The position numbers and the translations under genes were made by a program. Shown here piece by piece: positions 1 through 64,000 of a DNA stretch of 64,000 nt. Under the pieces are notes generated by a model. The model was given only the letters and a program-made list of their open reading frames with translations. It searched no databases and had not been told where the DNA came from. The stretch is from IMG/VR virus record IMGVR_UViG_3300012936_003490, positions 1-64,000 of that record; one strand, written 5' to 3'. How positions within the stretch are numbered: position 1 is the first letter of the stretch; each line of letters opens with the position of its first letter. The stretch is from a virus.

Positions 1-1
1 T

Positions 2-1300
2 AAACTTAAGAATTGGTCTCCGGACCCAAATATCACTCCCGAACAACTTGAAGAAATGCGAGTAGAAGTACTCGATAGAATTATTGTAGCAAGAGTAGGC
101 TTGTTACTTAGACATCCATTCTTTGGTAATATGGCAACACGTTTACGTATTGTTGCCGCTGATGATTGGTTACCTACTGCGGCTGTAGATGGTCGTAATT
201 TATATTTTAACACACAATTCTTTAATGCAATGTCAAACAAAGAAATTGAGTTTGTTATTGCACACGAAATACTACATTGTGTATTTGATCATTTAGGTAG
301 ACGTTTAGACCGTAACCCTATGATTTACAATATTGCCGCTGACTATATTGTAAATAATTTGTTAGTACGTGACCGCATTGGTGAGAAGCCAAAAATTGTA
401 GATTGCTTCCAAGACTTCAAATATGATGGCTGGACTTCAGAAGAAGTATATGACGACATTTATGAAACTGCTAAAAAGAACGGTGAAGAATATCTCAAAC
501 AGTTAGGCGAAATGCTTGACGAACATCTTGAAGGCTTAGGAGATGAAGAAGGTGAAGGCGACGGTGATGCAGGTGAAGAGCAAGATGCAAACGGCAACAA
601 TGTAAGCAAAAAGAAGCCTAAGTATTCAAAAGAAGAAATGCGTAAGATCAAAGACGAGATCAAAGAAGGCATGCTTAGTGCGGCACAGGCAGCTGGTGCA
701 GGTAATACTCCTGCAGAAATCCAACGTATGATCAAAGAGCTTACAGAACCTAAAATGAACTGGCGTGAAATACTACGTCAACAAATTCAATCAACAATCA
801 AATCAGATTACACTTACATGCGTCCTAATAGAAAAGGCTGGCACACAGGTGCAATATTGCCTGGAATGAACTTTGATGAAACAATTGATATTTGTATTGG
901 GCTCGATATGTCAGGTTCAATTGGTGATTCGCAAGCACAAGACTTTTTAAGTGAAGTCAAAGGCATTATGGACGAATACAAAGATTACAATATTAAAATA
1001 TGGTGTTTCGATACTAAGGTTTACAATGAACAAGACTTTAGTGCAGATGGCGGTGATGACCTTACTGACTATGAAATAATGGGAGGCGGCGGCACCGACT
1101 TTGATGTAAACTGGACCTACATGAAAGACAACGACATTCAACCTAAGAAATTTATTATGTTTACAGATGGTTATCCATGGAATAGTTGGGGAGATGAAGA
1201 CTATTGTGAAACTGTATTTGTAATTCATTCTAACAGAGACAAAGATCTACAAGCACCTTTTGGTATTACTACACACTATGAAGAACATGTTGCGGCATAA
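2..1300 (+). CDS. DUF2201-type putative metallopeptidase with C-terminal VWA domain (5' end lies outside the window)
   Basis: HExxH motif (AHEILH), acidic linker, VWA MIDAS-like DMSGS, GGGGTDF and FTDGY. The frame is open from base 2 (KLKNWSPDPN...), so the true start is probably upstream of the window. Confidence 0.85.
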   Translation, partial: KLKNWSPDPNITPEQLEEMRVEVLDRIIVARVGLLLRHPFFGNMATRLRIVAADDWLPTAAVDGRNLYFNTQFFNAMSNKEIEFVIAHEILHCVFDHLGRRLDRNPMIYNIAADYIVNNLLVRDRIGEKPKIVDCFQDFKYDGWTSEEVYDDIYETAKKNGEEYLKQLGEMLDEHLEGLGDEEGEGDGDAGEEQDANGNNVSKKKPKYSKEEMRKIKDEIKEGMLSAAQAAGAGNTPAEIQRMIKELTEPKMNWREILRQQIQSTIKSDYTYMRPNRKGWHTGAILPGMNFDETIDICIGLDMSGSIGDSQAQDFLSEVKGIMDEYKDYNIKIWCFDTKVYNEQDFSADGGDDLTDYEIMGGGGTDFDVNWTYMKDNDIQPKKFIMFTDGYPWNSWGDEDYCETVFVIHSNRDKDLQAPFGITTHYEEHVAA

Positions 1301-1565
1301 AGAGCCGAATGCTTATAATTTATTTGAGATTAGGCGCCTAAAAGTGCCTAGTCCTCATTGCGAATACATAAATTTACCATTGAAATATAATCTAGAACAA
1401 AGCCTTGTAAACTGGATTACAACTAATCTAAAGGGTAGATTTTATGTTGGAAAGTCTGTTGCATTAAGAGAGCAAGGGACAGAAACAGTATGTAAAGTAG
1501 GATTTGAAGACGCAAAAGAACTTTCTTATTTCACTTTGGCATGCCCACTTTTAAAATACAAGTAA
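1287..1565 (+). CDS. hypothetical phage protein
   Basis: ORF overlaps the stop of the upstream gene. ATG at 1287 or 1278 is more likely than the track start at 1260. Confidence 0.7.
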   Translation: MLRHKEPNAYNLFEIRRLKVPSPHCEYINLPLKYNLEQSLVNWITTNLKGRFYVGKSVALREQGTETVCKVGFEDAKELSYFTLACPLLKYK

Positions 1566-1568
1566 ATA
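1563..1568 (+). promoter_or_regulatory. T4-like late promoter core (TAAATA)
   Basis: TAAATA at the start of the gap before the 1603 ATG. The same motif recurs upstream of many genes in the window. Confidence 0.5.
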
Positions 1569-1602
1569 AGTACGTAGTTTATAAATTACACAGGAGATAC
1601 GA

Positions 1603-1881
1603 ATGACTGAAAAAACTAACACTGCTGTATCACAGGATACTTCTACAGCCGCACCTTCAGATGCGCCTGCTCCACAAGCACCTAATACAGCAAATGAAGC
1701 ACCTACAGAGCTTACAATTAGTGACCTTAGTGCATTGAAACAAATTATCGATGTAGCAAGTCAACGAGGTGCATTTAGACCAAACGAAATGATGACTGTT
1801 GGGTCTACATATAACAAACTAGAAACATTCCTAAACGCTGTTGCGGCGCAAAGCAACACCGCTCAGGAAAAAGGAGAATAA
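1603..1881 (+). CDS. hypothetical phage protein
   Basis: AGGAG SD 6 nt upstream of the ATG; low-complexity N-terminus followed by a helical core (LTISDLSALKQIIDVASQRGAF). Confidence 0.8.
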   Translation: MTEKTNTAVSQDTSTAAPSDAPAPQAPNTANEAPTELTISDLSALKQIIDVASQRGAFRPNEMMTVGSTYNKLETFLNAVAAQSNTAQEKGE

Positions 1882-1882
1882 C

Positions 1883-2494
1883 ATGGCATTTAAACATGTT
1901 GGACGTGTGATCAAAACTAAGAAAAAGTGTGCAGTTGCATACAGAGTTGTTCCGGGTGATCCGAACAATTGTTTAGTAGTGATGACTGAAAGTCTAGATG
2001 CTGGTGAGCATGATACACTAATGAATCTTATCGAGTCGCAGACTGGACAAGACGCATATGAGCTTGGCGAAGCAATGGCAAGAACTCAACTTCCAGATGG
2101 CAGAAATATGTTAGCTGGATTTCATACAACTGGAAAGTTCCAAAAGGTTGCATCAAACCTAATTGAAATGACACCTAATAATGTAACTTCAATTCCGTTA
2201 GATGAACTTAACAAAAACATCGCGGAACAAAAAGGTGTTACTATTGCTGATTTAGCATTAAAAGGTGAAGATGGTAAAACAGTGCAACCTAATGCAGAAA
2301 CTACAGATACACCAGTTGATCCTACAGCTACATATACAACAGGAAATACAGATGATGTGTTGACTGACGAAGCACTTGCGGCTCAATATCGTTCGCAAGC
2401 AGACTCTTTGTTTAAAGAAGCAAAGCGTCTAAGAGAACAAGCAGAAGAACTTGTTCCGACTAAGCGCAAGTCAAAGTCAACAGTAGATGGCTAA
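1883..2494 (+). CDS. hypothetical phage protein
   Basis: AGGAG-6 nt-ATG at 1883 (MAFKHVGR...); C-terminal coiled-coil-like segment. Confidence 0.8.
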   Translation: MAFKHVGRVIKTKKKCAVAYRVVPGDPNNCLVVMTESLDAGEHDTLMNLIESQTGQDAYELGEAMARTQLPDGRNMLAGFHTTGKFQKVASNLIEMTPNNVTSIPLDELNKNIAEQKGVTIADLALKGEDGKTVQPNAETTDTPVDPTATYTTGNTDDVLTDEALAAQYRSQADSLFKEAKRLREQAEELVPTKRKSKSTVDG

Positions 2495-2798
2495 AAAAGG
2501 TCGTCTACCTCCAGATATTGTAAAGGCTTGGCCAGATGTATTTAAGGACATACAAATTGATGTAGTTCCTATTGAGTACTTACATAGTGTAAAAGTATAC
2601 TTTACAGACGGAAAAATCTGGGAAATTGATGTAAAGAAATCTTTATCTAAACCGGATTTAGATATTGAAACTGCCCTGACTGATTTATTTGATTCTTACG
2701 AAGACAGTATTGCTAATATTGATTTTCGTTTAGACACACAAAAAGTAAAGCGAGACATCAAAAAACGCACAGAAATATTTATGAAGAAAAGAAAGTAA
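2487..2798 (+). CDS. hypothetical phage protein
   Basis: 103-aa ORF overlapping the upstream stop, consistent with translational coupling. Confidence 0.75.
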   Translation: MAKKGRLPPDIVKAWPDVFKDIQIDVVPIEYLHSVKVYFTDGKIWEIDVKKSLSKPDLDIETALTDLFDSYEDSIANIDFRLDTQKVKRDIKKRTEIFMKKRK

Positions 2799-2804
2799 AA
2801 GGCA

Positions 2805-2810
2805 TAAATA
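2805..2810 (+). promoter_or_regulatory. T4-like late promoter core (cATAAATA)
   Basis: Intergenic, ~30 nt upstream of a structural gene that has an AGGAG SD. Confidence 0.6.
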
Positions 2811-2840
2811 CATGTAACAATTACTATTAGGAGTTAGTAG

Positions 2841-4109
2841 ATGGCTTTACAAGTTAGACGTGGCACAAATGCAGAAAGATTAACAATAACGCCCGCAGAA
2901 GGCGAACTTATATATGTAACTGATACAAAGCAGTTATACGTCGGAGACGGCACCACACAGGGCGGCACGGCATCTATTGCTAACACCATTGATTCACTTC
3001 TTGCTGACACTACTCCTCAACTAGGCGGAAACCTTGATCTTAATAATTTTGAAATTACCGGTACAGGTAATATCAATATAACAGGAACAATTAATGCTAC
3101 TGGCAACATCAATTTAGGCGATGGTGCAGGTGGAGATGTAATTACCATTGGTGGTACTATTTCTGGTAATTTAGAGCCAGACACAACACTTACAAGAAAT
3201 TTAGGTAGTAATATTCTTCAATGGAAAGAAGCATGGATATCTCAGCTAAATGTGGATAGCCAAATTACAGCTGAGAGAATACAAGCAGATCTTATTGCAG
3301 ATGATAGTACACTAGTATTCAATGCCGCTACTGGTCAAATAGCCGCGGAACAAGTAAGTGGTGTGTTCACAGGGAATGTTGTAGGTAATTTAACTGGAAC
3401 TGTTGCAGGGACTTTAGATGGTGATGTGACTGGTTCTATATTTGCAGATGATTCTACCTTGATGGTAGATGGAGTAGGCAATGCTGTTACCGTAACTACA
3501 GTTACAGCATCCGACCGAATGACAAGCGGCTCATTAACAGTACAAGATTTTACACCTATAGGACAAGGAACAATACAATTTTATAGAAAAGTTTCTGGCA
3601 CTATTAACACCAATGACAACAGACCACATGGTTTAATTTACTTCGGTAAAGATGATGACGCAGGACGAGCAGAAAAACCAAGTGCAATAGTTGGCGGACA
3701 AGAATACTTGAGATTTCATGTTGATCCTGTAAATGAAGATCTCAGTGGTCTTGGTGATACTACAACACAAATGACATGGCAAAGTGATAACGGTTACAAT
3801 AAATTAGGAATTGGATATCGTAACCCTCCGGGCACTGAAAGATTACAAGTTAAAGGCGATCTTAGAACTGAAGGCTATATTGCTACAGATCAAATTAAGA
3901 TTCAGGGTAATCAAATTGCTACGACAGATAGTAACGCTAACTTAGAATTAAATGCAAATGGTAGTGGAACTATAGAATTGACTGTGCCTGTACAAGCTAC
4001 AGTCGGTGCTGCCGGTGCTGCCGCGGCTTTACCTGCACAACCATCTACATACTTCAAAATTAATGTAGCAGGAACAGAATATGTAGTGCCTGCATATGCA
4101 GTCAGCTAA
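2841..4109 (+). CDS. tail fibre / receptor-binding-type virion protein with Mtd_N-like N-terminus
   Basis: N-terminal LQVRRGT...GELIYVTDTKQLYVGDG motif, PQLGGNLDLN motif, G/T/N-rich beta-strand repeats and two IADDST/FADDST repeats. Confidence 0.75.
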   Translation: MALQVRRGTNAERLTITPAEGELIYVTDTKQLYVGDGTTQGGTASIANTIDSLLADTTPQLGGNLDLNNFEITGTGNINITGTINATGNINLGDGAGGDVITIGGTISGNLEPDTTLTRNLGSNILQWKEAWISQLNVDSQITAERIQADLIADDSTLVFNAATGQIAAEQVSGVFTGNVVGNLTGTVAGTLDGDVTGSIFADDSTLMVDGVGNAVTVTTVTASDRMTSGSLTVQDFTPIGQGTIQFYRKVSGTINTNDNRPHGLIYFGKDDDAGRAEKPSAIVGGQEYLRFHVDPVNEDLSGLGDTTTQMTWQSDNGYNKLGIGYRNPPGTERLQVKGDLRTEGYIATDQIKIQGNQIATTDSNANLELNANGSGTIELTVPVQATVGAAGAAAALPAQPSTYFKINVAGTEYVVPAYAVS

Positions 4110-4163
4110 TTTATAATTTTCAATATCATTCATAGTGTAACATTTGCCTAGGTAAATATTTCC

Positions 4164-4943
4164 ATGGAAGTTAATTTAACGAAATTAAAAAAGCCAAAAC
4201 GTCTGTTCAAAGAACCAAACTCATCTAATAAATTTTACGAAAAAGACAAAGAAGGTTCATTTATTAAAGATGATCCAGGATCCGATATTTTCACCATAGA
4301 TGTAAAACAAACTACAGATTGGAATACAATTGAGTTTGAGTACAAATGGAACAGCTTAGGTTTACGTGGGCCTGAGCCTGATTATACAAAATCTAATAGA
4401 ATATTATTTGCAGGAGGAAGCCTATGTGTTGGCACTGGTGTTCCTGTAGAAAATAGTTTTCCTTTTTTAGTGTCAAAAATGCTAGATGCATCATATATAA
4501 ATGTTGCTGATGTTGATACCATGTCAGATCTTATACAACCATTGAAAAAATTTGTTGACTTTGATCCTCAATATGTGATTATTAACGATACAAGATTTAT
4601 ACAGATGTATGGCTGGGCTCTTGTAGATATCTATAGAGTAAAGAATTTTGAAAGTAAGGAATTCTATAAAAACGTATTCGTAGAATGCGATAAGAACTTT
4701 CTACTAATGTTCGAAGCATATCTAAAAGATCTATTTCCAAATGCTACATTAATACTAGCGCATTGTGTGAGAAGAGCATTCAAAATAGAAATGCCCTCAT
4801 TTAAATATTTTAAAATAGTACAGCTAGAAAAGAAACAAGTGGTTGATCTTGCAAGAGATAATGCCCACCCGGGAATGTTATCTCATGAATTATTTGCAAA
4901 AAAAATAGTTAAAGCTATTAATGTTCAAACATCTATCACATAA
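4164..4943 (+). CDS. SGNH/GDSL-like hydrolase or acyltransferase
   Basis: YKWNSLGLRG, FAGGS (block I-like) and C-terminal DNAHPG (DxxH). TAAATA at 4153-4158 lies just upstream. Confidence 0.6.
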   Translation: MEVNLTKLKKPKRLFKEPNSSNKFYEKDKEGSFIKDDPGSDIFTIDVKQTTDWNTIEFEYKWNSLGLRGPEPDYTKSNRILFAGGSLCVGTGVPVENSFPFLVSKMLDASYINVADVDTMSDLIQPLKKFVDFDPQYVIINDTRFIQMYGWALVDIYRVKNFESKEFYKNVFVECDKNFLLMFEAYLKDLFPNATLILAHCVRRAFKIEMPSFKYFKIVQLEKKQVVDLARDNAHPGMLSHELFAKKIVKAINVQTSIT

Positions 4944-5932
4944 TCTTTTGAACCGTTTTCTAACAACCATTCAAATCGTTCGTTCATAAATCCTGTAGCT
5001 TGCAAGGTAATTCGTGGAGTGTATCCCATGTTTGAAGCCGCATGTGGCATATTAGTCCAGTCATAGACAACACATTCTCCGGCATCATATCCTTGATAAT
5101 AGGTATTTCCAAACTGCCAGACATGTCCATAATCCCATGGAGTCAATGAAATTAGAACTCTTCTAAGTTTCAATGGATTTTTGTCAGCACCTGCATCTAA
5201 CCATCTTTTCCTCCAATGACTTCGAGCATATCTCATTTGTTGATCGATATGGAATGGAGTTACTTGGCCTAATCGTTGTATATGTACCCGTGACATATGT
5301 ACATCGTACATGCCTATTTCTTTAAACATATTAAAGAATGGTTTATATGCAGGATGATCATCAATTTTCCAATCTTCATTACCGTCTTTGTCAAATCCCT
5401 TTAGATTACAAATGGTGTCATAGTACATGCAAGATACATCATCTCGACCTGACGCTCGTTGAATATCTAATAATTCTCCGTCGTGTAAACTTTTATCTTG
5501 CAGAGATTGTGTTCTTTTTCTGTAATTTCCTATAGTATGCTCTTTAGATCTTGATAATGCTCTCTTTATACCTTCATCCCAATCTCCTTTAAACTTACAA
5601 ATTACATTAAATGTTTGTTCTTGACTGTCTCCTTTAGGATCAAAATGCCAGGTTGATCTAAGTTTATTGTGATACCAACGACTAGGTATACCATCAACTG
5701 TAAACGGATTCATTTCAGCATCGGCATGTCTTTTTAATTGATCATCTGAATACATATCATCTTGATAATTAGTATCGTTAATGTTAACTCCTTGTGCATA
5801 TTCTGGAATCTCTTTTGGGATTAAATCGCTTACAAGTTCTCCAGAATCATAATTTTTATTATTAGATTGACTTTCGATTATATTATCTAACTTAGCCATT
5901 TCATCTGCATAATGTTTTGCATCTTTATTCAT
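4925..5932 (-). CDS. Fe(II)/2-oxoglutarate-dependent oxygenase-like protein
   Basis: HID ... PH..SN.G..PR facial-triad pattern; clear paralogue of 7538..8203. Confidence 0.65.
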   Translation of the reverse strand: MNKDAKHYADEMAKLDNIIESQSNNKNYDSGELVSDLIPKEIPEYAQGVNINDTNYQDDMYSDDQLKRHADAEMNPFTVDGIPSRWYHNKLRSTWHFDPKGDSQEQTFNVICKFKGDWDEGIKRALSRSKEHTIGNYRKRTQSLQDKSLHDGELLDIQRASGRDDVSCMYYDTICNLKGFDKDGNEDWKIDDHPAYKPFFNMFKEIGMYDVHMSRVHIQRLGQVTPFHIDQQMRYARSHWRKRWLDAGADKNPLKLRRVLISLTPWDYGHVWQFGNTYYQGYDAGECVVYDWTNMPHAASNMGYTPRITLQATGFMNERFEWLLENGSKDYVIDV

Positions 5933-5948
5933 GATAAATCCTTTAAAT

Positions 5949-6470
5949 TCATTTATAACCTTCTACGCCAATAGGTCGTTGGCAGTGTTCTATTGTGCTC
6001 AAAAACCAGTTAAGAGTAGTTTGATCGCCTATATCAATGTCAACGATATAGTGAACAGTATTGTCTTTGAAACAAAAACTGTAATGCACTACACTTGTGT
6101 TAACACATACCCATTGCCCCGGACGAAAGTTTTGTATTTGTCCATCTATTACATATGTACATTCTTCTGGATGACTGTTATTAGCAAAACAATTTAGTCT
6201 AAGCCATTTTGGCTCCATGTTATTGAAAAAATCTCTGTGAGGTGAGAAAAAACTGCCAGCGTTTAAGTTAACATGTACAGCTTTTTGATGCTTACCTTTG
6301 ATACCCCAACTATCTGGAGCATTAAGGTAACGATATACAGTTTTATTACCTAACATTCCTGTATATCTTTCAGACTCAACTAAATCTGTATGTAATGGTT
6401 CTAAAGGAGCATATAGATCTAATGCAATTACATTGCCAAATTTAGCATGGATATCTGTAGCATTGGTCAT
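5949..6470 (-). CDS. aspartyl/asparaginyl beta-hydroxylase-like (Fe/2OG) protein
   Basis: GSFFSPHRD ... NTSVVHYSF (HxD...H). Confidence 0.65.
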   Translation of the reverse strand: MTNATDIHAKFGNVIALDLYAPLEPLHTDLVESERYTGMLGNKTVYRYLNAPDSWGIKGKHQKAVHVNLNAGSFFSPHRDFFNNMEPKWLRLNCFANNSHPEECTYVIDGQIQNFRPGQWVCVNTSVVHYSFCFKDNTVHYIVDIDIGDQTTLNWFLSTIEHCQRPIGVEGYK

Positions 6471-7054
6471 TAATTTTCCTCGCAGTCCGGTAATATCTTT
6501 GCAATTTGTCTTAGATTTTGTTCATTTAAATACACACTCATTAAAATATGATAGATGTCGTCTGCCATAGCAAAACTTCCATGTGTTTTTCTAGTGTTAA
6601 GTATGTATGGAACACCTGCTTCAAATCTCTCAATTTTACCATCATAGAAAAACATCCAATCGCTATCTTTAGTTTTATTAAGAGGTATAAAAATTCTAAA
6701 TTGGTCGTTTAGTCTATATGCATCTCTATGGGGCCTAAAAAAACTTCCCTTCTGCATAGTCACTGCTCTGCATCTTGCAAGTTCAGTCCATTTATCAAAA
6801 AATAATTTTATACTAGGGCACATTTCTAGATTAGCATTATAAGGTTGATTTCTTGCGTGTTTAATCTCAGGTGGTGCATCTAATCCTAGATCCTCTATAG
6901 GTCCAGTGAGGTTAATAGCAGTTTTGTTATTAGGACCTGGTAGCCAGTTTGAAACAGATTTTAGTTCGTCAATGGTTTGTTGTTTGAATTTATAATCTAA
7001 TTTTATTATATCACCGTACGATGAAAGAATACTGTGCAAACTCATGGCTTCCAT
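6470..7054 (-). CDS. aspartyl/asparaginyl beta-hydroxylase-like (Fe/2OG) protein
   Basis: GSFFRPHRD, RIFIPL and NTRKTHGS motifs. Confidence 0.7.
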   Translation of the reverse strand: MEAMSLHSILSSYGDIIKLDYKFKQQTIDELKSVSNWLPGPNNKTAINLTGPIEDLGLDAPPEIKHARNQPYNANLEMCPSIKLFFDKWTELARCRAVTMQKGSFFRPHRDAYRLNDQFRIFIPLNKTKDSDWMFFYDGKIERFEAGVPYILNTRKTHGSFAMADDIYHILMSVYLNEQNLRQIAKILPDCEEN

Positions 7055-7299
7055 TATACGTCACCTCTATCCTTCATATCTTTATTCATCTTCCAGATAT
7101 GATGTATTTTCATAATTTGGTGATACATTTTAATAATAGTAACAGGACCATCTGATTTGTACCAAGCTGGAACTATACCATGTATGTAACTCTTAAATGC
7201 AACAGAAATTAATTTATTACTTTGTTTGAAACTATGGCGCAGGTGTTTCCAGTACGACCATTGTGTTTCTTCTAGATGTTCTTTGCTTTTACTAAACAT
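7054..7299 (-). CDS. small DUF6356-like protein
   Basis: HL...SYWKHL.....IHGIVP pattern; paralogue of 14356..14613. TAAATA at 7304-7309 lies upstream. Confidence 0.6.
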   Translation of the reverse strand: MFSKSKEHLEETQWSYWKHLRHSFKQSNKLISVAFKSYIHGIVPAWYKSDGPVTIIKMYHQIMKIHHIWKMNKDMKDRGDV

Positions 7300-7319
7300 A
7301 AACTATTTACCAAACCATT

Positions 7320-7541
7320 TTATGGCCAATATAGTATTATGAGCATAGGAATGATAATTGCAAACTGTGGAAGAAAATTAAGTATAATTGCTTTCTCTTT
7401 CCAACGCCAGCCTACGTATATCCAACCTGCGGCTCCTATCATTTGTAGTATGCTGTTCCATGGAGTTATACCAGCAACATGCAGAACCATCGCTAATAGG
7501 ATGGTTACTGCACTACAATATTTAATATACGTAACTATTAT
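7320..7541 (-). CDS. small multi-pass membrane protein (DUF6552-like), absent from the ORF track
   Basis: Open frame IIVTYIKYCSAVTILLAMVLHVAGITPWNSILQMIGAAGWIYVGWRWKEKAIILNFLPQFAIIIPMLIILYWP* fills the gap between neighbouring genes. Start is ATA at 7541 (overlapping the upstream TAA) or ATG at 7490. Confidence 0.7.
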   Translation of the reverse strand: MIVTYIKYCSAVTILLAMVLHVAGITPWNSILQMIGAAGWIYVGWRWKEKAIILNFLPQFAIIIPMLIILYWP

Positions 7542-8203
7542 ATTAATATCCTGTTGTTATATGTGCTAAAAAGTTTTAGTGTTTTTTCTGTAGCTACGCC
7601 CGTAACTAACAAAGTACAGCGTGGACCGTGTCCAGCATTTGCTGTACAATGTGGAACATTGTACCAATCAAAACTATAAATTTCTCCTGCACGATAACCA
7701 GTGTGTACAAAGTTTCCGTACTGTATGAAATGCCCAGGTTCCCAGTCATTAAGCATTACCATAAAACGATAAACACTATGCGGATCTTTTTTGTTCCATT
7801 TTTCAAGTTTGTCTATGTGTAAGTTCCACACTTGACCTGGAAACTGTACATGCACACGACTTTGTATTGGTTTTTCAGTGTCAGTCTTTAGACATAATGC
7901 ATCAGTCATTCTTTGAAAAATTGGTAGTAAATCATATTCTAAATTAGTTAAAATCAAACTAGGATCAGATCCACTACGAATTAAATCGTATTCTTCAAGA
8001 TCTATTTCAGGACTTGTACCATCATTAGGGTTACGATTGCGCCAGGTAATCGCATGGCTATTTGAAATAGTTTCTGCAAGTTCCTGGCTCCAATCACCTT
8101 CAAAACGCCCAGCGTAGCGCATTGCGTCATATGCTGGGTCATTCTTGAAAGGATCAAAATGATAACTGGTTCTTGGTTTTAATTTATCCCAGTTACTTTC
8201 CAT
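7538..8203 (-). CDS. Fe(II)/2-oxoglutarate-dependent oxygenase-like protein
   Basis: VHVQFPGQVWNLHID ... DWYNVPHCTANAG..PR (HxD...H). Confidence 0.65.
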   Translation of the reverse strand: MESNWDKLKPRTSYHFDPFKNDPAYDAMRYAGRFEGDWSQELAETISNSHAITWRNRNPNDGTSPEIDLEEYDLIRSGSDPSLILTNLEYDLLPIFQRMTDALCLKTDTEKPIQSRVHVQFPGQVWNLHIDKLEKWNKKDPHSVYRFMVMLNDWEPGHFIQYGNFVHTGYRAGEIYSFDWYNVPHCTANAGHGPRCTLLVTGVATEKTLKLFSTYNNRILI

Positions 8204-9247
8204 TTACTTGACCAAGTCTTCTTTGTATATGCTCTTTAGTCCAAGTGCTTCGCTGTTGAACTTAACAAGGTCCTGTAATGCATCTTGTGTAACAAAGGTT
8301 AGAAGTTTGTCACGCTGAGCATCGCCTGCTTTTCCAATGTACCAATCGTACTTACCATTCTTCTTAATAAGTGCCGCGATTGCTTTAGGATCTTTGCTCA
8401 TTGCTGTCAATGCCGCCGCTAATTTATCACGATTTGGATTTCCTTTGTTTACCCACAAAGCCTTTTGTAATCCATCACGGAAACTTTTAACTAGTTTGTA
8501 TGCATTGTAAAAATCTCCACTAGGTGCTTTACCCCAACGCTCTTCAAATAGGATTTCTAATTGCAAGCCTGGAAAATTAGGGTCATCTGCATGTGATCCA
8601 TCTGGCTGTAACAATCCATGGTGGAACCAAAGTTCTGCGTTAGTATCTGGCTCAACGTGCTTTTTGTATGTTGCAGGATTTTCTCTTGTACCTGAAAGTT
8701 CTCCACGCTTGAATGCAAGTCTACGTTCTGCTGTACTCATACCTTTCACCCAAGTTACATGCTTGTCAAAACATGAAATGTATTCGTCTACACTCTTGTC
8801 TGGTCCACAGATAAGAAGTGCGATAGCAAATGCTTCTGGTACCATTCCTGAACCTGCAGGAAATCTTGGATTATCCATGTCTTCGCCTTTGCGCTTGCCA
8901 GCAATAATGTTTAGGTTCATCATGCCTACACTGTCATATTCACGATAGTCATAGTCGACTGCTTCTTGTAGGAAACTTACACCATTTCCACCGTGTGATA
9001 CCATAACAGTCTTATCATCAAAACGTAAGTTATTATGATATTCATTAAAGCCAGGAATATCTCTTGCGCCTGGCAACATTTTAATTTTAATTTTTTCACC
9101 TAGAAATGGTTCTAGTTCTTTAGCAACAATTTCTGCCCACACTGTAGTTCCTTGTCCTGCTTTTTGGGGAACAACAAAAGTATAGTCAGCTAATGCTGGT
9201 GTAGCAATACCAAGTGCTACAATTATTGATGTGAGTAAGCGTTTCAT
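8204..9247 (-). CDS. tctC: tripartite tricarboxylate transporter substrate-binding protein (TctC/Bug-like, divergent)
   Basis: AGGAG-7 nt-ATG at 9247; signal peptide MKRLLTSIIVALGIATPALA; VVPQKAGQGT resembles the Bug-family VPxxAGG motif; directly downstream of tctA. Confidence 0.65.
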   Translation of the reverse strand: MKRLLTSIIVALGIATPALADYTFVVPQKAGQGTTVWAEIVAKELEPFLGEKIKIKMLPGARDIPGFNEYHNNLRFDDKTVMVSHGGNGVSFLQEAVDYDYREYDSVGMMNLNIIAGKRKGEDMDNPRFPAGSGMVPEAFAIALLICGPDKSVDEYISCFDKHVTWVKGMSTAERRLAFKRGELSGTRENPATYKKHVEPDTNAELWFHHGLLQPDGSHADDPNFPGLQLEILFEERWGKAPSGDFYNAYKLVKSFRDGLQKALWVNKGNPNRDKLAAALTAMSKDPKAIAALIKKNGKYDWYIGKAGDAQRDKLLTFVTQDALQDLVKFNSEALGLKSIYKEDLVK

Positions 9248-9264
9248 AAATTTTCTCCTATATA

Positions 9265-10701
9265 TTACGCATATTCTAATTTGTTTCGCTTGGTTAATCC
9301 CCAAACTAACACTACGACAGTGGTAACTACCAGTGTCCAAAAAATAGGTCGTGTTAACAACCTATCAATATCATACAGAGTAATCATCTGTATGCTTAAG
9401 GCTTCAATACGGTCTGCTAGAATAAATCCAAACAGCAGTGCTGGTCTTGAAAACTTAAATTCTTTTGCTAATAAGCCAACAACTGATGCTATGGCTAATA
9501 TAGCATAATCTTCCCATCCGCCGGTATATTGCACACATGCAAGCGTTATAAAGCCCAACAGCAGGGGAAAGTAGTATTTGTAGGGTATATGAGCAATCTT
9601 TGCTATATACCGTGTTAAAAGCAAGCATAGAGCGCCTACAAGCACTGTAGCAAGCATAAATCCGTATAACAAACTGTCAAAGAAACGTTGGTCCATTGCT
9701 AAATCAACAGTACCTAATTCAAAATCTAAATAAGCAAAAAGTCCTATAATAATAGCCGCAAATGGTGCTCCTGGTATTCCAAACAATACTGTAGGAATCA
9801 TTGATGTTGCCTTTTGTGCATTATTAGCACCTTCAGGACCTATCACGCCTCTAATGTTTCCTTTGCCCATTTTAGGATTGGCCTTTGGAGTAGTTGCAAC
9901 TGCTTGTCCGTATGCAATCCAATCTGCCATAGCGCCGCCCAATCCTGGTAAAACTCCAATAAACGCACCAATGAATCCTCCTCTTAATGCTAACCATTTG
10001 TTTTGCCAAACTGCAAGAATACCTTCTTTTGTTTGCTTGCCATTTGCTACAGGCTGTGCTGTATTTTTTCTTGTTCTTAATCCCTCTACTAGTTCTGGTA
10101 TTGCAAATAGGCCGGCAATCATAGGAAGTATTTGTATTCCTGCACCTAAATATTCCCAGCCTCCTGTCCATCTATCAGCATTAGTATTAGGATCAACACC
10201 TATCATTCCTAAAAATATACCAACAGCAAGTGCTATTAAAGCTCTAAACCACCATTTACTGCTTACAAATGTAACTGTCGCTAGTGCTAACATTGTAAAT
10301 GCCCATAGCTCAGGTACACCAAATACCAATATCAAGTTGGTATACCACGGTAATAAAAAGAATACTAAAGCACCCCATATCAAACCATTTATTGTTGATG
10401 TAGTTACAGCGGCACTGATAGCATAAGTTGCTTTACCTTGTAGTGCTAGAGGAAACCCATCTACCATTGTTGCCGCGGCACTATTAGCACCAGGTATACC
10501 CAACAAAACACCTGTGTACGTGTCTCCTGTAGTGCTTGCGGCCACTACTGCCATTACAAAAATAACTGCTAGATACGGGTCTGGAAAAGTTGTCATAAGC
10601 GGAAATAAAAATATAAGAGCTGTTGTGGCGCCGGCTCCGGGAATAATTCCCATTAGTAATCCGTATAAAGTTCCTGTTAGTAATGCTATAATTTCCGCCA
10701 T
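9265..10701 (-). CDS. tctA: tripartite tricarboxylate transporter permease TctA
   Basis: Highly hydrophobic 478 aa; twice-repeated G..G...G..PG signature (GLLMGIIPGA, GAFIGVLPGL), GIPGANSAAAT..DGFP and PEGANNA. Confidence 0.9.
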   Translation of the reverse strand: MAEIIALLTGTLYGLLMGIIPGAGATTALIFLFPLMTTFPDPYLAVIFVMAVVAASTTGDTYTGVLLGIPGANSAAATMVDGFPLALQGKATYAISAAVTTSTINGLIWGALVFFLLPWYTNLILVFGVPELWAFTMLALATVTFVSSKWWFRALIALAVGIFLGMIGVDPNTNADRWTGGWEYLGAGIQILPMIAGLFAIPELVEGLRTRKNTAQPVANGKQTKEGILAVWQNKWLALRGGFIGAFIGVLPGLGGAMADWIAYGQAVATTPKANPKMGKGNIRGVIGPEGANNAQKATSMIPTVLFGIPGAPFAAIIIGLFAYLDFELGTVDLAMDQRFFDSLLYGFMLATVLVGALCLLLTRYIAKIAHIPYKYYFPLLLGFITLACVQYTGGWEDYAILAIASVVGLLAKEFKFSRPALLFGFILADRIEALSIQMITLYDIDRLLTRPIFWTLVVTTVVVLVWGLTKRNKLEYA

Positions 10702-10728
10702 ATTTAAAATACCTTCTACTTGCTTGGA

Positions 10729-10740
10729 ATAAATATTTAT
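10729..10740. promoter_or_regulatory. palindromic double late-promoter motif ATAAATATTTAT between divergent genes
   Basis: TAAATA on + (10730-10735) and on - (10734-10739), lying between tctA and the 10781 gene. Confidence 0.5.
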
Positions 10741-10780
10741 ATCAAAACAAAAAATTTTTTTAAAAAGTGGATAAAAAATT

Positions 10781-11521
10781 ATGAATACAAGAATTTTTAA
10801 TTTAATAGAAGAAAATTTACAAAATTCCTTTCATTTAGACAAATATGCAAAAATTAGAGAGGAAATTGGAAAAAATACTATTATATATGATTTGCCATGG
10901 ACGCCTGCAAGATTGAGAAAATTCGAAGAATCAATCGGTGATGCTTTACAATTTGAAGAAGTAGACATGGGTGGAACTATTGAACAAGCGACTAAGAGAT
11001 TAGATGAAAGATATATGAGCAGATTCTTTGGAGAAATATGGCAACCTACTACAGACAAGTATCAATACAGTGGATGGGCCCTTGTTGATTTAATCAACAA
11101 CGAAAATCCTACTGCGGTACTAGACTTTGGTTGCGGATACAATCCTTTCAAAGATAGAATCCAAAATCTAATCGGCATAGATCCATATAACAATCAAGCG
11201 GACTACATGGTAGACATCTTAGAATTTGCAGTTGAGCCGGAAACATATGATCATATTATAGTTTTTGGCAGTTTAAATTTTGGTGATAGAGGCGATATTG
11301 AAACACGCTTTAAAAAATTAAATGATTTGCTTATGCCAGGTGGTAGAATGTACTTTAGAGCTAATCCTGGCTATTTGTGGCCTAAAGGTCCATATGTAGA
11401 TATTTTTCCTTGGACGTTTGAAATTGCATATGAACTCTCTAAAACATATGGGCTTACATTAGAGAAATTTAAGAAAGACAACGGTGACCGTTTGTACTTT
11501 GAGATGTATAAAAATGGATGA
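10781..11521 (+). CDS. class I SAM-dependent methyltransferase with N-terminal extension
   Basis: VLDFGCGYNP motif I, GIDPY, YDHIIVFGSLNF and LMPGG. Confidence 0.8.
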   Translation: MNTRIFNLIEENLQNSFHLDKYAKIREEIGKNTIIYDLPWTPARLRKFEESIGDALQFEEVDMGGTIEQATKRLDERYMSRFFGEIWQPTTDKYQYSGWALVDLINNENPTAVLDFGCGYNPFKDRIQNLIGIDPYNNQADYMVDILEFAVEPETYDHIIVFGSLNFGDRGDIETRFKKLNDLLMPGGRMYFRANPGYLWPKGPYVDIFPWTFEIAYELSKTYGLTLEKFKKDNGDRLYFEMYKNG

Positions 11522-12188
11522 ATCAAAACTAATTTTCTTTACAGGTGCTCCTGGATCCAAATGGAGTGCTACTGCACACACACTTTCGCATAATAAAATT
11601 ATGCCTATTAACACAAGTGACTATGCCGAAGATAGAATATATACACACCCTGCTCCAAAAGTAAGCCACCTAGGTGCATATTGGGGTCCTGGATTTAGAT
11701 GGGGTGAAACTTTTCATAAGATTAATAAAATGTCCAAAGAAGACATCCTTGCTGAAATAGATAAACCTTACGCAGACAAAAATTGGGATCAGTACAGAAT
11801 TATTAAATGCCATCAATTTGCATATAATTTAGATTGGATCAAAGAAAACTTTCCTACTTCAAAGATTATGATTGTATTACGTCCTAACAGAGTTTGCTCA
11901 GAAGGTTGGCTTACTGCTGGAGGATGGTCTATTACCTACCCTACCTATCGTCCTTACTATAAAGACGATGCTACATTTAAAAAATTAGCATTACAGGAGT
12001 TACAAGCGGCTAAAACATGGATTGATAAACATGATATCGAGATGCAAGTAGTAACACATCATTACTGGCGCAAACGCTGGGGCATAAAACGAGACACTGA
12101 AGAACTTGAATTATATATGAATAGTTTAGAAAAAACACACGACGGTAGATGGCACTATGATGTAACTATTGCTGAATATAATTTTTGA
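11514..12188 (+). CDS. P-loop / sulfotransferase-like protein
   Basis: N-terminal FFTGAPGSKWS and IIKCH resemble the PAPS-binding 5'-PSB and KxH elements. ATG at 11514 overlaps the upstream stop region. Confidence 0.5.
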   Translation: MDESKLIFFTGAPGSKWSATAHTLSHNKIMPINTSDYAEDRIYTHPAPKVSHLGAYWGPGFRWGETFHKINKMSKEDILAEIDKPYADKNWDQYRIIKCHQFAYNLDWIKENFPTSKIMIVLRPNRVCSEGWLTAGGWSITYPTYRPYYKDDATFKKLALQELQAAKTWIDKHDIEMQVVTHHYWRKRWGIKRDTEELELYMNSLEKTHDGRWHYDVTIAEYNF

Positions 12189-12195
12189 TACATAG

Positions 12196-12888
12196 TTATT
12201 TTGTAACAAAACTTTTAACTTTTTTATAATTATCACAATTTATCTGTAAATCTAGTTTACTACAGATATCTTCAAAAAAGTTATAATCAAACAATTCATC
12301 TACATAATTAATTACAACATCAGTTTCCAAAATATTATCTTTGAAATTTTGTATTTTATTTTCCAATGCAGTTTTTACATTATCAGCATTACCGTAATGA
12401 TCTAAAAACGTGTATGTTTTGTTCTTAGAATTTACAAAATAATTTGCACTTGTTTGCATCCATCTATCCACTAATGCATCAACATCTGTCGGTAATACAA
12501 CTAAAAATTTTGAATTAATAAAAAAATCATGTGCTTTGTCTAGATCAGAATGTAACGGATAAAGTAAATTATTTGGAAATAGTTTTTGTTTCCAATCTAC
12601 AATATCTTGATAACTCTGATTTTTGTAACTATTCTTTTCTGCCATGTCAAGCACAGGCGGAACTGTCTTGTCGCAAATTCCTTTACCTACTGCACCAGCA
12701 AATCTTCTGTTAAAATGAAACAATGTAAAATTAGGCCTATCATCATTGTAAGGTTCCCAAGGATAGTTTCCATTGTTTTTGTAATCATACCAAGCAACAT
12801 TGTCACAACTAGCTAATAATCTGCCAGCAATGTGTCCTTTTGCTCCCATAGGAAAACAAATTGCAATAGAATTATTTGCGTCTGTCAT
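12196..12888 (-). CDS. hypothetical protein (possible sulfotransferase-like fold)
   Basis: 230-aa ORF; N-terminal ICFPMGAKGH loop. Confidence 0.5.
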   Translation of the reverse strand: MTDANNSIAICFPMGAKGHIAGRLLASCDNVAWYDYKNNGNYPWEPYNDDRPNFTLFHFNRRFAGAVGKGICDKTVPPVLDMAEKNSYKNQSYQDIVDWKQKLFPNNLLYPLHSDLDKAHDFFINSKFLVVLPTDVDALVDRWMQTSANYFVNSKNKTYTFLDHYGNADNVKTALENKIQNFKDNILETDVVINYVDELFDYNFFEDICSKLDLQINCDNYKKVKSFVTK

Positions 12889-13543
12889 AAAATAAACTTT
12901 CCATTTTAATTTGTACTATATCGCCTGTAGCTAACCAGTCATTATATACGCACATTGGACCTTTCACATACAATTCATTTTGTATTACTTTGTAGTCAGT
13001 CCAAAATGTATCGCCTATGATATTATGATCGACTCTATCGCCCGGCGTGTATAATTTATTAATTACACAAGGTCCAATTTCGCTCATGCCCCAATTTGCT
13101 AATACTGTTGCACCTTTATCAATAAATGCTTGAATATGATGTGCAGGTATAGGATCACTGCCCATTGCTACAAATTTACCCGTTAGATCCGCTCTTTTAA
13201 AGTCCTTAGTTTTAATAACTGCTTCACACATAGCAGGAGCAATAAACGTGTGTGTATGATGCTTAAAACGCTTTAAAAAGGTATATGCGTTAAATTTTTC
13301 AATAGTTATATCGCATCCTAATGTGTATGCAGGTAGACTCTGAAGAAGTAGCCCTCCAGCATGTGTCATTCTTGTGCAGGTATAAATGCTACTGCTTGTA
13401 GTTATTTTTTGTGCTTCAATAGCAACTTCATTACAGGCTTTTAGATTATCAGGATCTCTATAAATTTTCTTAGGTGTACCTGTAGTACCGCTAGAAGTTA
13501 TTATACAACCTTCTTCTAATATTACATCAAAGTTCGGTTCCAT
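12872..13543 (-). CDS. short AMP-binding (adenylate-forming) enzyme
   Basis: ITSSGTTGTPK (A3), HAGG, NWGMSE (A5), ELYVKGP (A6) and WLATGD (A7); only 223 aa. Confidence 0.8.
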   Translation of the reverse strand: MEPNFDVILEEGCIITSSGTTGTPKKIYRDPDNLKACNEVAIEAQKITTSSSIYTCTRMTHAGGLLLQSLPAYTLGCDITIEKFNAYTFLKRFKHHTHTFIAPAMCEAVIKTKDFKRADLTGKFVAMGSDPIPAHHIQAFIDKGATVLANWGMSEIGPCVINKLYTPGDRVDHNIIGDTFWTDYKVIQNELYVKGPMCVYNDWLATGDIVQIKMESLFYDRRK

Positions 13544-14366
13544 AAGTTACCTTTTTATCTTTATACTTAGATACTAATATGTTTGTAATTTCTCCAGTAA
13601 CAGTAGTAGGTGTAACTCCGCCGCTTGAACTTGTAATAAAAATCTCGTCAGCAGAGGCAAACATAGACTGTGTTATAGGCATCCTTTTAAATGTAATATT
13701 ATTTTCATTAGCAATATCTTCAACCACACTCATAGTAATACCTTTTAGAACATTTTTGTCTGCTGTTTTGATCACGCCGTCTTTAATAATTCCAACATTA
13801 AATCCTGGACCTTCTGTTACAAATCCGTCGACGTCAACTAGAACTGTAGTATCAAATCCAGCAGGTGTATTACGTTGGCTAAGTGTAAGATCTATCCAGG
13901 CCATGTTCTTGTATTCTTGTCCATAGTAATCATCATTGACCCTGTTTGTATTTTTATCTAAGTATAATTTTACTATTGGTGTTTTTGCTATAGGATAACT
14001 TGGTTTAATATACATAGCAAAATTTACAGGACAATTTTCCAAGTCTCTTGGATTACCACTAGGCGGAAATCCTCTCCAGATTATAAACCATACAAATGCA
14101 TTATCAATTGGATTACGTTTTGCTAGTTCTTTTATAATTTCTAAAGGATCGACGTCTGGAATAATTAACCCATATCGTCCTGCACTATTCTTAAATCTTT
14201 GCAAGTGTCTTTCATAACAAAATGCTTTGCCGTTGTATACTGGCATAACATCATATGTAGCATCACAGTGAATGAAGCCAAAGTCAAGTATACTTGGTCC
14301 GATTTCACCTAACGGCTTGTATTCACCGTTTTTATATGCTATTAAGTCTAATACGTTAGTCATCAA
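13527..14366 (-). CDS. class IV (fold-type IV) PLP aminotransferase, (R)-amine-transaminase-like
   Basis: DFGFIHCDATYDV, HLQRF, YKNMAWIDL (PLP Lys), EGPGFNV, LKGIT and ADEIFITSSSGG. Confidence 0.85.
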   Translation of the reverse strand: MMTNVLDLIAYKNGEYKPLGEIGPSILDFGFIHCDATYDVMPVYNGKAFCYERHLQRFKNSAGRYGLIIPDVDPLEIIKELAKRNPIDNAFVWFIIWRGFPPSGNPRDLENCPVNFAMYIKPSYPIAKTPIVKLYLDKNTNRVNDDYYGQEYKNMAWIDLTLSQRNTPAGFDTTVLVDVDGFVTEGPGFNVGIIKDGVIKTADKNVLKGITMSVVEDIANENNITFKRMPITQSMFASADEIFITSSSGGVTPTTVTGEITNILVSKYKDKKVTYGTEL

Positions 14367-14613
14367 AATGTACCTTCTTCAACTGTGGATCATCAGGCAA
14401 TTTTTGCTTAAGAGTTTTTAACCGATTTATTCTCCATTCAAGAAGTTTAAAATCTAACACCCAAGGAAAAATTGCGTGAATTAAACTGCCAATAGTTACA
14501 CCTAATAAAAAGAAAAATTCACCTATTGCAAGTTTAAAATGCCACCAATATCCTGCATTAGGCTTTCCGGCTTTTTGCTTTGCTTCTTGTAAATGTTTAA
14601 AATTATACCACAT
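14356..14613 (-). CDS. small DUF6356-like protein (second copy)
   Basis: HL....GYWWHFKLA.....IHAIFPW pattern. Confidence 0.6.
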   Translation of the reverse strand: MWYNFKHLQEAKQKAGKPNAGYWWHFKLAIGEFFFLLGVTIGSLIHAIFPWVLDFKLLEWRINRLKTLKQKLPDDPQLKKVHFDD

Positions 14614-15154
14614 AGCGTCCTTTCAATTTGTTTCTGCGTCTTGTGTATTCTTCAATATTTAATTTCCAGACGGTCTGTTCTGTATAGTATAACATCATTT
14701 CACTATGCTTGTCAAGTATTCCCTGTCTATCAAGCAGACCCATTAGTTTGTGATTACGAGCCGCTTTGCCATTTGAATGCTCGTGGTAGGTATTTGTGGT
14801 AATATATAGTTCATCTGTAGGACAGTATTCAATAAACTTGGGTATCATTTCTCGTTGTGTGATACTGTTCCAATCTCCTTTTCCTAATCCTCTAAATGTA
14901 TCTTGCATAGGTAATTCGCAACCTCTAAATAATATACGCCAAGCATTGGAATTTACTTCCGGTAAAGGATGACAACCTGCTACTGCTACAATTTCATTAT
15001 CTTTGATAGCACAAAAATATTCACCCTGTTCTTTGCACCAATCAAACTTCATTGCTTTTAGACTACTGTTATTTTCATATTTCAATTGTTTTGCCTTTTT
15101 GCAAAACAGTTCTAAAGCAGGAACAAGCTCGTCTGTAATGATTTTTATTTGCAT
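14603..15154 (-). CDS. GNAT-like acyltransferase
   Basis: IKDNEIVAVAGCH beta strand, WRILFRG and FRGLG (acyl-CoA-binding-like). Confidence 0.55.
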   Translation of the reverse strand: MQIKIITDELVPALELFCKKAKQLKYENNSSLKAMKFDWCKEQGEYFCAIKDNEIVAVAGCHPLPEVNSNAWRILFRGCELPMQDTFRGLGKGDWNSITQREMIPKFIEYCPTDELYITTNTYHEHSNGKAARNHKLMGLLDRQGILDKHSEMMLYYTEQTVWKLNIEEYTRRRNKLKGRYVV

Positions 15155-15729
15155 TTTCCATTTACACCTGTATGTGTATCCTGCATTATTGTTGTAGATG
15201 TAATTCTCATTTCATTGCTCATTTCTACAATTTTTAAAATATTTTCTGCTAATTTATAAATATCAATTAGCGGTTTTGTCAATCCTATATTGTGGTTAGA
15301 ATTTGTCGGTCCTGGACGAATAAGTATAATTTGACAAGGATCATTTAAGTAATTTAATCTTTTAGCAAGATGATCTAAAGCAATTTTACTTGAATCATAT
15401 AGGTGTTTGTTTAATCTTTTTTCATTTTTATTCCTACTTTCAGGACTATTTCCTCCTATAATAACTATTTTTTTATATTGATACTGGTACTCGTCAAACA
15501 GTTCGGCTAACATATCGCACTGGCTAAATCTATTTTCTTTGCCATATGCTACAACAAATATTATATCGCAATCTTTTGATGCTGACACAACTCGTTTACG
15601 CTGTTCTTGGTTGTTAATATCTACTCCGTCTTCTCGCCCTATTCCGACAACGTCAAGTTTGTTTTCCTTACAAGTGTCATAAATTGCCTTGCCGATTCCT
15701 GAAGAATATCCAAATACTATAGCTTTCAT
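15145..15729 (-). CDS. short-chain dehydrogenase/reductase (SDR)
   Basis: GYSSGIG Rossmann motif, YDSSK catalytic YxxxK and IRPGPT. Confidence 0.8.
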   Translation of the reverse strand: MKAIVFGYSSGIGKAIYDTCKENKLDVVGIGREDGVDINNQEQRKRVVSASKDCDIIFVVAYGKENRFSQCDMLAELFDEYQYQYKKIVIIGGNSPESRNKNEKRLNKHLYDSSKIALDHLAKRLNYLNDPCQIILIRPGPTNSNHNIGLTKPLIDIYKLAENILKIVEMSNEMRITSTTIMQDTHTGVNGKCK

Positions 15730-16346
15730 ATATTCAAAAATTCTCCTGCTTTGTACCTCTTTACCATATCTGCATAACTTTCGTGCGTAATTTTTATTCT
15801 AAGCACAGCACGTTCAGTACTAATAGGATTGACACTATGTAATACTTTGCCATTAAAAATAGTAGGATGCTTAAAACTATACTCTAATTCATACAATTTT
15901 TTATTTGTAGTATGCCTTTCTGCATCTGTGCCTTCCCAAAAGATAAGGTTGTTAAAGTTTTCTCTCGGCAACAATGGACACATCATAGTGTAATCTAAAT
16001 TTCTATCAGTATGTTTTCTAAATTCGTACCCAGGTTCATTAATTTGAAAGCTAATATCTGCATTACCTAGGGGTTTTAGGAAATTAAACTGGTTAACAAA
16101 ATTTTGTATTACAGAATAATCTATCATTTGCTTACCTTCATACATAGGACTATATATTGCTAGTAATCTACCATCAAATCCATCTACAAGTTTTTGTCTT
16201 TTATGAGTCAAATTTTTTTCAGCGGCTATTGCAGTTTTCCATTCGTTCCATTCTAAAGCACAATGTCGCATTTTCAAATACAGTTCAGTCAATGCTTCAA
16301 TATCATAATAGATTTCTTCAAATATTATATGGTGGTCATATATCAT
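15726..16346 (-). CDS. Fe(II)/2OG oxygenase-like (DSBH fold) protein
   Basis: PGYEFRKHTD ... NGKVLHSV ... R. Confidence 0.6.
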   Translation of the reverse strand: MIYDHHIIFEEIYYDIEALTELYLKMRHCALEWNEWKTAIAAEKNLTHKRQKLVDGFDGRLLAIYSPMYEGKQMIDYSVIQNFVNQFNFLKPLGNADISFQINEPGYEFRKHTDRNLDYTMMCPLLPRENFNNLIFWEGTDAERHTTNKKLYELEYSFKHPTIFNGKVLHSVNPISTERAVLRIKITHESYADMVKRYKAGEFLNI

Positions 16347-17036
16347 CTAATCTCTCATTGTAAATATACTTAATCCAATTTTTCGTTTTACACCTTGGTC
16401 AAGAAAATTACTAGCACAGTGTATTTGAAGGCTATCAAAAATTATTCCACTTCCTATGGTCCAAGGAAAATAACTTTGGATAGACAATCCTTTTAGCCAT
16501 TCATCTTTGAGATGACTAAGCAATTCTGATTTTAGATTTTGTGGAATATCAGTTTCACTTAGGTTATCAACATTTGTGTATTCAGTCAATGGTTTGTTGT
16601 AATAAACTCTAGGGTCTTTTCTCCTGCCATTAAATAATTTTACTGGACCGTGATAATAATACTGATCAAAGAATACCAGCTTTGGTATTCCGTTTCCTTC
16701 AATATGCAAAGGTATTGTTATTGCTTTATACGTGTCAGGATAATCTGAATCATCGTCATTATGAAGAACGTGCGGCGTAGTAACATCAAAAATCTGTGCG
16801 GATCTTACCTTAAAGTCGCCGATTATATTTTTTAAACTTTCAACAATATCATCTATAACGCCTTGACCGTGTTTGACATTTAGAGTTTTAGGTCCTGTAT
16901 TTTTTTCTATAACTTCATCACTGTTATAGTAATGTGACAGCAAAAATTTTACTTTGTCATCACTTATCAAGTTCCAGGCTTGTACTGGACGTGAATGTGT
17001 TTCACGTAGTTTTGCTATTTGCTCCTTGGTTCTCAT
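16347..17036 (-). CDS. Fe(II)/2OG oxygenase-like protein
   Basis: LHND ... GSGIIFDSLQIHCAS ... KIGLSIF. Confidence 0.6.
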   Translation of the reverse strand: MRTKEQIAKLRETHSRPVQAWNLISDDKVKFLLSHYYNSDEVIEKNTGPKTLNVKHGQGVIDDIVESLKNIIGDFKVRSAQIFDVTTPHVLHNDDDSDYPDTYKAITIPLHIEGNGIPKLVFFDQYYYHGPVKLFNGRRKDPRVYYNKPLTEYTNVDNLSETDIPQNLKSELLSHLKDEWLKGLSIQSYFPWTIGSGIIFDSLQIHCASNFLDQGVKRKIGLSIFTMRD

Positions 17037-17037
17037 T

Positions 17038-17799
17038 TTAATAATACTGTGTACAGCTCATTAATTTCATGACGTTTTCCCAAGTCTTAGGAACGTTTAC
17101 AACTAAATGCACACTGTTATCTACCCATGCATGTGTTCTATGTGTTTTCCTAGTGTCAACATAATATGCACGACCTGGCACTATTGGCCATGTTTTTCCA
17201 CCCATTTCCCATTCATAAGAATCTGTACCTGTTGCATTTGAAAGAAAAGCAACTATTCTAAATGTTTCTCTAGTCAATTGCGGGTCATCTTTGTGAGGTG
17301 GAAACCAACCTCCTGCATTTACTTTTACAAGCATAGTACGCCCCAAAGGCATAAAATATTCTAGCATAGGGTGCAATACAGGTAAGTCTTTGTACAGTTG
17401 GTTAGGTGTATTAAAATCAGTTTCTCTTAATCTCCGGCCATGTCTTTTTCTTGCCTCAGGCATACTTAGTCCGTCATTATAATCATCGCCAGCAATGCCA
17501 ATTAATGATAATCCTTCCCTGTTATTAACAACTCCTTCTCGCCTTAGATAAGGAACCCATTTATCGTTATATGGTTCAATCTGTTTCTTAAAATTATATA
17601 AGTCAAAGGTAAAATTTAATGGTTCCCAAATATCTAGTGCTTGTAGTTGTAATTCACATTTTATATCTTCTTCGGTGGGTTCAAAGTTTTTTTTGTTAGA
17701 ATGTAACCATTTTTGGTAGTAGTTTCCTTGAATTCTTTGATTTGCTTTTGGTTGTAATTCTATAGGTTTTCCGTTTTTATCTACTAAATTTTCTTCCAT
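17038..17799 (-). CDS. aspartyl/asparaginyl beta-hydroxylase-like (Fe/2OG) protein
   Basis: GGWFPPHKD ... DTRKTHRT. TAAATA at 17829-17834 lies upstream. Confidence 0.7.
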   Translation of the reverse strand: MEENLVDKNGKPIELQPKANQRIQGNYYQKWLHSNKKNFEPTEEDIKCELQLQALDIWEPLNFTFDLYNFKKQIEPYNDKWVPYLRREGVVNNREGLSLIGIAGDDYNDGLSMPEARKRHGRRLRETDFNTPNQLYKDLPVLHPMLEYFMPLGRTMLVKVNAGGWFPPHKDDPQLTRETFRIVAFLSNATGTDSYEWEMGGKTWPIVPGRAYYVDTRKTHRTHAWVDNSVHLVVNVPKTWENVMKLMSCTQYY

Positions 17800-17877
17800 T
17801 TTTTTTCCTTAGTCATATAGCGTGTGTATATTTACTTTATATATACAGCCCTGTAAAATAATTTGATGTGAGTCAAA

Positions 17878-19017
17878 TTAAGTCTCAATTATATCTACAA
17901 TACAATTGTCTAATATCTTGTAATTTTGATTTCTTTGCTTATCATAAAGTTTGGTCTTTCTTGCAAACTCTTTAAGCAAAAAACTATCTTTATATTCTTG
18001 TTTACATTTAGTAAGGTATTGTAATATTTGCTTATTGCTGTTTTTTTCAATTGCTATATTAATAATGTCATCTGGTAAATTTTTTACATTCAATTCACTT
18101 TTTGCATATGGTTTTATATAGCAATCAATATGTAATTCTTTATCATATCCTATGCTTTTCAAGTACTTTTCAATATTGGGTATATCAAATATGTTGTAAA
18201 TATTAAGCAACGTAGAAATATTTAAAGTAAAACTAGGACTAGTATGTTTCATTAAATTACGTAAATTAATGTCCAAGTCTTTCCATTTGCCAGGATATCT
18301 GATATATTCATAAACTTTATCAAATCCATCAATACTAACATTTATTGTACATTGTTCAAAACTAAGTAACTTATCTATAACATTTTGATTAATTTGCAAT
18401 CCATTAGTAGTAATTTTCATACCAAGTCTTTTGTTATAATTATTTTCAATACACCAGTCTAACAATTTTATAAAATGTTTTTGATAAAAAGGTTCACCTC
18501 CAGTTGTCTTAAATTCTTTAAGTCCCTTTTTTATAAGTTCTTTACAATATTCTAATTTTTCATCTTCTTTATATTTTTGATTTTTAGTTGGAACATTGTG
18601 TATACGATCTTGTTGCGGAATATTTTTTAGTAAAGAATTTATTAAACTGCTACTTAAAGGACTGCACATTCTACATGCAAGGTTGCATGTATTATTAAAT
18701 TTTACATCAGCTGTTAAAACTGTCGTAGGTTCTAAATTATAGTTGACGTCAGTATATTTTTTAACAAACTTCTGCCTACTACTTTCTATACCTACATCTT
18801 CTTGCCGATAACAAACTTCGCAGACTTTTGGTCTTTTGTTGTCACGCATATATTGACGAGTAAGAATATGATCTTTAGAAAAAATTCCGTTTTTTATATC
18901 GTTGCCAGACCAATTACCTATATCACTTCTAAGATCAGTTCTACAACAAGGTACAACTTTAGAACTAACTTTTACACAAAAATGATTCCACAACAACGGA
19001 CATGCTGTTTCCATCAC
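17878..19017 (-). CDS. radical SAM protein with N-terminal twitch-like Cys domain
   Basis: CNLACRMC, GGEPF; N-terminal C-P-x-W...PCC...CxxC. Confidence 0.9.
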   Translation of the reverse strand: MMETACPLLWNHFCVKVSSKVVPCCRTDLRSDIGNWSGNDIKNGIFSKDHILTRQYMRDNKRPKVCEVCYRQEDVGIESSRQKFVKKYTDVNYNLEPTTVLTADVKFNNTCNLACRMCSPLSSSLINSLLKNIPQQDRIHNVPTKNQKYKEDEKLEYCKELIKKGLKEFKTTGGEPFYQKHFIKLLDWCIENNYNKRLGMKITTNGLQINQNVIDKLLSFEQCTINVSIDGFDKVYEYIRYPGKWKDLDINLRNLMKHTSPSFTLNISTLLNIYNIFDIPNIEKYLKSIGYDKELHIDCYIKPYAKSELNVKNLPDDIINIAIEKNSNKQILQYLTKCKQEYKDSFLLKEFARKTKLYDKQRNQNYKILDNCIVDIIET

Positions 19018-20126
19018 ATTTTCCTTTTTGGAATTTTGCTATCTGCTGAACTTACACAACTTTGCGTGATACACATTTTTGGCTCTTTAAATAGATTAAA
19101 GCCTGTTTCGATGTTACCAAGGGGTGCATCATGACAAGAATAACTCCTTTTTACCGAACCGTCAGGCTCCCGTATTATTATTCCGCTAAAACCGGCGTTA
19201 CATGCCCATCCTTCAAATTTATTGAAATTAAAGGCGTTAAAGCGTTCTGCTTGGTCCATATACCATTTGTTACCTTTGGAGTCTTGCATTTCTACTTGCA
19301 TGTGCCAAGGAACACTGGCATCATTTGTACCATTTATTCCTTTAGGTATTTCAAATGTTGGTTTAGGGCGACCCTCCCATTTTCTTTTAAATTCTGTGTA
19401 TGCTCTTTGTGGCATACCGTTCCAGAGTCGTTCAAGTTGATCCTTAGTGTATCCATCAACCACCCTTGACGCAGTCGGATCCGATTGAGGCTTGAGTGTG
19501 ACATTAATTCCTTGTTCGTGGAAGAAGAGAGCGTTTTCCCAATCTCTTTCAAACCATTCAGGAACCATAACTTGATTGATTGTAATTTGTACATCGTATT
19601 CTTGACACAGGATTAATTTGTCTGCAAACTCCTGCATCCTCTCCTTTGTGTTTACATGTTCTGTGTGCAGACTTGCTGTAATACTTGCTCTATGGAACGG
19701 CTTTGCATACTCTACATAAGTTTCAAACCACTTCATTGGACGACTACAGTTGCTCGTCATGTGTATACTTGTATAGTTTGTATTTGCTACATCATCTGCT
19801 AGATGTTTTAGTATGTCCAAGTATCCAGGATGGAAAGTAGGTTCTCCTCCTGACAAGGAGAAGTGGAAAGAATTGAAGCCGTTGAGTCTAGCTTGACGTT
19901 TGATTTCATCCACTGTAAGCAAGCAGAGCTCGGTAGGACGGTGGTCTTTACGATCGCTTCTTGCGTAAGGCCAGCAGTAGGAGCATCTGTAGTTACAGAA
20001 TCTTCCGAGTAACCAGGATACAGTAAATAGATCGCGATAAAGCAGAGTACGTTGACCAACAGAGACAATGTCATCAAAAGGGATCTTAGTAAAGTCATAA
20101 TTACTCCATTTTAAATCTTCACTCAT
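19014..20126 (-). CDS. radical SAM protein (W..G..CNYxCxYC subfamily, C-terminal Cys cluster)
   Basis: CNYRCSYC, SGGEPT; C-terminal CNAG...SC...C...C. Confidence 0.9.
   Translation of the reverse strand: MSEDLKWSNYDFTKIPFDDIVSVGQRTLLYRDLFTVSWLLGRFCNYRCSYCWPYARSDRKDHRPTELCLLTVDEIKRQARLNGFNSFHFSLSGGEPTFHPGYLDILKHLADDVANTNYTSIHMTSNCSRPMKWFETYVEYAKPFHRASITASLHTEHVNTKERMQEFADKLILCQEYDVQITINQVMVPEWFERDWENALFFHEQGINVTLKPQSDPTASRVVDGYTKDQLERLWNGMPQRAYTEFKRKWEGRPKPTFEIPKGINGTNDASVPWHMQVEMQDSKGNKWYMDQAERFNAFNFNKFEGWACNAGFSGIIIREPDGSVKRSYSCHDAPLGNIETGFNLFKEPKMCITQSCVSSADSKIPKRKM
19808..20098 (-). CDS. overprinted +1-frame membrane-anchored protein (96 aa) nested in a radical SAM gene
   Basis: GGAG-5 nt-ATG; N-terminal hydrophobic helix LLMTLSLLVNVLCFIAIYLLY; host codons here are conspicuously C/G-ending. 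Confidence 0.6.
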   Translation of the reverse strand: MTLLRSLLMTLSLLVNVLCFIAIYLLYPGYSEDSVTTDAPTAGLTQEAIVKTTVLPSSACLQWMKSNVKLDSTASILSTSPCQEENLLSILDTWTY

Positions 20127-20131
20127 GAATT

Positions 20132-20160
20132 ATTGTAGCACCTTTACATAAACTTGTCAA
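20132..20160 (-). promoter_or_regulatory. sigma70-type promoter TTGACA-17-TACAAT with extended -10 (TGn)
   Basis: TTGACA at 20160-20155, 17-nt spacer, TACAAT at 20137-20132. The ATG at 20126 falls at the expected transcription start, implying a leaderless mRNA. Confidence 0.75.
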
Positions 20161-21102
20161 CTATAGTTTATCTTTAATAAATGTATCTCTTTTATTTTGT
20201 TTACATACTTTTTCGCAACGTGGAATTCTATTATCAGATGTCCAACTATTTTGTATGTCTGTCCAAACTTTTCCATTTAGTGCTTGTTCTACACTTACAT
20301 TTTTTAGATTTATGTCAAACATGTAATCATTATCAATTAAAATTTCTTCAAACCTGTCTTTTGTTTTTCCGCTTACTGGATATTCTAACATTTTTGCATT
20401 AAGATGACAACAGGGTATAACATTGCCCATGTGATTGACAAATATACGTTTTTGATTTGCATATTTACAACTTATGCAAGTAGATTCTTCTACTTCTATT
20501 TTTTTATGTTTTACACCGCCGGTATCTTTTCTATGGCTAATTATAGTTTTGAATGCTTTAAATCCTTCATCTTTGGCCATTTGCCTTGCTATTTCAAGTT
20601 GGTGTTCGTTATGCTCAAAACTTATAAACTGCCAATTTGCTTTGCCGCCGGCGGCAATAAATGCTCTAAAGTTTTGCTGTACTTTTTTGAATTTAGAACC
20701 TTCTCTATATACTTCAGATAATTCGTCGCTTCCGTCTATGCCCCAAGTAACTCTATGACTCTTAGGCAATATTCCTGCAAGTTCAGTCCACCATTTTGTA
20801 GTACGCAAACTACCATTTGTTGCAACATTTATATGTACGTCCCAATCAGCAAAGTGTTTCACAATATCAAAAAATTGAGGATGACTACAAGGTTCGTCAA
20901 CACTACCGCAAAAATTTATAATTTTCATATTAGGAAACATCTGCTTTTGAAACTTTTCTTTAATAGTTTCTATATCAAGATATGTTTTATTTAATATTTG
21001 ATCGGCATATTTAGATTCAACACGAAAACATCCTTTGCATTTTATATTGCAAAAACTTGTAAGTTCTATGTCGATCCATTCTAAGGTATCAGCTGTCCAC
21101 AT
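20161..21102 (-). CDS. radical SAM protein with C-terminal SPASM/twitch-like domain
   Basis: CNIKCKGC, NFCGSVDEP; C-terminal C...PCC...CxxxC. Confidence 0.9.
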   Translation of the reverse strand: MWTADTLEWIDIELTSFCNIKCKGCFRVESKYADQILNKTYLDIETIKEKFQKQMFPNMKIINFCGSVDEPCSHPQFFDIVKHFADWDVHINVATNGSLRTTKWWTELAGILPKSHRVTWGIDGSDELSEVYREGSKFKKVQQNFRAFIAAGGKANWQFISFEHNEHQLEIARQMAKDEGFKAFKTIISHRKDTGGVKHKKIEVEESTCISCKYANQKRIFVNHMGNVIPCCHLNAKMLEYPVSGKTKDRFEEILIDNDYMFDINLKNVSVEQALNGKVWTDIQNSWTSDNRIPRCEKVCKQNKRDTFIKDKL

Positions 21103-22501
21103 CTTTAAAAATATCTCTCATTTCCGGAAATGTATCTGCAAATTTTATTCCTCTTTGTTTGTCGCAAAGTTCTAAAAATTCTTTCATTTCAGGCAAACGT
21201 ACACTCCAATCTTCGCTGTCCATAAAACTTAGAATACCTTCTAGTCGTTTTATACCATATTCTGCTGTTCGCCATTTGTTGTAATCAACTTTACCTTTGT
21301 GCCATGTTGGAACACCTAACTGCCGATTCTTTTCCCACCACGGATACCATGACTCATATTTTTTATGACATTCTTCTTTGAACCATTTAGGTAAAACTTT
21401 TACATTTAAATGGCCTGGCCAATATACAAAGTGTTGACTAATACCACCTGCACCAAACGGCCACATGTTAACTTTACGAAAACCTTGTTCTAGTTTCCAT
21501 TGTATTAGGTCTGGAAGATAATAAACGTTAAGAGCTTGAACAGCGCAAGCAATGGTTATTTCTACATTGTTTGTTGTTTCTTTATCCAGTCTATGAAATG
21601 TGTTTACTTGATTAGCCCATTCGCTAGGATAACGTATATAACTGTTCATTTCTTTGATGCTGTCAATGCTGTAGTGAAATCTTACCAATTTAAAATGACT
21701 CCAAAGTTCAAATAAATCTTCACGCCATTCTACACCATTTGAATTGTAGCGTAGTTCTAGATCTTTCGCATATCCCATCTTAATAGCATGTTCGAGTATT
21801 TCGTAGTGTTCTTCAATAATAAGACTTTCACCGCCAGCAAAATAAATTTGTTGCATACTTGGCATCTGCTCATAAAACTGTTTCCAAAATGTTGGATTTT
21901 GTTTATGCCAATTGTAACTACTACCGTTAGTGCTACCTTTGTCTTTCCATTGCATAATCTCTTTTAGTGATTCATTTTTTACAGCAGGAAAAATTGCTTT
22001 GTAATCTTTGATCCAACCAGAGCTGTCATGCGGACTACACATAACACATGCTAATTGACACTTAGTTCCAAAACGTAAATCAATGTATGCTAGATTAGGA
22101 GGAACGCTTCCGTCCGGATTTGTTTCTTCTAATATCTTGTTAATATCAACACGCTTACTCCAATATCTAGTTTCCCATTGTCTTTTACTTTTATGGCCAG
22201 CCGCTTCTTCTTTGTAACACTTTAAACAACTTGGTGGTTGTTCGCCATTAAGCATTTGCAGACGAACATTCTTCATATATGTGCTATTCCATGCTGTTTC
22301 AAAATCACTTACATTTAAATTGTTGGGTTTGCCGTCATCAGTTTTCAGAATACCTACTTGGCCGCCATGTTCTTTATCATTTGTAGGACCAACACTACTA
22401 GCATTTGCTGTACAGCATACACGCATACTGCCGTCTGGTCTTGTGCTAAGATGTACCCAGGGTAATAAGCAAAAAGTGTCTGAGGGATATTTATCGTTCA
22501 T
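21089..22501 (-). CDS. radical SAM protein with N-terminal twitch-like domain
   Basis: CLLPW...VCC...CLKC, CQLACVMC and AGGES. Confidence 0.9.
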   Translation of the reverse strand: MNDKYPSDTFCLLPWVHLSTRPDGSMRVCCTANASSVGPTNDKEHGGQVGILKTDDGKPNNLNVSDFETAWNSTYMKNVRLQMLNGEQPPSCLKCYKEEAAGHKSKRQWETRYWSKRVDINKILEETNPDGSVPPNLAYIDLRFGTKCQLACVMCSPHDSSGWIKDYKAIFPAVKNESLKEIMQWKDKGSTNGSSYNWHKQNPTFWKQFYEQMPSMQQIYFAGGESLIIEEHYEILEHAIKMGYAKDLELRYNSNGVEWREDLFELWSHFKLVRFHYSIDSIKEMNSYIRYPSEWANQVNTFHRLDKETTNNVEITIACAVQALNVYYLPDLIQWKLEQGFRKVNMWPFGAGGISQHFVYWPGHLNVKVLPKWFKEECHKKYESWYPWWEKNRQLGVPTWHKGKVDYNKWRTAEYGIKRLEGILSFMDSEDWSVRLPEMKEFLELCDKQRGIKFADTFPEMRDIFKDVDS

Positions 22502-22515
22502 ATTGTACTTATTTC

Positions 22516-23745
22516 TTAAGATATGCTCTCTAATTGTTTATTGACTTGCATTAATTTTTCATCACGACTTCTTGTTTCCGATCCGCAATGCTTGCCACAT
22601 CTTACTATTCGAGGAAATTTTTTATCAAAAGTTGTGTTGTCAAAACTTTTGTTTAGATCATTCGTAAAAAACCTATGATCCATAATTGCAGATAAAGTAT
22701 GGAACTTTACATTATTCCAATCATCTGCATACTGATTCTCATAGTGAGACAAACGTTCATAATCACGTCTATCGCTTATCCAATCGTATTCTTTTGATTC
22801 ATGAGGTTGAATAGGATAATGATAAAATGTGCTAAAATAACAACACTGCCAAACTCTGCCTGTATAGTCTATACTTATTTGACGTTTGTTAAACCATTCG
22901 CACTCGATCTCAGTGCTGTTAATATTTTCTTTTACTGAACGTTTATACCAAGGTTTATTAGGATATTCGCTTCCTATTTGTTTATCTTCTGGTATTACTA
23001 GTTCTGCATACTGAGAAATTGTTTTGATATCTTCTTTGTTTATATTTTTCTTTTTTTGACTCAAATTATCTATTTTTATTTTATTTGTGTTATGGCGCAA
23101 TCTAGATCTTCTAATTTTAAATTTATGAAATCCTAGCTGTTTAGCCATTGCTTTTGCTTTTTCTATTTGATGTTCGTTATGCTCAAAGGCAATGAAACTC
23201 CATACACATCTGACGCCACTTGCTATACATGTTTTAGCATTTTCTATAACTTTATCAAAATTAACTCCTCGTCTATACAGTTGGTGTGTATCATCGTCTA
23301 CACCATCTAGAGCAAAAACAATTACACTAGTTTTATCATATTTTTGTTTAATAATTTTGCACAGAGACGTCCACCATTTTTCGTCATGTAATCCTCCGTT
23401 TGTTTCACACATAAAACGTAATTTTTCTGTAAGTTTATTTTTTAATCTATATTGAGAAAACTTGTTTACATTATCAGCAATTTTATCTACTATTGTATGA
23501 CAATCAGGATGAAGTATAAAATCTCCGTATGTTCCTGTAAAGTTTATGTAACGTGCATTTTGTGATACAGTTGTATCAAAGATATTGTCTATAAACATTT
23601 TATCTAACAAACCTGCTGATCCAACTTCTATAAAAGGATTAATTTCATCTGTTCCCTGCACAAATCTTTGGCAGTCTAAACATCTGCTGTTACAATTGCT
23701 TGTAATTTCTAGATGTATTCCTTGGTCGTGCATATCAAATTGCAT
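22516..23745 (-). CDS. radical SAM protein with C-terminal SPASM/twitch-like domain
   Basis: CNSRCLDC; C-terminal C...QCC...CGKHC. Probable start is ATG 23745 (track start 23763). Confidence 0.9.
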   Translation of the reverse strand: MQFDMHDQGIHLEITSNCNSRCLDCQRFVQGTDEINPFIEVGSAGLLDKMFIDNIFDTTVSQNARYINFTGTYGDFILHPDCHTIVDKIADNVNKFSQYRLKNKLTEKLRFMCETNGGLHDEKWWTSLCKIIKQKYDKTSVIVFALDGVDDDTHQLYRRGVNFDKVIENAKTCIASGVRCVWSFIAFEHNEHQIEKAKAMAKQLGFHKFKIRRSRLRHNTNKIKIDNLSQKKKNINKEDIKTISQYAELVIPEDKQIGSEYPNKPWYKRSVKENINSTEIECEWFNKRQISIDYTGRVWQCCYFSTFYHYPIQPHESKEYDWISDRRDYERLSHYENQYADDWNNVKFHTLSAIMDHRFFTNDLNKSFDNTTFDKKFPRIVRCGKHCGSETRSRDEKLMQVNKQLESIS

Positions 23746-24940
23746 ACTCAACACCAGTAACATGATTAGACATTAAAGATTTAAAAGTTTGTGCATCACT
23801 GCTTTTTGTTGCACACAGGCCGCATCTACAAATCATATTAGGACAAATTATAGGTTCTAATGTTCCTGATGCAAGTTGCTTTTCTACACTGTCTGTAAAT
23901 TTTTTGTAATCTGTAATAGATCCAACTGCTCCTCTTTGTTTTCCAATTTTAGCTTGACATGTTTGATGATGAAAAATTTGATCAGTTTGACTTTCAAGAT
24001 GTAAGAAAAACCAATTCACTCCACAATACCAATCTAAAAATCGTGTATCTGAAACATATCTTTGTTGTTCTGTTGTGCCGCATTTCAAACCGCAACTAAG
24101 TTGATGGTTACTACAACAATGTCTACCTTCTATAGTATATGTTTTAGTTTTATCTGCCTGTAATTTTTTAAATGTTTCTCCTACATCTTTTTTCATTTTA
24201 CGATGAAGTTTGACCTCTTTGTTAACATTTTCAACTTTTTTAGTTGTGGTTGTAGCAATTTTTGTTTTACTGCTTTTACTGTTCTTATTTTGCCAGTAGT
24301 TTTTTATCCAACTACTCTGCTCATAACTGTAGGGTAAACCGTTTATTACCCTCGGCATATACTTGACATCATGTTCTTCCATTACATCTATAAAATCTAA
24401 ACACTCTTTCCAATAATTATCATATGGATGCATCATTAAATTAACTTTAAAACTTTTTAATTCTTGCTTTAATAGAAGAGTATTTTCTCTCACTTTTTGT
24501 TTGATTTTTTCTTTGCTATCACAGTGGTAACTTAATGTTATACCTCTAAAATTTTTTGCAAGTAGCGGAATATGTTTTTGTGCAAAACTACCGTTAGTTG
24601 TAAGTATAGTGTACACATCATAATCAAAGTCTTGAAAACTTTCTTTGAGATAAGAACTAAAGTCAACAAAACAAGGATTTGCTGTTGGCTCTCCACCTGT
24701 AAGACTTAAACTTGCTGTCTTTTCTGTTCTATATGGCATGATAATTTTTAAGTAATCTTTAACTAAGTCCACACCCTTAACTAGTTCGTTAAAACTAGGA
24801 AAAGGACTTACAAGGTCGTGTCTATCATCTCCGCAGTAAGCACAATCAAAATTACACCGTTTTCCTGTATCCCAAGTGATAATAAACTGATTTGTTTTTA
24901 CAGGATCAATGCTGTTATATGTTCCGTTTTCTCTATCCAT
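23735..24940 (-). CDS. radical SAM protein (W..G..CNFxCxYC subfamily)
   Basis: CNFDCAYC, TGGEPT; Cys-rich C-terminus (CPNMICRCGLC). Confidence 0.9.
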   Translation of the reverse strand: MDRENGTYNSIDPVKTNQFIITWDTGKRCNFDCAYCGDDRHDLVSPFPSFNELVKGVDLVKDYLKIIMPYRTEKTASLSLTGGEPTANPCFVDFSSYLKESFQDFDYDVYTILTTNGSFAQKHIPLLAKNFRGITLSYHCDSKEKIKQKVRENTLLLKQELKSFKVNLMMHPYDNYWKECLDFIDVMEEHDVKYMPRVINGLPYSYEQSSWIKNYWQNKNSKSSKTKIATTTTKKVENVNKEVKLHRKMKKDVGETFKKLQADKTKTYTIEGRHCCSNHQLSCGLKCGTTEQQRYVSDTRFLDWYCGVNWFFLHLESQTDQIFHHQTCQAKIGKQRGAVGSITDYKKFTDSVEKQLASGTLEPIICPNMICRCGLCATKSSDAQTFKSLMSNHVTGVEYAI

Positions 24941-26177
24941 CTAAATATTTCCGATATCTCTTGTTTAATTTATTCAAGTCTGTATTACGTAGTTTGTCTT
25001 GAAGTTTTGTATAACTTTTAAAATATTCAAATTCACCTGTGCGTAACTTTCTGTTTTTATCAAAACTTAAAATATTTTCAATCTCTTTGAGTACAAAAGG
25101 ACTAGATGATAGAGTTTTTTTGACATACTTTCTATCTTTGTCTGTCAAAAACGCTGTAGACAGCCAGGATTGTTCTACCTGTGCATATAAAACTTTAATT
25201 CCTCCACATGATCTAAACCAGGCATCAAACTCTGCAATTTTTTTGACATTTAAAATATTATACATTTGCATTACAAAACTTGTTTGTATTTTAACATTTT
25301 CAAAACGTTCAGCTAAATGCAGAAACTTTTCAATGTTATTTTTTACAATATTCCAGTTGCCGTTAGATCTTACATATTCATAATCTTTTTCTGTACCATC
25401 TAAACTTATCATAATAATGCATTTTTTAAATTTAGATACAATTTTATCAAAATCTTTAGGATAAATCGTTCCATTGGTTGTAAAAACTAGTTCGCACTCT
25501 TGTACATTTACACTATTAGAAAATTTATCTATAGCCAACCAAGATTCATCATGTAATAAAGGTTCTCCTCCTAATAACTTCATACGTTTAACATTTTCAA
25601 AAGGAACTTGTTCTACAAAATTATTTGTGTCTTTGTTTTTTTTGTAAAGATGTTGATTAGCATCTTTGACTATTCTATCGCTTATTTTATCAGGATCGGC
25701 ATCAATATATTCATTTTGATGTTTAACCATTTCTTTTGCAATTTGAGAACTGCTTCCAGGTTTACACATTCTACATTGTAAGTTACATAGATTACTTGCT
25801 CTAATATCAAGACCTAAAGGTGCATTAAATTCATTTCCTGTTTCAACTGATAGTTTAAGGCCTTTTCCTTTTGTTAACCGTCTGGCCATATGATAATAAA
25901 TGCGTCTTGCATTATAGCCTAATTTTTTTTCAATGTTTAAACAACTCTTACAAAACTCTGGAACTACACCATCAAGCATTTGTTGCCGCACATTTTTCAT
26001 ATAATCACTTGTCCAATAATCTTTATAATCTTTAAAAGTAAGATCTATTGTTTCTTTTGTATTGCGAGTCTCGCAACAGGGACGTAGTAAGGATTTTTTT
26101 GCATCTCCTTTATAAAATAAATGCATAAAAGGAGCGTAGCACAGGGGCTCAGACTGTTGGTTTTGGTTTTCCATCAA
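24933..26177 (-). CDS. radical SAM protein with N-terminal twitch-like domain
   Basis: CYAPF...PCC...CKSC, CNLQCRMC and LGGEPL; AGGAG SD lies inside the upstream gene. Confidence 0.9.
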   Translation of the reverse strand: MMENQNQQSEPLCYAPFMHLFYKGDAKKSLLRPCCETRNTKETIDLTFKDYKDYWTSDYMKNVRQQMLDGVVPEFCKSCLNIEKKLGYNARRIYYHMARRLTKGKGLKLSVETGNEFNAPLGLDIRASNLCNLQCRMCKPGSSSQIAKEMVKHQNEYIDADPDKISDRIVKDANQHLYKKNKDTNNFVEQVPFENVKRMKLLGGEPLLHDESWLAIDKFSNSVNVQECELVFTTNGTIYPKDFDKIVSKFKKCIIMISLDGTEKDYEYVRSNGNWNIVKNNIEKFLHLAERFENVKIQTSFVMQMYNILNVKKIAEFDAWFRSCGGIKVLYAQVEQSWLSTAFLTDKDRKYVKKTLSSSPFVLKEIENILSFDKNRKLRTGEFEYFKSYTKLQDKLRNTDLNKLNKRYRKYLDG

Positions 26178-27543
26178 AGTGGGCTCCTGGTCTAGATCCT
26201 TCAGTTACATTTGTTGGATCATATCTGTCAAAATATCTTTGTAGCATTGGTTCAATAGTAAGCGTATCAGTTCCTCTGATTTTATTCAACGCTAATTCTG
26301 CCCTCACAAAATCATTTGTATATCTTACTTTGCGCTCATGTGTTTGTGTTTTATCAAGTTCACTGTGTAGCAAATCAAACCATTGTTGTTCGTCCTTGTT
26401 CATATCAAACTCAACAATACACTCTTGAACTTGCTGTCTAATATAATCCTTGTGGTCATCGTCTAACCAACTTACACTTAGGTACCAAGGATCAACTATA
26501 GGATTAAATGTTACACCATTATGCTTGTTTGAATACTTACGTGATCCTTTAAGGAACCATTCAACATTACGCTTTACTTGGAATGCACTTACAGGCTGGA
26601 ATACATGCATAATACCTGCCCACTTTAGGTTAGGCAATGTAAATATTTTGTCAAATACTTTTTGTTTTTTATCCCATTTAGTACCGTCACGTAAAAATTC
26701 GTCTGTGGCTCCTACGCCATCTACACTAATGTTAAAGCTCACTTCTTTAAACTGAGCAAGTAAGTCATAAATCCTACTTGGTAAACTTGTGCAGTTTGTT
26801 ATTTGATGCAGTCTTACATTGCGAGCTTCTCCGCTGTCTACAATCTTTTTCATAATATTGTAAACACGAGGATCAATAAGTGTTTCGCCTCCACTCATTT
26901 TCAAACGAAATACTTTACTAAAGTCTAAATTACTTACCACATCAAACTTAGGATCTGAATAATCTATTTGCTGTGCTTTACGCATTGCATTCTTACTTTG
27001 TGTAACCATATCCCAATGACTCCAACCCTGTATTTCTGGGTTAGCAAGCACTTCTTGCTCAATTTGGTTACTCCAAAGGCTATTACAACTGCGACATTTC
27101 AAGTTACACAGTTTACTAGGACGTAGATCAATATCCACAGGTTTTTCAAACTCAAGTGTACCCTTTTGAATATCCCAATGTATATCTGTAAAGCCTTCTT
27201 TAAGTTCTAGCTCGTAGCGTTTTATATAATCTAATCTGTCGCTTTTATGATAGATGCCTTCACTTTCCCAACGTCCGCACCACCATTCACAAGACTCTGG
27301 CATTTTACCATCAAGAAAACTTTGACGAATTTCTTGCATTGTCTCGCCTTTCCAAAATTCTTCATGCTGATCTTTAAGACTAGATTCAGTATCCCATCGT
27401 CCAATCACATGACTCATACAACAAAGTTTATATCCTCTGTTGTTTGCATTTATGTATGTGTGCATAAACGGTGCAGGACAGAATTTTTTGTTTGGAACGA
27501 TGCTTTCTAAACGTTCTGCTTCTTTTTTATCTATTTTAGCCAT
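26149..27543 (-). CDS. radical SAM protein with N-terminal twitch-like domain
   Basis: CPAPF...LCC...CEWWC, CNLKCRSC and SGGET. Confidence 0.9.
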   Translation of the reverse strand: MAKIDKKEAERLESIVPNKKFCPAPFMHTYINANNRGYKLCCMSHVIGRWDTESSLKDQHEEFWKGETMQEIRQSFLDGKMPESCEWWCGRWESEGIYHKSDRLDYIKRYELELKEGFTDIHWDIQKGTLEFEKPVDIDLRPSKLCNLKCRSCNSLWSNQIEQEVLANPEIQGWSHWDMVTQSKNAMRKAQQIDYSDPKFDVVSNLDFSKVFRLKMSGGETLIDPRVYNIMKKIVDSGEARNVRLHQITNCTSLPSRIYDLLAQFKEVSFNISVDGVGATDEFLRDGTKWDKKQKVFDKIFTLPNLKWAGIMHVFQPVSAFQVKRNVEWFLKGSRKYSNKHNGVTFNPIVDPWYLSVSWLDDDHKDYIRQQVQECIVEFDMNKDEQQWFDLLHSELDKTQTHERKVRYTNDFVRAELALNKIRGTDTLTIEPMLQRYFDRYDPTNVTEGSRPGAHFDGKPKPTV

Positions 27544-28778
27544 TCAGTTAATTCCACACATGATAAATCATCGAAAGATTGACTTCGTTGTTCATCAAGT
27601 GTTGTTGACATATATTTAAGCTGATCACGTTTTTTATATTTTACGTCTGGTTCAATCTTTTTTGCCATCTCAACATAACGTTCAAATTCTTTAACTTGCC
27701 TACAGTCAGTATTTTGCCATTTTGTTAGAGTACATTCTAGTAAACTACTAGGTAAAAACTTTGCGGCAAGTTCACTGTCTTTAGGACGTAGATTTAAATT
27801 AAAGTCAATACGGGGTATGTAATTTTTCTTTAACAACCAAGGATACTTTTCTGTATAGGATTTTAATGTAGTATACAGTTCTGGATTATTATGCCAATTA
27901 TAGGCTGTTACTACTGTACTTGTTCTAACTCTAAAATGAGGATTTTCATACATTCTATGTTCATCTGCAAAAGCAAGAAACTCCATAAATCTTTCTTGCC
28001 ACTTACTCCACGTAAACGGATACCGAATATAGTCGTAGGTTTCATTGCATCCGTCAACACTTACATTTAGGTCGACACCCTTAAAATGTTTTAACCTTTC
28101 TAACACCGCACGAACAAACTTGGTTCCATTTGTAGTTATTAACAATCTAATATTTTTAGCAAAGTCATTGTCAATTGCATAATCAAGAACATCAAGAAAT
28201 TCTTTACTTATAAAAGGCTCACCACCTGTGACTTTTAGTACTTCAATTGTGTCTAACAATTCAATCACATATTCTTTACGTTTTTGGCTTACAGTTGCAG
28301 TGTCTTTCTGCTTGTAGTTTGTAAAAGATTTCCAATGCTCAGGCATAGGCTTTTCATTATCTCTGTACCAATCTATAGCTGAAACAAGTTGATTACTACT
28401 ACTTGGGTCACACATTCTACAAGCAAGATTACAAGTGTTATCAAAACGCAAATCTAAATATTTAATTTTTTCATCTGCGTCAGGATTAACAAACTCTTTA
28501 AATTTATCTACAGTGTAGGTGTGTCTAAAACTTAGTCCGTCGTTGCGCTCTCTTGCATAACAAACTTCGCAAGCAGGATGTTCTTTTCCTTGTTGCATGT
28601 ATGCCCGTATCTCGTCCATGCTTGTGCTTTCAAATGCTTGTTTTATACTGTTAGCATCATCTTTAAAATTAAAGTAACTTTCGCTGTTACAACAAGGACG
28701 ATAACCTCCGCCTACACTTCCGTTTACGTGTATCCAAGGAAGTATGCAAAATGTTTTACTATTTGTTGGTTGCTTCAT
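27531..28778 (-). CDS. radical SAM protein with N-terminal twitch-like domain
   Basis: CILPW...PCC...CEVC, CNLACRMC and TGGEPF. Confidence 0.9.
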   Translation of the reverse strand: MKQPTNSKTFCILPWIHVNGSVGGGYRPCCNSESYFNFKDDANSIKQAFESTSMDEIRAYMQQGKEHPACEVCYARERNDGLSFRHTYTVDKFKEFVNPDADEKIKYLDLRFDNTCNLACRMCDPSSSNQLVSAIDWYRDNEKPMPEHWKSFTNYKQKDTATVSQKRKEYVIELLDTIEVLKVTGGEPFISKEFLDVLDYAIDNDFAKNIRLLITTNGTKFVRAVLERLKHFKGVDLNVSVDGCNETYDYIRYPFTWSKWQERFMEFLAFADEHRMYENPHFRVRTSTVVTAYNWHNNPELYTTLKSYTEKYPWLLKKNYIPRIDFNLNLRPKDSELAAKFLPSSLLECTLTKWQNTDCRQVKEFERYVEMAKKIEPDVKYKKRDQLKYMSTTLDEQRSQSFDDLSCVELTEWLK

Positions 28779-29815
28779 CTTATCTTCTCTAATGTTTTTT
28801 TGTATTTTTTTAACATTTTAAGAGCAGATAGGTCTTCATGCTCTAAGTGAAGTTGCAAATATCTTGTTACAAATTGATTTTTTATTTTCTTAATAAACTT
28901 TTCTTTCTTGTTTTTTGGCAATATTTGTATATCTAAATAATAAGGCTGTTGTAAAATATCAAAACGTGTGGGAAAATACTTTCTACTAAATTCTAAATAA
29001 TTATTAATATTATGTATATTTAAATTATGAACTACAAAATGAAAAGATATTTCAATATTAGTGTGTTTTGCTTTAAAATCTTTCCACCATTTTATATTTT
29101 CGATTACTTTTTTCCAATTAGTTCCATACCTTACAAATTCTGCGGTTTTGCCTTCTCCATCTAAACTTATATCTACATTTAATTTTTTGCATTTGACAAA
29201 TATATTTTGCCATTCTTTATTAGGCTTTACACTACAATTTGTAACAATTTGTAAATTTATATTTTCTAATAATAAACTTTGTAAAAATTTGATATTCCTT
29301 GGCTCCATAAAAGGTTCTCCTCCAAGAATTTTTACCATCTCTACTTTCTTTAATTCTTGGGGAACAAAATCAAAGTCTGTATATACAACTTGCTTTTTTG
29401 GTTTGGCTTTATTTGCTCCTATTGAATTTACAGCATCAATATCTTTCCACCAAGTGGTGCTGTATGCCGCATCACATGTAACACAGGCAAAATTGCAACT
29501 ATTACTTAATCCAACTTCTATATATCTTATTTCAGGATTATTTTTGTTTATGTTACTAAAGTCTTGATTAGCTGTTTGTCTATAACTTTTCCTACCTAAC
29601 TTTTCATCTCTATAACATTTTTCACAACCTTTGATATATTCTCCTTTTAACATTTTATTCCTTAGCTCTGTCATCTTAGAACCATAAAAATAATCACGAG
29701 GAGATATCTTATCTATATATTCTTTATCAGAAAACCTACAGCAAGGTTTGTTCCTGCCACCTACATTTGTACAACTGTGGATAAAAGGTAACGGACAATA
29801 AGTTTTGTTTACCAT
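28775..29815 (-). CDS. radical SAM protein with N-terminal twitch-like domain
   Basis: CPLPF...PCC...CEKC, CNFACVTC and LGGEPF. Confidence 0.9.
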   Translation of the reverse strand: MVNKTYCPLPFIHSCTNVGGRNKPCCRFSDKEYIDKISPRDYFYGSKMTELRNKMLKGEYIKGCEKCYRDEKLGRKSYRQTANQDFSNINKNNPEIRYIEVGLSNSCNFACVTCDAAYSTTWWKDIDAVNSIGANKAKPKKQVVYTDFDFVPQELKKVEMVKILGGEPFMEPRNIKFLQSLLLENINLQIVTNCSVKPNKEWQNIFVKCKKLNVDISLDGEGKTAEFVRYGTNWKKVIENIKWWKDFKAKHTNIEISFHFVVHNLNIHNINNYLEFSRKYFPTRFDILQQPYYLDIQILPKNKKEKFIKKIKNQFVTRYLQLHLEHEDLSALKMLKKYKKTLEKIR

Positions 29816-31023
29816 ACCATTTCCTCAACTGACTTTCCAAAGACTTTAGAAAAATTTTGATTTTTAATAGTGTCAATTCTATGTGTATAATATATAAATG
29901 CATCTACATCTTTTTTAGATTCTCTTGAATTTTGTAAAGCATGTATAATCATATCTGCCATTTTAATTGCACCTTGACGTTGTAAACTTTTCTCCTGCGA
30001 AAATAGTTTTTTCCTAATTTTTCCAACATGTTTTATAAGATTGTTTTTTTGATTGTATAAAACATCTATGCCTAAATATGTAGGATACTGAACAAAACTA
30101 TGATGCAGTCTGTCTACCGGTAATAATAACATATCGTTAATAATATTTTCTAAATCTAAAATTTGATAAGGTGTTATTGTGTTAGTAGCTTCTAAAATTG
30201 TTTTTTTGTTTTTTTTCTTAAACGTTTGAATATTTGTGATTATATTCTCATATATCCCGTTCCTAAAATAATTATAAAGATTACTACCTCCATCTACACT
30301 AATTTTTATTTGTGATCTACCAAAGTTATTCATATATTCGCTTAGTTTTTCATAATCAACAGGAGTGTTAAAATTGCTAACAATATTCACCCAAATTTTA
30401 TTTCTATTTGGGTGTGCTTGTATGCCTTCTAAAAATTGCCAAAATTGTTTTTGATATAAAGGTTCGCCACCTCCAACATCTATTCTTTTAAGGTTAGGAC
30501 AGTTTTGTATCAAATCAGTTACAAGATCATTTACTTGTTCTTTAGTCCATGATTGATTAGGCCACTGCCTTACCAAATTCTTTATGTCATGTGTGTAATC
30601 ATCTGGCACACGTTCTACTCGTTTTAAAATACTGTTCCATTTACTTGAATAATCAGGAGCACAGTGTCTACAACTAAGGTTACATGCATTACTAAATCTT
30701 ATCTCTATGTATTCAATATTACGTTGTTTAATTTTATTTTGACGATTCAACTTCGTAACCATTTTTTGATTTTGATTACTTTTTTGTCTATAACTTTCTT
30801 GTCCCCTTGATTCTTGATCTTGACAACTTTTACAATGCTCTGGCCAGACACCTTTTGCAAGTGATTGTCTTATTGCTCTAAAATTATCATTATTGATAAA
30901 TTTGCTAGGAGCTACACCTTCAGATATGTTTGCTAGAGAGCCTGTGCCTCTAGGACACATTGTAATTCTATCGTCAGGTTTAAAGTTTACGGCATGAAGT
31001 GCAAAATAACAAGGCAATTTCAT
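29809..31023 (-). CDS. radical SAM protein with N-terminal twitch-like domain (CP in place of CC)
   Basis: CNLSCRHC, GGGEPL; N-terminal C...MCP...CKSC. Confidence 0.9.
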   Translation of the reverse strand: MKLPCYFALHAVNFKPDDRITMCPRGTGSLANISEGVAPSKFINNDNFRAIRQSLAKGVWPEHCKSCQDQESRGQESYRQKSNQNQKMVTKLNRQNKIKQRNIEYIEIRFSNACNLSCRHCAPDYSSKWNSILKRVERVPDDYTHDIKNLVRQWPNQSWTKEQVNDLVTDLIQNCPNLKRIDVGGGEPLYQKQFWQFLEGIQAHPNRNKIWVNIVSNFNTPVDYEKLSEYMNNFGRSQIKISVDGGSNLYNYFRNGIYENIITNIQTFKKKNKKTILEATNTITPYQILDLENIINDMLLLPVDRLHHSFVQYPTYLGIDVLYNQKNNLIKHVGKIRKKLFSQEKSLQRQGAIKMADMIIHALQNSRESKKDVDAFIYYTHRIDTIKNQNFSKVFGKSVEEMVW

Positions 31024-31775
31024 TTTATATTACCTATGTGATTATATAAAAATCTTGCTAGTTCAGTATGTCCTTCTTCTAACGGGTGGTTATCAGGGCC
31101 AATTGAGTAATTCTTATCTTGGCACCATTCTAAGATTCCTTGTTCTCCTAGTGGCCATATATTTTTATTCAGATCAATACATCCGTATGTGTCTATTATT
31201 TCTTTTGTAATATGATTTGGATACCTTTTGTTCCTGCATTTTTCTATCGTGCGATTAATATCATCAAATGTATGATGGTTCATTGTTAACATAACGTAAG
31301 GAATATTGTAACTTTTCAATAACATTTGTGTATCTAATATATTATTCATAGTATAAAATGCACTGCAATGTTGAGAGAAATAAATTTGATGTTTGGCAAG
31401 ATGTTTGGTACTATCATTAGGAAGTTCACTCATCCTTATATCTACCCATTTCGCCATAGATTTTTCCTTCATAAACCTGGATGGCATAAGCGGAATATAG
31501 CCGGTATTATATTCGTTTGCTGGCCAATCTTTATTATATAATTCCCATCTACTAGTCGAACTCCATTGAATAACAGCTATCTTGACTTTGTCTTTATTTT
31601 TTATTATACTTCTAAGTGTAGTTCTTGCTATTCTTGCATTACTTGAACCTCCCATAGCATCGTTAAGATGACTAGGATATCCTAGAAGTTGTGTAAGGAT
31701 ATTACTATATCTACTCTGTCTTTTTTGTTGTAATTCATGTCCATCAGTATAACTGCATCCGTTTGCGTATAACAT
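31020..31775 (-). CDS. SGNH/GDSL-like protein
   Basis: LYANGCSYT, GGSSNARI, QWS...R and DNHP. Probable start is ATG 31775 in a TAATG overlap. Confidence 0.7.
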   Translation of the reverse strand: MLYANGCSYTDGHELQQKRQSRYSNILTQLLGYPSHLNDAMGGSSNARIARTTLRSIIKNKDKVKIAVIQWSSTSRWELYNKDWPANEYNTGYIPLMPSRFMKEKSMAKWVDIRMSELPNDSTKHLAKHQIYFSQHCSAFYTMNNILDTQMLLKSYNIPYVMLTMNHHTFDDINRTIEKCRNKRYPNHITKEIIDTYGCIDLNKNIWPLGEQGILEWCQDKNYSIGPDNHPLEEGHTELARFLYNHIGNIK

Positions 31776-32833
31776 TATAATTCCTGCATTCCTATGTGCT
31801 TGCCTATAGGTATACTTTTCTTTGAGCATTGTTTTATACATGTAGACAAGCACCCATTCTCAAAAGAATATTTTTCACTCCAACTATTGACTAAGGCATC
31901 TGAATAATATTCACCTGCTATTATATCATCTAAGTTGTATTTGTGAAGACTGTTAAAACCTACTCCGTATTTTAAAAAAACTTTATTTTGCATCTCAGTA
32001 TAATAGGTGTATCCTCTTGTCAAAGGATTTGATACAAAGCAACACGGCCAAATTGCACCGTTGTAATCTAAAAACATTTTCTTTTCTTGTCGGAAGTGAC
32101 AATCTATATCAATTTCGTTACCGTAGCTTGCAACCAAATTATCAACACTAGATATATCTAATCTTTTACTAGCTCTATTTGGTACAGTTTTAATTCTGTT
32201 ACGAAAAGCCATTGCATTTACTATACCATTTTCACTGTATGTAGATCTATCTCTTCTAAGTACAAAACGTTTCATGCCTATTTTTTTTGCAATTTTTTTA
32301 CAACGCTTAACATCTTTTTTGTTCCAAGGAAATTCTAACATTTGCCATAATGCAGATCCTCCTGCTTTTATAAAAATTTCTGCATGACTTATTATATCAT
32401 CCCAATTTTCTACACCACGATACAAAAAATGATTTTCTTGCATTCCGTCAATGCTAAATCTAACCATATGTTGCGGATGCCTACATAATTTCTCGGCAAG
32501 CTCAACGTAAAATTTATTACTACGCAAACTTCCGTTCGTGTGTATGCTTACAGTGCATTGAGGATTGTATGTATAGATAGTGTCTAGTATATCTAAGAAA
32601 TATTTATGAGCCAAGGGTTCATCTACTGTACCGCAAAATTCAATTTCTTTAATTTGTCTTCCTACATCTGTATCAAATATGTTTTTGAAAACGTCTGTAG
32701 GCAAAAATTTAGTTCCTTCTTGCTTGAATAAAAATTTTGCATTAGGTGCAACCCTTACACAACCTTGACAATCTGCATTGCAAAAATTAGATATCTCTAC
32801 CTGTAATACATCTATCTGTGTCAAATACTTCAT
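31775..32833 (-). CDS. radical SAM protein with C-terminal SPASM/twitch-like domain
   Basis: CNADCQGC, EFCGTVDEP and PCC...CIKQC. Confidence 0.9.
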   Translation of the reverse strand: MKYLTQIDVLQVEISNFCNADCQGCVRVAPNAKFLFKQEGTKFLPTDVFKNIFDTDVGRQIKEIEFCGTVDEPLAHKYFLDILDTIYTYNPQCTVSIHTNGSLRSNKFYVELAEKLCRHPQHMVRFSIDGMQENHFLYRGVENWDDIISHAEIFIKAGGSALWQMLEFPWNKKDVKRCKKIAKKIGMKRFVLRRDRSTYSENGIVNAMAFRNRIKTVPNRASKRLDISSVDNLVASYGNEIDIDCHFRQEKKMFLDYNGAIWPCCFVSNPLTRGYTYYTEMQNKVFLKYGVGFNSLHKYNLDDIIAGEYYSDALVNSWSEKYSFENGCLSTCIKQCSKKSIPIGKHIGMQEL

Positions 32834-33912
32834 GTAAATTGTTCTGCATATGGATCAAATTCGCTTCCGCATTTTTGAGCGCAAACTCCTAATTTTCCTT
32901 GGGCAATACTTTCTTTTTTCCAACTATCTGATATGCTGTTAATTAATTTTCCATTAACAACTGTTTTAATATCATTATTGATAATATTTATACCCTGTTT
33001 TCCTCCTGCAAAATCTATATGATCCCAAATTTGTTCAACACGAGGATCATTATGCCACCATTTATACATTCGTCCAGCTGTCCAACAACATGGCATCAAA
33101 AGTCCTTCGGCAGTTACAAAAATACTACCTTGTTTTGCTACCTTACAAGTTACACTACATTTGTCTAGATAATTGGCCATACTACCGTAAGATTTTTCAA
33201 TCTCTTTTTGTTTAAGCAATGCAAGATTTTGATTTTGTTCTTGTGTTGGTTTTTGTAGTTTTTGTGTATCTGACCCTTTGCGATTTACAGCTTGATGTTC
33301 ATTTTTTGGTTTTATATCAGTTGTAATAAATCTGCCTGATTTCTTCTTTACAAACTTTTCACATCCCCATACTTTTGCAAGTGCTTCTGCTTGTTCAACT
33401 TGATGTTCGTTGTGCTGAAATATTAAATAATCCCATCGAGCTCTACCTCCGGCATCAATAAATGCTCGCATGTTGCGTTCTACATTGTCCCATACAACAT
33501 TCTGCCTGTACAAATGATTAGTGTCCCTAAGGCCGTCCACGCTGAAAATAACAGCACCCATCCTGCCAAAAACTTTGGCCAGTTCACGCCACCATGCTTC
33601 ATCTTTTGCTCCTGCATTTGTATTCATACTAAGCCACATGTTAGGGTTATGTGTTCTAAAATAACGAAAAACTTCAAGTGTATCTCGCGCTATTATAGGG
33701 TCTCCTAGGTTACCACACATATACATTGTTTTTAATTGTTTTATAAAAGAAGGTTTAAATATCTTAACGCAATCTTCGTGAGACAATTCTGCATTTGTAA
33801 TATGAGGGTTGTCTGCACCTCCATTCATATTGCGATCACACATAGGACATGCGGCTTGACAACGTTGGGTAATTTCTAAATGTACTTCTTTAATATCTTC
33901 GTATCTATACAT
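32830..33912 (-). CDS. radical SAM protein with C-terminal SPASM/twitch-like domain
   Basis: CQAACPMC, MCGNLGDP and PCC...CAQKC. Confidence 0.9.
   Translation of the reverse strand: MYRYEDIKEVHLEITQRCQAACPMCDRNMNGGADNPHITNAELSHEDCVKIFKPSFIKQLKTMYMCGNLGDPIIARDTLEVFRYFRTHNPNMWLSMNTNAGAKDEAWWRELAKVFGRMGAVIFSVDGLRDTNHLYRQNVVWDNVERNMRAFIDAGGRARWDYLIFQHNEHQVEQAEALAKVWGCEKFVKKKSGRFITTDIKPKNEHQAVNRKGSDTQKLQKPTQEQNQNLALLKQKEIEKSYGSMANYLDKCSVTCKVAKQGSIFVTAEGLLMPCCWTAGRMYKWWHNDPRVEQIWDHIDFAGGKQGINIINNDIKTVVNGKLINSISDSWKKESIAQGKLGVCAQKCGSEFDPYAEQFT
33480..33602 (-). CDS. overprinted +1-frame 40-aa single-pass membrane peptide nested in a radical SAM gene
   Basis: AGGAG-CAAAAG-ATG; MKHGGVNWPKFLAGWVLLFSAWTALGTLIICTGRMLYGTM*; host codons are locally G/C-ending. 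Confidence 0.6.
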   Translation of the reverse strand: MKHGGVNWPKFLAGWVLLFSAWTALGTLIICTGRMLYGTM

Positions 33913-34612
33913 ATTTCATATCTCTAAGAATAACTGGCCACAATTCCTTCCAAGTTTCTTTAGTAAAATGAGATCCATCCATGCAAAGACTTTCGTGATG
34001 TTCTAAACCATGTTTTTTACATATATAATTTCGTAAATCAACCTTTAAAACAAATGACATAGGTTTAGTCAACTTTTTGAAGTAAGGATAATTAAATACA
34101 TTTCTGAAGCCGTTTACTGACACCCAATTTACTACATGCCCTTGGTTTTTTAAATAACCGTCTATTATCGAGCACTTACATAGTATATCATCAAATTCTA
34201 ATCTTTCATTTGAAAAAACTTTAACTTTGCTAAGTGTACGAATTGCATTAGCTCCTCCAATAACTTTCTTTTTTCCGCTCCTTAATTGATCATCTATTGC
34301 TAACCAGTTGCCCATATCCTGTGTTTTGCTGTAAAAAAAAGAATAATCTTTTAAATCAAATTCTTTTTTGACAAAGTCTCCGTAATGATAATTATCTTCA
34401 TTTATCCATTCATGATATCTACCATTGCAAGGTATTTCGATAAGCCAAGTGTATTTGGATTGTTTATGCCTACTTATAAATTTGGCTATTCTTAAAAAAT
34501 ATGTATCTATACCATATCCGCTTATTGAAATATTATGTTTAAAATATAAATGTGCTTGTGGGTTATATTTAGGGGTAAAATGACTTGTCCCTATAAGTAC
34601 GTTAGTGTTCAT
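33905..34612 (-). CDS. hypothetical protein, possible SGNH-like
   Basis: N-terminal LIGTSH and C-terminal DGSH (DxxH). Confidence 0.5.
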   Translation of the reverse strand: MNTNVLIGTSHFTPKYNPQAHLYFKHNISISGYGIDTYFLRIAKFISRHKQSKYTWLIEIPCNGRYHEWINEDNYHYGDFVKKEFDLKDYSFFYSKTQDMGNWLAIDDQLRSGKKKVIGGANAIRTLSKVKVFSNERLEFDDILCKCSIIDGYLKNQGHVVNWVSVNGFRNVFNYPYFKKLTKPMSFVLKVDLRNYICKKHGLEHHESLCMDGSHFTKETWKELWPVILRDMKYV

Positions 34613-34830
34613 GGTAAAATCAACCTCACATCTTTTCCTGGGCCAGTTTTACTAGGCAAGTCACCGTATTTTCCCACATACCAGTCTATAACAGCAACAT
34701 ACCAGTTTTGACTGTTGTGATGTGCTTGTTTGTTAAATTGATATATGTTGTTATTAGTAGCTTGCATAGTGCTTAGAGCTCTAGCACTTTCTTGCTGTAA
34801 CTGTCTTAGTGATAATTTATTTGTGTCCAA
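34609..34830 (-). CDS. small hypothetical protein (73 aa)
   Basis: TTG start inside the 3' end of the glycosyltransferase gene; overlaps both neighbours in operon-like packing. Confidence 0.65.
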   Translation of the reverse strand: MDTNKLSLRQLQQESARALSTMQATNNNIYQFNKQAHHNSQNWYVAVIDWYVGKYGDLPSKTGPGKDVRLILP

Positions 34831-37438
34831 TTCTCATATACCTCGTATATTTTTCTAAAGGCAACTCACCTGCAAATTTAACTTCGCTTAATGGTGCCAT
34901 TTGTTCAAAATGCGAACTATCTTTGACACAATTTACATGCTCTGGCAAATCAAAATAATCATTACTTTGCAAAATTACTAATTTACCTTGTGGAATTTTT
35001 GCATACCACTCCTCAAAGTTTTCTATATGTTCGCAACTTGTGTTTATAATAGTATCCGGAACATCCTTTAATTCTTCTATTTGGCCGTTATTTTTTACTG
35101 TTTCATACACATGACGTTTATAATCAATATCTAATATGTTCTTTGTCTGTGCTTTAAATTTCCAATTGTCAAGCACTAGATCTTTGTTGAATATTTCTGC
35201 AATTTTCCACACATTTGGGTCAACATCAAAACTTCTAATTTTATCAAACTGAATATTGCGTTCTTGGAATAGTTGCACAATAGTAGAATACCAACCTGCA
35301 CAGATATATACAGTGCCTAAATGCCAGCCAGTTATGTTATCTGCTAGCCATAATTTACTTTTTATCTGTCCTCTACTAAAACTATCTTTGTCGAAATCAA
35401 TGTTTTCTTGTGCAATAGTTTTCAAAGCCTTAACATAAGGGCTTCCTGTGTATTCCTCTAACACTTTATACAATGAATGGATATCGTTTTCCAATATCTT
35501 AAATACATTTTCTAAATTAGGACACAGTCTTCTTAGGCTATACAAGTTTTTTTCTAAAACAGCTTTGCGTAGATCATCATCGCAGTTAACAAGTCTAAAA
35601 ATGCTGTGTAGATTTTTTTCAACCACTGCTTTGCGTAGTTCTTCATTAGGATCTAACTTAAATACACTACTAGGATCTCTGTCATTATAAAATCTGCGAA
35701 CATGTTCTATCTTTCCTTGATATAATAATTCGAATCTATCAAGTAAATCTACAATTTCGTTATCAAGTGTAACTTGTGTTTCTTCTATAGGCACTAGTTC
35801 AGATGGCTTTAATGTTTTATTTTCATTAAATTGTTCTTTCAACCAATCAAAGTCGTTAATTAGCCGAAGATCAGACCCCCTAGAAAGGCCAAACTCCATA
35901 CCAGCCCTAGCACCTCTAATGGCATGTTCACCAAACTTTCTATCGTGTCCCACGGTTGTCCAAGTTTCGAGTCTTTCATTTGTTTCTCCTGTTTTTTGTC
36001 TATCAATTACTTTACTACTTAATTTTGCACATTCTCTAAACGCACTTCTCCAAGTGCTGAATGGATCAGTATTAAATGCAGTAACATTACTTACAACCTT
36101 TATCGGTTTGAAATGCCTGCTAATACTTGTTGTCATATCTGGCTTTGTAGTGTCCATATTTAAGGTTAGTGTCCGAGGGAACAATTTTACTCCGCCATAT
36201 CCGTATTCTAAATCATTTACAGGATTTTTACTGCGCCAAACTTTTACATAATCCTTTTCATCATCTGGAGATATGTAATCAAAATTAAAATCATCTACAA
36301 TTTTAGCGTCACCGTCAACTATCCATATCATTTCTGTTGTGCATAACTTAGCGGCTTCTATATGAGCTTGATGTATGCCCTTTACCCCATGAACACGTTT
36401 TGCTCTTGGAAATCTACTTTTTAAATCATTGTAATTTTGTTCAGCTTCTAATTCGTCATAGGTGATCATTACAATATCATACAATTCTTTTTCTTGAAAA
36501 TTTTCTAACAAGAAATCTTGTCCGGTACGCACAGGCGGCGTATACATACTTTTGAAGAATTTACTTTGTTCTTGTTCGTAAGGATCTATAGGAATATCAA
36601 GTTCTAGTTGTTCTTTTAGTGTAATTCCCAATGCTTGAATTGCTTCTAATAACATTTCTTTAGGATCTGTATCTGCAAGTAGATTCATTTTATTCTTCCA
36701 GAGCTCATTCAAATATTCAAAATCTCTTACATTTACAAAATCCCAATCTGTGCAATTTGTTAGATAACAACCTTCTCTTGCTCCATAAATGGCCCATAAT
36801 CCGTTTTCAGTGTCAGCACCTACAGTCTGCCAGATTTTCAATCTTTGTAAATTTTTCTTGTGTACAGTTTTTTCGAATTTAGAAATACCGGAAATTTTTT
36901 CACCTTCATATAAACTCATCTTTACACCTTCGCGAAAACCTGCTCTCCAGGCTTGCCAAGGTGTTGCATTGTTATACACGTAACTATAGACTTTGTTAAT
37001 TTGCAAATATTGTAAATCCCAGCAAAAATCTACCTGTGCTTGCGGATTATTAGGATCGGCATTTTCATGTGTTTTCATATCTAACACAACTTGTTTAGGC
37101 CAGCATTTGATGCCTCCATTACCGTACGTCAACCCATTTACAATGTTGTATCCACTCCAGCTTATCACACACTTATCAAGATCAACATCATCTTTGAATA
37201 CTAGTTCTTCTTCTACAAACTTAGCGTCTATTATGTTATCTCCATCTATTGTAATAAAACGTTCAGTTTCGCTAAGTTCAGCACATGCTTTATGTGCGGC
37301 ATCTGACCCTTCTACACCATGAATGCGTTTTGCCCAAGGTACTTTTGTAAGAAGGTCAGCGTAATTTTTTTCAGCATTAGGTTCGTCATATGACAAATAT
37401 ATAATATCGTAATCCCGTACTTTAATAATTTGACCCAT
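34817..37438 (-). CDS. fusion protein: two tandem GT-A (GT2-like) glycosyltransferase domains, helical repeat linker and C-terminal SAM-methyltransferase-like domain
   Basis: Duplicated YDI..I.YDE..AE.NY..L....P.AKR.HGV.G...AH...A, DxD motifs (IDGDN, VDGDA) and YG.GG.K..P; C-terminal ICAGWY / SFDVDP / INTSCEH; AGGAG-5 nt-ATG. Confidence 0.8.
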   Translation of the reverse strand: MGQIIKVRDYDIIYLSYDEPNAEKNYADLLTKVPWAKRIHGVEGSDAAHKACAELSETERFITIDGDNIIDAKFVEEELVFKDDVDLDKCVISWSGYNIVNGLTYGNGGIKCWPKQVVLDMKTHENADPNNPQAQVDFCWDLQYLQINKVYSYVYNNATPWQAWRAGFREGVKMSLYEGEKISGISKFEKTVHKKNLQRLKIWQTVGADTENGLWAIYGAREGCYLTNCTDWDFVNVRDFEYLNELWKNKMNLLADTDPKEMLLEAIQALGITLKEQLELDIPIDPYEQEQSKFFKSMYTPPVRTGQDFLLENFQEKELYDIVMITYDELEAEQNYNDLKSRFPRAKRVHGVKGIHQAHIEAAKLCTTEMIWIVDGDAKIVDDFNFDYISPDDEKDYVKVWRSKNPVNDLEYGYGGVKLFPRTLTLNMDTTKPDMTTSISRHFKPIKVVSNVTAFNTDPFSTWRSAFRECAKLSSKVIDRQKTGETNERLETWTTVGHDRKFGEHAIRGARAGMEFGLSRGSDLRLINDFDWLKEQFNENKTLKPSELVPIEETQVTLDNEIVDLLDRFELLYQGKIEHVRRFYNDRDPSSVFKLDPNEELRKAVVEKNLHSIFRLVNCDDDLRKAVLEKNLYSLRRLCPNLENVFKILENDIHSLYKVLEEYTGSPYVKALKTIAQENIDFDKDSFSRGQIKSKLWLADNITGWHLGTVYICAGWYSTIVQLFQERNIQFDKIRSFDVDPNVWKIAEIFNKDLVLDNWKFKAQTKNILDIDYKRHVYETVKNNGQIEELKDVPDTIINTSCEHIENFEEWYAKIPQGKLVILQSNDYFDLPEHVNCVKDSSHFEQMAPLSEVKFAGELPLEKYTRYMRIGHK
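35860..35979 (-). CDS. overprinted +1-frame 39-aa membrane peptide nested in the glycosyltransferase gene
   Basis: AGGAG-AAACAA-ATG; MKDSKLGQPWDTIESLVNMPLEVLGLVWSLAFLGGLIFG*; host frame uses AGG/GGG/CGG codons here. Confidence 0.6.
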   Translation of the reverse strand: MKDSKLGQPWDTIESLVNMPLEVLGLVWSLAFLGGLIFG

Positions 37439-37440
37439 AA

Positions 37441-37941
37441 CTACTCCTGTATATGTATGTATTCTTCAAAGCTAGATCTGCAAGTTAACCTGACATGTGT
37501 GCTATTTGTATTTTTTGTGATACACAGATCATTGTCTAAACACTCTTTTACTGGAATTGCAATTGTTTCATGTAATATATTGTGGTTTCCTTTATCTACA
37601 ACATGTATTAATTTTGTATAACTTTCCATCGACTTTAGTGTTAACTTTGTGGTATCATCTAGATTGTGGCTGATTTTCCAGCAGTCTTTTTTCTGTATAA
37701 TATGTATAGTATTTGGTTTTTTACTGTTTGATAAAAATATTTTACCTGCTTCTTCTTGATCAAGTTGGACTTGTTTTTTTATAAGTTTATTTTCAACAAC
37801 AATAAAATCATTAAAATTTAATTTGCCTTCATTAAGGTCAGTAAAGATTTCATAAGATATTTCTATGTAGGCACCTACATCATTGTTGCTGTTAGTTACA
37901 GTTAATACAGATCCTGTCTCATCATAATATAGATAATACAT
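37441..37941 (-). CDS. hypothetical phage protein
   Basis: 166-aa ORF packed within the operon. Confidence 0.65.
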   Translation of the reverse strand: MYYLYYDETGSVLTVTNSNNDVGAYIEISYEIFTDLNEGKLNFNDFIVVENKLIKKQVQLDQEEAGKIFLSNSKKPNTIHIIQKKDCWKISHNLDDTTKLTLKSMESYTKLIHVVDKGNHNILHETIAIPVKECLDNDLCITKNTNSTHVRLTCRSSFEEYIHIQE

Positions 37942-38662
37942 CAGAAAATTCCTCCTCTACATAATGAAATAATCCTTTTTGGATAAAATTACCTATGTAT
38001 AAATTTTTATCATAACTAAAACTAAGTTTATTAGTCCATTTTTCTGGAATATATTGCCATTCTTGAATAGCCGGCTTCATATGAACAAATTCAAAATTAT
38101 TATCATTTGTTAAACCTAATATTTTACAGGCGATCGCTGCCGCTACATCAATGCTGAACCATTTTTGTTTTTTATAAGGAGTATACATATCCCAGAAATA
38201 TTGCCAATTTTTACAAATCGTTTCAAATAATTCAAAAAATTTTTTAGATTTGTCAGTTTTTGTAAAATAATAACAAGCAGAATATACATTAGGCAAATTA
38301 TTTGCTACAAATGTTTTTCTATAATAATTATTTTTTACTAAATTGTTTCTATAGGTTTTTACTTTCGTGGTAAAACTAATGTCTTCAATACAATGAAAAA
38401 ATTTGTCAATATTTGACACACATAACATGTCAGCATCTAACACAATTGTTTGATCAAACGGCGATAGTTCAAATGCTTTGTATCTATTTTCAATCTTCCA
38501 TTTAGAATCTTTAGCTAAATCTTGGTCAAATTCACTCAATATAACAACATCTTTATTTTCGCAATATTTTTCTATTGATTTTTTCAACAATTCTGCTTGT
38601 TTTACGTAATCAGTTTTGCTGTTGTTTTGAGCAAATATTACAAATCCTTTAGACATTATCAA
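37922..38662 (-). CDS. GT-A fold glycosyltransferase
   Basis: ENR...FELSPFDQTIVLDAD (DxD); paralogue of the next gene. Confidence 0.7.
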   Translation of the reverse strand: MIMSKGFVIFAQNNSKTDYVKQAELLKKSIEKYCENKDVVILSEFDQDLAKDSKWKIENRYKAFELSPFDQTIVLDADMLCVSNIDKFFHCIEDISFTTKVKTYRNNLVKNNYYRKTFVANNLPNVYSACYYFTKTDKSKKFFELFETICKNWQYFWDMYTPYKKQKWFSIDVAAAIACKILGLTNDNNFEFVHMKPAIQEWQYIPEKWTNKLSFSYDKNLYIGNFIQKGLFHYVEEEFSDVLSIL

Positions 38663-39437
38663 TTATCCTGTCTAAACTATATTTGTTCATTACATGTACA
38701 TTACTATTTTTAAATTTGCATAGAGTATTATTTTCTAATAAAAATTTTAAATTATTGTTATTGTTTTCTAACAAAGTATCTCTATCTAATGTATAAAAAA
38801 TTGTAGTAGGTAATTCACTTATATAACTTTTTGAAAAATTAGACATAGTATGAATAGCTATACTGAAAGCAAAATCATTTCTATAATTCTTATCTACTAT
38901 ATCATAATTAAATCTATAAAACTCCCAATTTTCTTTAATATGTTTTACTAGGTCAAAAAACTTTTTTGTTGCGGCTGTTTTATTAAAATAAAATACAGTA
39001 GCCCAGTACATATTAAGGCCAGTGTCACTTATTTTATGCATCGGTGTTCTTGTTGATAATGCGTCAACATGATTTTTACTAATTTGTAAATCTTGTAGGT
39101 CGAAACATTTTAACAAATCGTTGTTTCCTAGTATTACATCTGTATCCATTACAATAGTTTTATCAAAAGGAGACAGATCATAGCAATCTGATCTACTGGC
39201 GTTGTTCCAATTCAAACGTTTTTTACGATAAGGTCCATCGTAAAAGGTTTTGCTTTGTTGTATATTCTGATTATCATGTATTACAATATCTATGAACCTA
39301 TTATTTACATCTTGATTTGTAACCAATGCAACCGGAAGGTTAAGATGTTTTTTGATATGTTTAGCACAATAAACTGCTTGTTTCACATAATCTACTTCAT
39401 TGTTATATGCAAAAAGTAATACGCCTTTAACCATCAA
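38649..39437 (-). CDS. GT-A fold glycosyltransferase
   Basis: YDLSPFDKTIVMDTD (DxD), YWATVFYF, RNDFAFSIA and HVMNK. Confidence 0.7.
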   Translation of the reverse strand: MMVKGVLLFAYNNEVDYVKQAVYCAKHIKKHLNLPVALVTNQDVNNRFIDIVIHDNQNIQQSKTFYDGPYRKKRLNWNNASRSDCYDLSPFDKTIVMDTDVILGNNDLLKCFDLQDLQISKNHVDALSTRTPMHKISDTGLNMYWATVFYFNKTAATKKFFDLVKHIKENWEFYRFNYDIVDKNYRNDFAFSIAIHTMSNFSKSYISELPTTIFYTLDRDTLLENNNNNLKFLLENNTLCKFKNSNVHVMNKYSLDRIIDNV

Positions 39438-39759
39438 TTAATCCTGCCACATCTTTCTTAGATGATAAATCTTTCAACTGTTTGTGGTAATTTACAACAG
39501 CATTATCGTACTGAGATTGAATAGTTTGATAAAAAGACTTTGTATCTTCTATTTCAATAGGCACATTATTATCATCCATAATTACATCTGCATTACCTAT
39601 ATATGCATAAATGATCAAACTTCTATCAATAGTAAATTTGCCGCCGTTAAAGTAAATTACACAAGCATCTAAGAATTGTGTTTTTAGGATTTGTTTTTGA
39701 TTATTGTATGTTTCTAGATACTTAGAAAATTCTAGTGCTTTCTCAAGTCTTTCATCCAT
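39427..39759 (-). CDS. hypothetical phage protein (first gene of the modification operon)
   Basis: GAGG SD; directly downstream of a consensus promoter. Confidence 0.75.
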   Translation of the reverse strand: MDERLEKALEFSKYLETYNNQKQILKTQFLDACVIYFNGGKFTIDRSLIIYAYIGNADVIMDDNNVPIEIEDTKSFYQTIQSQYDNAVVNYHKQLKDLSSKKDVAGLIDG

Positions 39760-39783
39760 ATGAATACCTCATTTATAGAGTTA

Positions 39784-39812
39784 ATTATACTATAAAATCA
39801 ACAAATTGTCAA
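39784..39812 (-). promoter_or_regulatory. perfect consensus sigma70 promoter TTGACA-17-TATAAT
   Basis: TTGACA at 39812-39807, 17-nt spacer, TATAAT at 39789-39784, in the intergenic gap. Confidence 0.85.
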
Positions 39813-39815
39813 GAA

Positions 39816-40748
39816 TTAAAAGGTATTTGTTGAACCTAATGCAACCGATGGTGCAGTAACTTCTACGTTTACACCTGTTGCCCTACGATGATAAAGCGTA
39901 GTTGTTAGTGTACCTTGGACAGGTTCGTCTACTAATGGCCCAAATGGTGCTGGTGGACTCGGATTTGGTCTGTCACCTTCATCGTCATCTCTAAAAAATA
40001 TTCTTACTCTAATACCATTTGCAATATAACGTATGAAAATTTGATAATCGTTTTCTGAGTAAGGAGTTGCTCCTCCTCTTTGATAAATTTGTACCTCAGA
40101 TCCATTAGTGTTTAGGTCATACATTCCTGTGTCTGTTATGGTGCCTCCAGAACCACCGCCATCTGCAAAAGCACTTGTATAGTTAATTACAACATTCGGT
40201 GCATTGTCTATCATGTTTTTCCAGTCAAGAGTTTTTGCTTCACTTCCAGTATATGCTAAAGATGTTACAACTTTTAAAGATCCTCCTGCATTCCAAAATG
40301 CTTTGAAATCATTTGCACTTGCCCATGATAATTCAATATCATGTATTTGTACTCCGTTCCAATTAGTTTTTGTTTTATTAGATGCAGTTGCCAACGTGCT
40401 TTGGTCAGTAGCCAAAAGAAATCTATTTGTTGTCACTGTGCTTAGTGCAGATTCGTATTCATCATGGATTACTTTTGTAATTCCAGTATCAGCATCTGTC
40501 AATGTAAGCGCAACTGCGTTACTACCACCTGCTTGGTGTGCAGACGCTTTTCTAATATCAGTTCTTAGTGCATTCCATTGGGTTGATGTGATAGTATCAC
40601 CAACAGACACACTTGGAGCAGATATTGTTTGATTATATCCTGTTGAAGAATCTCCTGAACCTGCAGGAGTTCCCATTATAGTGTTTATTCCACTACGTAG
40701 TGCAGTATATTCTGCTTCTCCAATTGTTTGTCCTACATTGACCGGCAT
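39816..40748 (-). CDS. virion structural protein (tail/baseplate associated)
   Basis: G/T/S-rich; VGDTITSTQWNALRTDI motif; AAGGAG SD and full TATAAATA upstream. Confidence 0.65.
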   Translation of the reverse strand: MPVNVGQTIGEAEYTALRSGINTIMGTPAGSGDSSTGYNQTISAPSVSVGDTITSTQWNALRTDIRKASAHQAGGSNAVALTLTDADTGITKVIHDEYESALSTVTTNRFLLATDQSTLATASNKTKTNWNGVQIHDIELSWASANDFKAFWNAGGSLKVVTSLAYTGSEAKTLDWKNMIDNAPNVVINYTSAFADGGGSGGTITDTGMYDLNTNGSEVQIYQRGGATPYSENDYQIFIRYIANGIRVRIFFRDDDEGDRPNPSPPAPFGPLVDEPVQGTLTTTLYHRRATGVNVEVTAPSVALGSTNTF

Positions 40749-40772
40749 ACTATCTCCTTTTAACTACGCAGT

Positions 40773-40780
40773 TATTTATA
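40773..40780 (-). promoter_or_regulatory. T4 late promoter consensus TATAAATA
   Basis: Exact T4 gp55-type consensus about 25 nt upstream of a structural gene, overlapping the upstream stop codon. Confidence 0.7.
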
Positions 40781-42308
40781 CCTTCAAAACACACTCTATC
40801 AATTTTTCGTCTTCTGAATCGCTTGCTTCTAAAGCAATGCCTACTAGTCCGCTTGTTGCAACAGTAGAACACACACCATCTGCCCATGCATAAACTGGAT
40901 CTCCTTTTTTAACCATTCCTTTAACCCTTACAGGAACACGGCCTTTTAATCCAATTGCCTGGCCTTCTGATCCACTGTTCATTAGATAAGCAGGTTCAGC
41001 TGATATCACACCTATACACATGCAACTAGAAGCACATGCTGTAGTTTCAGCATCTCCTCCTACACACATTGCTGTGCCTACTGGATATTCTTTATCTGTT
41101 GTATACTTCTCAGCTAAGTCAGCATATCTTGCACTTGTAGCTAATCCTTGGAAAAGGACCGCATTTAGATTTCCTGCCGCATCTCTTACTGCAACTGTGT
41201 TTCCGCCTGCGGCGCTGTCTGATCCTACATCTGGATTTCTTGCTGTGCCGCTTACTATTAATTGTTCTGCCTTTTGGGAAGTACCATAAAAATTATTTGC
41301 ATATATGCTATTAAATCTTATAAAATCATCTGCACCTGGTGATGTTTCATCTTTACCAATGTTAATTGATTTATAAACTGTTGGCCCTGTGCTTTGAATA
41401 CCTGGTAAAATTTCTCCTGGACGAATATCTATTACATTGACACTTGCTCCACCAGTTTCTTTTACTCTAAATTTAATTTCGTCACCTTGCGAATTTTGAA
41501 TCACACCTTCGTTGTCATTTTCAATAAACAATTTAAGATCAAGTCCTGCACCAATAGCAATACCTGCATCTGTCTGAAAGTTTGTTATTTCTGTGAATAC
41601 TGTGGGTGCACCTGGATTAGCAGTGACATAATTACTTGCATCAACTCCATTAAGTTTCAATGCATTAGATGCAGTACCGTGGAATTGATGATCTGTGCTA
41701 GTGACACCGGCAGTTGCACTCTGTGTATTTTTAAGTGTAACACCTTGTCTTACAACGTCAAATCCTGAAATGGCGTTTTCAGCATCTGCGCTGTCAATTG
41801 TAAACTCTACAGGGCTTATTATAAAAATTACTTCATCATTTACTGTAGCGGCAATAACGCTTCTTGATATAGAACCAGTGTCTCTAACAGTTTTACTTTG
41901 CATTTGTGTGATGCCTGAACCAGCATCTTGGGGTCCTACTAATACAAAGTCTGTTCCGTTGTATGCATATAATTGTTGGTTAGTTGTATCCCACCAAAAA
42001 TCACCAGTTGATAAACCTGCAGGAGCAGTAGCACTTATTTCTGCACCGCCTGTTGTACGCCATTTACCACCGTCATAAAACTTTAATTTGCTGTTTGCAC
42101 TATCAAACCAGATTTGACCTCTTATAGCCCTCGGTGGTTGATTAGCACCTGCAAAATTTTCTAGTAAAAATACAAAGTTTTCGTTTTGTATTTCGCCATA
42201 CCCTGCATAATTTTTACCAACAAGTTTTATGTCGGTAGTTTGGTCAATAGTACCGTCTTGAACTACTGTAAGCTGGGTAGTATCATATTTGTTAATTGTA
42301 TACGCCAT
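40776..42308 (-). CDS. tail fibre / baseplate-associated protein
   Basis: N-terminal DGTID...LVGKNY.GYG....NF..LLENFA....P..GQIW.D domain; C-terminal YADLAEKY...GRVPVRV domain typical of phage fibres. TAAATA at 42330-42335 lies upstream. Confidence 0.75.
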   Translation of the reverse strand: MAYTINKYDTTQLTVVQDGTIDQTTDIKLVGKNYAGYGEIQNENFVFLLENFAGANQPPRAIRGQIWFDSANSKLKFYDGGKWRTTGGAEISATAPAGLSTGDFWWDTTNQQLYAYNGTDFVLVGPQDAGSGITQMQSKTVRDTGSISRSVIAATVNDEVIFIISPVEFTIDSADAENAISGFDVVRQGVTLKNTQSATAGVTSTDHQFHGTASNALKLNGVDASNYVTANPGAPTVFTEITNFQTDAGIAIGAGLDLKLFIENDNEGVIQNSQGDEIKFRVKETGGASVNVIDIRPGEILPGIQSTGPTVYKSINIGKDETSPGADDFIRFNSIYANNFYGTSQKAEQLIVSGTARNPDVGSDSAAGGNTVAVRDAAGNLNAVLFQGLATSARYADLAEKYTTDKEYPVGTAMCVGGDAETTACASSCMCIGVISAEPAYLMNSGSEGQAIGLKGRVPVRVKGMVKKGDPVYAWADGVCSTVATSGLVGIALEASDSEDEKLIECVLKV

Positions 42309-42343
42309 TTATAAACCCCTTGTTGCAAGTATTTATCATATCC

Positions 42344-44266
42344 TTACGGATATGTTACTGTGCTATTGTGCGTCCACACGCCCCCTGTTATTGTAAATGT
42401 CATTGTATACCTTGCTGGTGTCAATGACACAGTTCCTGATGCAGTATTTGTAGCAGTAATATCTTGTATCACTGTTTGGTTTTGCGTTCCTGCACTATCT
42501 ACTGCAATGCTTGATTTTTGTAGTGTCTTTGTTGCATCTGGTGATGTTCCTACAGACACATTTATTCCACTAACTGTAGCAGAAGCATATGATGTACAAT
42601 GTATTTTTGCAACTTTACCGTTGGATGCTCCGGATGCAGTGTATATGCTGTTCAACACACTTCTTACATCAGTAATCGGTCCACTTGCTGTTCCTGCTGG
42701 ATCAGGTGTTGAAAAACCTGTAATATCAAGAGAAAACGCAATATTTTCTGTTGTAACAGTATTATCAACATATCCTTTGTTTGCAACATCAACAGCAACA
42801 GTAGGATCAGCTACGCCTGTTATTTTTTGTGAATTAATTGTAATATCGCCAGTTGAAGTAATATTCAACGCACCTGGGGAACTTATACTTCCCACCGCGG
42901 CATTTCCTGAAACAGTCAAACTGCTTAATGTACCAACACTTGTAAGTGAACTATTTACAACCCCGCTTCCAAGTGTTGTTGCCGTCAAAACATTATTGTT
43001 GTTGATTCTAAAAGACTTACCTAATTCAAGATCAATATTCTGATTGCTTGTAAAGTTTCCTGTTGCATTACGCCATACAAAATCTTTACTACCGTTTAAA
43101 CTATTAACAACAAAGCCGCCGCCATCAACTTGTGCGTCTGTCAATTCAGTAGAATCTTCAGATACACCTAAATTAATTTGCGGATCTTGGATACGCATTT
43201 GTTCTGTATCAACTGCAAAAGTAGTACCAGTAATAATTAGGTTTCCTGCAACTGTAAGATCTCCTGTAAATCTGCCACTGCCGGTAATGTCTAATTCAAC
43301 TGTAGGTGTTGTTTGAAAAAGTCCAAATCTACTATTACTTGCATCAAAATGTAAAGCAGGAATCTGATCGTTTCCGACTAATCTTCGTAATTGGAAGTCT
43401 TGGTTTTGCTCTAATAAATCAATCACTGTAGTTGTATCATTATCAAGCACTTTGAAAACACCGTATTGTGTGTCCCCTACACCAACTTTAAGTCCGGTGA
43501 TTCCTTTTACAAACAGTCCACCTTCCATAGTCTGGTCAACAATTAAATTTTGATTATCACGTTCATTTGTTCTAACAAAATCTGTAGAACTATAATTTAC
43601 ACCATTTGAATCAACAAGGTTTTCAGCTGTTGATGCTATACCATTCCAACGATATGCAACATTATCTCCATTGTCAATTTCATATAAAGGATTGAATCCT
43701 ACCTTTATCAATCTACCGCTTGCATACGGTAATAATGTATCATCTGCTCTAGGTGTAAATTGCACATGGCTGTGTATACCTACAAGATTACCTTGTATAT
43801 ACTGTGCAAGCACCGCTCTAATCCTACCAGCAGTGTCAATCATTGTAATCGCTTCTAAAGAAGTTTTTCCTTGTGCAGAGCTATATGGCGGACCTACTAG
43901 AACTAAATCTGTACCATCATAAAAATAAAGTTTGTTTTCTTCATTGTTTATCCACAAATCACCTGCTATCATATTTGGTTGAGTTGCGCTTACAATCGGC
44001 CCACCCGCAATTCTAAAAGTATCTCCGTTATATACTTTTAAGCGTTCAGTGCTTTTGTCATACCATAGTTGTCCTGCTAATGGATTTGACGGCGTAGATG
44101 TAGAAGCAAAATTTTCTAAAAGTTTTATGTAATTTTCATTAAGGAATTCTCCAAAACCTTTGTAATTTCGTCCAACTAGTATTAAATCTGAGCTAGTATT
44201 ATCAATTATACCGTCTTGTAATTCAACAAGTAAAGTGCCGTCTGTTTTATTAAGTTTATAACTCAT
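42344..44266 (-). CDS. tail fibre / baseplate-associated protein
   Basis: Same LLENFA N-terminal domain; SSLTSVGTLSSLTV and ITGVADPT...DVANKGYVD fibre motifs. Confidence 0.75.
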   Translation of the reverse strand: MSYKLNKTDGTLLVELQDGIIDNTSSDLILVGRNYKGFGEFLNENYIKLLENFASTSTPSNPLAGQLWYDKSTERLKVYNGDTFRIAGGPIVSATQPNMIAGDLWINNEENKLYFYDGTDLVLVGPPYSSAQGKTSLEAITMIDTAGRIRAVLAQYIQGNLVGIHSHVQFTPRADDTLLPYASGRLIKVGFNPLYEIDNGDNVAYRWNGIASTAENLVDSNGVNYSSTDFVRTNERDNQNLIVDQTMEGGLFVKGITGLKVGVGDTQYGVFKVLDNDTTTVIDLLEQNQDFQLRRLVGNDQIPALHFDASNSRFGLFQTTPTVELDITGSGRFTGDLTVAGNLIITGTTFAVDTEQMRIQDPQINLGVSEDSTELTDAQVDGGGFVVNSLNGSKDFVWRNATGNFTSNQNIDLELGKSFRINNNNVLTATTLGSGVVNSSLTSVGTLSSLTVSGNAAVGSISSPGALNITSTGDITINSQKITGVADPTVAVDVANKGYVDNTVTTENIAFSLDITGFSTPDPAGTASGPITDVRSVLNSIYTASGASNGKVAKIHCTSYASATVSGINVSVGTSPDATKTLQKSSIAVDSAGTQNQTVIQDITATNTASGTVSLTPARYTMTFTITGGVWTHNSTVTYP

Positions 44267-46374
44267 GCTACTACTCCAGTATAAATCAAGTAATTAATTG
44301 TTTGGTAGGGATTCATAACATTTAACGGATCACTTGCTGAGTTAGTCCTATCAACACCACCACTCTTTTCAATAGTTTGTGATGGAGTATCATTAGGAGT
44401 CTCAGTGACTTCAATCCTGCTAAGATCAGCATCTCCTGGTTTATCTCCTTGTGTTCCATCAATCGCTCTAACAAGATTGAACTGTGTTCCGTTTTCACTA
44501 GTCAAATCATGTTCGTGTTCTGGTAAATTTTCTAATTCAATTGAACGTGTAGGTAATCCGTCTACAGATCCTATTGTTTGAGCATTAAGTTCTCTATTCC
44601 TGTTATCAGGATCTGGATCTGGTGGTATAGGTGGATTAGTTCCGCCCATGTACACATTACCTAATGGAAATCTACCTCTCAAATCAGGCAATATAAAGTT
44701 TCCTGTTGTAGGCTCAGCACCGTAACTAAATCCAATTAACTGGAAAAGGCTGTTGTATGTGCCTTGACTTAATTCTTGTCCATTGCAAAATTTCCAACCC
44801 GGTGGTTCAATATTTCCTGCATATGGCATAACACTACCTACAGGCGCTAGTCCAGCAATATTAGAAAACAAAGTTTGTCGTGATATTCTTCTTAAGCCTG
44901 TGCTTTGACCGCTTATCCTATCTATTAAAAATTCATCATTTGATAAACTGTCGTTTACTTGATCTTTACTTGAAATAATTGTATTTTTAATTGAAAGATC
45001 AAAGGTTTTTAGTGTACCACCAGTGGTGCCGTCAAACACCTGTTCTGAGGTTTCTACATCTCCTGTAATTCTAAATGTTGTAGGAGTATTAAGTTTTTCT
45101 GCACTTCCTGCTGTTCCAGAAGCATTACCTAATAATGTTCCTTCAAGAGTTCCGAAGAATGTTGTTGCATGTATTTCGCGCCATTTGTTAGAATCACTAC
45201 CTATGTTACGCGAATTGTTAATATCAGGCATTATAAGTTCACTTTCAGGTGTATCAACAATTAAGTTGTTGTTACCTAATGTAATGCCTTTTTGTATAAT
45301 AATATTTTCACCTACATTTAAAGTTTTAGCAATACCAGCGCCACCTTTGACTACAAGACTGCCTGTACTAATATTTGTACTTTCAGTCACATCATTCAAT
45401 TTTATTTTTCCGCTAGTTTGTAAATTTCCTGTAATATCAAGTGCTTCGTCAGGCGCTTCATTATTGATGCCTACTCGCAGACTACTATCTACACGCAATA
45501 CTGTATTGCTAGATCCTGAATTACGAACACGCATATCAATATTAGATCCTTCGATATTGTGTTGTATAACTCCTGCACTACCTTCAATACCTATACCTAA
45601 TTCACCGTTTATACCGTAAGATATACCTGCGTTGTTTTGAATATTTAATGGGACTGTTGCTGTAGATTCAACATCTCCACGTAAAAAGTTAGAAGATGGA
45701 ACTGCAAGATCATTAACAATTAAGTTTTCAGCTCTTTCTGCAATTCCATAAAATTTAACATTATTGATACCGTCACCGTCTGTATCTCTGCTTGCTAAAT
45801 TAATTCCAGGTTTAACTACTGTAAACCCAGGAATAGTTGCTTTAGGTGTAAATTCATCAAATGCAATAAGTGCAACAATGTTTGCATTTACTTCAACTTG
45901 TATTACTTTATGATCAATATTATCTTGTCCAACAATAGTTGCTGGTGATGTTCCTGTCGTTAATCCGTCACTAAATTCTGGACCTACAAGTATCCAACCC
46001 GATCCACTAAACAAATATAACTGTTGCGTTTCGGAATTTGCCCATAAATCGCCTGCTGTGGCTTCGGTTCCGTCTGGTTGGCTAGCACTTTTGATTAGTC
46101 CTCCTGCTGGCTTAAAGCGTGTGCCATCATATACTAACAATTCATTTCTTGTAGCCGAATCATTAAACCATAGTTGTCCTTTAGTTGGGTTGTCTGGTTC
46201 TGTTGCATTTGAAAAATTTTCAAGTAAGTGAAGTAAAGATTCTGCAATAACTTGTCCGTATCCTGAACTGCCCTTGCCAGGAATACCTATACTTGTGCTA
46301 CGGTTAATAGTACCGTCTTCAACTATAACAGGGTCTTTGTCAGCACTATTTGTAAATTGTATTGTATATGCCAT
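44263..46374 (-). CDS. tail fibre protein with phage tail-collar domain
   Basis: LLENFS N-terminal domain; PVGSVMPYAG...GWKFCNGQ...LPDLRGRFPLG tail-collar motif; NPYQTINYLIYTG terminus. Confidence 0.85.
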   Translation of the reverse strand: MAYTIQFTNSADKDPVIVEDGTINRSTSIGIPGKGSSGYGQVIAESLLHLLENFSNATEPDNPTKGQLWFNDSATRNELLVYDGTRFKPAGGLIKSASQPDGTEATAGDLWANSETQQLYLFSGSGWILVGPEFSDGLTTGTSPATIVGQDNIDHKVIQVEVNANIVALIAFDEFTPKATIPGFTVVKPGINLASRDTDGDGINNVKFYGIAERAENLIVNDLAVPSSNFLRGDVESTATVPLNIQNNAGISYGINGELGIGIEGSAGVIQHNIEGSNIDMRVRNSGSSNTVLRVDSSLRVGINNEAPDEALDITGNLQTSGKIKLNDVTESTNISTGSLVVKGGAGIAKTLNVGENIIIQKGITLGNNNLIVDTPESELIMPDINNSRNIGSDSNKWREIHATTFFGTLEGTLLGNASGTAGSAEKLNTPTTFRITGDVETSEQVFDGTTGGTLKTFDLSIKNTIISSKDQVNDSLSNDEFLIDRISGQSTGLRRISRQTLFSNIAGLAPVGSVMPYAGNIEPPGWKFCNGQELSQGTYNSLFQLIGFSYGAEPTTGNFILPDLRGRFPLGNVYMGGTNPPIPPDPDPDNRNRELNAQTIGSVDGLPTRSIELENLPEHEHDLTSENGTQFNLVRAIDGTQGDKPGDADLSRIEVTETPNDTPSQTIEKSGGVDRTNSASDPLNVMNPYQTINYLIYTGVVA

Positions 46375-46378
46375 CTAC

Positions 46379-46993
46379 TTACCCCTCGTTAAATCCAGTT
46401 AAACTTTGTACTCTTACTGTGTAATCTATTTGAATCAATCTATTCAAGGATTTTTGTACAGGATGAAAAATGACATGTGTAAGTAATCTTCCACTACCTG
46501 ATGCGCTGTATGCCTTCAATCCTAATTCGTCAAAAACATATAAACTATTATTATCTGTTGCTGTATCAAAGGCATCTTGTCCTGACGGCTCACCGTAGTC
46601 TAAAAGACAAGTTACAATTATATCAGTATAATTAGTTCCACTTACATGACGTGTTTCAATTTTATTTCTAGCAGGATCTAAATTGTTAACACTTCTGTCA
46701 TCTACAACTTTTGTAAACGTTTCATTATACAAACTTGCATTTGTACCAGTAGAGTTTGGCGTAAGGTATGTTATAATTCCTGTAGGGTCAACACTTGTAC
46801 CACCGTTTCCAAATCCCATTTCATAAATCCAACCTGTTCCACCGTTTCCTAAACTTTCTGCAAGGCTTATACTCATATTTTCATAATGAATAGCATTGCG
46901 TTTATCGACTAGAACTTCGCCAGATTCTGGATTATGTATCTTAATGTGTCCTTGTATTAACACACCACTTTTTTCGTTTATTTTATCTGTCAT
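46379..46993 (-). CDS. virion structural protein (baseplate-associated)
   Basis: Located among structural genes; FDELGL...LLTHVIFHPVQKS motif; TAAATA at 47016-47021 lies upstream. Confidence 0.65.
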   Translation of the reverse strand: MTDKINEKSGVLIQGHIKIHNPESGEVLVDKRNAIHYENMSISLAESLGNGGTGWIYEMGFGNGGTSVDPTGIITYLTPNSTGTNASLYNETFTKVVDDRSVNNLDPARNKIETRHVSGTNYTDIIVTCLLDYGEPSGQDAFDTATDNNSLYVFDELGLKAYSASGSGRLLTHVIFHPVQKSLNRLIQIDYTVRVQSLTGFNEG

Positions 46994-47018
46994 AGTTTAT
47001 ACCATCCTGCTGTTGTAT

Positions 47019-50000
47019 TTATCGCGGTAAGTCAACTGTTGCGGCACGTAAGAATTTAGCAATGTTAGAATCACTATCTCCTAACGATATTCCGGGATCT
47101 GTCCATAATTTTCCTTGTCGTCTTACAACTATTATTTTTGTGTTTAAAATAGGAGGAGTAGATAACACTAAATCATTGCCATTTATAGTAAATTCTGGCG
47201 CTAATGTTTCATCTCCTTCTGGACTATCTTGTGCTATAGGATCTCCCCCAAACACATAACTGCTTATACTATTTTTCCTCAAACGTTTTCCTGCAACAAA
47301 TACTTCAAATTCGTTGACATTGTTGGGTGTAAAATCTAATGGATATTGTGTAGATGTACCATCAGCTGTAAGTATAGTTGTTAATGTTTCATCTTTGTAT
47401 GGCATCACAGAATCTGGTCCTGAATCAAATACTTTTGTACCTTTGGCATACACATCTGCAACACCAGTACCTAATGTTCCTCTTCTAAACTGACTAATAA
47501 CATTTCCGTTTCTTACAAAATATTCAATACGTTCTTTGTCAATAAAGATTACTGCTGGAATTCTAGCGCCTGCCTCTGGTGCAGGTAAATTGTCTCCGTT
47601 TATTACAGTTATACTCTGATCATATTGATGAAGATCTACAGCAAGAGTAACGTTGTCTTCATCTGAAATACGCTTGTATGCAGTTTTATTCATCATATCT
47701 TTAAATTGTGACCATCCATATCTATTTCTTGTTAAGGGTGCCGCAAAATGTATTACTTGAACTACATCATTTTGATTAATTTCTGACTCTATTTTGACAT
47801 ATAACTTGTTATCTGTAACATAGTAATTTACACTCGGAGTAAGTAATTCGCCGTTGATTGTTACCCATACATACTGAGCATCAACTGCTGGTTTATTAAG
47901 TTTTATTAATCCGTTTTGCAGATGTAAATATTTTTGATATGCATCTGTTCCTGGCGTCAATGTAATCCTATCAATAACATCGTATTCTATACGCTGAATA
48001 TCTTGGTAATCATGATTTGTAAATTGATATATTTTGATATCTGTATTTTCTGCAAACGTTGTATCAAAATGTATTTGGCTAGGAGTTTCTATAAAATCAT
48101 TATTGTTTGGATCAAAATATCCAAATCTGTATTCTCCGGTATCCATAACAAATATATCTAAATTATCTCCATCTTTTTGATCTACATCTGTTCTTAAGCG
48201 TAGTAATGTTTTACTTCCAACAGTCAAACTGTATTGATCACTGGTAAGTCTGTTTCCGTTTAGGTATACCTGCATCTTCTTTGCGCTAAGTGTACCTGGA
48301 GGGAACTGCCAAGTCTCCATTTCATATTCAATTTTTGTTTCTATTGCAGAAATGCGTAGTGAATATCCTGCATTTAATATCTGATTGCCAGCTTTCACAA
48401 TTGTTTTGTATGATCCTGGTTGTTGTGTCCCTGGTGTTTGTGTTAAACTGTAAATAGTTGTACTTCCGTCAGCAATAATATTTTGTATGTTAACTTCACT
48501 GTAATTTTTTATATCTTCATCTGCATCAAATATTGCAAAGCGTATCACATCACCAACCACAGGAGGTTGAGCAAAACGTATTACAACGTTTCCGGCAATA
48601 CCATCTTTATCAATAGTACTTTCTTCAAACGAATTATCTATTGTATTTCCATTTAGACTTACTATATTTTGTAGTTCGTCTTTATATCTTACATTTGTAA
48701 CAAATCTTGCTGTACTGCCATCTGCAATTATAGTATCTATGTCTAATATTTCTGCGCCACTTACATCTAGTGTTACAATGTTTAATATTTTATTTGCAGT
48801 AGGTGCGGTAGAAAACACTATTTCATTTGTAGAGTAATCTACAGTATAATTAGTAACTATGATATTATCTATTTTTACAAATACATTTATATTTGCTATT
48901 GGTGTTGTGCCGATTGCAAAATTAGTTGTTGTACCATCTGTCTCATAAACACAAGACACTATATTGCTTGCACCTCCTCTAGGCTTTTCATAAACTTTTA
49001 TATCCACTGTATCAAGAACTTGGCCTGGTATTTGTTCTTCTGGTCCGGCACTTGTTGTAGGCGTTACAAATCCGTCGCCGTCAATAGTAATATCCCCACT
49101 TGCAATACCTGTTGCTGTTGAATAATTTAAGTTTCCACCTTGTAGAATACTATCATAAGTTTGTTCGTTTGGTAAGAATGTACCATCACTTGTAGACTTA
49201 CGAATAATTAGTACATCACCATCACCAACCTGTATTACTGCACCAGTATTGTTACCTAAAGGATCGTAAGTTTGTACTTTAAAATCATCTAAGAACATTG
49301 TTTGTGTTATGCCGTCACCTATAAGGCTTGTCATAATAGCATTTGGATTAGTAGTAACAGTGCTACCATCGTAATTAGGATCATCCAATCTTACATTATT
49401 TTTATATACGTGATATTCTACACCTTGTTCCAAAGGTTTATTTAATTGTATTTCGACAGTGCTTCCATCAAATTCAAATATTTCATCCTCAAATGTATTA
49501 TCATAAGTGTCCCAAGTTGATTCAAAGTAATTATCTGTGTCCCAACCTTGTGATTGTTCAAAACCAAAACTCTTAACCTCAACTCCACCATAGTCTATAC
49601 CGGTCATAAGTTGACCTAGTGATTTACCTAATTGTCCTTTTTGAGGATTATATAGTTTTTCGATCCTGTCAGGTGCATGGAACAGCTCTGCAGATATCTT
49701 ATATGTTATTACAATAGTTTCTTCTTTGTTAGGTTTTTCAACAAATTCTATTCTACCAAAATATCTCTCATATGTAGCGTCTTTATCTAATATATTTTCG
49801 TATGTGTATTCGTTACTTAATAGTTCAATATTATTTTTTGTTACGATAACATTAGTGATATCTAAATCTATAGGCCATTTAAGATCAAACTGGAATTCGC
49901 TTCCAGATGCTGTAAATGTCTCAGTTTTATCAATATTTGTATAAACATAAGTTCCTGAGGTTCTATCAAATTTTACTGTTGTTTTGATTCCTCTGACAGG

Positions 50001-53000
50001 ACTATTTCCTATCTGTACACTAAATGTTGCCGGACGTCCGCCATCTAAAATATTTCCATTCACAACAACTCTTGGAACACTATAGTATCCAGAACCAGGA
50101 GCCAAAACATCAACACCTGTGACATTACCTTTAGTTCCAATGTAACTTTTTAGAACAGTACCAGATCCGCCGCCGCCTTCTAATGTAATTTGCGGTGGAT
50201 TTGTATAACCTGCTCCTTGATCTACTGGTGTAACCTTGACAACATTGTATGTGCTATTATCTAACCAGTTTTTATTAGGATATGTTTCTAAATCTGTGTT
50301 TGTTCCAACAAGTGTATCTTGGATTACTTTTACATCTTGTGGTATTATTTTACCTGCTATTTCATTATAAGACGCAGGTAAATCAAAATCAGTTGTAACT
50401 GTTTGTGTAGGATCCAAGCCTTCATATGCACTCAAATATTCTCTAATTTTAGTGCTAAAAGGTTTTACTTCTTTTACATATGCTTCGTAACTAGGTAAAT
50501 TGTCATTATTAAAAGTAATATCTTCTCTAAGTTGTCCAACATTATGCTTGGCCTTAATGAAACTAGTTTTAAATGCCCAATCAACGTATGTCTGTTCTGC
50601 AAACACATATCTTATGCCTGCAAAAAATGCTTTGTTAAATTCTACAAGTAATTCGTCTACAAATAAATCATCTCGTATAGCTTCTAAAATAATTCTAAGC
50701 TCTGTTGTAGGCTCACTATCAAATATTTTCGTATCAAAACTAATGCTGTCGTATCCTGTAAAGCCTGCTGTAACATCATATAAATTATTTTTAAATTTTA
50801 CAGTTCCGTTTTGTCTACCTATTGTTTTATAATTAATGCTGTAATCTTCTGTATCGAAATCAAATTCTTTTTCTATTAATAGCCAACCGCCTGTGCCAAT
50901 ATTAGCAATCTTAACAACTGAACCAATAGGATTATCTAGTGCAGTAAGCTCATAACTAAAATCAATAAGATAATCTATATCTGTGCTTTCATTGTAGCCT
51001 TTTGCATACCAGTCAATATAATCCCAATACAGTGTTGTATTAAATGCTTGACTTTGCAATCTATTCCATTTTTTATCTTCAATTAAGCGTTCATAAAGGC
51101 TCCATTTACCTTGTAAAGTCTCATCATTAGTTACAAGAACTGCAAAGTTTCTCGCTGTAGCGATAGACGAATCACTGTAATTACTACCTGATTCTAAAAT
51201 TTCCACTTCTATTATTTTTCCTTGCGAGTCAATCACTGCTTGCAATTCTGCGCCGCTACCTGTACCGGATACAGTAATTTTAGGTGCATATCTATAACCA
51301 TAACCTTGATTGATTACTTCAACTCTGATTATTTTTCCGTTTTCAATAATAGGTTGCAAGATAGGTTTTTGTAATAAGTTAGTACCAATTGTTTCAATAT
51401 CTGATAATGTAGCAATTTCAACATCGTACAATCCGCTTGTTGTTGTAGGTATAGGTTGCTTGCGGTTCAATTCACTTATGTTTTTGTCGTCAACAATAAT
51501 ATTATCTTTAAGAACTAGATTTACCCTTTCAATAAATTGTTTTAACGCTTCATTTTTATTTTTGAACCATCCTTGTCTTGGTCTATACAATGTTCCGTAT
51601 TTTTCTTTTTCGCTGAGTGTAGGATCAGGAACAATTCTGCCTTGTGCGTCATATCCTATCAAACTATCAAACCATTTTTTTACAATGTCTGGATTTGGTT
51701 GACTTGTTTCTAAACCTTCACTAACAATTTGATACTGATTATGAATATTTTGCTGTTGATTTTCTATAGTCCAAAATTGCACGTTTAGCGCAACATCTGT
51801 GCCTTTAATAAGATTATCACAATTGTTAATTACAAATTTTTCTGGACTTATGAAAGAAATAAATTTATGTCCTTTTATAAACGGATCTTCTATATATTCT
51901 CTGACTTCTTTAATACTAATATTTCTAAATTCTAAATCAGGTGCTATAGTCTTTTCTGTTACCCAGAAATAATAATTAGTTTTGAAAGTCTTAGCTACTT
52001 CATCGTACACTTTTCTAGTCGAATATGCATTGTCACCATAAAGACTCTGGCCACTATAACCTTTGTTGAATCCTGCTTCTGTATCTGCTTGAGCGTCCCA
52101 TTCACTAGGCACAACATCAGACTCTACCCATTCATAAATGTCAATAGTGTTTCCTTGAAATACCCTATTCCAATTGTTTGTTGCATATTCAATAGTCCCT
52201 TGATAAGGATTATAAAATTTTGCATTTGTAAGGTTCCACCAAACTTCGCCAACTCTTTCTGGCCCCCAAGATGCACTGGTATCTCTTGTAGCTCTTGAGT
52301 CACGACTCGCTGTATACACAGCAGGATCATAATAGGTTTTGTAGGTTAGTTCTTGTTCGGCAGGGCCTGCAACTTTTCCTTGGATAGGATCAATATAGTC
52401 TAGATATGTAAGTAGCTCATTATTTTCTGTATCATATAAAAATACTTTTTTAATCTTTTCTATGTTAACAGTTTCATTTGACTTTCTATGTGTAATCCAC
52501 ATATCTGTGTTTTCCAACATGCTAAAATCAATTAATTGACCTTCTTTGCCTGAAATTATTTTATTAGGTAAGCCTACATATAAATGGTTATTGTTGGCAT
52601 ATATGTTTCTTCCAAAAGTGTTTACATCACTGTCAGGAATTTGAATAGTTTGAGCATACAACATACCCTGTGCAGTCTTTTCGTAAACGTAAATTACACC
52701 TGTATCGTTTTGGTATTCTACAAATTCTGTAAATGATCCGTCAAAAACTGTTTGTGGAATAGTGTTACCTGCTTCGGTGCCGTCAAATGTTGTTTTTTGT
52801 ATACTATCTGCATTTCTTGATGTAATATGTAGTTTATTATCGCTGTATTGTAAGCGCCAGCCGAATTTTTCTGCTCTCTCATCATTAGGACTACGTAGTT
52901 CTTGTAACAAAGTAAATACGCCAGCTACTTGGCTGTAAATAAACACTTTACCTTGATCTTGTTTATAATCATCATTAAATGGCGCACTAATTGCAATATA

Positions 53001-56000
53001 CATACCGTCATCTGAAATAGCAATGTCATGTCCAAATCCGCTTGTACTATCCGGTGCTTGAATTTCTTGGCTTCTCTCGTAGAATCCGTTATTCAATCTA
53101 TATACTACAATTTGGTTAGGTTTAGTATTATCATAAATTGCGCTGGCAATTAATACTTCGCCGTTTTTATTTTTATCAAATTGCTCACCAAAAGCAGATA
53201 ATAATTGTTGATCTAAAACAGTGCTTCCATCAGTACTATCGTTAACTACACTTGTGCCTGAATCGTTAGGAATATATCCTACATAATCTATTAAATCATC
53301 TGTGCTAGTCCAGTCATTAAAATCAAAAATGCCTGGCGCAAGATTAGTTTTTGCTGTATATAAAACACCAGTGCCGACTGCCGCTGGATTCTCTCTATAA
53401 ACAATATCACCTGTCAAATAGGTAATTGTTTCATCAAAAGATCCTTTGAATTTTTTATTTTTTGCGTATTCCCATGTATACGTAATACCATTCTCTTCGC
53501 CATTTTTTATAAAGTAAATTCTTCCAGGATTTGACTGCGTTTGTGTGCCTTTGGCATGTACAAATAATCTATACAAATTATTATTTTTTGTAAAGTTTAC
53601 GTCATTGCCTAATAAGAAATTACTTTGCTTTTCAGGTACAGTATATGAACCTATAGGGTCATATCTTCCTGGCGCTGATCTACTGTAAATATTGTACAAT
53701 CCTTCATTAGTAAGTCCACTAGGAGTACCAGTTACGTCTGTTGGAATTTTGTAAACACCTTCCCATTCATTATTTGAACTACTAGGTATATTTGCAGTTC
53801 TAGGAATACCTAAAACGTTTCCTTCTTGATACATCCAATATTCAATATCAATTAATTCTTCTTCAGCAGACAATGAAATATTTGCTGGTGCTTCAAACAC
53901 TAATAATTTACCTATGTCTCCTGGTGCATATCCCAAAGAAACTGATTGTATATCACCCATCACACGATCAACTTGGTAGGTTACGTCTGGATCTGACGGA
54001 GTGCCTATAAATTCAATTTGAGCATTTTGTCCGTATACGTTACCAACACTAAAATCACCAACAAGATTTTTTACAAAAATGGTTGCATCTAAAGAATTAC
54101 GTTGATAGAATATAACCGATGCTGTTGCACCTGTGTTAACATCTCTTACAGTATCTCCAACCCTAGGTTCAAATGGTTCTCCGTTTACATCAAATGCAGT
54201 AAATTGGAAATTAATATATCCATCCCACAAATCGTAAACTTGTCTTGAAGTATTTGTAACTGCTGTTGTCAATCCTATAGTAGTCAGATCTAAAAAGTTG
54301 CCAGTTGTGTATTGAGGTAATTGATTTACATACACACTTACAGTATCTCCAGGAGATAATGTGTCTGATAACGTTTTTGGTGCTCTCATAACGTATAGGT
54401 TGCTAGAGAATGTATCATTACTACCCCCTGCACCTGGAAGACCTCTATACGTAAGTGTTCTTATTATGCTATTTTGGACATTCAAACTACTGATGTCAGT
54501 TGTTGCAGTATCTAAACTATTAAAGTAGTATCTACCGGTAGGAGTGCTATCACTAATAACATCATAGTAAACAATGCCTAAACCTTTATCTAAATTTTGA
54601 GTCAAATCTGTAGGAGTATATGACGGTGTGTCAATGTACCAAAATCCTCCCCAAACATCGTTTGTGTCTACAGTATCTATAGGTGCTTGTTTTATAAAAG
54701 ATCCTATAAAGTCTCCGTCTGACCTAAAAATACTATCAGTAGTATTGAAAGATCCATTTACGTTGCTCATGTATAAAACTGCTTTTGCTCCTGATGATCC
54801 AACATAGTCAACAGTACCTGTAGCAGTTCCTGTTGATAATTGGTCTCCTACATTTGGGGTGTTCACAATCTCAGGTAAAAACAATACAACATCAACTTTC
54901 TTTTGTATGGTATGTTCTAAAGTTAAAAATGCGTCTGTTATAGGAGTATGATCGCCTCCAAATGGAGCTCTTGCTTCGAGTGCATTTAGATCTTGGTTTG
55001 CGTATGTCTTTGTATTCCAGGCAATTTTGATTTGATCATTAATACCACTACCTTCGTATTGTACTTTTGGAGCACGTATTAATATATGATCCGTTGCCAC
55101 ACCATTGAACGCATATTGATTTGATACCGTGTCAATTGAATAATTACCTACCAGAACAACAGGTATATTATAAGTACCAGTTGTTGCATTTTCTAGTCCT
55201 AGTTCAAATATGGTTTGAGTAACAGAATTAAAACTACTAAATTGAATGTTGTCTACAGCACCTGATATGTCAACTACTGCCCTCCATAACTGTCCGTCTT
55301 TTTGAACTATACTGCTTTTACTGTAATTTACAGTATCTACAAATGCTCCAGCATATTTTGTTTTAACATTACTTGCATTAGGAGAACCAATTACAGCATA
55401 AGCTCCATCAGGACTAATTGCAACACTTTTTCCAAATTTTTCGCCTGCATCTCCCCAACCACTTGGTTCTAATACTTGACTTAGTGTGTATGATAGTCTA
55501 TTTGTAGGCCTAAAGTAAACATATACTTTACCATCTCCTTGGTCCGGGGCACCTATCATCAGTGTTGTATTTCTGTCATCGGACGAAATTGATGTTCCAA
55601 AATTTATTTCAGTGCCGCTTTCAAGATTTGCTATACGCATTTGTTCTGAGAAGTTATTCTTATTCTTTAATACTCCCCATTCTTTATTATCATTAAGTTC
55701 GTCAATCCAAATTAAATCTTCGCCTACAAGATTATTCTGTGCAATACTATTTGCTTCATCTACATTAAGGGCTCTTACTTGTAAAAATTCTGTCAAGCTA
55801 CCTAGACATTTTTCAATATCATCTTCAATAGGAGCAGAAGTAGCAAGTGTTAGTATATTTCTTGAAATATCTAAAATTTTATAAAAGTCACTGAACGGAT
55901 ACTTATTTGTTACTACACCTTCAACAGTGCTGTCTTCAAATCCTTCTATTACATCATACACACTATGCATGCCAATTATTTGTCCTTTAGACAAGGTATT

Positions 56001-59000
56001 AGCATTTGTGTTCAAATGTATTTTAAATTGTGTTTCACCTTTTTCAATTTTTTCAACAGTGTATACTGAATCAACGTGTTTGTATACGTTCCAATTTTTA
56101 TCTTCGTTACCTACCCATATATAACTATTTTTATCTATATCTGAAAAATTAAAATCTAATATATTATCATAATTAGTTACTATACCTCTAACGTCTTGTT
56201 GATTGACATAACCTGCATTTTTTGTGTAAGAGTCAAAGACATATTTGCCTGGAAAAGGTGAATGATCATAATCTTTTGATTTTTGATATACTTCAAATGG
56301 TCTAATTCTATATATTAAATCAGTTTCTTCACCAGTAATAGTATTAACAAGTTCGACAGGTTGTGGTGTTAATTTAAATTTAGATTCATCTAACTTAAAG
56401 ATGACATCGTCAAATCCTTCACTTGCACCGTACTGGCCATCCTTGATTGCCCATTCTTCGTAAAATTCTAAACTGTCTTTGTCGTCACTTGCAAGTGCAT
56501 CAAATAATTTAGTCAATGCATTTTTAGATCCTTTATCTTGGATCATACCTTGATAAAACTTATATTGACTTACATCGTCATTTACAATATTTTCTAAGTA
56601 TTGACGTTTTTGATATCCTATTAAATGTTGAGCCAGGCGCTGTTGTTCAACATCAAAGTTATCTGAATCTAAATCATAAAAGTCTGCAAATTGATTTGTT
56701 TTATATTCAAAATTAGCAAATAATCCACCTTCGGGTTTTCCTGAAAGTATATTCCAGTCCTTGGCATCAAATATTTCAGTACCTGGTATCTTTACAGGAG
56801 CACTGTAATAAAATTCTTTGTTTTTAACAACAGTGCCAATGTCATAATCAGTGTAAGATTCCCAATCTCTTACATCTGCATCATCATATATAAAACCAGG
56901 AATATTTAAACTTCCATCCCATTCGGTGGTTCTATATCCTAAAACTTTTATACGTTCTTGTCTATAACCAGGTTGTTGATCAAAAATTACATCATTAAAC
57001 ACAGTATTGTTGTCAATAATCACCACATGCTCTTTTTGAACCAAAGGTAAACTTATATAGTAAACGCCATCTGCTGTGTTTTTTGGACGTAAAACAAACT
57101 CATTAGAATCTCTACCTAAACCTGTAAACTCCTCATTTAATTTTTGTCCATCTGCTTTGTATAATCCATATCCATAAAAGCCGTCAAATATGTTGTCTAC
57201 CATAGTATATTCTGAATTAAATCTTATTTCTTGTGCAGAAGGACTTAAAGTAATGACGCTTCCTTCTGCCCATTTTTGTGTTGTCCAGAATAAAAATTCG
57301 TTGACTGCATGACGCCAATTAAGAACTGTTTTTTGCTGGCCTTCAAAATAATTAAATGTAAATCCTTGTGTTTCTAAATATGCACCATAACCTAATAAGA
57401 AATCAACAACATCCTGTATTTCAGTATACAATGTTCCGTATTCTATTTCATCAGTAAAAGCACTGTTAAATTGCTTTCTTATAAAAGCAGATCGTCCACC
57501 AATTAATGGTAACGCTGGTAACTTACTAAATTTAGAGTCATCAAAACTTTCAGTGCTTTGATGTTGTGTTTTAGTTCTATAGTAAGCACCTTGATACTGA
57601 ACATTTTGTCCAGCAATATAAGTTTTACCGCTGTCCCATTCTACATAAGGTTCACTCACTCCACCTATGTTAATACTCGGATCAGTCTGACTTGGTACTG
57701 CTCTCAAATATTTGAATGTTGTAGAACTAGGACTGTATCCTTTTACAACATATCCATCTGTACGTCTTTCTACAATTACACCACTATAGTCTATAGTTTT
57801 TACAGGTGAACTTGTGTTTAGAAAGATCTTATAATTTTCGTCTGGTACAAATACGTTTCCTTCGTTTAAAGGAGTTCTGCTGTCTAATATTAATTTAAAT
57901 TTTTCTTTGTCGGTATAACCAGCTAATTTAAATCCTAATTGATTATCTATTGTCCTTAAATTATTTTTATATTCATTATAATTTTTTGCAACGTCACTTG
58001 CCATATAAGAGGCTACGTAATTCACAAGACCGCTTGTAAAAGTTTGTGTATCTTCTTCAATTGTACTAGGAAAAACAATGTCATTTAATGTAATTCTTTT
58101 ACTGGTTGGCTTATATACAATGCTACCTGCACTATTTCTAATTTGATTGATTCTATCAAAACCAGTACTAAACATCAAAGAAGGTTTATTTATTGTAAAT
58201 GATTTAATTAACGAGAACGGATAATCAGAACTATTTCTCCAAGCACTTTCTACCGGAGCTCCGTCTCCAAATCTAAAACTAAAATCTATAGTATCTGGTT
58301 GAAAGTTTTTTACAATACCTGCATCTAATGGCGGTAATAGGTGACCTGCACTGTCAACTGGTATATAATTAAGCAGGCCAGGACGTTTATAATTATTAAG
58401 TATTTGATATTTTTTGTTTGGTTCTCTGACAATACCGTTTTGAATGTCAGTCCACATTAAAAGATTATCTCTTGTATAGGGTGCTGACCCGTATTGATCA
58501 TCCCACCATTTAGGTTTAATTGTAAATCCTAAAATTTCCCAAGGATGTGTATGAGGCCTATCTGTGTCAAATAGTCGTATGTAAATTTGACGCCAAAAGC
58601 CAGGCATATCATTATTACTATCAAAATTTGAATTATTATAGTTAAACGTAAATCTATTGGTTCTTTCAAAGAAATTATGTAATGTATAATCTTGATTTAT
58701 AAATTTTGTCCACTCAATAAATCCACTCAACATAGATCTGTTAATATCTTTGATGGCTAAACCTGTTGATCTAAATTCGCCAGGCATAAAATTATGTATA
58801 TCGAACATATTTTTATCATAATTTACTTTTATATTATTGTAGATTCTTTTTTCTAATTCTAAAAGCAAATCATCTCTATAATCACCAAACGCTACAAATC
58901 TACTTCCGTCATGCCCTTGTATTATATTTTGCGCTGTTATATATGTGTCATCTAAATAGGCTTGTGGTTCATATTTTGGATACAGACCTAATTTTGTAGG

Positions 59001-61964
59001 TGTAGGTGGAATATAACTTCCGTTAGTTGTTTCGTATTCATAAATATCAATCCTATCATCAACTGCTTTGCTTGCAGTAATCACAGCAAACCCATCTTCA
59101 TTAAAAGTATAATCTTTACCATACACCAATTGAACATCATTATTATAAACATAAATTGCTTTTTTGCTTGGTTGGGAAATATCAAACACTGCTGACAATG
59201 CAAAGAATTGTTCATCACTATCAATTACAATATGTTCTATCTTTTTAAATGCGCCTAATCCTGCCATATCACTAAAGTAGAATGCACCGGTTTTTTGTTT
59301 GTCAATGTTTATGCTTCTTAAAATTTCATCAACTCTATCTCTTACAGAACCTTGAAATTCTGTTTCTTCTGCTTTTTGTAAAAATACACGTTTGAAACGA
59401 TTGTATTCTTTTCTTGCATAGTCAATACTTTTTATTATGTTTGAATCTTTATCTGTAATATGGTACAAACTTAAATTTAAAGGCGCACTATGCTGAAGGA
59501 ATCTTCTACCTTTTTCAGACAACGAACTTATATCGCGTAAATTACTTACTCCTGGATATATGCCTTCAAAGTTGTCTAGATTTTCTACAATAGTTGCGAC
59601 ATGATCATTAACTTCGCCTAATGTAAATTCAAATAGATTTTCATTTTTTGGATTACGTTCAAGGTTAGTTGGTAGTTCATAATACCCATTTTCATTTTTT
59701 GTTTTTTGAGACTTTGTTTTTATAATAATCACATCGCCTAAAGTCAAGTCATTAACAAATGTTATGATTGCATTATTATTCACATCATTACTAATAGTAA
59801 AATCTTTATTTTCCATTTGTAACTTATTGTTAAGATACACTCTGGTCCATAAATCAACTAATAAGCCACTTTGGTCATATACATCTATTGCAAAATTTGT
59901 TTGAGTATTGTCAAAAACGTATTGTCTTATTACAGGTTGATCACTATATGTGTCAACTTTTTTCCACCCACTTACAACCTCATAATCACTTAGACTTGAA
60001 AACTTGTGCAAAAATCCTATATCTGTGTTAAGGCTAATTAATTCGTTTTCAATAGTGTATGTCATAGAACCTTGTTGGATATCATAAGTAAACACAATAT
60101 CACCTACGTTATTGATACTCCTATAACTTAATGGGAATCCTAATTCAGTATCATTTGTACCTTGACCCATTTTATAACTGAAAATTTTGTTTCCGGTAAA
60201 ATTAGTTGCTTCATATTTTATGCTATCTGAATAACTTGTTCCTGTATCATCAAAAATGTCAAATAACGGTTGTTGGTTTCTTTGTGTTTTTTCTTGTGTT
60301 AAACTCCAAGAACCATTTTGATAATAAAACATTTTGCCTTTGAATTCGTTACCATTCAAAACAAGTAATACTTCGTTTTCTTGAGGTATTCCATCTGTAA
60401 CTTCTTTGAGTGTTATTTGATTTTGTACACCTCCACCTCTTGCAAATTTTATAATATCAACTTCAAAAATCCTACCCTTTACAAGTATATCTTTATCGGC
60501 GGTAAAAAGTATACGCATGCCTTTAACAATATCAATACCATCAATATTATAACCTATGCTACCTTCAATTGTGCTAAAGACATCTGTTGTAAAATTATCA
60601 ACTAGATCTACATCTAATTTTGATTTTGTGCCAAAGTTGTGCAATTTAATATTAGGTTCGAACTCAATTATAGGACGCTTTGCTCTCTGTTCCTGATCAA
60701 GTTCTACAGGTTGATTATTTTGAACTGCACTTTGAGTGATTACATCTTTATGAAACCATCTATTATACCTTGACCACAAATTGCCGTCTTGTGATGCACG
60801 ATTGATCACAATGTAATCTTTTTCTTTTGGAAAACCAATTGCTTTTCCGTAAGGCAACCTGTCAAAGCCGTTAGCATCAAATTCTACTTCTACGTCATCA
60901 GTAAACTCGGTAGGTACATTAAGCTCTGTCTCAGCAATGAGTTTAATTTTATCTCCTACTCCTTCTACATAAAACGCACCTTCTGCATACTTTGCAGGTT
61001 CAACTTCTCCTGTAAAATAAATTTTCATACCGTTTGATAGTTCAACGCCATTGCTTGCTTTATAGTTTTTCTTTCCGATAATTTCTTTTTCAACATCTAT
61101 AAATGTTGCTTCTGTAATATCTTTTACAACAATTGTGCCGCTGGCTTGTAAATCGTTTGATGCAGTGTAATATAACACGTCTGGCGTATCTGTTCCAAGT
61201 TGGAGTGTGCTAACTCCTTTTTCTAAACCTTGTACATCAACTCCTTCTAGCACAATTATACTAGAACTATCTAAATCAAATCCTTCATCTAATGTTCTTT
61301 TTGTTTTAATAGTAAAAGGAAGATTAGGGGTGTCGATATCAAATCGATATGTTATACCTCTATAAAGTGTTATTGTCGGATTGTTAGTTAAACCGTCTGG
61401 TGAGAAAATATAAGTGTTATTGTCTACATTGTCGCCAATACGAACAGTATACGTGCTTTCAACTTCTATCGTATTTCCAGGTAAACCAAAACTTTGAGGT
61501 CCATTAGGCAACCAATAATATTCTCTAAAATTAGTGATTTTATCCCAATCAATATGCGGATCCCAGGCATAGTATTCTTGCTGGTTGAACACACTGTGAT
61601 CCATAATGCCTTTGTTAAAATAATCTAACTGATTTACATAATCATTATAGTCTTTATAAAAAGTTATATTTCCTAAATTATCTTTGACTATTGATGCAGG
61701 TTCTAATTGATAATTTTCTCTAGATGGTGATACATCGTTAACATAATTATCACTAGCCGAAAATGCTTTTGCAGACTTTCTTCCTATGTAACCGTTTAAT
61801 TTTTCTACTACTCCTGGTTGTATAAGTTGGTCAACAGTAGAGGATAAAAACTTTTTATTTGCCGGTGTTCTAAAATATTTAGGAAGATGATTTTCACTTT
61901 TTCTTTTAGAGCTTCCATCGCTATTTGGAAGTGGCTGTTCTGCTTGATCATTAGTGTAAGCCAT
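47019..61964 (-). CDS. giant (4981 aa) virion/baseplate protein with FG-GAP-like propeller, CBM5/12-like and DG-T/S-T repeats
   Basis: Uninterrupted 14.9-kb ORF; FGTSIS/FGKSVAISPDG/FGHDIAISDDG repeats, W.S...Y..G..V....YY modules, G.GY...P.I...G.GSG units and ADGST..F/Y repeats. Confidence 0.8.
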   Translation of the reverse strand: MAYTNDQAEQPLPNSDGSSKRKSENHLPKYFRTPANKKFLSSTVDQLIQPGVVEKLNGYIGRKSAKAFSASDNYVNDVSPSRENYQLEPASIVKDNLGNITFYKDYNDYVNQLDYFNKGIMDHSVFNQQEYYAWDPHIDWDKITNFREYYWLPNGPQSFGLPGNTIEVESTYTVRIGDNVDNNTYIFSPDGLTNNPTITLYRGITYRFDIDTPNLPFTIKTKRTLDEGFDLDSSSIIVLEGVDVQGLEKGVSTLQLGTDTPDVLYYTASNDLQASGTIVVKDITEATFIDVEKEIIGKKNYKASNGVELSNGMKIYFTGEVEPAKYAEGAFYVEGVGDKIKLIAETELNVPTEFTDDVEVEFDANGFDRLPYGKAIGFPKEKDYIVINRASQDGNLWSRYNRWFHKDVITQSAVQNNQPVELDQEQRAKRPIIEFEPNIKLHNFGTKSKLDVDLVDNFTTDVFSTIEGSIGYNIDGIDIVKGMRILFTADKDILVKGRIFEVDIIKFARGGGVQNQITLKEVTDGIPQENEVLLVLNGNEFKGKMFYYQNGSWSLTQEKTQRNQQPLFDIFDDTGTSYSDSIKYEATNFTGNKIFSYKMGQGTNDTELGFPLSYRSINNVGDIVFTYDIQQGSMTYTIENELISLNTDIGFLHKFSSLSDYEVVSGWKKVDTYSDQPVIRQYVFDNTQTNFAIDVYDQSGLLVDLWTRVYLNNKLQMENKDFTISNDVNNNAIITFVNDLTLGDVIIIKTKSQKTKNENGYYELPTNLERNPKNENLFEFTLGEVNDHVATIVENLDNFEGIYPGVSNLRDISSLSEKGRRFLQHSAPLNLSLYHITDKDSNIIKSIDYARKEYNRFKRVFLQKAEETEFQGSVRDRVDEILRSINIDKQKTGAFYFSDMAGLGAFKKIEHIVIDSDEQFFALSAVFDISQPSKKAIYVYNNDVQLVYGKDYTFNEDGFAVITASKAVDDRIDIYEYETTNGSYIPPTPTKLGLYPKYEPQAYLDDTYITAQNIIQGHDGSRFVAFGDYRDDLLLELEKRIYNNIKVNYDKNMFDIHNFMPGEFRSTGLAIKDINRSMLSGFIEWTKFINQDYTLHNFFERTNRFTFNYNNSNFDSNNDMPGFWRQIYIRLFDTDRPHTHPWEILGFTIKPKWWDDQYGSAPYTRDNLLMWTDIQNGIVREPNKKYQILNNYKRPGLLNYIPVDSAGHLLPPLDAGIVKNFQPDTIDFSFRFGDGAPVESAWRNSSDYPFSLIKSFTINKPSLMFSTGFDRINQIRNSAGSIVYKPTSKRITLNDIVFPSTIEEDTQTFTSGLVNYVASYMASDVAKNYNEYKNNLRTIDNQLGFKLAGYTDKEKFKLILDSRTPLNEGNVFVPDENYKIFLNTSSPVKTIDYSGVIVERRTDGYVVKGYSPSSTTFKYLRAVPSQTDPSINIGGVSEPYVEWDSGKTYIAGQNVQYQGAYYRTKTQHQSTESFDDSKFSKLPALPLIGGRSAFIRKQFNSAFTDEIEYGTLYTEIQDVVDFLLGYGAYLETQGFTFNYFEGQQKTVLNWRHAVNEFLFWTTQKWAEGSVITLSPSAQEIRFNSEYTMVDNIFDGFYGYGLYKADGQKLNEEFTGLGRDSNEFVLRPKNTADGVYYISLPLVQKEHVVIIDNNTVFNDVIFDQQPGYRQERIKVLGYRTTEWDGSLNIPGFIYDDADVRDWESYTDYDIGTVVKNKEFYYSAPVKIPGTEIFDAKDWNILSGKPEGGLFANFEYKTNQFADFYDLDSDNFDVEQQRLAQHLIGYQKRQYLENIVNDDVSQYKFYQGMIQDKGSKNALTKLFDALASDDKDSLEFYEEWAIKDGQYGASEGFDDVIFKLDESKFKLTPQPVELVNTITGEETDLIYRIRPFEVYQKSKDYDHSPFPGKYVFDSYTKNAGYVNQQDVRGIVTNYDNILDFNFSDIDKNSYIWVGNEDKNWNVYKHVDSVYTVEKIEKGETQFKIHLNTNANTLSKGQIIGMHSVYDVIEGFEDSTVEGVVTNKYPFSDFYKILDISRNILTLATSAPIEDDIEKCLGSLTEFLQVRALNVDEANSIAQNNLVGEDLIWIDELNDNKEWGVLKNKNNFSEQMRIANLESGTEINFGTSISSDDRNTTLMIGAPDQGDGKVYVYFRPTNRLSYTLSQVLEPSGWGDAGEKFGKSVAISPDGAYAVIGSPNASNVKTKYAGAFVDTVNYSKSSIVQKDGQLWRAVVDISGAVDNIQFSSFNSVTQTIFELGLENATTGTYNIPVVLVGNYSIDTVSNQYAFNGVATDHILIRAPKVQYEGSGINDQIKIAWNTKTYANQDLNALEARAPFGGDHTPITDAFLTLEHTIQKKVDVVLFLPEIVNTPNVGDQLSTGTATGTVDYVGSSGAKAVLYMSNVNGSFNTTDSIFRSDGDFIGSFIKQAPIDTVDTNDVWGGFWYIDTPSYTPTDLTQNLDKGLGIVYYDVISDSTPTGRYYFNSLDTATTDISSLNVQNSIIRTLTYRGLPGAGGSNDTFSSNLYVMRAPKTLSDTLSPGDTVSVYVNQLPQYTTGNFLDLTTIGLTTAVTNTSRQVYDLWDGYINFQFTAFDVNGEPFEPRVGDTVRDVNTGATASVIFYQRNSLDATIFVKNLVGDFSVGNVYGQNAQIEFIGTPSDPDVTYQVDRVMGDIQSVSLGYAPGDIGKLLVFEAPANISLSAEEELIDIEYWMYQEGNVLGIPRTANIPSSSNNEWEGVYKIPTDVTGTPSGLTNEGLYNIYSRSAPGRYDPIGSYTVPEKQSNFLLGNDVNFTKNNNLYRLFVHAKGTQTQSNPGRIYFIKNGEENGITYTWEYAKNKKFKGSFDETITYLTGDIVYRENPAAVGTGVLYTAKTNLAPGIFDFNDWTSTDDLIDYVGYIPNDSGTSVVNDSTDGSTVLDQQLLSAFGEQFDKNKNGEVLIASAIYDNTKPNQIVVYRLNNGFYERSQEIQAPDSTSGFGHDIAISDDGMYIAISAPFNDDYKQDQGKVFIYSQVAGVFTLLQELRSPNDERAEKFGWRLQYSDNKLHITSRNADSIQKTTFDGTEAGNTIPQTVFDGSFTEFVEYQNDTGVIYVYEKTAQGMLYAQTIQIPDSDVNTFGRNIYANNNHLYVGLPNKIISGKEGQLIDFSMLENTDMWITHRKSNETVNIEKIKKVFLYDTENNELLTYLDYIDPIQGKVAGPAEQELTYKTYYDPAVYTASRDSRATRDTSASWGPERVGEVWWNLTNAKFYNPYQGTIEYATNNWNRVFQGNTIDIYEWVESDVVPSEWDAQADTEAGFNKGYSGQSLYGDNAYSTRKVYDEVAKTFKTNYYFWVTEKTIAPDLEFRNISIKEVREYIEDPFIKGHKFISFISPEKFVINNCDNLIKGTDVALNVQFWTIENQQQNIHNQYQIVSEGLETSQPNPDIVKKWFDSLIGYDAQGRIVPDPTLSEKEKYGTLYRPRQGWFKNKNEALKQFIERVNLVLKDNIIVDDKNISELNRKQPIPTTTSGLYDVEIATLSDIETIGTNLLQKPILQPIIENGKIIRVEVINQGYGYRYAPKITVSGTGSGAELQAVIDSQGKIIEVEILESGSNYSDSSIATARNFAVLVTNDETLQGKWSLYERLIEDKKWNRLQSQAFNTTLYWDYIDWYAKGYNESTDIDYLIDFSYELTALDNPIGSVVKIANIGTGGWLLIEKEFDFDTEDYSINYKTIGRQNGTVKFKNNLYDVTAGFTGYDSISFDTKIFDSEPTTELRIILEAIRDDLFVDELLVEFNKAFFAGIRYVFAEQTYVDWAFKTSFIKAKHNVGQLREDITFNNDNLPSYEAYVKEVKPFSTKIREYLSAYEGLDPTQTVTTDFDLPASYNEIAGKIIPQDVKVIQDTLVGTNTDLETYPNKNWLDNSTYNVVKVTPVDQGAGYTNPPQITLEGGGGSGTVLKSYIGTKGNVTGVDVLAPGSGYYSVPRVVVNGNILDGGRPATFSVQIGNSPVRGIKTTVKFDRTSGTYVYTNIDKTETFTASGSEFQFDLKWPIDLDITNVIVTKNNIELLSNEYTYENILDKDATYERYFGRIEFVEKPNKEETIVITYKISAELFHAPDRIEKLYNPQKGQLGKSLGQLMTGIDYGGVEVKSFGFEQSQGWDTDNYFESTWDTYDNTFEDEIFEFDGSTVEIQLNKPLEQGVEYHVYKNNVRLDDPNYDGSTVTTNPNAIMTSLIGDGITQTMFLDDFKVQTYDPLGNNTGAVIQVGDGDVLIIRKSTSDGTFLPNEQTYDSILQGGNLNYSTATGIASGDITIDGDGFVTPTTSAGPEEQIPGQVLDTVDIKVYEKPRGGASNIVSCVYETDGTTTNFAIGTTPIANINVFVKIDNIIVTNYTVDYSTNEIVFSTAPTANKILNIVTLDVSGAEILDIDTIIADGSTARFVTNVRYKDELQNIVSLNGNTIDNSFEESTIDKDGIAGNVVIRFAQPPVVGDVIRFAIFDADEDIKNYSEVNIQNIIADGSTTIYSLTQTPGTQQPGSYKTIVKAGNQILNAGYSLRISAIETKIEYEMETWQFPPGTLSAKKMQVYLNGNRLTSDQYSLTVGSKTLLRLRTDVDQKDGDNLDIFVMDTGEYRFGYFDPNNNDFIETPSQIHFDTTFAENTDIKIYQFTNHDYQDIQRIEYDVIDRITLTPGTDAYQKYLHLQNGLIKLNKPAVDAQYVWVTINGELLTPSVNYYVTDNKLYVKIESEINQNDVVQVIHFAAPLTRNRYGWSQFKDMMNKTAYKRISDEDNVTLAVDLHQYDQSITVINGDNLPAPEAGARIPAVIFIDKERIEYFVRNGNVISQFRRGTLGTGVADVYAKGTKVFDSGPDSVMPYKDETLTTILTADGTSTQYPLDFTPNNVNEFEVFVAGKRLRKNSISSYVFGGDPIAQDSPEGDETLAPEFTINGNDLVLSTPPILNTKIIVVRRQGKLWTDPGISLGDSDSNIAKFLRAATVDLPR

Positions 61965-64000
61965 TAGTAACTATATCCTCCGCCGCCTGATGAGCCGCCG
62001 CCTCCTGATGAGCCACCGCCTCCATTACTTGAACTAGATGAACTTGAAGTGCTTGAAGTTGAATTGTAAGTAGTAGTTGTGGCAGAACTTGTTGTTGTAG
62101 TGCTAGAACTACTTGTGCTTGTAATGCCAGTGTTAGTGCTTGCTACTGTAGTAGTGATTGCACCGTCTGCTTTTAGTCGTGACGCTGTAATATTATCAAT
62201 TATAGATATGTCTGCTACTGTAGCTCCAGATATAAAAATTTCGTCTGATTCGGATTTTACTTCAAACAAACTACCAAATGCTTGGTTTTGTTGTTTCGGT
62301 ACAACAACAAATGTAACAATGTTAGGTGCTAATTTTTGCATCACAAATGCACTTAACTCTGAGAAGTAAAATGTTTCACCAAATTCCCAATTATCTAAAG
62401 CAAAAAATTCATTCACTGCTGATATGACTTTTGATTTTACATCATTATCATTTATGACAATGTCCGGGTTTTTCACAATTTTAAAATTAGCTTGCAACTC
62501 TGCCTCTGCTTTATCACCAAATAATATTTTATACTTAACTGGATGATAAATTATTTCATCACTAAGCGATTTAATATTGTTTAAAGCTGTACCATAATTT
62601 AAAAATAATTGATCACTACTAGGAGATAACGGCTTAGTTGAGGTTGTGCCTTCAAGGTATTGTCTAAACGAATTATCATACGCCCTAGTCAACATGTAAG
62701 TGTCGATTACATTGCTTACACTTGGATCAATGCGTGTGCTTTCATCTGCCGCATGAACATAATGGAACTTAATTTTATCCCTACCAACTCTTGCTCTATA
62801 AATGTTACTAATATTTGTAGATCCAGTTGCTTTATCTAAGACTTCAAAAACATCTTCATCTGCAAAATAAAATATTTGTCCATCATCATAAGCAGATAAC
62901 GCACCTAGCACACTTTTATTTTGAAAAGTTAAAATATTTAGGATACTGTTAGGCTTATAATACCATTCTTCGACACCATCTATACTAGTTATTTTTTCAG
63001 AAAATACAAATTTTTGTAATGGGTTATTTGTTTCGTTTACAATTTCATTAAACAATTCAGGATCATCAACTACACCGTCATCGTCTTCATCAAAGAAACT
63101 AACTTGAACTTTTTTGCTATTAACATATCCTTCAGTATCTCTAAAATCTTCTGTGATTTCCCAATCATAATCAACTGTAAATGGAGAAGTATTATTTGTT
63201 GGATCTTTTACATTAATGCTTAAAACACTTATCTTGTCTTTAATAATTTTTCCTGTTCTATTATTATATACTTTGTCACTATTGTCAAAATAGAATCTTA
63301 CTTCTTGGTCGCTTTCAAATAGATATCTACCACCTCTATAAGTAATATTGTAAGTTTCTCCGTCTGTATTGAAAATTAAAAGCCAACTACTATCTAATTG
63401 TTGATTAGTATTGTCTCCTGTTTTACCAATACTAAATTCACTTGCACTATCAAGGTTTGTTGATGTAACGATTCGCCATTCGCCTATATTGACATCGAAA
63501 CGTAATCCAAAGGTCCTAAATGCAAATATTTGTTCTATCAATTGTGTTGATACTGCACTTTGTAATAATCCAGCTATTCTCGGAATAACTTGTGCTAATT
63601 TGCTTCCTGCAGGAATAATGTCATTTATAGATACAGGGCCATCGCCTGTATCTGCATTTACAACTGTACCATCACCTGTAACACTTATTACTTTTACCCA
63701 CTTGTATTCAACACTATTAGGATGATCAGCTGGGCCGTCCATAAGTCCATGTTCATTATTTTTCATGAAATGCTTACCTGTAGGAGGTATAAATTTAAGC
63801 AAGGTTCCTGGTTTGATAAGTTTCAATGTGCTTGCTGTAAATGTTCCTAATTGCGCTCTTACTCCTGAAGTATTTGTAAAGTATCCAGTATTTAAATTTG
63901 TATCTTTGGTACTACTATTCCATGTCAAGTTTAAATCGCCAACTAATGTTTTTGGAAATTTAGTAAGATAATAATTTTTTAGTTTTCTATCTTGTAATAT
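61964..64000 (-). CDS. baseplate wedge-like structural protein, C-terminal part (5' end beyond the window)
   Basis: Frame is open through base 64000; C-terminal FFALDNWEFGETFYFSEL region followed by a Ser/Thr/Gly tail. Confidence 0.65.
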   Translation of the reverse strand: MLQDRKLKNYYLTKFPKTLVGDLNLTWNSSTKDTNLNTGYFTNTSGVRAQLGTFTASTLKLIKPGTLLKFIPPTGKHFMKNNEHGLMDGPADHPNSVEYKWVKVISVTGDGTVVNADTGDGPVSINDIIPAGSKLAQVIPRIAGLLQSAVSTQLIEQIFAFRTFGLRFDVNIGEWRIVTSTNLDSASEFSIGKTGDNTNQQLDSSWLLIFNTDGETYNITYRGGRYLFESDQEVRFYFDNSDKVYNNRTGKIIKDKISVLSINVKDPTNNTSPFTVDYDWEITEDFRDTEGYVNSKKVQVSFFDEDDDGVVDDPELFNEIVNETNNPLQKFVFSEKITSIDGVEEWYYKPNSILNILTFQNKSVLGALSAYDDGQIFYFADEDVFEVLDKATGSTNISNIYRARVGRDKIKFHYVHAADESTRIDPSVSNVIDTYMLTRAYDNSFRQYLEGTTSTKPLSPSSDQLFLNYGTALNNIKSLSDEIIYHPVKYKILFGDKAEAELQANFKIVKNPDIVINDNDVKSKVISAVNEFFALDNWEFGETFYFSELSAFVMQKLAPNIVTFVVVPKQQNQAFGSLFEVKSESDEIFISGATVADISIIDNITASRLKADGAITTTVASTNTGITSTSSSSTTTTSSATTTTYNSTSSTSSSSSSSNGGGGSSGGGGSSGGGGYSY
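61976..62160 (-). repeat. low-complexity Ser/Thr/Gly-coding tract with (GGGGSS)n units
   Basis: Encodes TTTVASTNTGITSTSSSSTTTT...SSSNGGGGSSGGGGSSGGGGYSY; + strand shows repeated ccgccgcc(tcc)tgatgag. Confidence 0.8.

Follow-up and report, generated by a model that had tools for sequence, protein, structure and literature searches.

Among the systems closest to the locus considered here is the tail fiber "host recognition cluster" (HRC) of marine myophages, which holds radical SAM (rSAM) cassettes together with glycosyltransferases (Zaragoza-Solas et al., 2020; PMC7029224), the rSAM cassettes of the T4-like pelagi- and cyanomyophages being only mentioned there. The present phage differs in being a jumbo myovirus, with a baseplate and a giant virion protein that resemble those of PA5oct, Atu_ph07 and SCTP-2-type phages, and it carries a far larger rSAM array, one with a defined core in common with Bdellovibrionota. 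At the level of the enzymes, the array can be compared with BtrN, BlsE and DesII, and the substrates of the twitch-type rSAMs BtrN and BlsE are sugar-derived. These enzymes share with the array an rSAM core with one auxiliary cysteine set of the C-x17/18-C...CxxC kind and the presence of sugar-transfer genes nearby; two of them, BlsE and DesII, also turn up as weak sequence or structure matches of the array. However, the known enzymes carry their auxiliary domain at the C-terminus, the similarity is in the common core only (E-values of 1e-7 or weaker), and known pathways contain one or two such enzymes rather than 13; no reaction can be transferred to the array by homology.

Peptide maturation is the role for which SPASM/twitch rSAMs are best known, and the profile and model of the N-terminal-twitch enzymes described below find their best PDB matches in the two-cluster enzymes anSME, SkfB, CteB and the cyclopropyl synthase 8VPO. 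Unlike RiPP and protein maturases, the array has no recognizable precursor peptide and no PqqD/RRE-type recognition domain was found by Pfam in any of the 13 proteins, seven members have the auxiliary domain permuted to the N-terminus, and the array enzymes miss the curated cut-offs of these families by hundreds of bits. Seven array genes match the full NF033640 (N_Twi_rSAM) model, with its N-terminal four-cysteine twitch-like domain, CxxxCxxC motif and GGE; this family is catalogued only, our literature search having found no paper that names it or assays a member. In the present case, by contrast, seven old paralogues lie in a single operon with two other rSAM subfamilies. Finally, capsids can be glycosylated by virus-encoded GT-A enzymes, and the first domain of a protein encoded upstream of the array (34817..37438) has PBCV-1 A64R, STIV A197 and mimivirus R699 among its matches in structure.

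The window, i.e., the whole stretch of 64,000 nucleotides that was analyzed, comes from a 76,956-bp virus contig in IMG/VR, which is a fragment of an uncultured marine jumbo myovirus. Its proposed phage origin is borne out by baseplate wedge and tail fiber PHROGs and by 30% identity to jumbo-myovirus virion proteins. Near-identical contigs in marine metagenomes of three further studies tile the array, which is therefore no assembly artefact. The array consists of the following genes:

17878..19017, minus strand: N-terminal-twitch rSAM, 379 aa, variable cassette (NF033640 247.7 bits; PF04055 59.7 bits)
19014..20126, minus strand: CNxxCxYC-type rSAM, 370 aa, conserved core (PF04055 54.2 bits)
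20161..21102, minus strand: rSAM with C-terminal SPASM/twitch-like domain, 313 aa, semi-conserved (PF04055 33.7 and PF13186 24.3 bits, both above cut-off)
21089..22501, minus strand: N-terminal-twitch rSAM, 470 aa, conserved core (NF033640 424.8 bits)
22516..23763, minus strand: rSAM with C-terminal Cys domain, 415 aa, cassette (PF04055 44.9 bits)
23735..24940, minus strand: CNxxCxYC-type rSAM, 401 aa, cassette (PF04055 35.2 bits)
24933..26177, minus strand: N-terminal-twitch rSAM, 414 aa, cassette, motifs intact (NF033640 241.1 bits)
26149..27543, minus strand: N-terminal-twitch rSAM, 464 aa, cassette (NF033640 240.2 bits; PF04055 18.2 bits, below cut-off)
27531..28778, minus strand: N-terminal-twitch rSAM, 415 aa, cassette (NF033640 261.7 bits)
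28775..29815, minus strand: N-terminal-twitch rSAM, 346 aa, cassette (NF033640 257.7 bits)
29809..31023, minus strand: N-terminal-twitch rSAM, 404 aa, cassette (NF033640 233.6 bits)
31020..31853, minus strand: non-rSAM gene within the array, 277 aa (sub-threshold DUF6071 match only, 25.8 bits against a cut-off of 27)
31775..32833, minus strand: rSAM with C-terminal SPASM/twitch-like domain, 352 aa, cassette (PF04055 35.3 bits)
32830..33912, minus strand: rSAM with C-terminal Cys domain, 360 aa, conserved core (PF04055 33.5 bits)

The 13 CxxxCxxC ORFs that the original prediction had placed in 17878-33912 are thus all present at these positions, all on the minus strand and mostly overlapping: neighboring genes usually share 4–29 nt at start and stop, and the widest intergenic gaps are 34 and 14 nt. 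Each protein (13/13) has exactly one CxxxCxxC motif, and 12 of the 13 exceed the gathering score of PF04055 (Radical_SAM). The division into three subfamilies is exact as well, and HMMs built from the groups re-sort the window 7/4/2. The first group (17878, 21089, 24933, 26149, 27531, 28775 and 29809) scores 233–425 bits against NF033640, whose cut-off of 170 bits no other array gene exceeds. Gene 17878 has CNLACRMC at residue 111, together with those four N-terminal cysteines that group A1 retains invariantly, and 29809 (N-terminal cysteines at 5, 23, 64 and 67) has a single cysteine in place of the CC of the others. The second group (20161, 22516, 31775 and 32830) shares a C-terminal C-x18-CC-x63-80-CxxxC arrangement, a twitch/SPASM-like cysteine set, which lies at 288, 307, 308, 389 and 393 in 22516 and at 245, 264, 265, 328 and 332 in 31775, the latter scoring slightly under the PF13186 cut-off (20.0 against 21.5 bits). 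The third comprises 19014 and 23735, with CNYRCSYC and CNFDCAYC and four conserved C-terminal cysteines; the two proteins are 25% identical over 177 aa. Since a second conserved cysteine set accompanies the SAM-cleaving [4Fe-4S] site in 13/13 enzymes, an auxiliary cluster is implied throughout.

With 18–30% identity to each other (20–30% among the seven N-terminal-twitch paralogues), the 13 enzymes are, judging from their sequences, anciently diverged paralogues. None is degenerate: the cluster cysteines are intact in all, GGE and the auxiliary cysteines are invariant, and the array genes with orthologues are under purifying selection, dN/dS being 0.05–0.24 in the nine genes having orthologues in the fetched loci. 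Clustering with housekeeping families, the other outcome that would have refuted the original prediction, was not seen either: no enzyme reaches the curated cut-offs for MoaA, QueE, NrdG or viperin (the best MoaA score is 40 bits against a cut-off of 284). No array enzyme is close to any characterized rSAM, the best PDB matches covering the generic core only at E-values of 1e-10 or weaker, and no function can be assigned by homology.

Examination of synteny with related phages, which had been proposed as a check (an identity table of 44 loci and maps of the related loci G001 and G002), revealed a fixed core and varying additional rSAMs. The core comprises one rSAM per subfamily (19014, 21089 and 32830) and the protein encoded at 34817..37438. 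Gene 19014 (dN/dS 0.06) is 80–90% identical in most related viral loci and 63–66% in Bdellovibrionota, with C44/48/51 and C309/331/352/357 retained in 41–42 of 42 aligned sequences; 21089 (dN/dS 0.07) has relatives in 446 viral loci (tblastn E<=1e-3), is 80–92% identical in the 80 kept loci and 58–60% in Bdellovibrionota, and retains C11/29/30/92/95/148/152/155 in 78/78 sequences; and 32830 is 62–85% identical in related loci and 44–46% in Bdellovibrionota, with C18/22/25/66/275/276/344/348 retained in 69/69 sequences and C256 in 67/69. By comparison of the loci, the other ten rSAMs are swappable cassettes that differ between related phages. Orthologues of 20161, 74–84% identical, occur in a subset of loci (C212/231/232/296/300 retained in 17/17 sequences), and the loci L028/L040 hold orthologues of 22516 (52%), 23735 (66%), 26149 (88%, dN/dS 0.05), 27531 (76%) and 28775 (57%); 23735 also has 33–35% matches in two Bdellovibrionota clusters. 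Related loci contain 5–13 rSAMs of the same three subfamilies per 21 kb, and larger relatives 7–19 Radical_SAM matches per record (up to about 20).

The array is part of one long operon, which begins at about 40.7 kb and reaches at least to 17.9 kb, probably to 12.2 kb. Its surroundings and remaining parts are as follows:

40776..46374, minus strand: three tail-fiber-like genes directly upstream of the operon (PHROG tail fiber, tail collar fiber and virion structural protein)
40773..40780, minus strand: T4-late-promoter-like motif TATAAATA, starting 32 nt upstream of the start of gene 39816-40748
37441..40748, minus strand: five lineage-conserved genes at the operon head (relatives 27–51% identical, order kept)
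34817..37438, minus strand: core protein of 873 aa, with two homologous GT-A-like domains and a C-terminal domain
34609..34830, minus strand: conserved 73-aa ORF (matches in 66 related viral loci)
33905..34612, minus strand: 235-aa gene between the 73-aa ORF and the first rSAM, no family match
12196..17799, minus strand: downstream module with cupin-like, SDR-like, GNAT-like, class IV aminotransferase and partial ANL ligase genes

The 873-aa protein, which has no Pfam or PHROG match, is a GT-A-like transferase according to its predicted fold, for which the scores are moderate. Residues 1–310 adopt a GT-A-like fold in the AF2 model (pLDDT 88), with the GT-A glycosyltransferases ThuS/SunS and PBCV-1 A64R as Foldseek top matches and VIA-align Z-scores of 10.3 to the glycosyltransferase 6p61 and 10.0 to B4GALNT1, although a Z of about 10 compares with a tool background of 7–8 and the same rows hold the nucleotidyltransferases MobA and IspD. 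D65 and D67 of its DxD are invariant, and its counterparts are separate genes in G001, G002 and Bdellovibrionota. Unlike the virion-decorating viral GT-As, it lies outside any sequence family, and of its more than 8000 homologues none of those listed has a Pfam domain. Of the glycosyltransferases that had been placed upstream of the array, the 873-aa protein is a candidate by its predicted fold, whereas 37922-38662 has only weak matches, to Mannosyl_trans3 (E=0.004) and phrog_1903. Canonical GT2 is absent from the phage island. For the SGNH proteins that had also been reported, the sole match is the sub-threshold one of 31020..31853 to DUF6071; the product of this gene matched no sequence in PHROG or PDB.

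In five Bdellovibrionota chromosomal clusters, as in the phages, the core rSAMs and the GT-A-like protein are adjacent, and GT2 is the commonest neighbor family there (9/104 ORFs). Across phage and bacteria, GT-A-like domains and a cupin-like protein are the only co-conserved partners of the core. The link of the array to sugar transfer is thus real but indirect. TPR proteins occur in the Bdellovibrionota clusters and some members of the rSAM family are fused to TPR repeats, which would also fit a protein substrate. It is conceivable, if rather unlikely, that the rSAMs modify side chains of a protein or peptide (in a RiPP-like pathway, or directly in a virion protein, for instance the tail fibers, or in the 73-aa product), with the GT-A-like protein acting as a peptide glycosyltransferase. 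Besides the TPR proteins, this would suit the RiPP maturases 8VPO, SkfB and CteB among the top PDB matches of the N-terminal-twitch profile and model, the peptide S-glycosyltransferases ThuS and SunS as top Foldseek matches, the strongly conserved 73-aa ORF at the array head, and the cupin/2OG-oxygenase-like genes near the array, such genes being present in proteusin pathways. However, the RiPP-maturase matches are confined to the common rSAM core, the RRE-type domain is missing as described above, and small ORFs that are cysteine-rich or hypervariable were not seen. The 73-aa ORF itself (~67–99% identity among the matches listed) is near-invariant despite the changing enzyme set, and in the core-sharing Bdellovibrionota clusters it has no match at E<=1. 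In G001 and G002, it lies directly upstream of the orthologue of 32830, and the 235-aa gene is missing at the corresponding position.

The same or a one-off version of the T4-late-like motif also precedes 39427-39759, the tail fiber gene at 40776, gene 46379, TctA and gene 4925, and by our reading it is found in 6/9 minus-strand gaps longer than 15 nt; no excess of terminators was seen within the array. From this short promoter-like motif we infer late expression of the operon. Because the operon lies directly behind the tail fiber genes and shares their late-promoter-like motif, with no terminator excess, a link to the virion is suggested. Hypermodification of the bases of the phage DNA, by glycosylation or some other decoration, as protection against restriction is very improbable: although phage hypermodification pathways can combine glycosyltransferases, aminotransferases and one radical SAM enzyme, and the 19014 type is weakly similar to the nucleotide-acting viperin and MoaA, this similarity is only in the cluster-binding N-terminus and far under the cut-offs, the array lies in a tail fiber module behind late-type motifs instead of a replication or nucleotide-metabolism module, and the same core adjoins GT2 genes in bacterial chromosomes.

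Downstream, the clearest matches are those to Aminotran_4 (113.8 bits) and, for the partial ANL ligase, to AMP-binding (58.6 bits, profile positions 166–380 only; best NCBIfam matches fatty-acid-CoA ligases), while the cupin-, SDR- and GNAT-like assignments are weak; a homologue of 17038-17799 occurs also in two Bdellovibrionota clusters (~31% identity). An Asp/Asn-hydroxylase-family protein and the TctA transporter are located upstream of the array. In a Bacteroidota chromosome, two family members have as neighbors a WelO5-like protein, a methyltransferase and five PhyH dioxygenases, a setting that does not look like glycan chemistry. These genes, together with weak matches to the lipid rSAMs GDGT-MAS/Tes and the fact that known sugar-type rSAMs act on small molecules, would be consistent with an island whose rSAMs, oxygenases, aminotransferase and ANL ligase work in series on a soluble small molecule or lipid (a secondary-metabolite-like compound, a modified nucleotide, or an acyl or lipid A-type compound). 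We consider this doubtful, since placement in a virion structural module and cassette turnover by tail fibers would be unexpected for a metabolite pathway, the core's only partners across phage and bacteria are those named above, and neither carrier protein, PKS/NRPS nor lipid-synthesis gene was found by Pfam/NCBIfam among the window ORFs scanned.

TM-like segments are absent from all operon proteins in 12196-40748, including every rSAM and the transferase-like protein, except for a single hydrophobic segment in an 85-aa ORF, which argues for a cytoplasmic pathway. The five Bdellovibrionota clusters lack NDP-sugar epimerase/dehydratase (PF01370) and Wzx flippase (PF01943) genes, which these genomes carry elsewhere, and this, together with the lack of TM-like segments, speaks against a classical exported surface polysaccharide. 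If the operon served superinfection exclusion by remodeling the O-antigen or capsule of the infected host, this would agree with the published reading of glycosyltransferases in pelagimyophage HRCs (PMC7029224), with cassette variation like that of O-antigen loci and with the enrichment of GT2 genes beside the bacterial clusters. Nevertheless, no flippase, polymerase or polysaccharide-export gene was recognized in the operon, and with a promoter motif of the late type, the time left for remodeling the surface would be short, so that we regard this explanation as improbable.

Taken together, we hypothesize, at a rough probability of 0.45, that the array tailors a sugar-containing product in the cytoplasm, with virion proteins as its probable carriers. 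Sugar substrate, virion target and reaction types are all what we infer from the evidence above. Working in the cytoplasm, soluble GT-A-like enzymes would build a sugar-containing moiety or attach it, its carrier most probably being a tail fiber or other surface protein of the virion, and each rSAM would then abstract hydrogen from a different position of the moiety or of its nucleotide-sugar precursors, with oxidation, epimerization, deoxygenation, decarboxylation or C-C bond formation as possible outcomes. The operon itself lies within a structural, tail-fiber-adjacent variable island and starts behind T4-late-like motifs; under this hypothesis, the set of cassettes carried by a given phage would fix a variable, serotype-like decoration.

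The stretch from 17878 to 33912 contains 14 minus-strand ORFs, 13 of which encode radical SAM (rSAM) proteins, named below by their start coordinates. This agrees in full with the original prediction of 13 co-oriented and mostly overlapping CxxxCxxC proteins. Every one of the 13 has exactly one CxxxCxxC motif, which ligates the SAM-binding [4Fe-4S] cluster, and 12 pass the gathering threshold of PF04055 (29.5 bits) with scores of 30.3–59.7 bits. The remaining protein, 26149-27543, scores 18.2 bits, below the threshold, yet reaches 240 bits on NF033640 (N_Twi_rSAM, "twitch domain-containing radical SAM protein"; curated cut-off 170 bits). Overlaps of 4–29 nt between adjacent genes are typical, and the widest gaps within the array measure 34 and 14 nt. 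Besides the rSAM genes, the following features lie in or next to the array:

31020-31853, minus strand: non-rSAM gene within the array, with a sub-threshold DUF6071 match only
34609-34830, minus strand: 73-aa ORF with a TTG start, overlapping both of its neighbors
40776-46374, minus strand: three tail-fibre-like genes, directly upstream of the rSAM operon

The three subfamily lists proposed from the sequence proved exact. The NF033640 cut-off is passed, over the full length and with 233.6–424.8 bits, by 17878, 21089, 24933, 26149, 27531, 28775 and 29809 only, the other six rSAMs scoring at most 54 bits. A C-terminal pattern, C-x18-CC-x63-80-CxxxC, is common to 20161, 22516, 31775 and 32830 and is invariant among their orthologs; on the SPASM profile PF13186 (cut-off 21.5 bits), 20161 scores 24.3 bits and 31775 just below the cut-off with 20.0 bits, and 22516 and 32830 have no match. 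The two proteins of the CNxxCxYC type carry CNYRCSYC (19014) and CNFDCAYC (23735). HMMs made from the three groups sort the window again as 7/4/2.

Pairwise identity among the 13 proteins is 18–30% wherever it is detectable, and they are therefore ancient paralogs rather than recent duplicates. Four N-terminal cysteines (C11, C29, C92 and C95 in 21089 numbering), three core cysteines and a GGE motif occur without exception in all seven N-twitch proteins. An alignment of 21089 with its 77 orthologs shows C11/29/30/92/95 and C148/152/155 in 78/78 sequences, and the Pfam SPASM domain aligns with residues 11–96 of 21089. Orthologs of 32830 keep C18/22/25/66/275/276/344/348 in 69/69 and C256 in 67/69, orthologs of 19014 keep the C-terminal cysteines 309/331/352/357 in 41–42 of 42, and CxxxCxxC itself is kept in essentially all orthologs of 19014, 20161, 21089 and 32830. 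Since auxiliary cysteine sets are conserved in all three subfamilies, all three look like two-cluster enzymes.

Neither outcome that would have refuted the original prediction was observed: no member is degenerate, and none reaches the cut-offs of the housekeeping families QueE, NrdG or MoaA. The cysteine motifs are intact, and pairwise dN/dS against orthologs is 0.05–0.24, with dS near saturation, for nine genes (the three core rSAMs 19014, 21089 and 32830, then 20161, and five cassette genes with orthologs in the fetched loci). Every housekeeping score among the 13 proteins is far under the curated cut-off: at best 40.1 bits for MoaA TIGR02666 (cut-off 284), 21.4 for QueE TIGR03365/TIGR03963 (206–260) and 23.7 for NrdG TIGR02491/TIGR02495 (126–131). 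For viperin, NF038283 and TIGR04278, the best score is 38.9 bits, from residues 35–112 only of 19014-20126, against 180 and 450. Judging from these sequence comparisons, the 13 enzymes look functional and old. When solved structures were searched by sequence, the N-twitch profile gave generic rSAM-core matches only, 32830 matched the NifB core and, spuriously, ubiquitin, and nothing matched 19014; the AF2 model of 21089 is mediocre (pLDDT 68.7), and its Foldseek matches cover the core only. The closest solved relatives match only this common core, and no reaction is assignable by homology. Nor is the array an assembly artifact, since its paralogs are too divergent for mis-joining and since pieces with 0–2 mismatches each, from marine metagenomes of other studies (2014 to 2025), together cover the array from end to end and span gene junctions.

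Relatives of 21089 occur on 446 viral contigs (identity 80–92% in the 80 that were kept), and the phage lineage is recurrent in marine metagenomes. Across the 44 loci with the full 21 kb, orthologs of 19014 (80–90%), 21089 (81–92%) and 32830 (62–85%) are present in most and those of 20161 (74–84%) in some; for the remaining nine rSAMs the matches are mostly paralogs at 20–37%, except that two loci share six of these nine at 44–88%. The 44 loci carry 5–13 rSAMs each (median 8.5), drawn from the same three subfamilies and with the motif intact in nearly all, and whole related records contain 7–19 Radical_SAM matches (E<=0.001), that is, up to about 20. Two related records mapped for gene order (G001 and G002) share a fixed succession of tail fibre, five conserved unknown genes, homologs of the 873-aa protein at 34817-37438 (split there into two or three genes), a 74–75-aa ORF, and orthologs of 32830, 21089 and 19014, and they differ in the rSAMs and other genes between these anchors. 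We refer to the three rSAMs 19014, 21089 and 32830 and the 873-aa protein as the core and to the remaining rSAMs as cassettes. Metagenome depth mirrors this division: in one run, core genes draw contigs at up to ~900x summed depth and most cassette genes at ~2–30x. The exchange of cassettes beside host-recognition genes would suit a surface trait that is selected for diversity.

The core protein 34817-37438 has no match in Pfam, NCBIfam or PHROG, none of the 120 homologs listed, of >8000, carries a precomputed Pfam domain, and its C-terminal domain has no PDB sequence match. Its AlphaFold (AF2) model is confident over residues 1–310 (pLDDT 88.1) and matches GT-A glycosyltransferases with a Foldseek probability of 1.00, namely ThuS/SunS, which are peptide S-glycosyltransferases, A64R, a chlorovirus capsid glycosyltransferase, WrtF, RmlT and TarS. 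VIA-align gave Z scores of 10.3 against a Leptospira glycosyltransferase (6p61) and 10.0 against B4GALNT1 over residues 4–157, and the nucleotidyltransferases MobA and IspD also reached about 9. An alignment of 19 homologs from phages and bacteria, the protein's own second domain among them, shows D65 and D67 of a DGD motif to be invariant. From this model we consider the protein, with moderate confidence, to be GT-A-like and probably a glycosyltransferase. The proposed placement of the array downstream of glycosyltransferases is borne out in part: the GT-A-like fold with its DxD motif supports it for 34817, but 37922-38662 reaches only E=0.004. For the SGNH proteins of that proposal the one candidate is 31020-31853, with its sub-threshold DUF6071 match.

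The same core is found in bacteria. Proteins above the NF033640 cut-off are encoded by 79 of the 301 Bdellovibrionota genomes sampled, compared with 4/401 in Bacteroidota and 3/401 in Pseudomonadota. Five clusters from Bdellovibrionota, including one on a contig of 2.9 Mb, hold orthologs of 19014 (63–66%), 21089 (58–60%), 32830 (44–46%) and the domains of 34817 (34–44%), with the core rSAMs often adjacent to each other, and two of the five also contain a homolog (about 31%) of the cupin-like gene 17038. The three clusters mapped over a full 40 kb have 10–14 rSAMs each from the same three subfamilies. No tail-fibre genes occur in the Bdellovibrionota clusters, and the epimerase/dehydratase PF01370 and Wzx (PF01943) are encoded not in them but elsewhere in the same genomes. 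Among their 104 non-rSAM neighbors, GT2 is the top Pfam family (9 members, best E 9e-33), and two are TPR proteins. In a tree of the 21089 orthogroup, the phage sequences form a clade (99) apart from a group of Bdellovibrionota sequences (86); the tree is not reliably rootable, the paralog outgroup branches being far too long, and gives no direction of transfer.

The N-twitch family extends well beyond these clusters, a profile of the seven window members matching, at E<=1e-30, 7177 protein clusters that are each defined at 50% identity. Fused forms (P0121-P0155, P0247, P0252) contain two or three tandem copies per polypeptide, at about 800–1470 aa, and other fusions in the same set join the enzyme to TPR repeats or a Methyltransf_24 domain. 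On a 1.46-Mb contig of a Bacteroidota chromosome (locus L099, G088:C2:1203000-1222999, positions 7614-16778), two N-twitch rSAMs lie next to five PhyH dioxygenases, a WelO5-like halogenase-family protein, a methyltransferase and a reductive-dehalogenase/ferredoxin-like protein, a context that looks quite different from that of the phage.

The TPR fusions, together with best matches that are RiPP-maturase-like and the ThuS/SunS-like matches of the transferase domain, could indicate that the enzymes modify protein or peptide side chains. Against this, Pfam showed no RRE/PqqD-like family either in the 13 enzymes (E<=0.01) or in the scanned neighbors (E<=5), although remote RREs may elude Pfam, and there is no convincing precursor. 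The sole conserved small ORF, of 73 aa, lies at the head of the array and just upstream of the 32830 ortholog in both G001 and G002. It has matches in 66 related viral loci, with the central 50 residues almost invariant, no family match and no TM-like segment, and the copies inspected have 0–1 cysteines (none in the window copy); it has no match in the Bdellovibrionota clusters that carry the core. The substrate might also be a large protein. Side-chain modification is a reading we find unlikely.

The source contig, 76,956 bp long and 21% complete by CheckV, of which the window covers the first 64 kb, is by its gene content that of a jumbo myovirus. The baseplate wedge protein 61964-63928 shares ~30% identity with its virion counterparts in SCTP-2, Atu_ph07 and PA5oct-type phages, and beside its gene lies a 4981-aa ORF (47019-61964, minus strand) whose first 1500 residues are ~30% identical to a PA5oct-type jumbo-phage virion structural protein. 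A related viral record, 381,886 bp long, has a completeness rating of 100%. Megablast with the array as query gave no match among 50,697 phage records, and tblastn of 21089 gave three weak ones only, all to jumbo phages of Vibrio and Ralstonia (22% identity). Near-identical contigs (L081-L086) are binned in MAGs labelled Flavobacteriaceae, Crocinitomicaceae, Rickettsiales, Gammaproteobacteria and Dojkabacteria, labels that conflict with one another. These contigs are probably phage sequences placed in bacterial bins by error, and we draw no host from them. The window contains no tRNA, and no flavodoxin or SAM synthetase is encoded in five related viral records.

From 39759 down to 17878 there is no gap longer than 34 nt. 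The exact motif TATAAATA, which resembles a T4 late promoter, is under-represented in the window (4 matches against 13 expected by chance). By our reading, it or a one-off variant occurs in six of the nine minus-strand gaps >15 nt, 18–40 nt upstream of gene starts as counted from the motif's first base. Genes with such a motif ahead of them include 40776 (tail fibre), 46379, the operon-head genes 39816 and 39427, and TctA. Terminator-like sites and sigma-70 promoter matches showed no excess over shuffled sequences. We infer one long late-type transcription unit that would be co-regulated with the tail-fibre genes. The array's best sigma-70-like match (20132-20160, minus strand; TTGACA-17 nt-TACAAT plus a TG extension, 11/12) fills the 34-nt gap just upstream of the core gene 19014-20126 and, being a match to the consensus only, may be an internal promoter.

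The minus-strand gene 9265-10701 encodes a TctA tripartite tricarboxylate transporter subunit (Pfam, 318.6 bits) with nine TM-like segments, and its upstream TATAAATA begins 40 nt ahead of the start codon; the gene after it (8204-9340, minus strand), with one N-terminal hydrophobic segment and no family match, is a TctC candidate that may or may not be one. An ANL (AMP-binding) gene of 223 aa (12872-13543, minus strand) covers profile positions 166–380 of 384 and could be either a split or truncated ligase or one whose remainder is supplied by flanking ORFs. The small protein 5949-6470 (minus strand) belongs to the Asp/Asn beta-hydroxylase (cupin oxygenase) family at 23.1 bits (cut-off 22.6), a family that also includes the lipid A hydroxylase LpxO. 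The N-terminus of 2841-4109 (plus strand) is an Mtd_N domain (major tropism determinant N-terminal domain; 46 bits), also present in the receptor-binding protein of Bordetella phage BPP-1. Genes 31020 and 17038, like the C-terminal domain of 34817, have no PDB sequence match, and the labels methyltransferase, SGNH and 2OG oxygenase are therefore putative. The aminotransferase, ANL ligase, oxygenase and transporter genes, along with the Bacteroidota context of L099, speak for a small-molecule or lipid product, which we nevertheless think improbable. That the system serves DNA hypermodification is very improbable indeed.

Taken together, our leading reading, held at slightly less than even odds (about 0.45), is cytoplasmic tailoring of a sugar-bearing product whose acceptor may be, for example, a virion protein. 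A sugar-bearing substrate is favored because one rSAM of each subfamily is coupled to GT-A-like transferases in phage and bacteria, and because GT2 is enriched in the bacterial clusters; this conserved coupling, with the GT2 enrichment, is the strongest contextual signal. Remodeling of the host surface, through an exported polysaccharide, seems quite improbable, and a cytoplasmic acceptor is preferred over it, because TM-like segments are absent from the operon proteins (an 85-aa ORF with a single one excepted), the operon has no recognizable gene for a flippase, a polymerase or polysaccharide export, and it carries a late-type motif and lies behind the tail fibres. The pathway is predicted to be soluble.

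A more speculative reading, which we hold with considerable doubt, is a combinatorial radical-chemistry system common to marine jumbo phages and Bdellovibrionota. Its fixed core would combine the GT-A-like transferases with one rSAM from each of the three subfamilies of two-cluster enzymes, and twitch rSAMs with the N-terminal permutation would form an exchangeable library around it. Each rSAM would perform a different, as yet undescribed C-H functionalization on a protein-linked glycan. The outcome would be a serotype-like, rapidly exchangeable virion surface chemistry beside the tail fibres.

Known SPASM/twitch rSAMs are two-cluster enzymes, as those of this array appear to be, whereas the enzymes here are uncharacterized, permuted and massively arrayed. 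A literature search on NF033640 and the N-terminal twitch family found no publication, the family being catalogued only; one on jumbo phages with rSAM and glycosyltransferase found nothing relevant, and rSAM cassettes were found to be mentioned in PMC7029224 only. Added or made more precise here are the invariant auxiliary cysteine sets in three subfamilies, the GT-A-like partner fold with its DxD motif and the predicted soluble pathway, and also the bacterial clusters apart from canonical polysaccharide loci, the phage-only 73-aa ORF and the presence of the array in independent marine metagenomes.

Radical SAM enzymes catalyze reactions that are among the most difficult in biology, and new chemistry has come from new subfamilies time and again. 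In a single phage operon, a catalogued subfamily with its auxiliary-cluster domain at the N-terminus occurs sevenfold, together with two further two-cluster subfamilies, and the split into core and cassettes offers a minimal four-gene system for reconstitution. Provided that some cultured strain has the core, Bdellovibrionota may offer a cellular background in which to knock it out. Should the product decorate virions, this would constitute a new layer of phage surface diversification besides tail-fibre variation.

Follow-up and report, generated by a model that had tools for sequence, protein, structure and literature searches.

Putative membrane-peptide genes overprinted on radical SAM and glycosyltransferase-like genes of a phage

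Comparative analysis of three small open reading frames (ORFs), each nested in the +1 frame of a larger gene, suggests that two of them, N3 and with less certainty N2, are real genes created by overprinting and that the third, N1, is not a gene, a composite reading that we hold at slightly better than even confidence. The three lie in a stretch of 64,000 nucleotides of viral DNA (hereafter the window), the source of which is a marine T4-like phage. N2 and N3 are conserved ORFs, their segments show signs of compositional selection, and their start signals co-vary with the open frame among relatives. The relevant features of the window are the following:

19014..20126, minus strand: H1, host of N1, radical SAM protein of 370 aa (Pfam PF04055, E 2.6e-14)
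19808..20098, minus strand: N1, 96 aa/codons, +1 frame, at an offset of 28 nt in H1
20104-20107, minus strand: SD of N1, GGAG, 5 nt upstream of the ATG
32830..33912, minus strand: H2, host of N2, radical SAM protein of 360 aa (Pfam PF04055, E 5.9e-8)
33480..33602, minus strand: N2, 40 aa plus stop, +1 frame, at offset 310 in H2
33504..33572, minus strand: hydrophobic core of N2, F11-G33
33609..33613, minus strand: SD of N2, AGGAG, 6 nt upstream of the ATG at 33602
33617: additional in-frame ATG upstream of N2
34817..37438, minus strand: H3, host of N3, 873-aa GT-GT-MT-like fusion protein
35860..35979, minus strand: N3, 39 aa plus stop, +1 frame, at offset 1459 in H3
35863..35913, minus strand: hydrophobic core of N3, V23-G39, with the family motif VL.LAGS.GFL..LI
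35986..35990, minus strand: SD of N3, AGGAG, 6 nt upstream of the ATG at 35979

H1 and H2 belong to the radical SAM family, with scores of 54.2 and 33.5 bits against PF04055 (gathering cut-off 29.5). The N3 host gave no Pfam match; its part under N3 is encoded in most relatives as a stand-alone protein of 221-225 aa, and the AlphaFold model of one such homologue (pLDDT 86.9) recovered as its best Foldseek matches the GT-A enzymes PGANT9B, RmlT, PBCV-1 A64R and K4CP, albeit weakly (E 2e-4 to 1e-3, TM 0.35-0.43). The hosts are surrounded by radical SAM, tail-fibre and baseplate genes and lie in the tail-fibre/host-recognition island. In the sole RNA run 5% of the words were present, as contigs. 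For each host gene 70-95 relatives were compared.

A preliminary description of the window had presented the three ORFs as a recurrent layer of membrane proteins sharing one design, and its basic observations are borne out. Coordinates, strand and frame are correct, with all offsets equal to 1 modulo 3; the SD spacing of 5-6 nt (GGAG-5 nt-ATG in N1, AGGAG-6 nt-ATG in N2 and N3) is that of the real starts at 1603, 1883 and 37438; each peptide has a single hydrophobic stretch (KD19 2.46, 1.87 and 1.91 for N1, N2 and N3, respectively); and G/C-ending codons are in excess (GC3 inside/rest of host 0.43/0.33 for N1, 0.48/0.19 for N2 and 0.34/0.25 for N3). The sharper form of this compositional signal is a scarcity of A at host third positions (A3). 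In an amino-acid-conditioned A3 scan of 20,088 22-codon windows from 53 ORFs, N2 ranks first (p 1e-5), with no A-ending codon against 7.6 expected, the strongest depletion in the 64 kb, followed by N3 (9e-5) and N1 (1.4e-4). ORF length by itself is not beyond chance, the longest +1 ORF having 96 codons against 88+-18 under synonymous permutation (P 0.25). Four +1-frame ORFs of at least 39 codons with SD and ATG were counted, with 1.4 expected (P 0.057); three of them also have a hydrophobic stretch, with 0.33 expected (P 0.007), at thresholds set post hoc. The string AGGAG-N5-7-ATG occurs ten times in the whole window, at six gene starts, at N2 and N3, and before two ORFs of 3 and 10 codons; four sites are thus internal, and the two at N2 and N3 stand before the two windows with the strongest A3 depletion in the 64 kb.

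N3 is the best supported of the three and is quite probably a real overprinted gene. N3 itself has a polar N-terminal half and a hydrophobic C-terminal half. Its family comprises 37 distinct homologous peptides of 38-47 residues, with a length kept to 38-44 aa among the open homologues and often a double stop at the end; the host protein beneath is 52-100% identical across relatives. Six near-saturated subfamilies retain the start, the length and an A-free hydrophobic core (0-1 A per 19 third positions in the six representatives) despite about 50% divergence of the host protein. Of the 45 open homologues, 44 have an ATG: 12 of the 13 that lack it at the aligned codon carry a replacement lying 3-4 codons upstream. 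An SD-like motif occurs in 34 of the 45. Under stricter spacing rules SD plus ATG accompanies an open frame in 22 sequences and a closed one in none, and six relatives are already annotated as 38-45-aa proteins by other pipelines. In the core, A-ending host codons have an O/E of 0.26 in open homologues, the gene-wide minimum, against about 1.0 in closed ones (open frame by low A3, [[37,8],[1,41]]). A host E, K or Q codon is GAG, AAG or CAG in 35 of 45 sequences and never A-ending, and changes of host residue (E/K/Q; R by AGG/CGG, not AGA; N/I/T/R) leave a small or hydrophobic residue in the +1 frame. At sites with a non-A majority, A has a median frequency of 0.125 within the ORF and 0.30 outside it (p 0.003), a difference that ORF-less homologues do not show. 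The hydrophobic stop-free +1 window, found in 29 sequences against 1.0 expected, is the sole one in the alignment, and the null of this test is calibrated outside the nested ORF (32 vs 36). The segment shows 0/39 synonymous differences from the closest relative, compared with 13% in the rest of the gene. Inside N3 the same-codon fraction (0.58) does not exceed that of the flanks (0.60), and tree-independent contrasts are too few for significance.

N2, which stands next to N3, less surely, in its support, is also rather likely to be an overprinted gene on the comparative evidence; in both cases ORF and start are kept beyond what host constraint and codon usage account for. The N2 ATG is retained in 48 of 95 orthologues, preceded in 34 of these by AGGAG and in 6 by GGAG, and the homologous ORFs have mostly 40 codons, with some of 35, 39, 44, 68 or 80 and three cut at codon 7. 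In the first set of 64 sequences, 30 carry the ATG, and 28, 25 and 29 of these retain the successive host codons GCA-GGA-GCA, which vary in the sequences lacking the ATG. The minimum of synonymous diversity in H2 (O/E 0.79-0.82) falls on the N2 SD and start. The A3 O/E of the core is 0.24 in ATG-bearing homologues versus about 0.9 in the rest, and a stop-free hydrophobic +1 window is present in 40 of 95 sequences where 3.6 would be expected, the second-ranking window of the gene reaching 10 against 5.0. SD plus ATG is associated with the open frame ([[39,1],[9,46]]; 9.0 concordant and 0 opposite tree-independent pairs, p 0.004) and with low A3 at codons unable to form stops ([[40,0],[17,38]]; 6.5 pairs vs 0, p 0.03). 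The same-codon fraction is not raised (0.55 both inside and in the flanks), the identity of the peptide does not exceed background (+1/host ratio 0.6), and in some homologues the helix contains an internal R, E or K. Synonymous constraint, which the preliminary description had offered as a check, takes the form, in classical measures of synonymous diversity, of shallow dips only (O/E 0.79-0.96), with none for N1.

We propose that N2 and N3 would each be translated in the +1 frame from their own AGGAG-6 nt-ATG within the host mRNA, giving a peptide of about 40 residues in which one membrane-spanning helix follows a short charged N-terminus (MK...), and we infer that both peptides are translated and inserted into the membrane. 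Because the host wobble position is the second codon position of the +1 frame, which would be selected for a hydrophobic helix, A-ending host codons would be avoided, with T, C and G all tolerated, and the local GC3 excess would follow from that avoidance. Both are likely to be accessory cassettes, restricted to a part of the orthologues that is scattered over the flanking-gene tree, which would fit recombinational exchange; the ORF trait changes 8-18 times on flank trees, and about half of the orthologues manage without either ORF.

The earlier proposal of separately initiated overprinted membrane-peptide genes is borne out for N3 and, to a fair degree, for N2, in which SD, ATG, open frame and A-avoidance co-occur and co-vanish in relatives, and does not hold for N1, on which the notion of one design shared by three fails. 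N1 is the longest and most eye-catching of the ORFs, but it appears to reflect no more than the codon composition of the region, and we consider it improbable that it is a real gene. Its SD and ATG are unlinked to the open frame (p 0.2) or to low A3 (p 0.42), and of 71 sequences 11 have ACG in place of the ATG, the frame being still open and hydrophobic in 10 of them. The peptide is not conserved but drifts at the synonymous rate, with a +1/host identity ratio of 0.45-0.50, below the gene median of 0.53, and a same-codon fraction to the closest relative of 0.79 inside versus 0.84 outside. Conservation of ORF and start beyond host constraint was not found; H1 has several equal peaks, other start-less hydrophobic +1 windows being present in 38, 19 and 14 sequences against 3.4, 1.2 and 0.4 expected, and the sister family, which is about 57% identical, has no N1. 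N1 may be simply what the +1 frame yields, open and hydrophobic, in a stretch poor in A and rich in T, before which the conserved H1 codons TGG AGT AAT TAT GAC happen to spell GGAG...ATG; the caveat already raised, that a T-rich wobble makes the +1 frame hydrophobic, is the right explanation here.

That all three are nevertheless real membrane-protein genes, as originally proposed, with N1 a fast-evolving helix of drifting position, is quite unlikely. It would accord with the A3-poor window of N1 ranking third and beginning exactly at its SD-ATG, with an open hydrophobic +1 stretch in 50 of 71 homologues against 4.7 expected, with retention of the ATG in 60 of 71 against about 43 expected from Tyr codon usage, and with the additional lack of GGAG in 6 of 9 sequences with early stops. 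Apart from the unlinked start signals, the equal excess in other H1 windows and the absence from the sister family, it is opposed by the location of the hydrophobic segment, at residues 7-27 or 22-43 depending on lineage and absent in 12 sequences, and by the 20 of 96 residues that differ from a relative with an identical host protein there. At the other extreme, none of the three might be a gene, all having arisen incidentally in mosaic segments, either recombination tracts or old alleles, that are poor in A and raised in GC3; scarce A would there open the +1 frame and make it hydrophobic, and an SD-like string and ATG would hitch-hike. We regard this as unlikely, though by no means negligible. 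Mosaicism is pervasive, with the N2 segment having a same-codon fraction to L127 of 0.85 inside versus 0.54 outside; the closest whole-gene relatives of H2 lack the N2 ORF, ORF-bearing and ORF-less sequences are intermingled on flank trees, synonymous diversity is barely lowered, and NTA codons are just as scarce where they would form stops as where they are harmless (0.35 vs 0.34 in H2, 0.31 vs 0.30 in H3). As SD, ATG, open frame and A-poor codons all lie within about 150 nt, an old haplotype shuffled by recombination could mimic their co-variation, and the persistence in H1 of several A-poor, start-less hydrophobic +1 windows with no link to start signals implies that some further compositional force exists. 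However, the ORF-bearing sets are as synonymously diverse in the segment as in the flanks, yet A is specifically absent; the six N3 subfamilies retain ORF, start (with the compensating ATG) and length at near-saturation; +1 hydrophobicity survives host amino-acid changes; and, of the four strong SD-ATG sites internal to genes, two directly precede the two most A-poor windows.

It is very unlikely that the A-poor patches serve the host gene or its mRNA, as a cluster of rare or 'accurate' codons that acts on pausing or accuracy at conserved motifs, as RNA structure, or through avoidance of AU-rich nuclease or promoter-like sites. N1 and N2 do coincide with the stretches of highest conservation in their radical SAM hosts (host identity 0.89-0.98), and G/C-ending codons are rare in the genome. 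On the other hand, ORF-less orthologues share the conserved host residues and yet have normal A3 (O/E 0.9-1.0), and N3 covers a poorly conserved host stretch (identity 0.54-0.59). As common T-ending codons are enriched together with those in G and C, the pattern is one of 'not A' rather than of 'rare codons'. No conserved RNA structure was recovered (consensus of 3 pairs, -1.5 kcal/mol; fold z-scores +0.5 to +1.25), and the SD-ATG would be left unexplained. Programmed +1 ribosomal frameshifting, yielding membrane-anchored enzyme isoforms with a replaced C-terminus, appears exceedingly improbable. N3 does lie near the 3' end of the stand-alone 221-aa enzyme gene of relatives, so that a shift there would exchange C-terminal helices for a membrane anchor; but in N2, which is mid-gene, it would destroy the enzyme. 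The conserved SD and ATG and the compensating upstream ATG point instead to independent initiation, and an unsystematic look noticed no conserved slippery or stall motif.

Returning to N2 and N3 as overprinted genes, their closest known kind is that of embedded +1 genes, such as lambda Rz1 and phiX174 E, with no family membership holding. Embedded two-component spanins are exemplified by lambda Rz1 inside Rz and T7 18.7 inside 18.5 (PMC6139136, PMC5295617). As in these systems, a small gene for an envelope-targeted protein would be wholly contained in another phage gene, sharing its mRNA and read in the +1 frame from a start of its own, and would be overlooked by gene callers. However, a product of the Rz1 type is a lipoprotein, its signal peptide ending in a lipobox with an invariant Cys, and the gene that harbours it encodes its partner i-spanin, a protein with an N-terminal TM and a periplasmic coiled coil, in a lysis cassette. 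An embedded o-spanin was rejected for N2 and N3, the alignments of N3 (A1) and N2 (A2) having no conserved Cys (the N2 'LIIC' is LIIY or LIIF in relatives) and the hosts being radical SAM and GT-A-like proteins rather than an i-spanin in a lysis cassette. The phiX174 E protein (in the +1 frame of D) and MS2 L are single-gene lysis proteins overprinted on essential genes. As proposed for N2 and N3, they are short single-helix membrane proteins created by overprinting, with a sequence loosely constrained beyond the hydrophobic helix, but they have 75-91 aa, are universal in their phage groups and belong to tiny ssDNA or ssRNA genomes with limiting coding space, whereas N2 and N3 have about 40 aa and occur in only part of the orthologues, in a genome of more than 77 kb (the record is estimated at 21% of the genome). 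Viral overprinting has been reviewed (PMC8227390, PMC6195259), and internal out-of-frame small proteins of bacteria have been found by initiation-site ribosome profiling (10.1101/511675). Those bacterial proteins similarly have at most 50 aa, one helix and their own SD-ATG in a larger gene, and are invisible to annotation; they were found by experiment and are mostly not conserved, whereas N2 and N3 are known here by conservation. Neither sequence similarity of N2 and N3 to bacterial small proteins nor a Pfam match was found. Small single-pass membrane regulators such as AcrZ, MgrB and KdpF offer a parallel in size and in their one helix. The type I toxin peptides Hok, TisB, Ibs and Fst, short and hydrophobic (20-50 aa) like N2 and N3, are free-standing and repressed by antisense RNA; a consensus scan, weak as evidence, found no opposite-strand promoter at N2 or N3, with 8 promoter-like sites in the region against 14 in shuffles. 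A holin was also rejected, since the 39-44 aa are below the usual 60-150 aa and the charged, hydrophilic C-terminal tail expected of it contrasts with N3, which ends in the helix or immediately behind it. Among the scanned neighbours there was also no endolysin, next to which a holin would be expected.

As to function, our preferred guess is that the N2 and N3 peptides act as co-expressed membrane tethers or modulators of the glycan and radical SAM enzymes of the island; superinfection exclusion or lysis timing are alternative guesses. If real, N2 and N3 would be conserved membrane-peptide genes that gene callers miss.

The window derives from a 77-kb IMG/VR virus record with a completeness estimate of 21%, has a G+C content of ~33% and carries nearly all of its genes on the minus strand. 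Its content includes baseplate and tail-fibre genes, a giant ORF of 4,981 aa and a run of radical SAM genes with flanking GT-like genes. This island matches the host recognition cluster described for marine T4-like pelagi- and cyanomyophages, a region with glycosyltransferase and radical SAM cassettes that is situated between the tail fibres and the giant VrlC gene (PMC7029224). In the radical SAM array (17878-33912, minus strand) 12 ORFs reach the PF04055 cut-off, several members possess SPASM or 4Fe-4S auxiliary domains, some of them N-terminal to the SAM core, and many of the genes are joined by stop/start codon overlaps. Searches of the GenBank phage collection with DNA and protein yielded zero matches, and IMG/VR hundreds of relatives. 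The features considered here, all on the host strand, are:

19014-20126, minus strand, H1, radical SAM gene hosting N1
19808-20098, minus strand, N1, nested +1-frame ORF
19334-19594, minus strand, control +1 ORF of 86 aa in H1, with no SD at its first ATG and no hydrophobic stretch
32830-33912, minus strand, H2, radical SAM gene hosting N2
33480-33602, minus strand, N2, nested +1-frame ORF
34817-37438, minus strand, H3, 873-aa fusion hosting N3
35860-35979, minus strand, N3, nested +1-frame ORF

Homologue comparisons were made with the best ~80 of about 350-470 IMG/VR homologues per host gene. The host genes are mosaics, and each nested region coincides with a tract in which some otherwise distant homologues come close to the window. 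In the homologue alignments of all three hosts NTG is generally avoided before codons that begin with A, where TGA would span the boundary, both in and out of the nested ORFs (0.05 vs 0.26, 0.09 vs 0.14 and 0.10 vs 0.17, respectively); outside these ORFs there is no such avoidance of NTA before A or G.

The preliminary description had proposed the three nested ORFs to be real membrane-peptide genes of a single design, with the caveat that +1 readings of T-rich wobble positions are intrinsically hydrophobic. What it observed was confirmed: all three are present, at offsets of 28, 310 and 1459 nt from the host starts, each in the +1 frame, and are preceded by SDs (GGAG at 5 nt for N1, AGGAG at 6 nt for both N2 and N3) like those of the real starts at 1603, 1883 and 37438. 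GC3 is likewise raised inside each of them (0.43 vs 0.33 for N1, 0.48 vs 0.19 for N2 and 0.34 vs 0.25 for N3); the signal beneath this excess is a scarcity of A at host third positions. Because the host wobble is the second codon position of the +1 frame, an A there gives polar or charged residues or stops in that frame. In a scan conditioned on amino acids, which covered all 20,088 windows of 22 codons in 53 ORFs, N2, N3 and N1 took the first, second and third ranks for this scarcity. A +1 ORF of 96 codons is in itself ordinary (permutation null 88±18); SD-led hydrophobic +1 ORFs of at least 39 codons number three against 0.33 expected (P 0.007, with thresholds chosen post hoc). More telling than this P value is the rarity of AGGAG-N5-7-ATG, which occurs ten times in the window: six instances are gene starts, two lead to ORFs of 3 and 10 codons, and the remaining two belong to N2 and N3, where each is closely followed by one of the two A-poorest windows of the 64 kb. 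Statistics from the window are suggestive, but do not decide the matter by themselves. A promoter and terminator scan gave nothing above shuffled sequences, and a Pfam search with the three nested peptides no match.

Several comparisons among relatives proved misleading and were set aside. Pooled synonymous diversity (O/E 1.05, 1.05 and 0.95 for N1, N2 and N3 in mixed homologue sets) might be read as absence of constraint; this reading was dropped because ORF-bearing and ORF-less alleles are mixed in it, and because exchanges among T, C and G are weighted like exchanges to A, making the test blind to a constraint against A. Conversely, +1 stops are much scarcer in homologues than expected (O/E 0.43, 0.69 and 0.49), and this too was discarded as support, since local composition, common descent and ascertainment on the reference confound it. 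The depletion is inflated because the regions were picked for an open reference frame, because the control ORF in H1, which has a weak AGGA before an internal ATG at 19504 and neither an SD nor a helix, is as "conserved" as N1 in its stop-free state (O/E 0.38), and because NTA codons in H2 and H3 are equally scarce where no stop could form. A division of the N1 homologues into helix "flavours" was circular and was likewise excluded.

N3 overlaps the second domain of the H3 fusion, which in most relatives (fetched with the middle of the host protein) is a stand-alone protein of 221-225 aa belonging to an unnamed family of >4,600 sequences with no Pfam domain; the model of the 221-aa protein (pLDDT 86.9) weakly resembles GT-A glycosyltransferases. 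In one relative (L344) a homologue of H1 directly follows the stand-alone gene (55-720); another stand-alone example is found in L353 (55-723). The +1 frame is open in 45 of 87 distinct homologous segments, giving 37 distinct peptides with the consensus xKQMKDLKxGQxW...LLxVLxLAxSLxFLxxLILx. ATG is present in 44 of these 45 and an SD-like motif in 34, and 12 of the 13 homologues without the aligned ATG have a replacement 3-4 codons upstream. The hydrophobic members are 38-44 residues long, often with a double stop, and six N3-type proteins, all unnamed, have been called by other pipelines. In the helix, the open set shows a four-fold depletion of A-ending host codons (O/E 0.26, the lowest value of the gene), vs about 1.0 in the closed set; with the majority base controlled, the median A frequency is 0.125 inside and 0.30 outside (p 0.003). 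The +1 residue remains small or hydrophobic while host residues vary: one host codon is GAG, AAG or CAG in 35/45 and A-ending in none, vs an A-ending share of 72-78% for E/K/Q codons there, and host arginines use AGG or CGG rather than AGA. Six subfamily representatives, near saturation in the flanks, have a same-codon fraction of 0.49-0.64 vs 0.49 after permutation, and each has 0-1 A in 19 helix third positions vs an A share of 30-43% in the flanks. At N3, 29 sequences have a hydrophobic +1 window free of stops vs 1.0 expected, the sole peak of its alignment, under a null calibrated outside N3 (32 vs 36). With respect to its closest relative the window shows 0 synonymous differences over the 39 codons of N3 vs 13% elsewhere. 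On these patterns we consider N3 probably a real gene. Separately, third-position diversity in the H3b alignment is lowest (0.235-0.285 vs about 0.44 elsewhere) in a stretch that precedes the N3 start by 25-43 codons (about 36050-36110) and has a synonymous O/E of 0.79-0.86; N3 does not explain this dip.

At N2, ATG is found in 48 of 95 distinct orthologues, with AGGAG or GGAG at the right distance in 40 of the 48; most of these ORFs have 40 codons, some have 35-80, and a stop at codon 7 truncates three. The nearest whole-gene relatives of the window's H2 lack the ORF, and in the N2 tract the window comes closest to a clade with an overall identity of only about 74%; N2 therefore appears to be a cassette moved by recombination. 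The helix has an A3 O/E of 0.24 in ATG-bearing and about 0.9 in ATG-less sequences. At sites whose majority base is not A, A reaches a median frequency of 0.06 vs 0.25 in the ATG-bearing set (p 0.002), a difference absent from the ATG-less set. Opposite in behavior to the helix, the SD codons GCA-GGA-GCA stay A-ending, and the synonymous-diversity minimum of H2 (0.79-0.82) lies at the SD and start. Presence of SD plus ATG goes with an open frame ([[39,1],[9,46]]), and in independent pairs on a tree built without the region 9.0 are concordant and 0 opposite (p 0.004); the same comparison with low A3 at codons unable to form stops gives 6.5 vs 0 pairs (p 0.03). The hydrophobic window is present in 40 sequences vs 3.6 expected, and the runner-up in the gene reaches 10 vs 5.0. 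On the weaker side, peptide conservation does not exceed that of any +1 reading, and some members have charged residues within the helix. On this comparative evidence we lean towards N2 being a real gene, less firmly than for N3.

N1 behaves differently. Its full 96-codon frame is confined to the window's own allele class of 18 sequences, five of which have ACG for ATG; the frame closes at codon 62 or 65 in most of the other homologues and within codons 10-30 in roughly a dozen, and the GGAG is gone (TGG TCN) in 17 sequences. In a sister family at about 57% identity the aligned start is ACG or ATA, with stops by codon 8-19. The peptide lacks conservation: a relative with an identical host protein in that stretch differs at 20 of the 96 residues, the same-codon fraction is 0.79 inside vs 0.84 outside, and the +1/host identity ratio of 0.45-0.50 lies under the gene median of 0.53. 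The hydrophobic stretch spans residues 7-27 in some lineages and 22-43 in others, and is absent in 12. While an open hydrophobic +1 stretch is present here in 50 of 71 homologues vs 4.7 expected, equally strong peaks occur elsewhere in H1 where there is no ORF with a start (38 vs 3.4, 19 vs 1.2 and 14 vs 0.4). SD plus ATG is associated neither with an open frame (p 0.2) nor with low A3 (p 0.42), and the conserved host residues W-S-N-Y-D themselves spell the GGAG...ATG. We therefore read N1 as probably the hydrophobic +1 reading of an A-poor stretch, the very artefact that the caveat had foreseen, and consider its being a real gene quite improbable.

Some further features lie in and next to H1. 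In columns 83-122 of its alignment (about 19760-19880), downstream of the codon 62/65 stops, homologues outside the window's allele class are strongly hydrophobic again in +1, in an A-poor and T-rich window found in 38 sequences vs 3.4 expected, with the start codon mostly absent. A perfect sigma-70-type promoter string (TTGACA, 17 nt, TACAAT; 20132-20160, minus strand) fills the 34-nt gap before H1 and ends 5 nt before the ATG at 20126; transcripts starting there would have little or no leader, and their first SD-led ATG would be that of N1. A single GCGATCG, the core of the cyanobacterial HIP1 palindrome, at 19951-19957 (minus strand) in a near-identical mosaic tract of H1, is possibly meaningless.

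The chief competing explanation of N2 and N3 supposes an old haplotype, poor in A and shuffled by recombination, with which the start signals hitch-hike. Start signals, ORF and A-poor codons are linked within 150 nt, which leaves their co-variation short of proof, and A-poor windows in H1 persist unlinked to start signals. However, in the ORF-bearing sets the segment is as diverse as its flanks and yet specifically lacks A, losses of the N3 start are compensated, and host amino-acid changes keep the +1 hydrophobicity. An explanation of the A-poor patches by RNA structure or codon pausing is not supported: neither a consensus RNA structure nor a stability excess is seen, T-ending common codons are enriched as well, and A3 is normal in orthologues that share the host motif but lack the ORF. 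Entry into the +1 frame by frameshifting is unlikely, as the conserved SD-ATG speaks against it. The proposal of overprinted membrane-peptide genes holds in part: it is favored for N3 and N2, where start signals, open frame and A-avoidance go together in relatives, but not for N1, with its unlinked start and drifting peptide.

Small membrane proteins encoded by embedded +1 genes are textbook examples from tiny phages and spanin pairs; within biosynthetic enzyme genes of large marine myophages, in which coding space is no constraint, they would to our knowledge be unexpected. The architecture of N2 and N3 is like that of gene E embedded in D of phiX174. It is also like that of lambda Rz1 in Rz (PMC6139136, PMC5295617), and resembles that of bacterial internal out-of-frame small proteins from initiation profiling (10.1101/511675). 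The peptide alignments contain no lipobox Cys, the hosts are enzymes and no lysis cassette was found among the scanned neighbours of N2 and N3, which places them outside the holins and spanins; nor did a consensus scan find at either of them an antisense promoter, a feature of type I toxins. N2 and N3 would so be new families of a known kind, that of embedded genes. Our guess is that they act as co-expressed membrane tethers or modulators of the island enzymes, because each peptide would come from its enzyme's own mRNA and N3 would be tail-anchored.

For practical purposes an SD-led hydrophobic +1 ORF is insufficient by itself, as N1 exemplifies; candidates can be told from compositional by-products by co-variation of start signals with ORF integrity across relatives, together with a calibrated same-gene background. 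Should N2 and N3 be translated, then in abundant ocean phages standard annotation of the host-recognition islands overlooks a class of membrane micro-proteins, and the synonymous sites of these genes are non-neutral, which bears on diversity and selection analyses of viral metagenomes. A more far-reaching and, as a whole, doubtful reading is that a very abundant marine-phage GT-A-like family (>4,600 homologues of the 221-aa protein) partly carries a hidden gene for a tail-anchored peptide of ~40 aa, that a second one resides in a radical SAM gene of the same island, that such dual-coding cassettes are swapped between phages by recombination, and that the peptides serve as membrane tethers or switches for enzymes modifying the host surface, or as exclusion or lysis-timing factors. 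Were all of this true, the host-recognition islands of T4-like marine phages would hold a systematic layer of unannotated membrane micro-proteins.

What the first reader, a model, noticed from the sequence alone, without database searches (positions are those of the whole stretch)
33480..33602. 40-aa single-pass peptide hidden in radical SAM gene 32830..33912
AGGAG-6 nt-ATG gives MKHGGVNWPKFLAGWVLLFSAWTALGTLIICTGRMLYGTM, with a charged N-terminus and a ~20-residue Trp-containing hydrophobic core. By hand count 16 of 37 synonymous host codons in the overlap end in G/C, including three AGG Arg codons. It is below the ORF-track size cutoff, so standard annotation would miss it.
Basis: seen in the sequence. 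Interest (0 to 1): 0.75.

Follow-up and report, generated by a model that had tools for sequence, protein, structure and literature searches.

The report
Hidden membrane-peptide gene inside phage enzyme gene
A 40-codon gene for a small membrane-type peptide lies out of frame inside a radical SAM enzyme gene of a marine tailed phage, and related phages have kept its ribosome-binding site, start codon, open frame and greasy core far more often than chance allows, so it is probably a real gene that annotation misses.

Summary
On the minus strand, AGGAG (33609-33613), a 6-nt spacer and ATG (33602) open a 40-codon ORF ending at TAG 33480. It lies in the +1 frame of radical SAM gene 32830-33912.

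Length alone means nothing: the contig holds 20 same-strand +1 ORFs of 40 codons or more. Comparison with relatives is what counts.

- **Association:** among 162 non-redundant orthologous fragments, 51 carry SD+ATG and 46 of these stay open for at least 35 codons. Only 14 of the other 111 do.
- **Stop depletion:** a codon-resampling null fits the rest of the gene (483 +1 stops against 513 expected in carriers). Inside the ORF it fails (0 against 51).
- **Neutral simulation:** tree-based turnover never reached the observed count.
- **Hydrophobic core:** the 18-residue core has 0.3 polar residues against 2.5 expected.
- **Alternatives:** no RNA structure, compositional patch or frameshift site explains this.

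Against it, pairwise synonymous divergence is not reduced, carriers are scattered on the gene tree, and nothing shows translation.

Verdict: probably (about 0.7) a real overprinted gene for a single-pass membrane peptide, present in roughly a third of orthologues. Its role is unknown. The scan has not reported this on other DNA.

The parts
33480..33602 (-). Embedded small ORF: 40 codons plus TAG, in the +1 frame of the radical SAM gene. Product MKHGG...GTM.
   Evidence: Searches give the sequence. It is conserved with SD+ATG in 46 of 51 non-redundant carriers. Length is 40 codons in 32 of the 46, 35 in 6, 39 in 1, 44 in 1, and at least 47 (to the end of the fragment examined) in 6.
33609..33613 (-). 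Shine-Dalgarno core AGGAG, 6 nt upstream of the ATG. It is made of host codons Ala99-Gly100-Ala101 (GCA GGA GCA).
   Evidence: In carriers Gly100 is GGA in 41 and GGG in 5 of 46, and Ala99 is GCA in 44 of 46. In other sequences GGT, GGC and GCT dominate. The phage's own genes use such motifs: 28 of 61 genes against an 8.6% background.
33600..33602 (-). Start codon ATG, formed by host GAT(Asp103)+G of Glu104.
   Evidence: The three fragments with ATG but no SD are all closed. Three members of the open group use GTG here together with an SD.
33615..33617 (-). Upstream in-frame ATG, which would give a 45-aa form. It is probably not the start.
   Evidence: It is present in only 31 of 46 carriers, and it lies upstream of the SD.
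33507..33560 (-). Hydrophobic core, peptide residues 15-32 (WVLLFSAWTALGTLIICT), overlapping host codons 117-134 (MGAVIFSVDGLRDTNHLY).
   Evidence: The core has 0.30 polar or charged residues per peptide against 2.46 expected given an open frame. Gln, Asp, Glu, Lys and stops are avoided at host sites 119, 126, 127, 128 and 130 relative to non-carriers. AlphaFold2 models one helix over residues 7-39, pLDDT 83.
33624..33626 (-). TGA that closes the +1 frame upstream. It is forced by host Met95-Asn96 (ATG AAY).
   Evidence: the stop is present in 100% of orthologues at this column.
32830..33912 (-). Host gene: radical SAM enzyme, 360 aa, one of an array of radical SAM paralogues.
   Evidence: Pfam PF04055, PHROG 21308. 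351 relatives were found in viral contigs.

Best explanation
This is a real overlapping (overprinted) gene. On the operon mRNA, ribosomes start at the internal AGGAG-N6-ATG (33613-33600, minus strand). They read the +1 frame of the radical SAM gene for 40 codons. The product is a peptide with a short N-terminus (MK-x-GG), one hydrophobic helix of about 18-25 residues and a short C-terminal tail. The peptide most likely inserts into the host cell's inner membrane as a single-pass helix.

The gene exists in roughly a third of the orthologous radical SAM genes of related marine phages and is absent from the rest. It most likely arose de novo. The host motif Asn-Ala-Gly-Ala-Lys-Asp-Glu, written in the preferred A/T-ending codons, supplies both SD and ATG. 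The +1 reading of the conserved host strand GAVIFSVDGL is intrinsically T-rich at second codon positions, and so hydrophobic.

Shown here: anatomy, co-conservation of SD, ATG and open frame, depletion of stops, and depletion of polar residues. Inferred: translation, membrane insertion and any function. The likelier roles are a small membrane effector or a membrane partner of the modification enzymes. These tools cannot decide between them.
For: 1. **Association.** In 162 non-redundant 183-nt fragments, SD+ATG goes with at least 35 open codons in 46 of 51, against 14 of 111 for the rest. The 50 fragments from metagenome contigs are an independent replicate: 9 of 12 against 3 of 38.

2. **Calibrated null.** With host amino acids fixed and codons resampled, +1 stops in carriers number 483 against 512.6 expected outside the region and 0 against 51.0 inside. 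In non-carriers the figures are 565 against 590 outside and 60 against 66 inside.

3. **Stop-prone sites.** At these sites carriers use several different safe codons and almost never an unsafe one: L110 0 against 27.3 expected, V120 0 against 23.3, V124 1 against 20.6, L127 0 against 19.5.

4. **Neutral simulation.** Codon turnover on a tree built from the other synonymous sites, with the root forced open, gives a mean of 4.3 of 39 open and a maximum of 20 in 2000 runs. The observed count is 37. P stays at or below 0.005 even with branch lengths cut 10- to 20-fold.

5. **Core residues.** The core has 0.30 polar residues against 2.46 expected given openness. A at host third positions is tolerated where it gives Tyr (site 133, 23 of 37). 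It is avoided where it gives Gln, Asp, Glu, Lys or a stop.

6. **SD use.** The phage uses SD-type starts, and only 7 internal AGGAG-N5-8-ATG occur in 72 kb of coding sequence.

7. **No RNA structure.** Consensus energy is -6.7 kcal/mol with one compensatory pair. The antisense frame is closed by TTA/CTA at host Leu133 in most carriers.

8. **Helix model.** AlphaFold2 gives one helix over residues 7-39, pLDDT 83.
Against: - Pairwise synonymous divergence inside the ORF is not reduced: 0.44 against 0.43 in the rest of the gene, observed/expected 0.93. The peptide sequence itself is therefore only loosely constrained. Most invariant residues (M1, K2, G4, G5, G38) are dictated by the host protein.
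- Carriers are not one clade on the tree of the rest of the gene: 10 changes, at least 6 of them forced. Recombination of the segment or repeated gain and loss must be assumed.
- Hydrophobicity is partly a by-product of the host sequence.
- There is no expression evidence. The RNA-library contigs that match the gene do not cover the ORF.
- Only one gene call for such a peptide exists in 5.8 billion proteins, and no free-standing homologue was found.
- The simulation model (UPGMA tree, resampling from pooled usage) is crude.
Confidence: 0.7

Rival explanations
1. Chance ORF. An ancestral allele of this gene segment happened to be open in the +1 frame, spread by recombination, and has not yet decayed. 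SD, ATG and hydrophobicity are by-products of the host motif and of T-rich third positions.
For: ORFs of this length are common in the contig (20 in the +1 frame). SD and ATG are made of preferred host codons (P(ATG) about 0.73 given Asp/Asn-Glu). Resampled open versions are already hydrophobic. Carriers are scattered on the gene tree, as recombining alleles would be. There is no drop in pairwise synonymous divergence.
Against: Synonymous sites between carriers are near saturation (median t about 2). Neutral simulations give about 4 of 39 open against 37 observed. The stop-prone sites themselves have turned over among safe codons only. Polar residues are depleted in the core beyond what openness requires. 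An independent sample repeats the pattern.
Confidence: 0.12
2. The +1 frame is translated, but only the act of translation matters, for example for local mRNA unfolding, ribosome traffic or stability. The peptide itself has no function.
For: The peptide sequence is weakly constrained. SD, ATG and length are the best-kept features.
Against: This does not explain the specific avoidance of Gln, Asp, Glu and Lys in an 18-residue core while Tyr is tolerated. No conserved RNA structure is present for translation to open.
Confidence: 0.08
3. Programmed +1 ribosomal frameshift. The SD-like AGGAG lies 2 nt before Lys102 AAA-G. It would push ribosomes translating the radical SAM gene into the +1 frame, giving a fusion of the first ~102 residues of the radical SAM protein to a hydrophobic tail.
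For: The SD sits at a prfB-like distance from an AAA-G codon on which tRNA-Lys could re-pair (the prfB comparison is from general knowledge).
Against: Lys102 is replaced by Arg AGA or CGA in 11 of 46 carriers, which removes the slippery codon. The next host codon (GAT/AAT) is common, not a stop or a rare codon. The ATG (or GTG) is kept, which a frameshift does not need. ATG without SD goes with closed frames.
Confidence: 0.04
4. A nucleotide-level constraint on the host mRNA or DNA removes A-ending codons here and opens the frame as a side effect. Candidates are an RNA structure, a GC-rich patch from recombination, or codon optimisation of the catalytic core.
For: GC3 is 0.43 inside against 0.20 outside in the window, and 0.30 against 0.22 in carriers. 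Antisense frame a0 also has fewer stops than expected (49 against 90).
Against: No conserved structure was found. A-ending codons are used freely in carriers at sites where they are harmless to the +1 peptide: Leu133 TTA/CTA in 23 of 37, and GTA at Val139 in 5 of 17 and at Val143 in 16 of 18 of the first 18 carriers. Carriers have ordinary codon usage outside the region. Frames s2 and a1 show more stops than expected here. Non-carriers share the same conserved host residues without the effect.
Confidence: 0.05

Closest known systems
Lambda Rz1 and other embedded o-spanin genes (PMC6139136)
   Same: A small gene lies wholly inside another phage gene, on the same strand in the +1 frame, with its own start. 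Gene callers routinely miss such genes. The product is targeted to a membrane.
   Different: The host gene is an enzyme (radical SAM), not an i-spanin, and it lies in a modification operon, not a lysis cassette. No lipoprotein signal or lipobox Cys is conserved: Cys31 is seen only in the window sequence and a few relatives, and others have Tyr, Phe or Ser. The product is a plain transmembrane helix.
Single-gene lysis proteins embedded out of frame, such as phiX174 E inside D and LysM of phage M (bioRxiv 10.1101/2023.10.16.562596; the gene layout is from general knowledge)
   Same: A short single-helix membrane peptide is overprinted on an essential gene and has little sequence conservation beyond the helix.
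   Different: Those occur in tiny ssDNA or ssRNA phages that lack holin and endolysin. This is a large tailed dsDNA phage with tail fibre and structural genes, related at a distance to jumbo phages. No lysis activity is known or tested.
De novo membrane proteins from thymine-rich sequence (PMC7005711) and viral overprinting in general (PMC8227390)
   Same: A new ORF whose transmembrane character comes for free from T-rich codon second positions, later refined by selection. Its taxonomic distribution is narrow.
   Different: Here the T-rich template is the third-position track of a highly conserved enzyme segment in a phage, not yeast intergenic DNA. The origin is inferred, not dated.
Small hydrophobic type I toxins and phage small membrane proteins (Hok, TisB and similar; general knowledge)
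   Same: Size (about 40 aa), a single hydrophobic helix and basic residues at the ends.
   Different: No antisense RNA partner was sought or seen. It is embedded in a coding gene rather than free-standing. Toxicity is untested.

Membership tests
Embedded (overprinted) same-strand overlapping gene | ORF in an alternative frame wholly inside a longer functional gene | tested here: met
   +1 frame, offset 310 of 1083 nt in a Pfam-supported radical SAM gene.
Embedded (overprinted) same-strand overlapping gene | Own translation start signals, kept in relatives | tested here: met
   AGGAG-N6-ATG. In 46 carriers Gly100 is GGA or GGG in 46 of 46 and Ala99 is GCA in 44 of 46, against mixed codons elsewhere. 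The phage's genes use SD motifs.
Embedded (overprinted) same-strand overlapping gene | Frame kept open in relatives more than the host's amino acids and codon usage predict | tested here: met
   0 stops against 51.0 expected in carriers. 37 of 39 open against a simulated mean of 4.3. Replicated.
Embedded (overprinted) same-strand overlapping gene | Reduced synonymous-site variability of the host gene in the overlap | tested here: not met
   Observed/expected pairwise synonymous difference is 0.93 in carriers and is not the gene minimum. Sites are near saturation and several codons are acceptable per site, so the measure has little power here.
Embedded (overprinted) same-strand overlapping gene | Protein product detected | not testable with these tools
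   RNA-library contigs matching the gene do not cover the ORF. No proteomic data are at hand.
o-spanin (Rz1-like) | Lipoprotein signal peptide with a conserved lipobox cysteine | tested here: not met
   No conserved Cys. Peptide position 31 is Tyr, Phe, Ser or Cys across carriers.
o-spanin (Rz1-like) | Embedded in or next to an i-spanin gene in a lysis cassette | tested here: not met
   The host gene is a radical SAM enzyme within an array of radical SAM paralogues and glycosyltransferase-like genes.
Single-gene lysis protein (phiX174 E type) | Small membrane peptide overprinted on another gene | tested here: met
Single-gene lysis protein (phiX174 E type) | Causes lysis by blocking a cell-wall precursor step, in a phage without holin and endolysin | not testable with these tools
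   This needs expression in a host. The phage is a large tailed phage, which makes the role less likely.
RiPP-type precursor peptide of the radical SAM enzymes | Conserved core motif with modifiable residues (Cys, His, Ser or aromatic pattern) recognised by the enzyme | tested here: not met
   The invariant residues M1, K2, G4, G5 and G38 are dictated by host codons. The core is variable and hydrophobic, with no conserved Cys or His.
Programmed +1 frameshift site (prfB type) | Slippery P-site codon followed by a stop or slow A-site codon, with an SD a few nt upstream | tested here: not met
   The A-site codon is GAT or AAT. AAA/AAG is replaced by AGA or CGA in 11 of 46 carriers.
Holin | Membrane protein encoded next to an endolysin, with a charged C-terminal domain | not tested
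   No endolysin was looked for. The peptide (40 aa) is shorter than described holins (general knowledge).

The most novel reading that the evidence does not exclude
A gene family born de novo by overprinting on the most conserved strand of a radical SAM enzyme, present in some lineages of marine large phages and absent in their sisters. A second embedded AGGAG-N6-ATG ORF (35860-35979, in the neighbouring glycosyltransferase fusion gene) is likewise kept open in its own clade. On this reading these phages carry a hidden set of small membrane peptides written inside their enzyme genes, and the carrier and non-carrier lineages give a natural series for studying how an overlapping gene is born and refined.
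Probability: 0.45. Interest if true: 0.72.

Novelty: new member of a known kind. Interest (0 to 1): 0.62.

Why it matters
Out-of-frame embedded genes are well known in tiny phages and in spanin cassettes, but annotation of large dsDNA phages discards them.

- **Selection is visible here.** An overprinted ORF inside an enzyme gene shows selection on its start signals, its openness and its hydrophobic core across dozens of diverged sequences, while sister lineages lack it.
- **Both states of a young overlapping gene can be compared.** The raw material can be identified: a host motif that spells SD+ATG, and a T-rich third-position track that spells a transmembrane helix.
- **Clean genetics is possible.** Host-synonymous changes (GAT to GAC at Asp103; GTT to GTA at Val120) would knock out the peptide without touching the enzyme.
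- **Gene catalogues may undercount.** Small membrane proteins in marine phages may be missed in this way.

Tried and rejected
- **Length and hydrophobicity as evidence.** Rejected: 20 comparable +1 ORFs occur in the contig, and resampled open versions are already hydrophobic.
- **Synonymous-variability profile.** No clear dip, 0.93. It is uninformative at this divergence.
- **Compositional GC3 patch.** Real, but confined to carriers. It is site-specific, following what A would encode in the +1 frame.
- **Conserved RNA structure.** None.
- **Antisense ORFs 33514-33708 and 33521-33664 (+).** Not maintained. Frame a0 is closed by TTA/CTA at host Leu133 in most carriers, and a1 and a2 are never open.
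- **+1 frameshift.** The slippery codon is not conserved.
- **RiPP precursor idea.** No conserved modifiable motif.
- **Pfam on the 45-aa ORF product.** No family found.
- **Free-standing homologues.** A profile search of 5.8 billion proteins gave a single 44-aa JGI 'hypothetical protein' (P0001).
- **ESM Atlas.** Closed.
- **Cultured-phage database.** Only a 24% identical radical SAM gene in Pelagibacter phage Mosig.
- **Sequencing runs.** Two marsh RNA libraries hold near-identical pieces of the host gene at 33054-33280 only, and DNA carry-over is not excluded. Nothing covers the small ORF.
- **Paralogues in the window.** They have no SD and carry +1 stops at the equivalent place.
- **Literature searches.** They found no description of this ORF.

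Full report
**What is there.** The window is part of a 76,956-nt IMG/VR viral contig with about 33% G+C, estimated about 21% complete. It carries tail fibre and virion structural genes at 40776-46374. A gene with distant relatives in jumbo phages such as PA5oct is also present. A long minus-strand operon holds many radical SAM paralogues.

Gene 32830-33912 (-) encodes a 360-aa radical SAM protein (PF04055). The peptide sequence, the three AGG codons and the raised GC3 (0.43 inside, 0.20 outside) are all as stated.

**Why the sequence alone proves nothing.**
- The contig has 20 same-strand +1 ATG-ORFs of 40 codons or more inside genes.
- SD and ATG are spelled by the host residues Ala-Gly-Ala-Lys-Asp-Glu in the genome's preferred codons.
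- The host's third codon position is the second position of the +1 codon. A T-rich third-position track therefore gives hydrophobic residues. Codon-resampled open versions already look like transmembrane segments.

**Orthologues.** I collected 80 loci from viral contigs with the protein. A conserved DNA pattern gave 120 more matching stretches from viral contigs and 118 from metagenome contigs. After removing near-duplicates there are 162 fragments of 183 nt in register.
- SD plus ATG is present in 51 of them, and 46 of these are open for at least 35 codons.
- Of the other 111, 14 are open.
- Three of those 14 have GTG at the start position behind an SD.
- The three fragments with ATG but no SD are all closed.
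- The 50 metagenome-contig fragments, none within 95% identity of an earlier one, repeat the pattern (9 of 12 against 3 of 38). The three closed ones have a Gly-Gly host motif that forces an SD-like string.

**Is this more than shared ancestry?** Four results say so.

1. A null that fixes each sequence's host amino acids and resamples codons is well calibrated elsewhere. In carriers it predicts 512.6 +1 stops outside the region and 483 are seen. Inside host codons 103-137 it predicts 51.0 and none is seen. Non-carriers have 60 against 66.1 inside. Carriers' codon usage outside the region is ordinary (TTA 0.40, GTA 0.49).

2. At the stop-prone sites carriers use three or four different safe codons and almost never the commoner unsafe ones. 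At Leu110 they use CTT, TTG, CTG and CTC, with 0 unsafe against 27.3 expected. Val120 has 0 against 23.3, Val124 1 against 20.6, and Leu127 0 against 19.5.

3. Synonymous differences between carriers at the other sites of the region are near saturation (mean 0.44, the same as the rest of the gene). A neutral turnover simulation on a tree built from those sites, with the root forced open, leaves on average 4.3 of 39 open (maximum 20 in 2000 runs) against 37 observed. P remains at or below 0.005 when branch lengths are cut 10- to 20-fold (the first data set is).

4. No other 40-codon window of the gene, in any of five alternative frames, comes close (19-24 open against 1-2 expected). The next best is 14 against 3.6.

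**Selection on the peptide.** The 18 residues overlapping host codons 117-134 carry 0.30 polar or charged residues per carrier. The expectation is 2.46 among resampled sequences that are also open.

The pattern is site-specific. A at the host third position is avoided where it would give Gln (sites 119, 130), Asp (126), Glu or Lys (128) or a stop. It is used at the expected frequency where it gives Tyr (site 133, 23 of 37). This argues for selection on the +1 product and not on base composition.

AlphaFold2 on the family alignment gives a single helix over residues 7-39 (pLDDT 83). Variants seen in a seawater metagenome inside the ORF (G14E, T23M, A24V, C31Y, F11S) add no stop and no polar residue to the core.

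**Alternatives examined.**
- RNAalifold finds no conserved structure.
- The antisense ORFs visible in the window are not maintained.
- A prfB-like +1 frameshift at AAA-G behind the SD is unlikely. The slippery Lys codon is Arg in 11 of 46 carriers, and the following codon is not slow.
- The peptide has no conserved Cys or His motif that would make it a radical SAM substrate, and no lipobox.
- Paralogues in the same window lack the SD and have stops.

**What speaks against.**
- The classical signature of dual coding, suppressed synonymous variability, is absent (0.93). I attribute this to saturation and to a loose requirement (open, hydrophobic), but it means the peptide's exact sequence matters little.
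- Carriers are scattered on the tree of the rest of the gene (10 changes). The segment must recombine, or the ORF has been gained and lost repeatedly.
- There is no evidence of translation.
- The only gene call for such a peptide in a 5.8-billion-protein collection is one 44-aa hypothetical protein.

**Reading.** The most likely reading (about 0.7) is a real overprinted gene. Internal SD-directed initiation would give a 40-aa single-pass membrane peptide, born on a host motif that happens to spell SD+ATG, and present in roughly a third of the orthologues sampled. Its role is not known. It resembles embedded o-spanins and single-gene lysis peptides in architecture only, and it fails the spanin membership tests.

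**In passing.** A second AGGAG-N6-ATG ORF flagged by the same scan (35860-35979) is also open in all 12 distinct close orthologues, although each has only a 1.5-15% chance of being open.

Noticed in passing
window 35860-35979 (-), inside gene 34817-37438: A second embedded +1 ORF with AGGAG-N6-ATG (39 aa, polar N-half, hydrophobic C-terminal helix). ATG and the full open frame are kept in all 12 distinct close orthologues. Each has only a 1.5-15% chance of being open by codon resampling, and their median synonymous difference is 0.39. All more distant orthologues are closed. Most of these 12 phages lack the first embedded ORF.
   Followed up: partly
window 20161-33912 (-): An uninterrupted array of radical SAM genes (at least ten with PF04055, several with SPASM or Fer4_12), next to glycosyltransferase-like genes and downstream of the tail fibre genes. 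Earlier notes of this scan count 13 paralogues.
   Followed up: partly
window 33459-33643: In a seawater metagenome the summed depth of contigs at 85% identity or more is 145-190 here, against 13-60 over most of the gene. This stretch is therefore the part of the gene most conserved at nucleotide level among co-occurring relatives.
   Followed up: no
window 32830-33912: Four small 2023 runs labelled with one organism name (coded 'organism A') hold 36-47% of the gene's sampled words. A culture or enrichment carrying a close relative may exist. Two marsh metatranscriptome libraries hold near-identical 156- and 175-nt pieces at 33054-33280.
   Followed up: partly
radical SAM orthologue alignment, columns 172-188 (about window 33330-33420): A second +1-frame stretch is open in 14 of 47 orthologues against 3.6 expected. 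It is not open in the window itself and was not examined for start signals.
   Followed up: no
L051, L055, L177, L198 (loci of viral contigs): In a few carriers the usual TAG, made by host Val143 GTA plus Glu, is read through because Val143 is GTG or the host residues at 143-144 differ. The peptide is then 68-80 aa long.
   Followed up: no
window 47019-61964 (-): A single ORF of 4981 codons lies next to the tail fibre genes.
   Followed up: no
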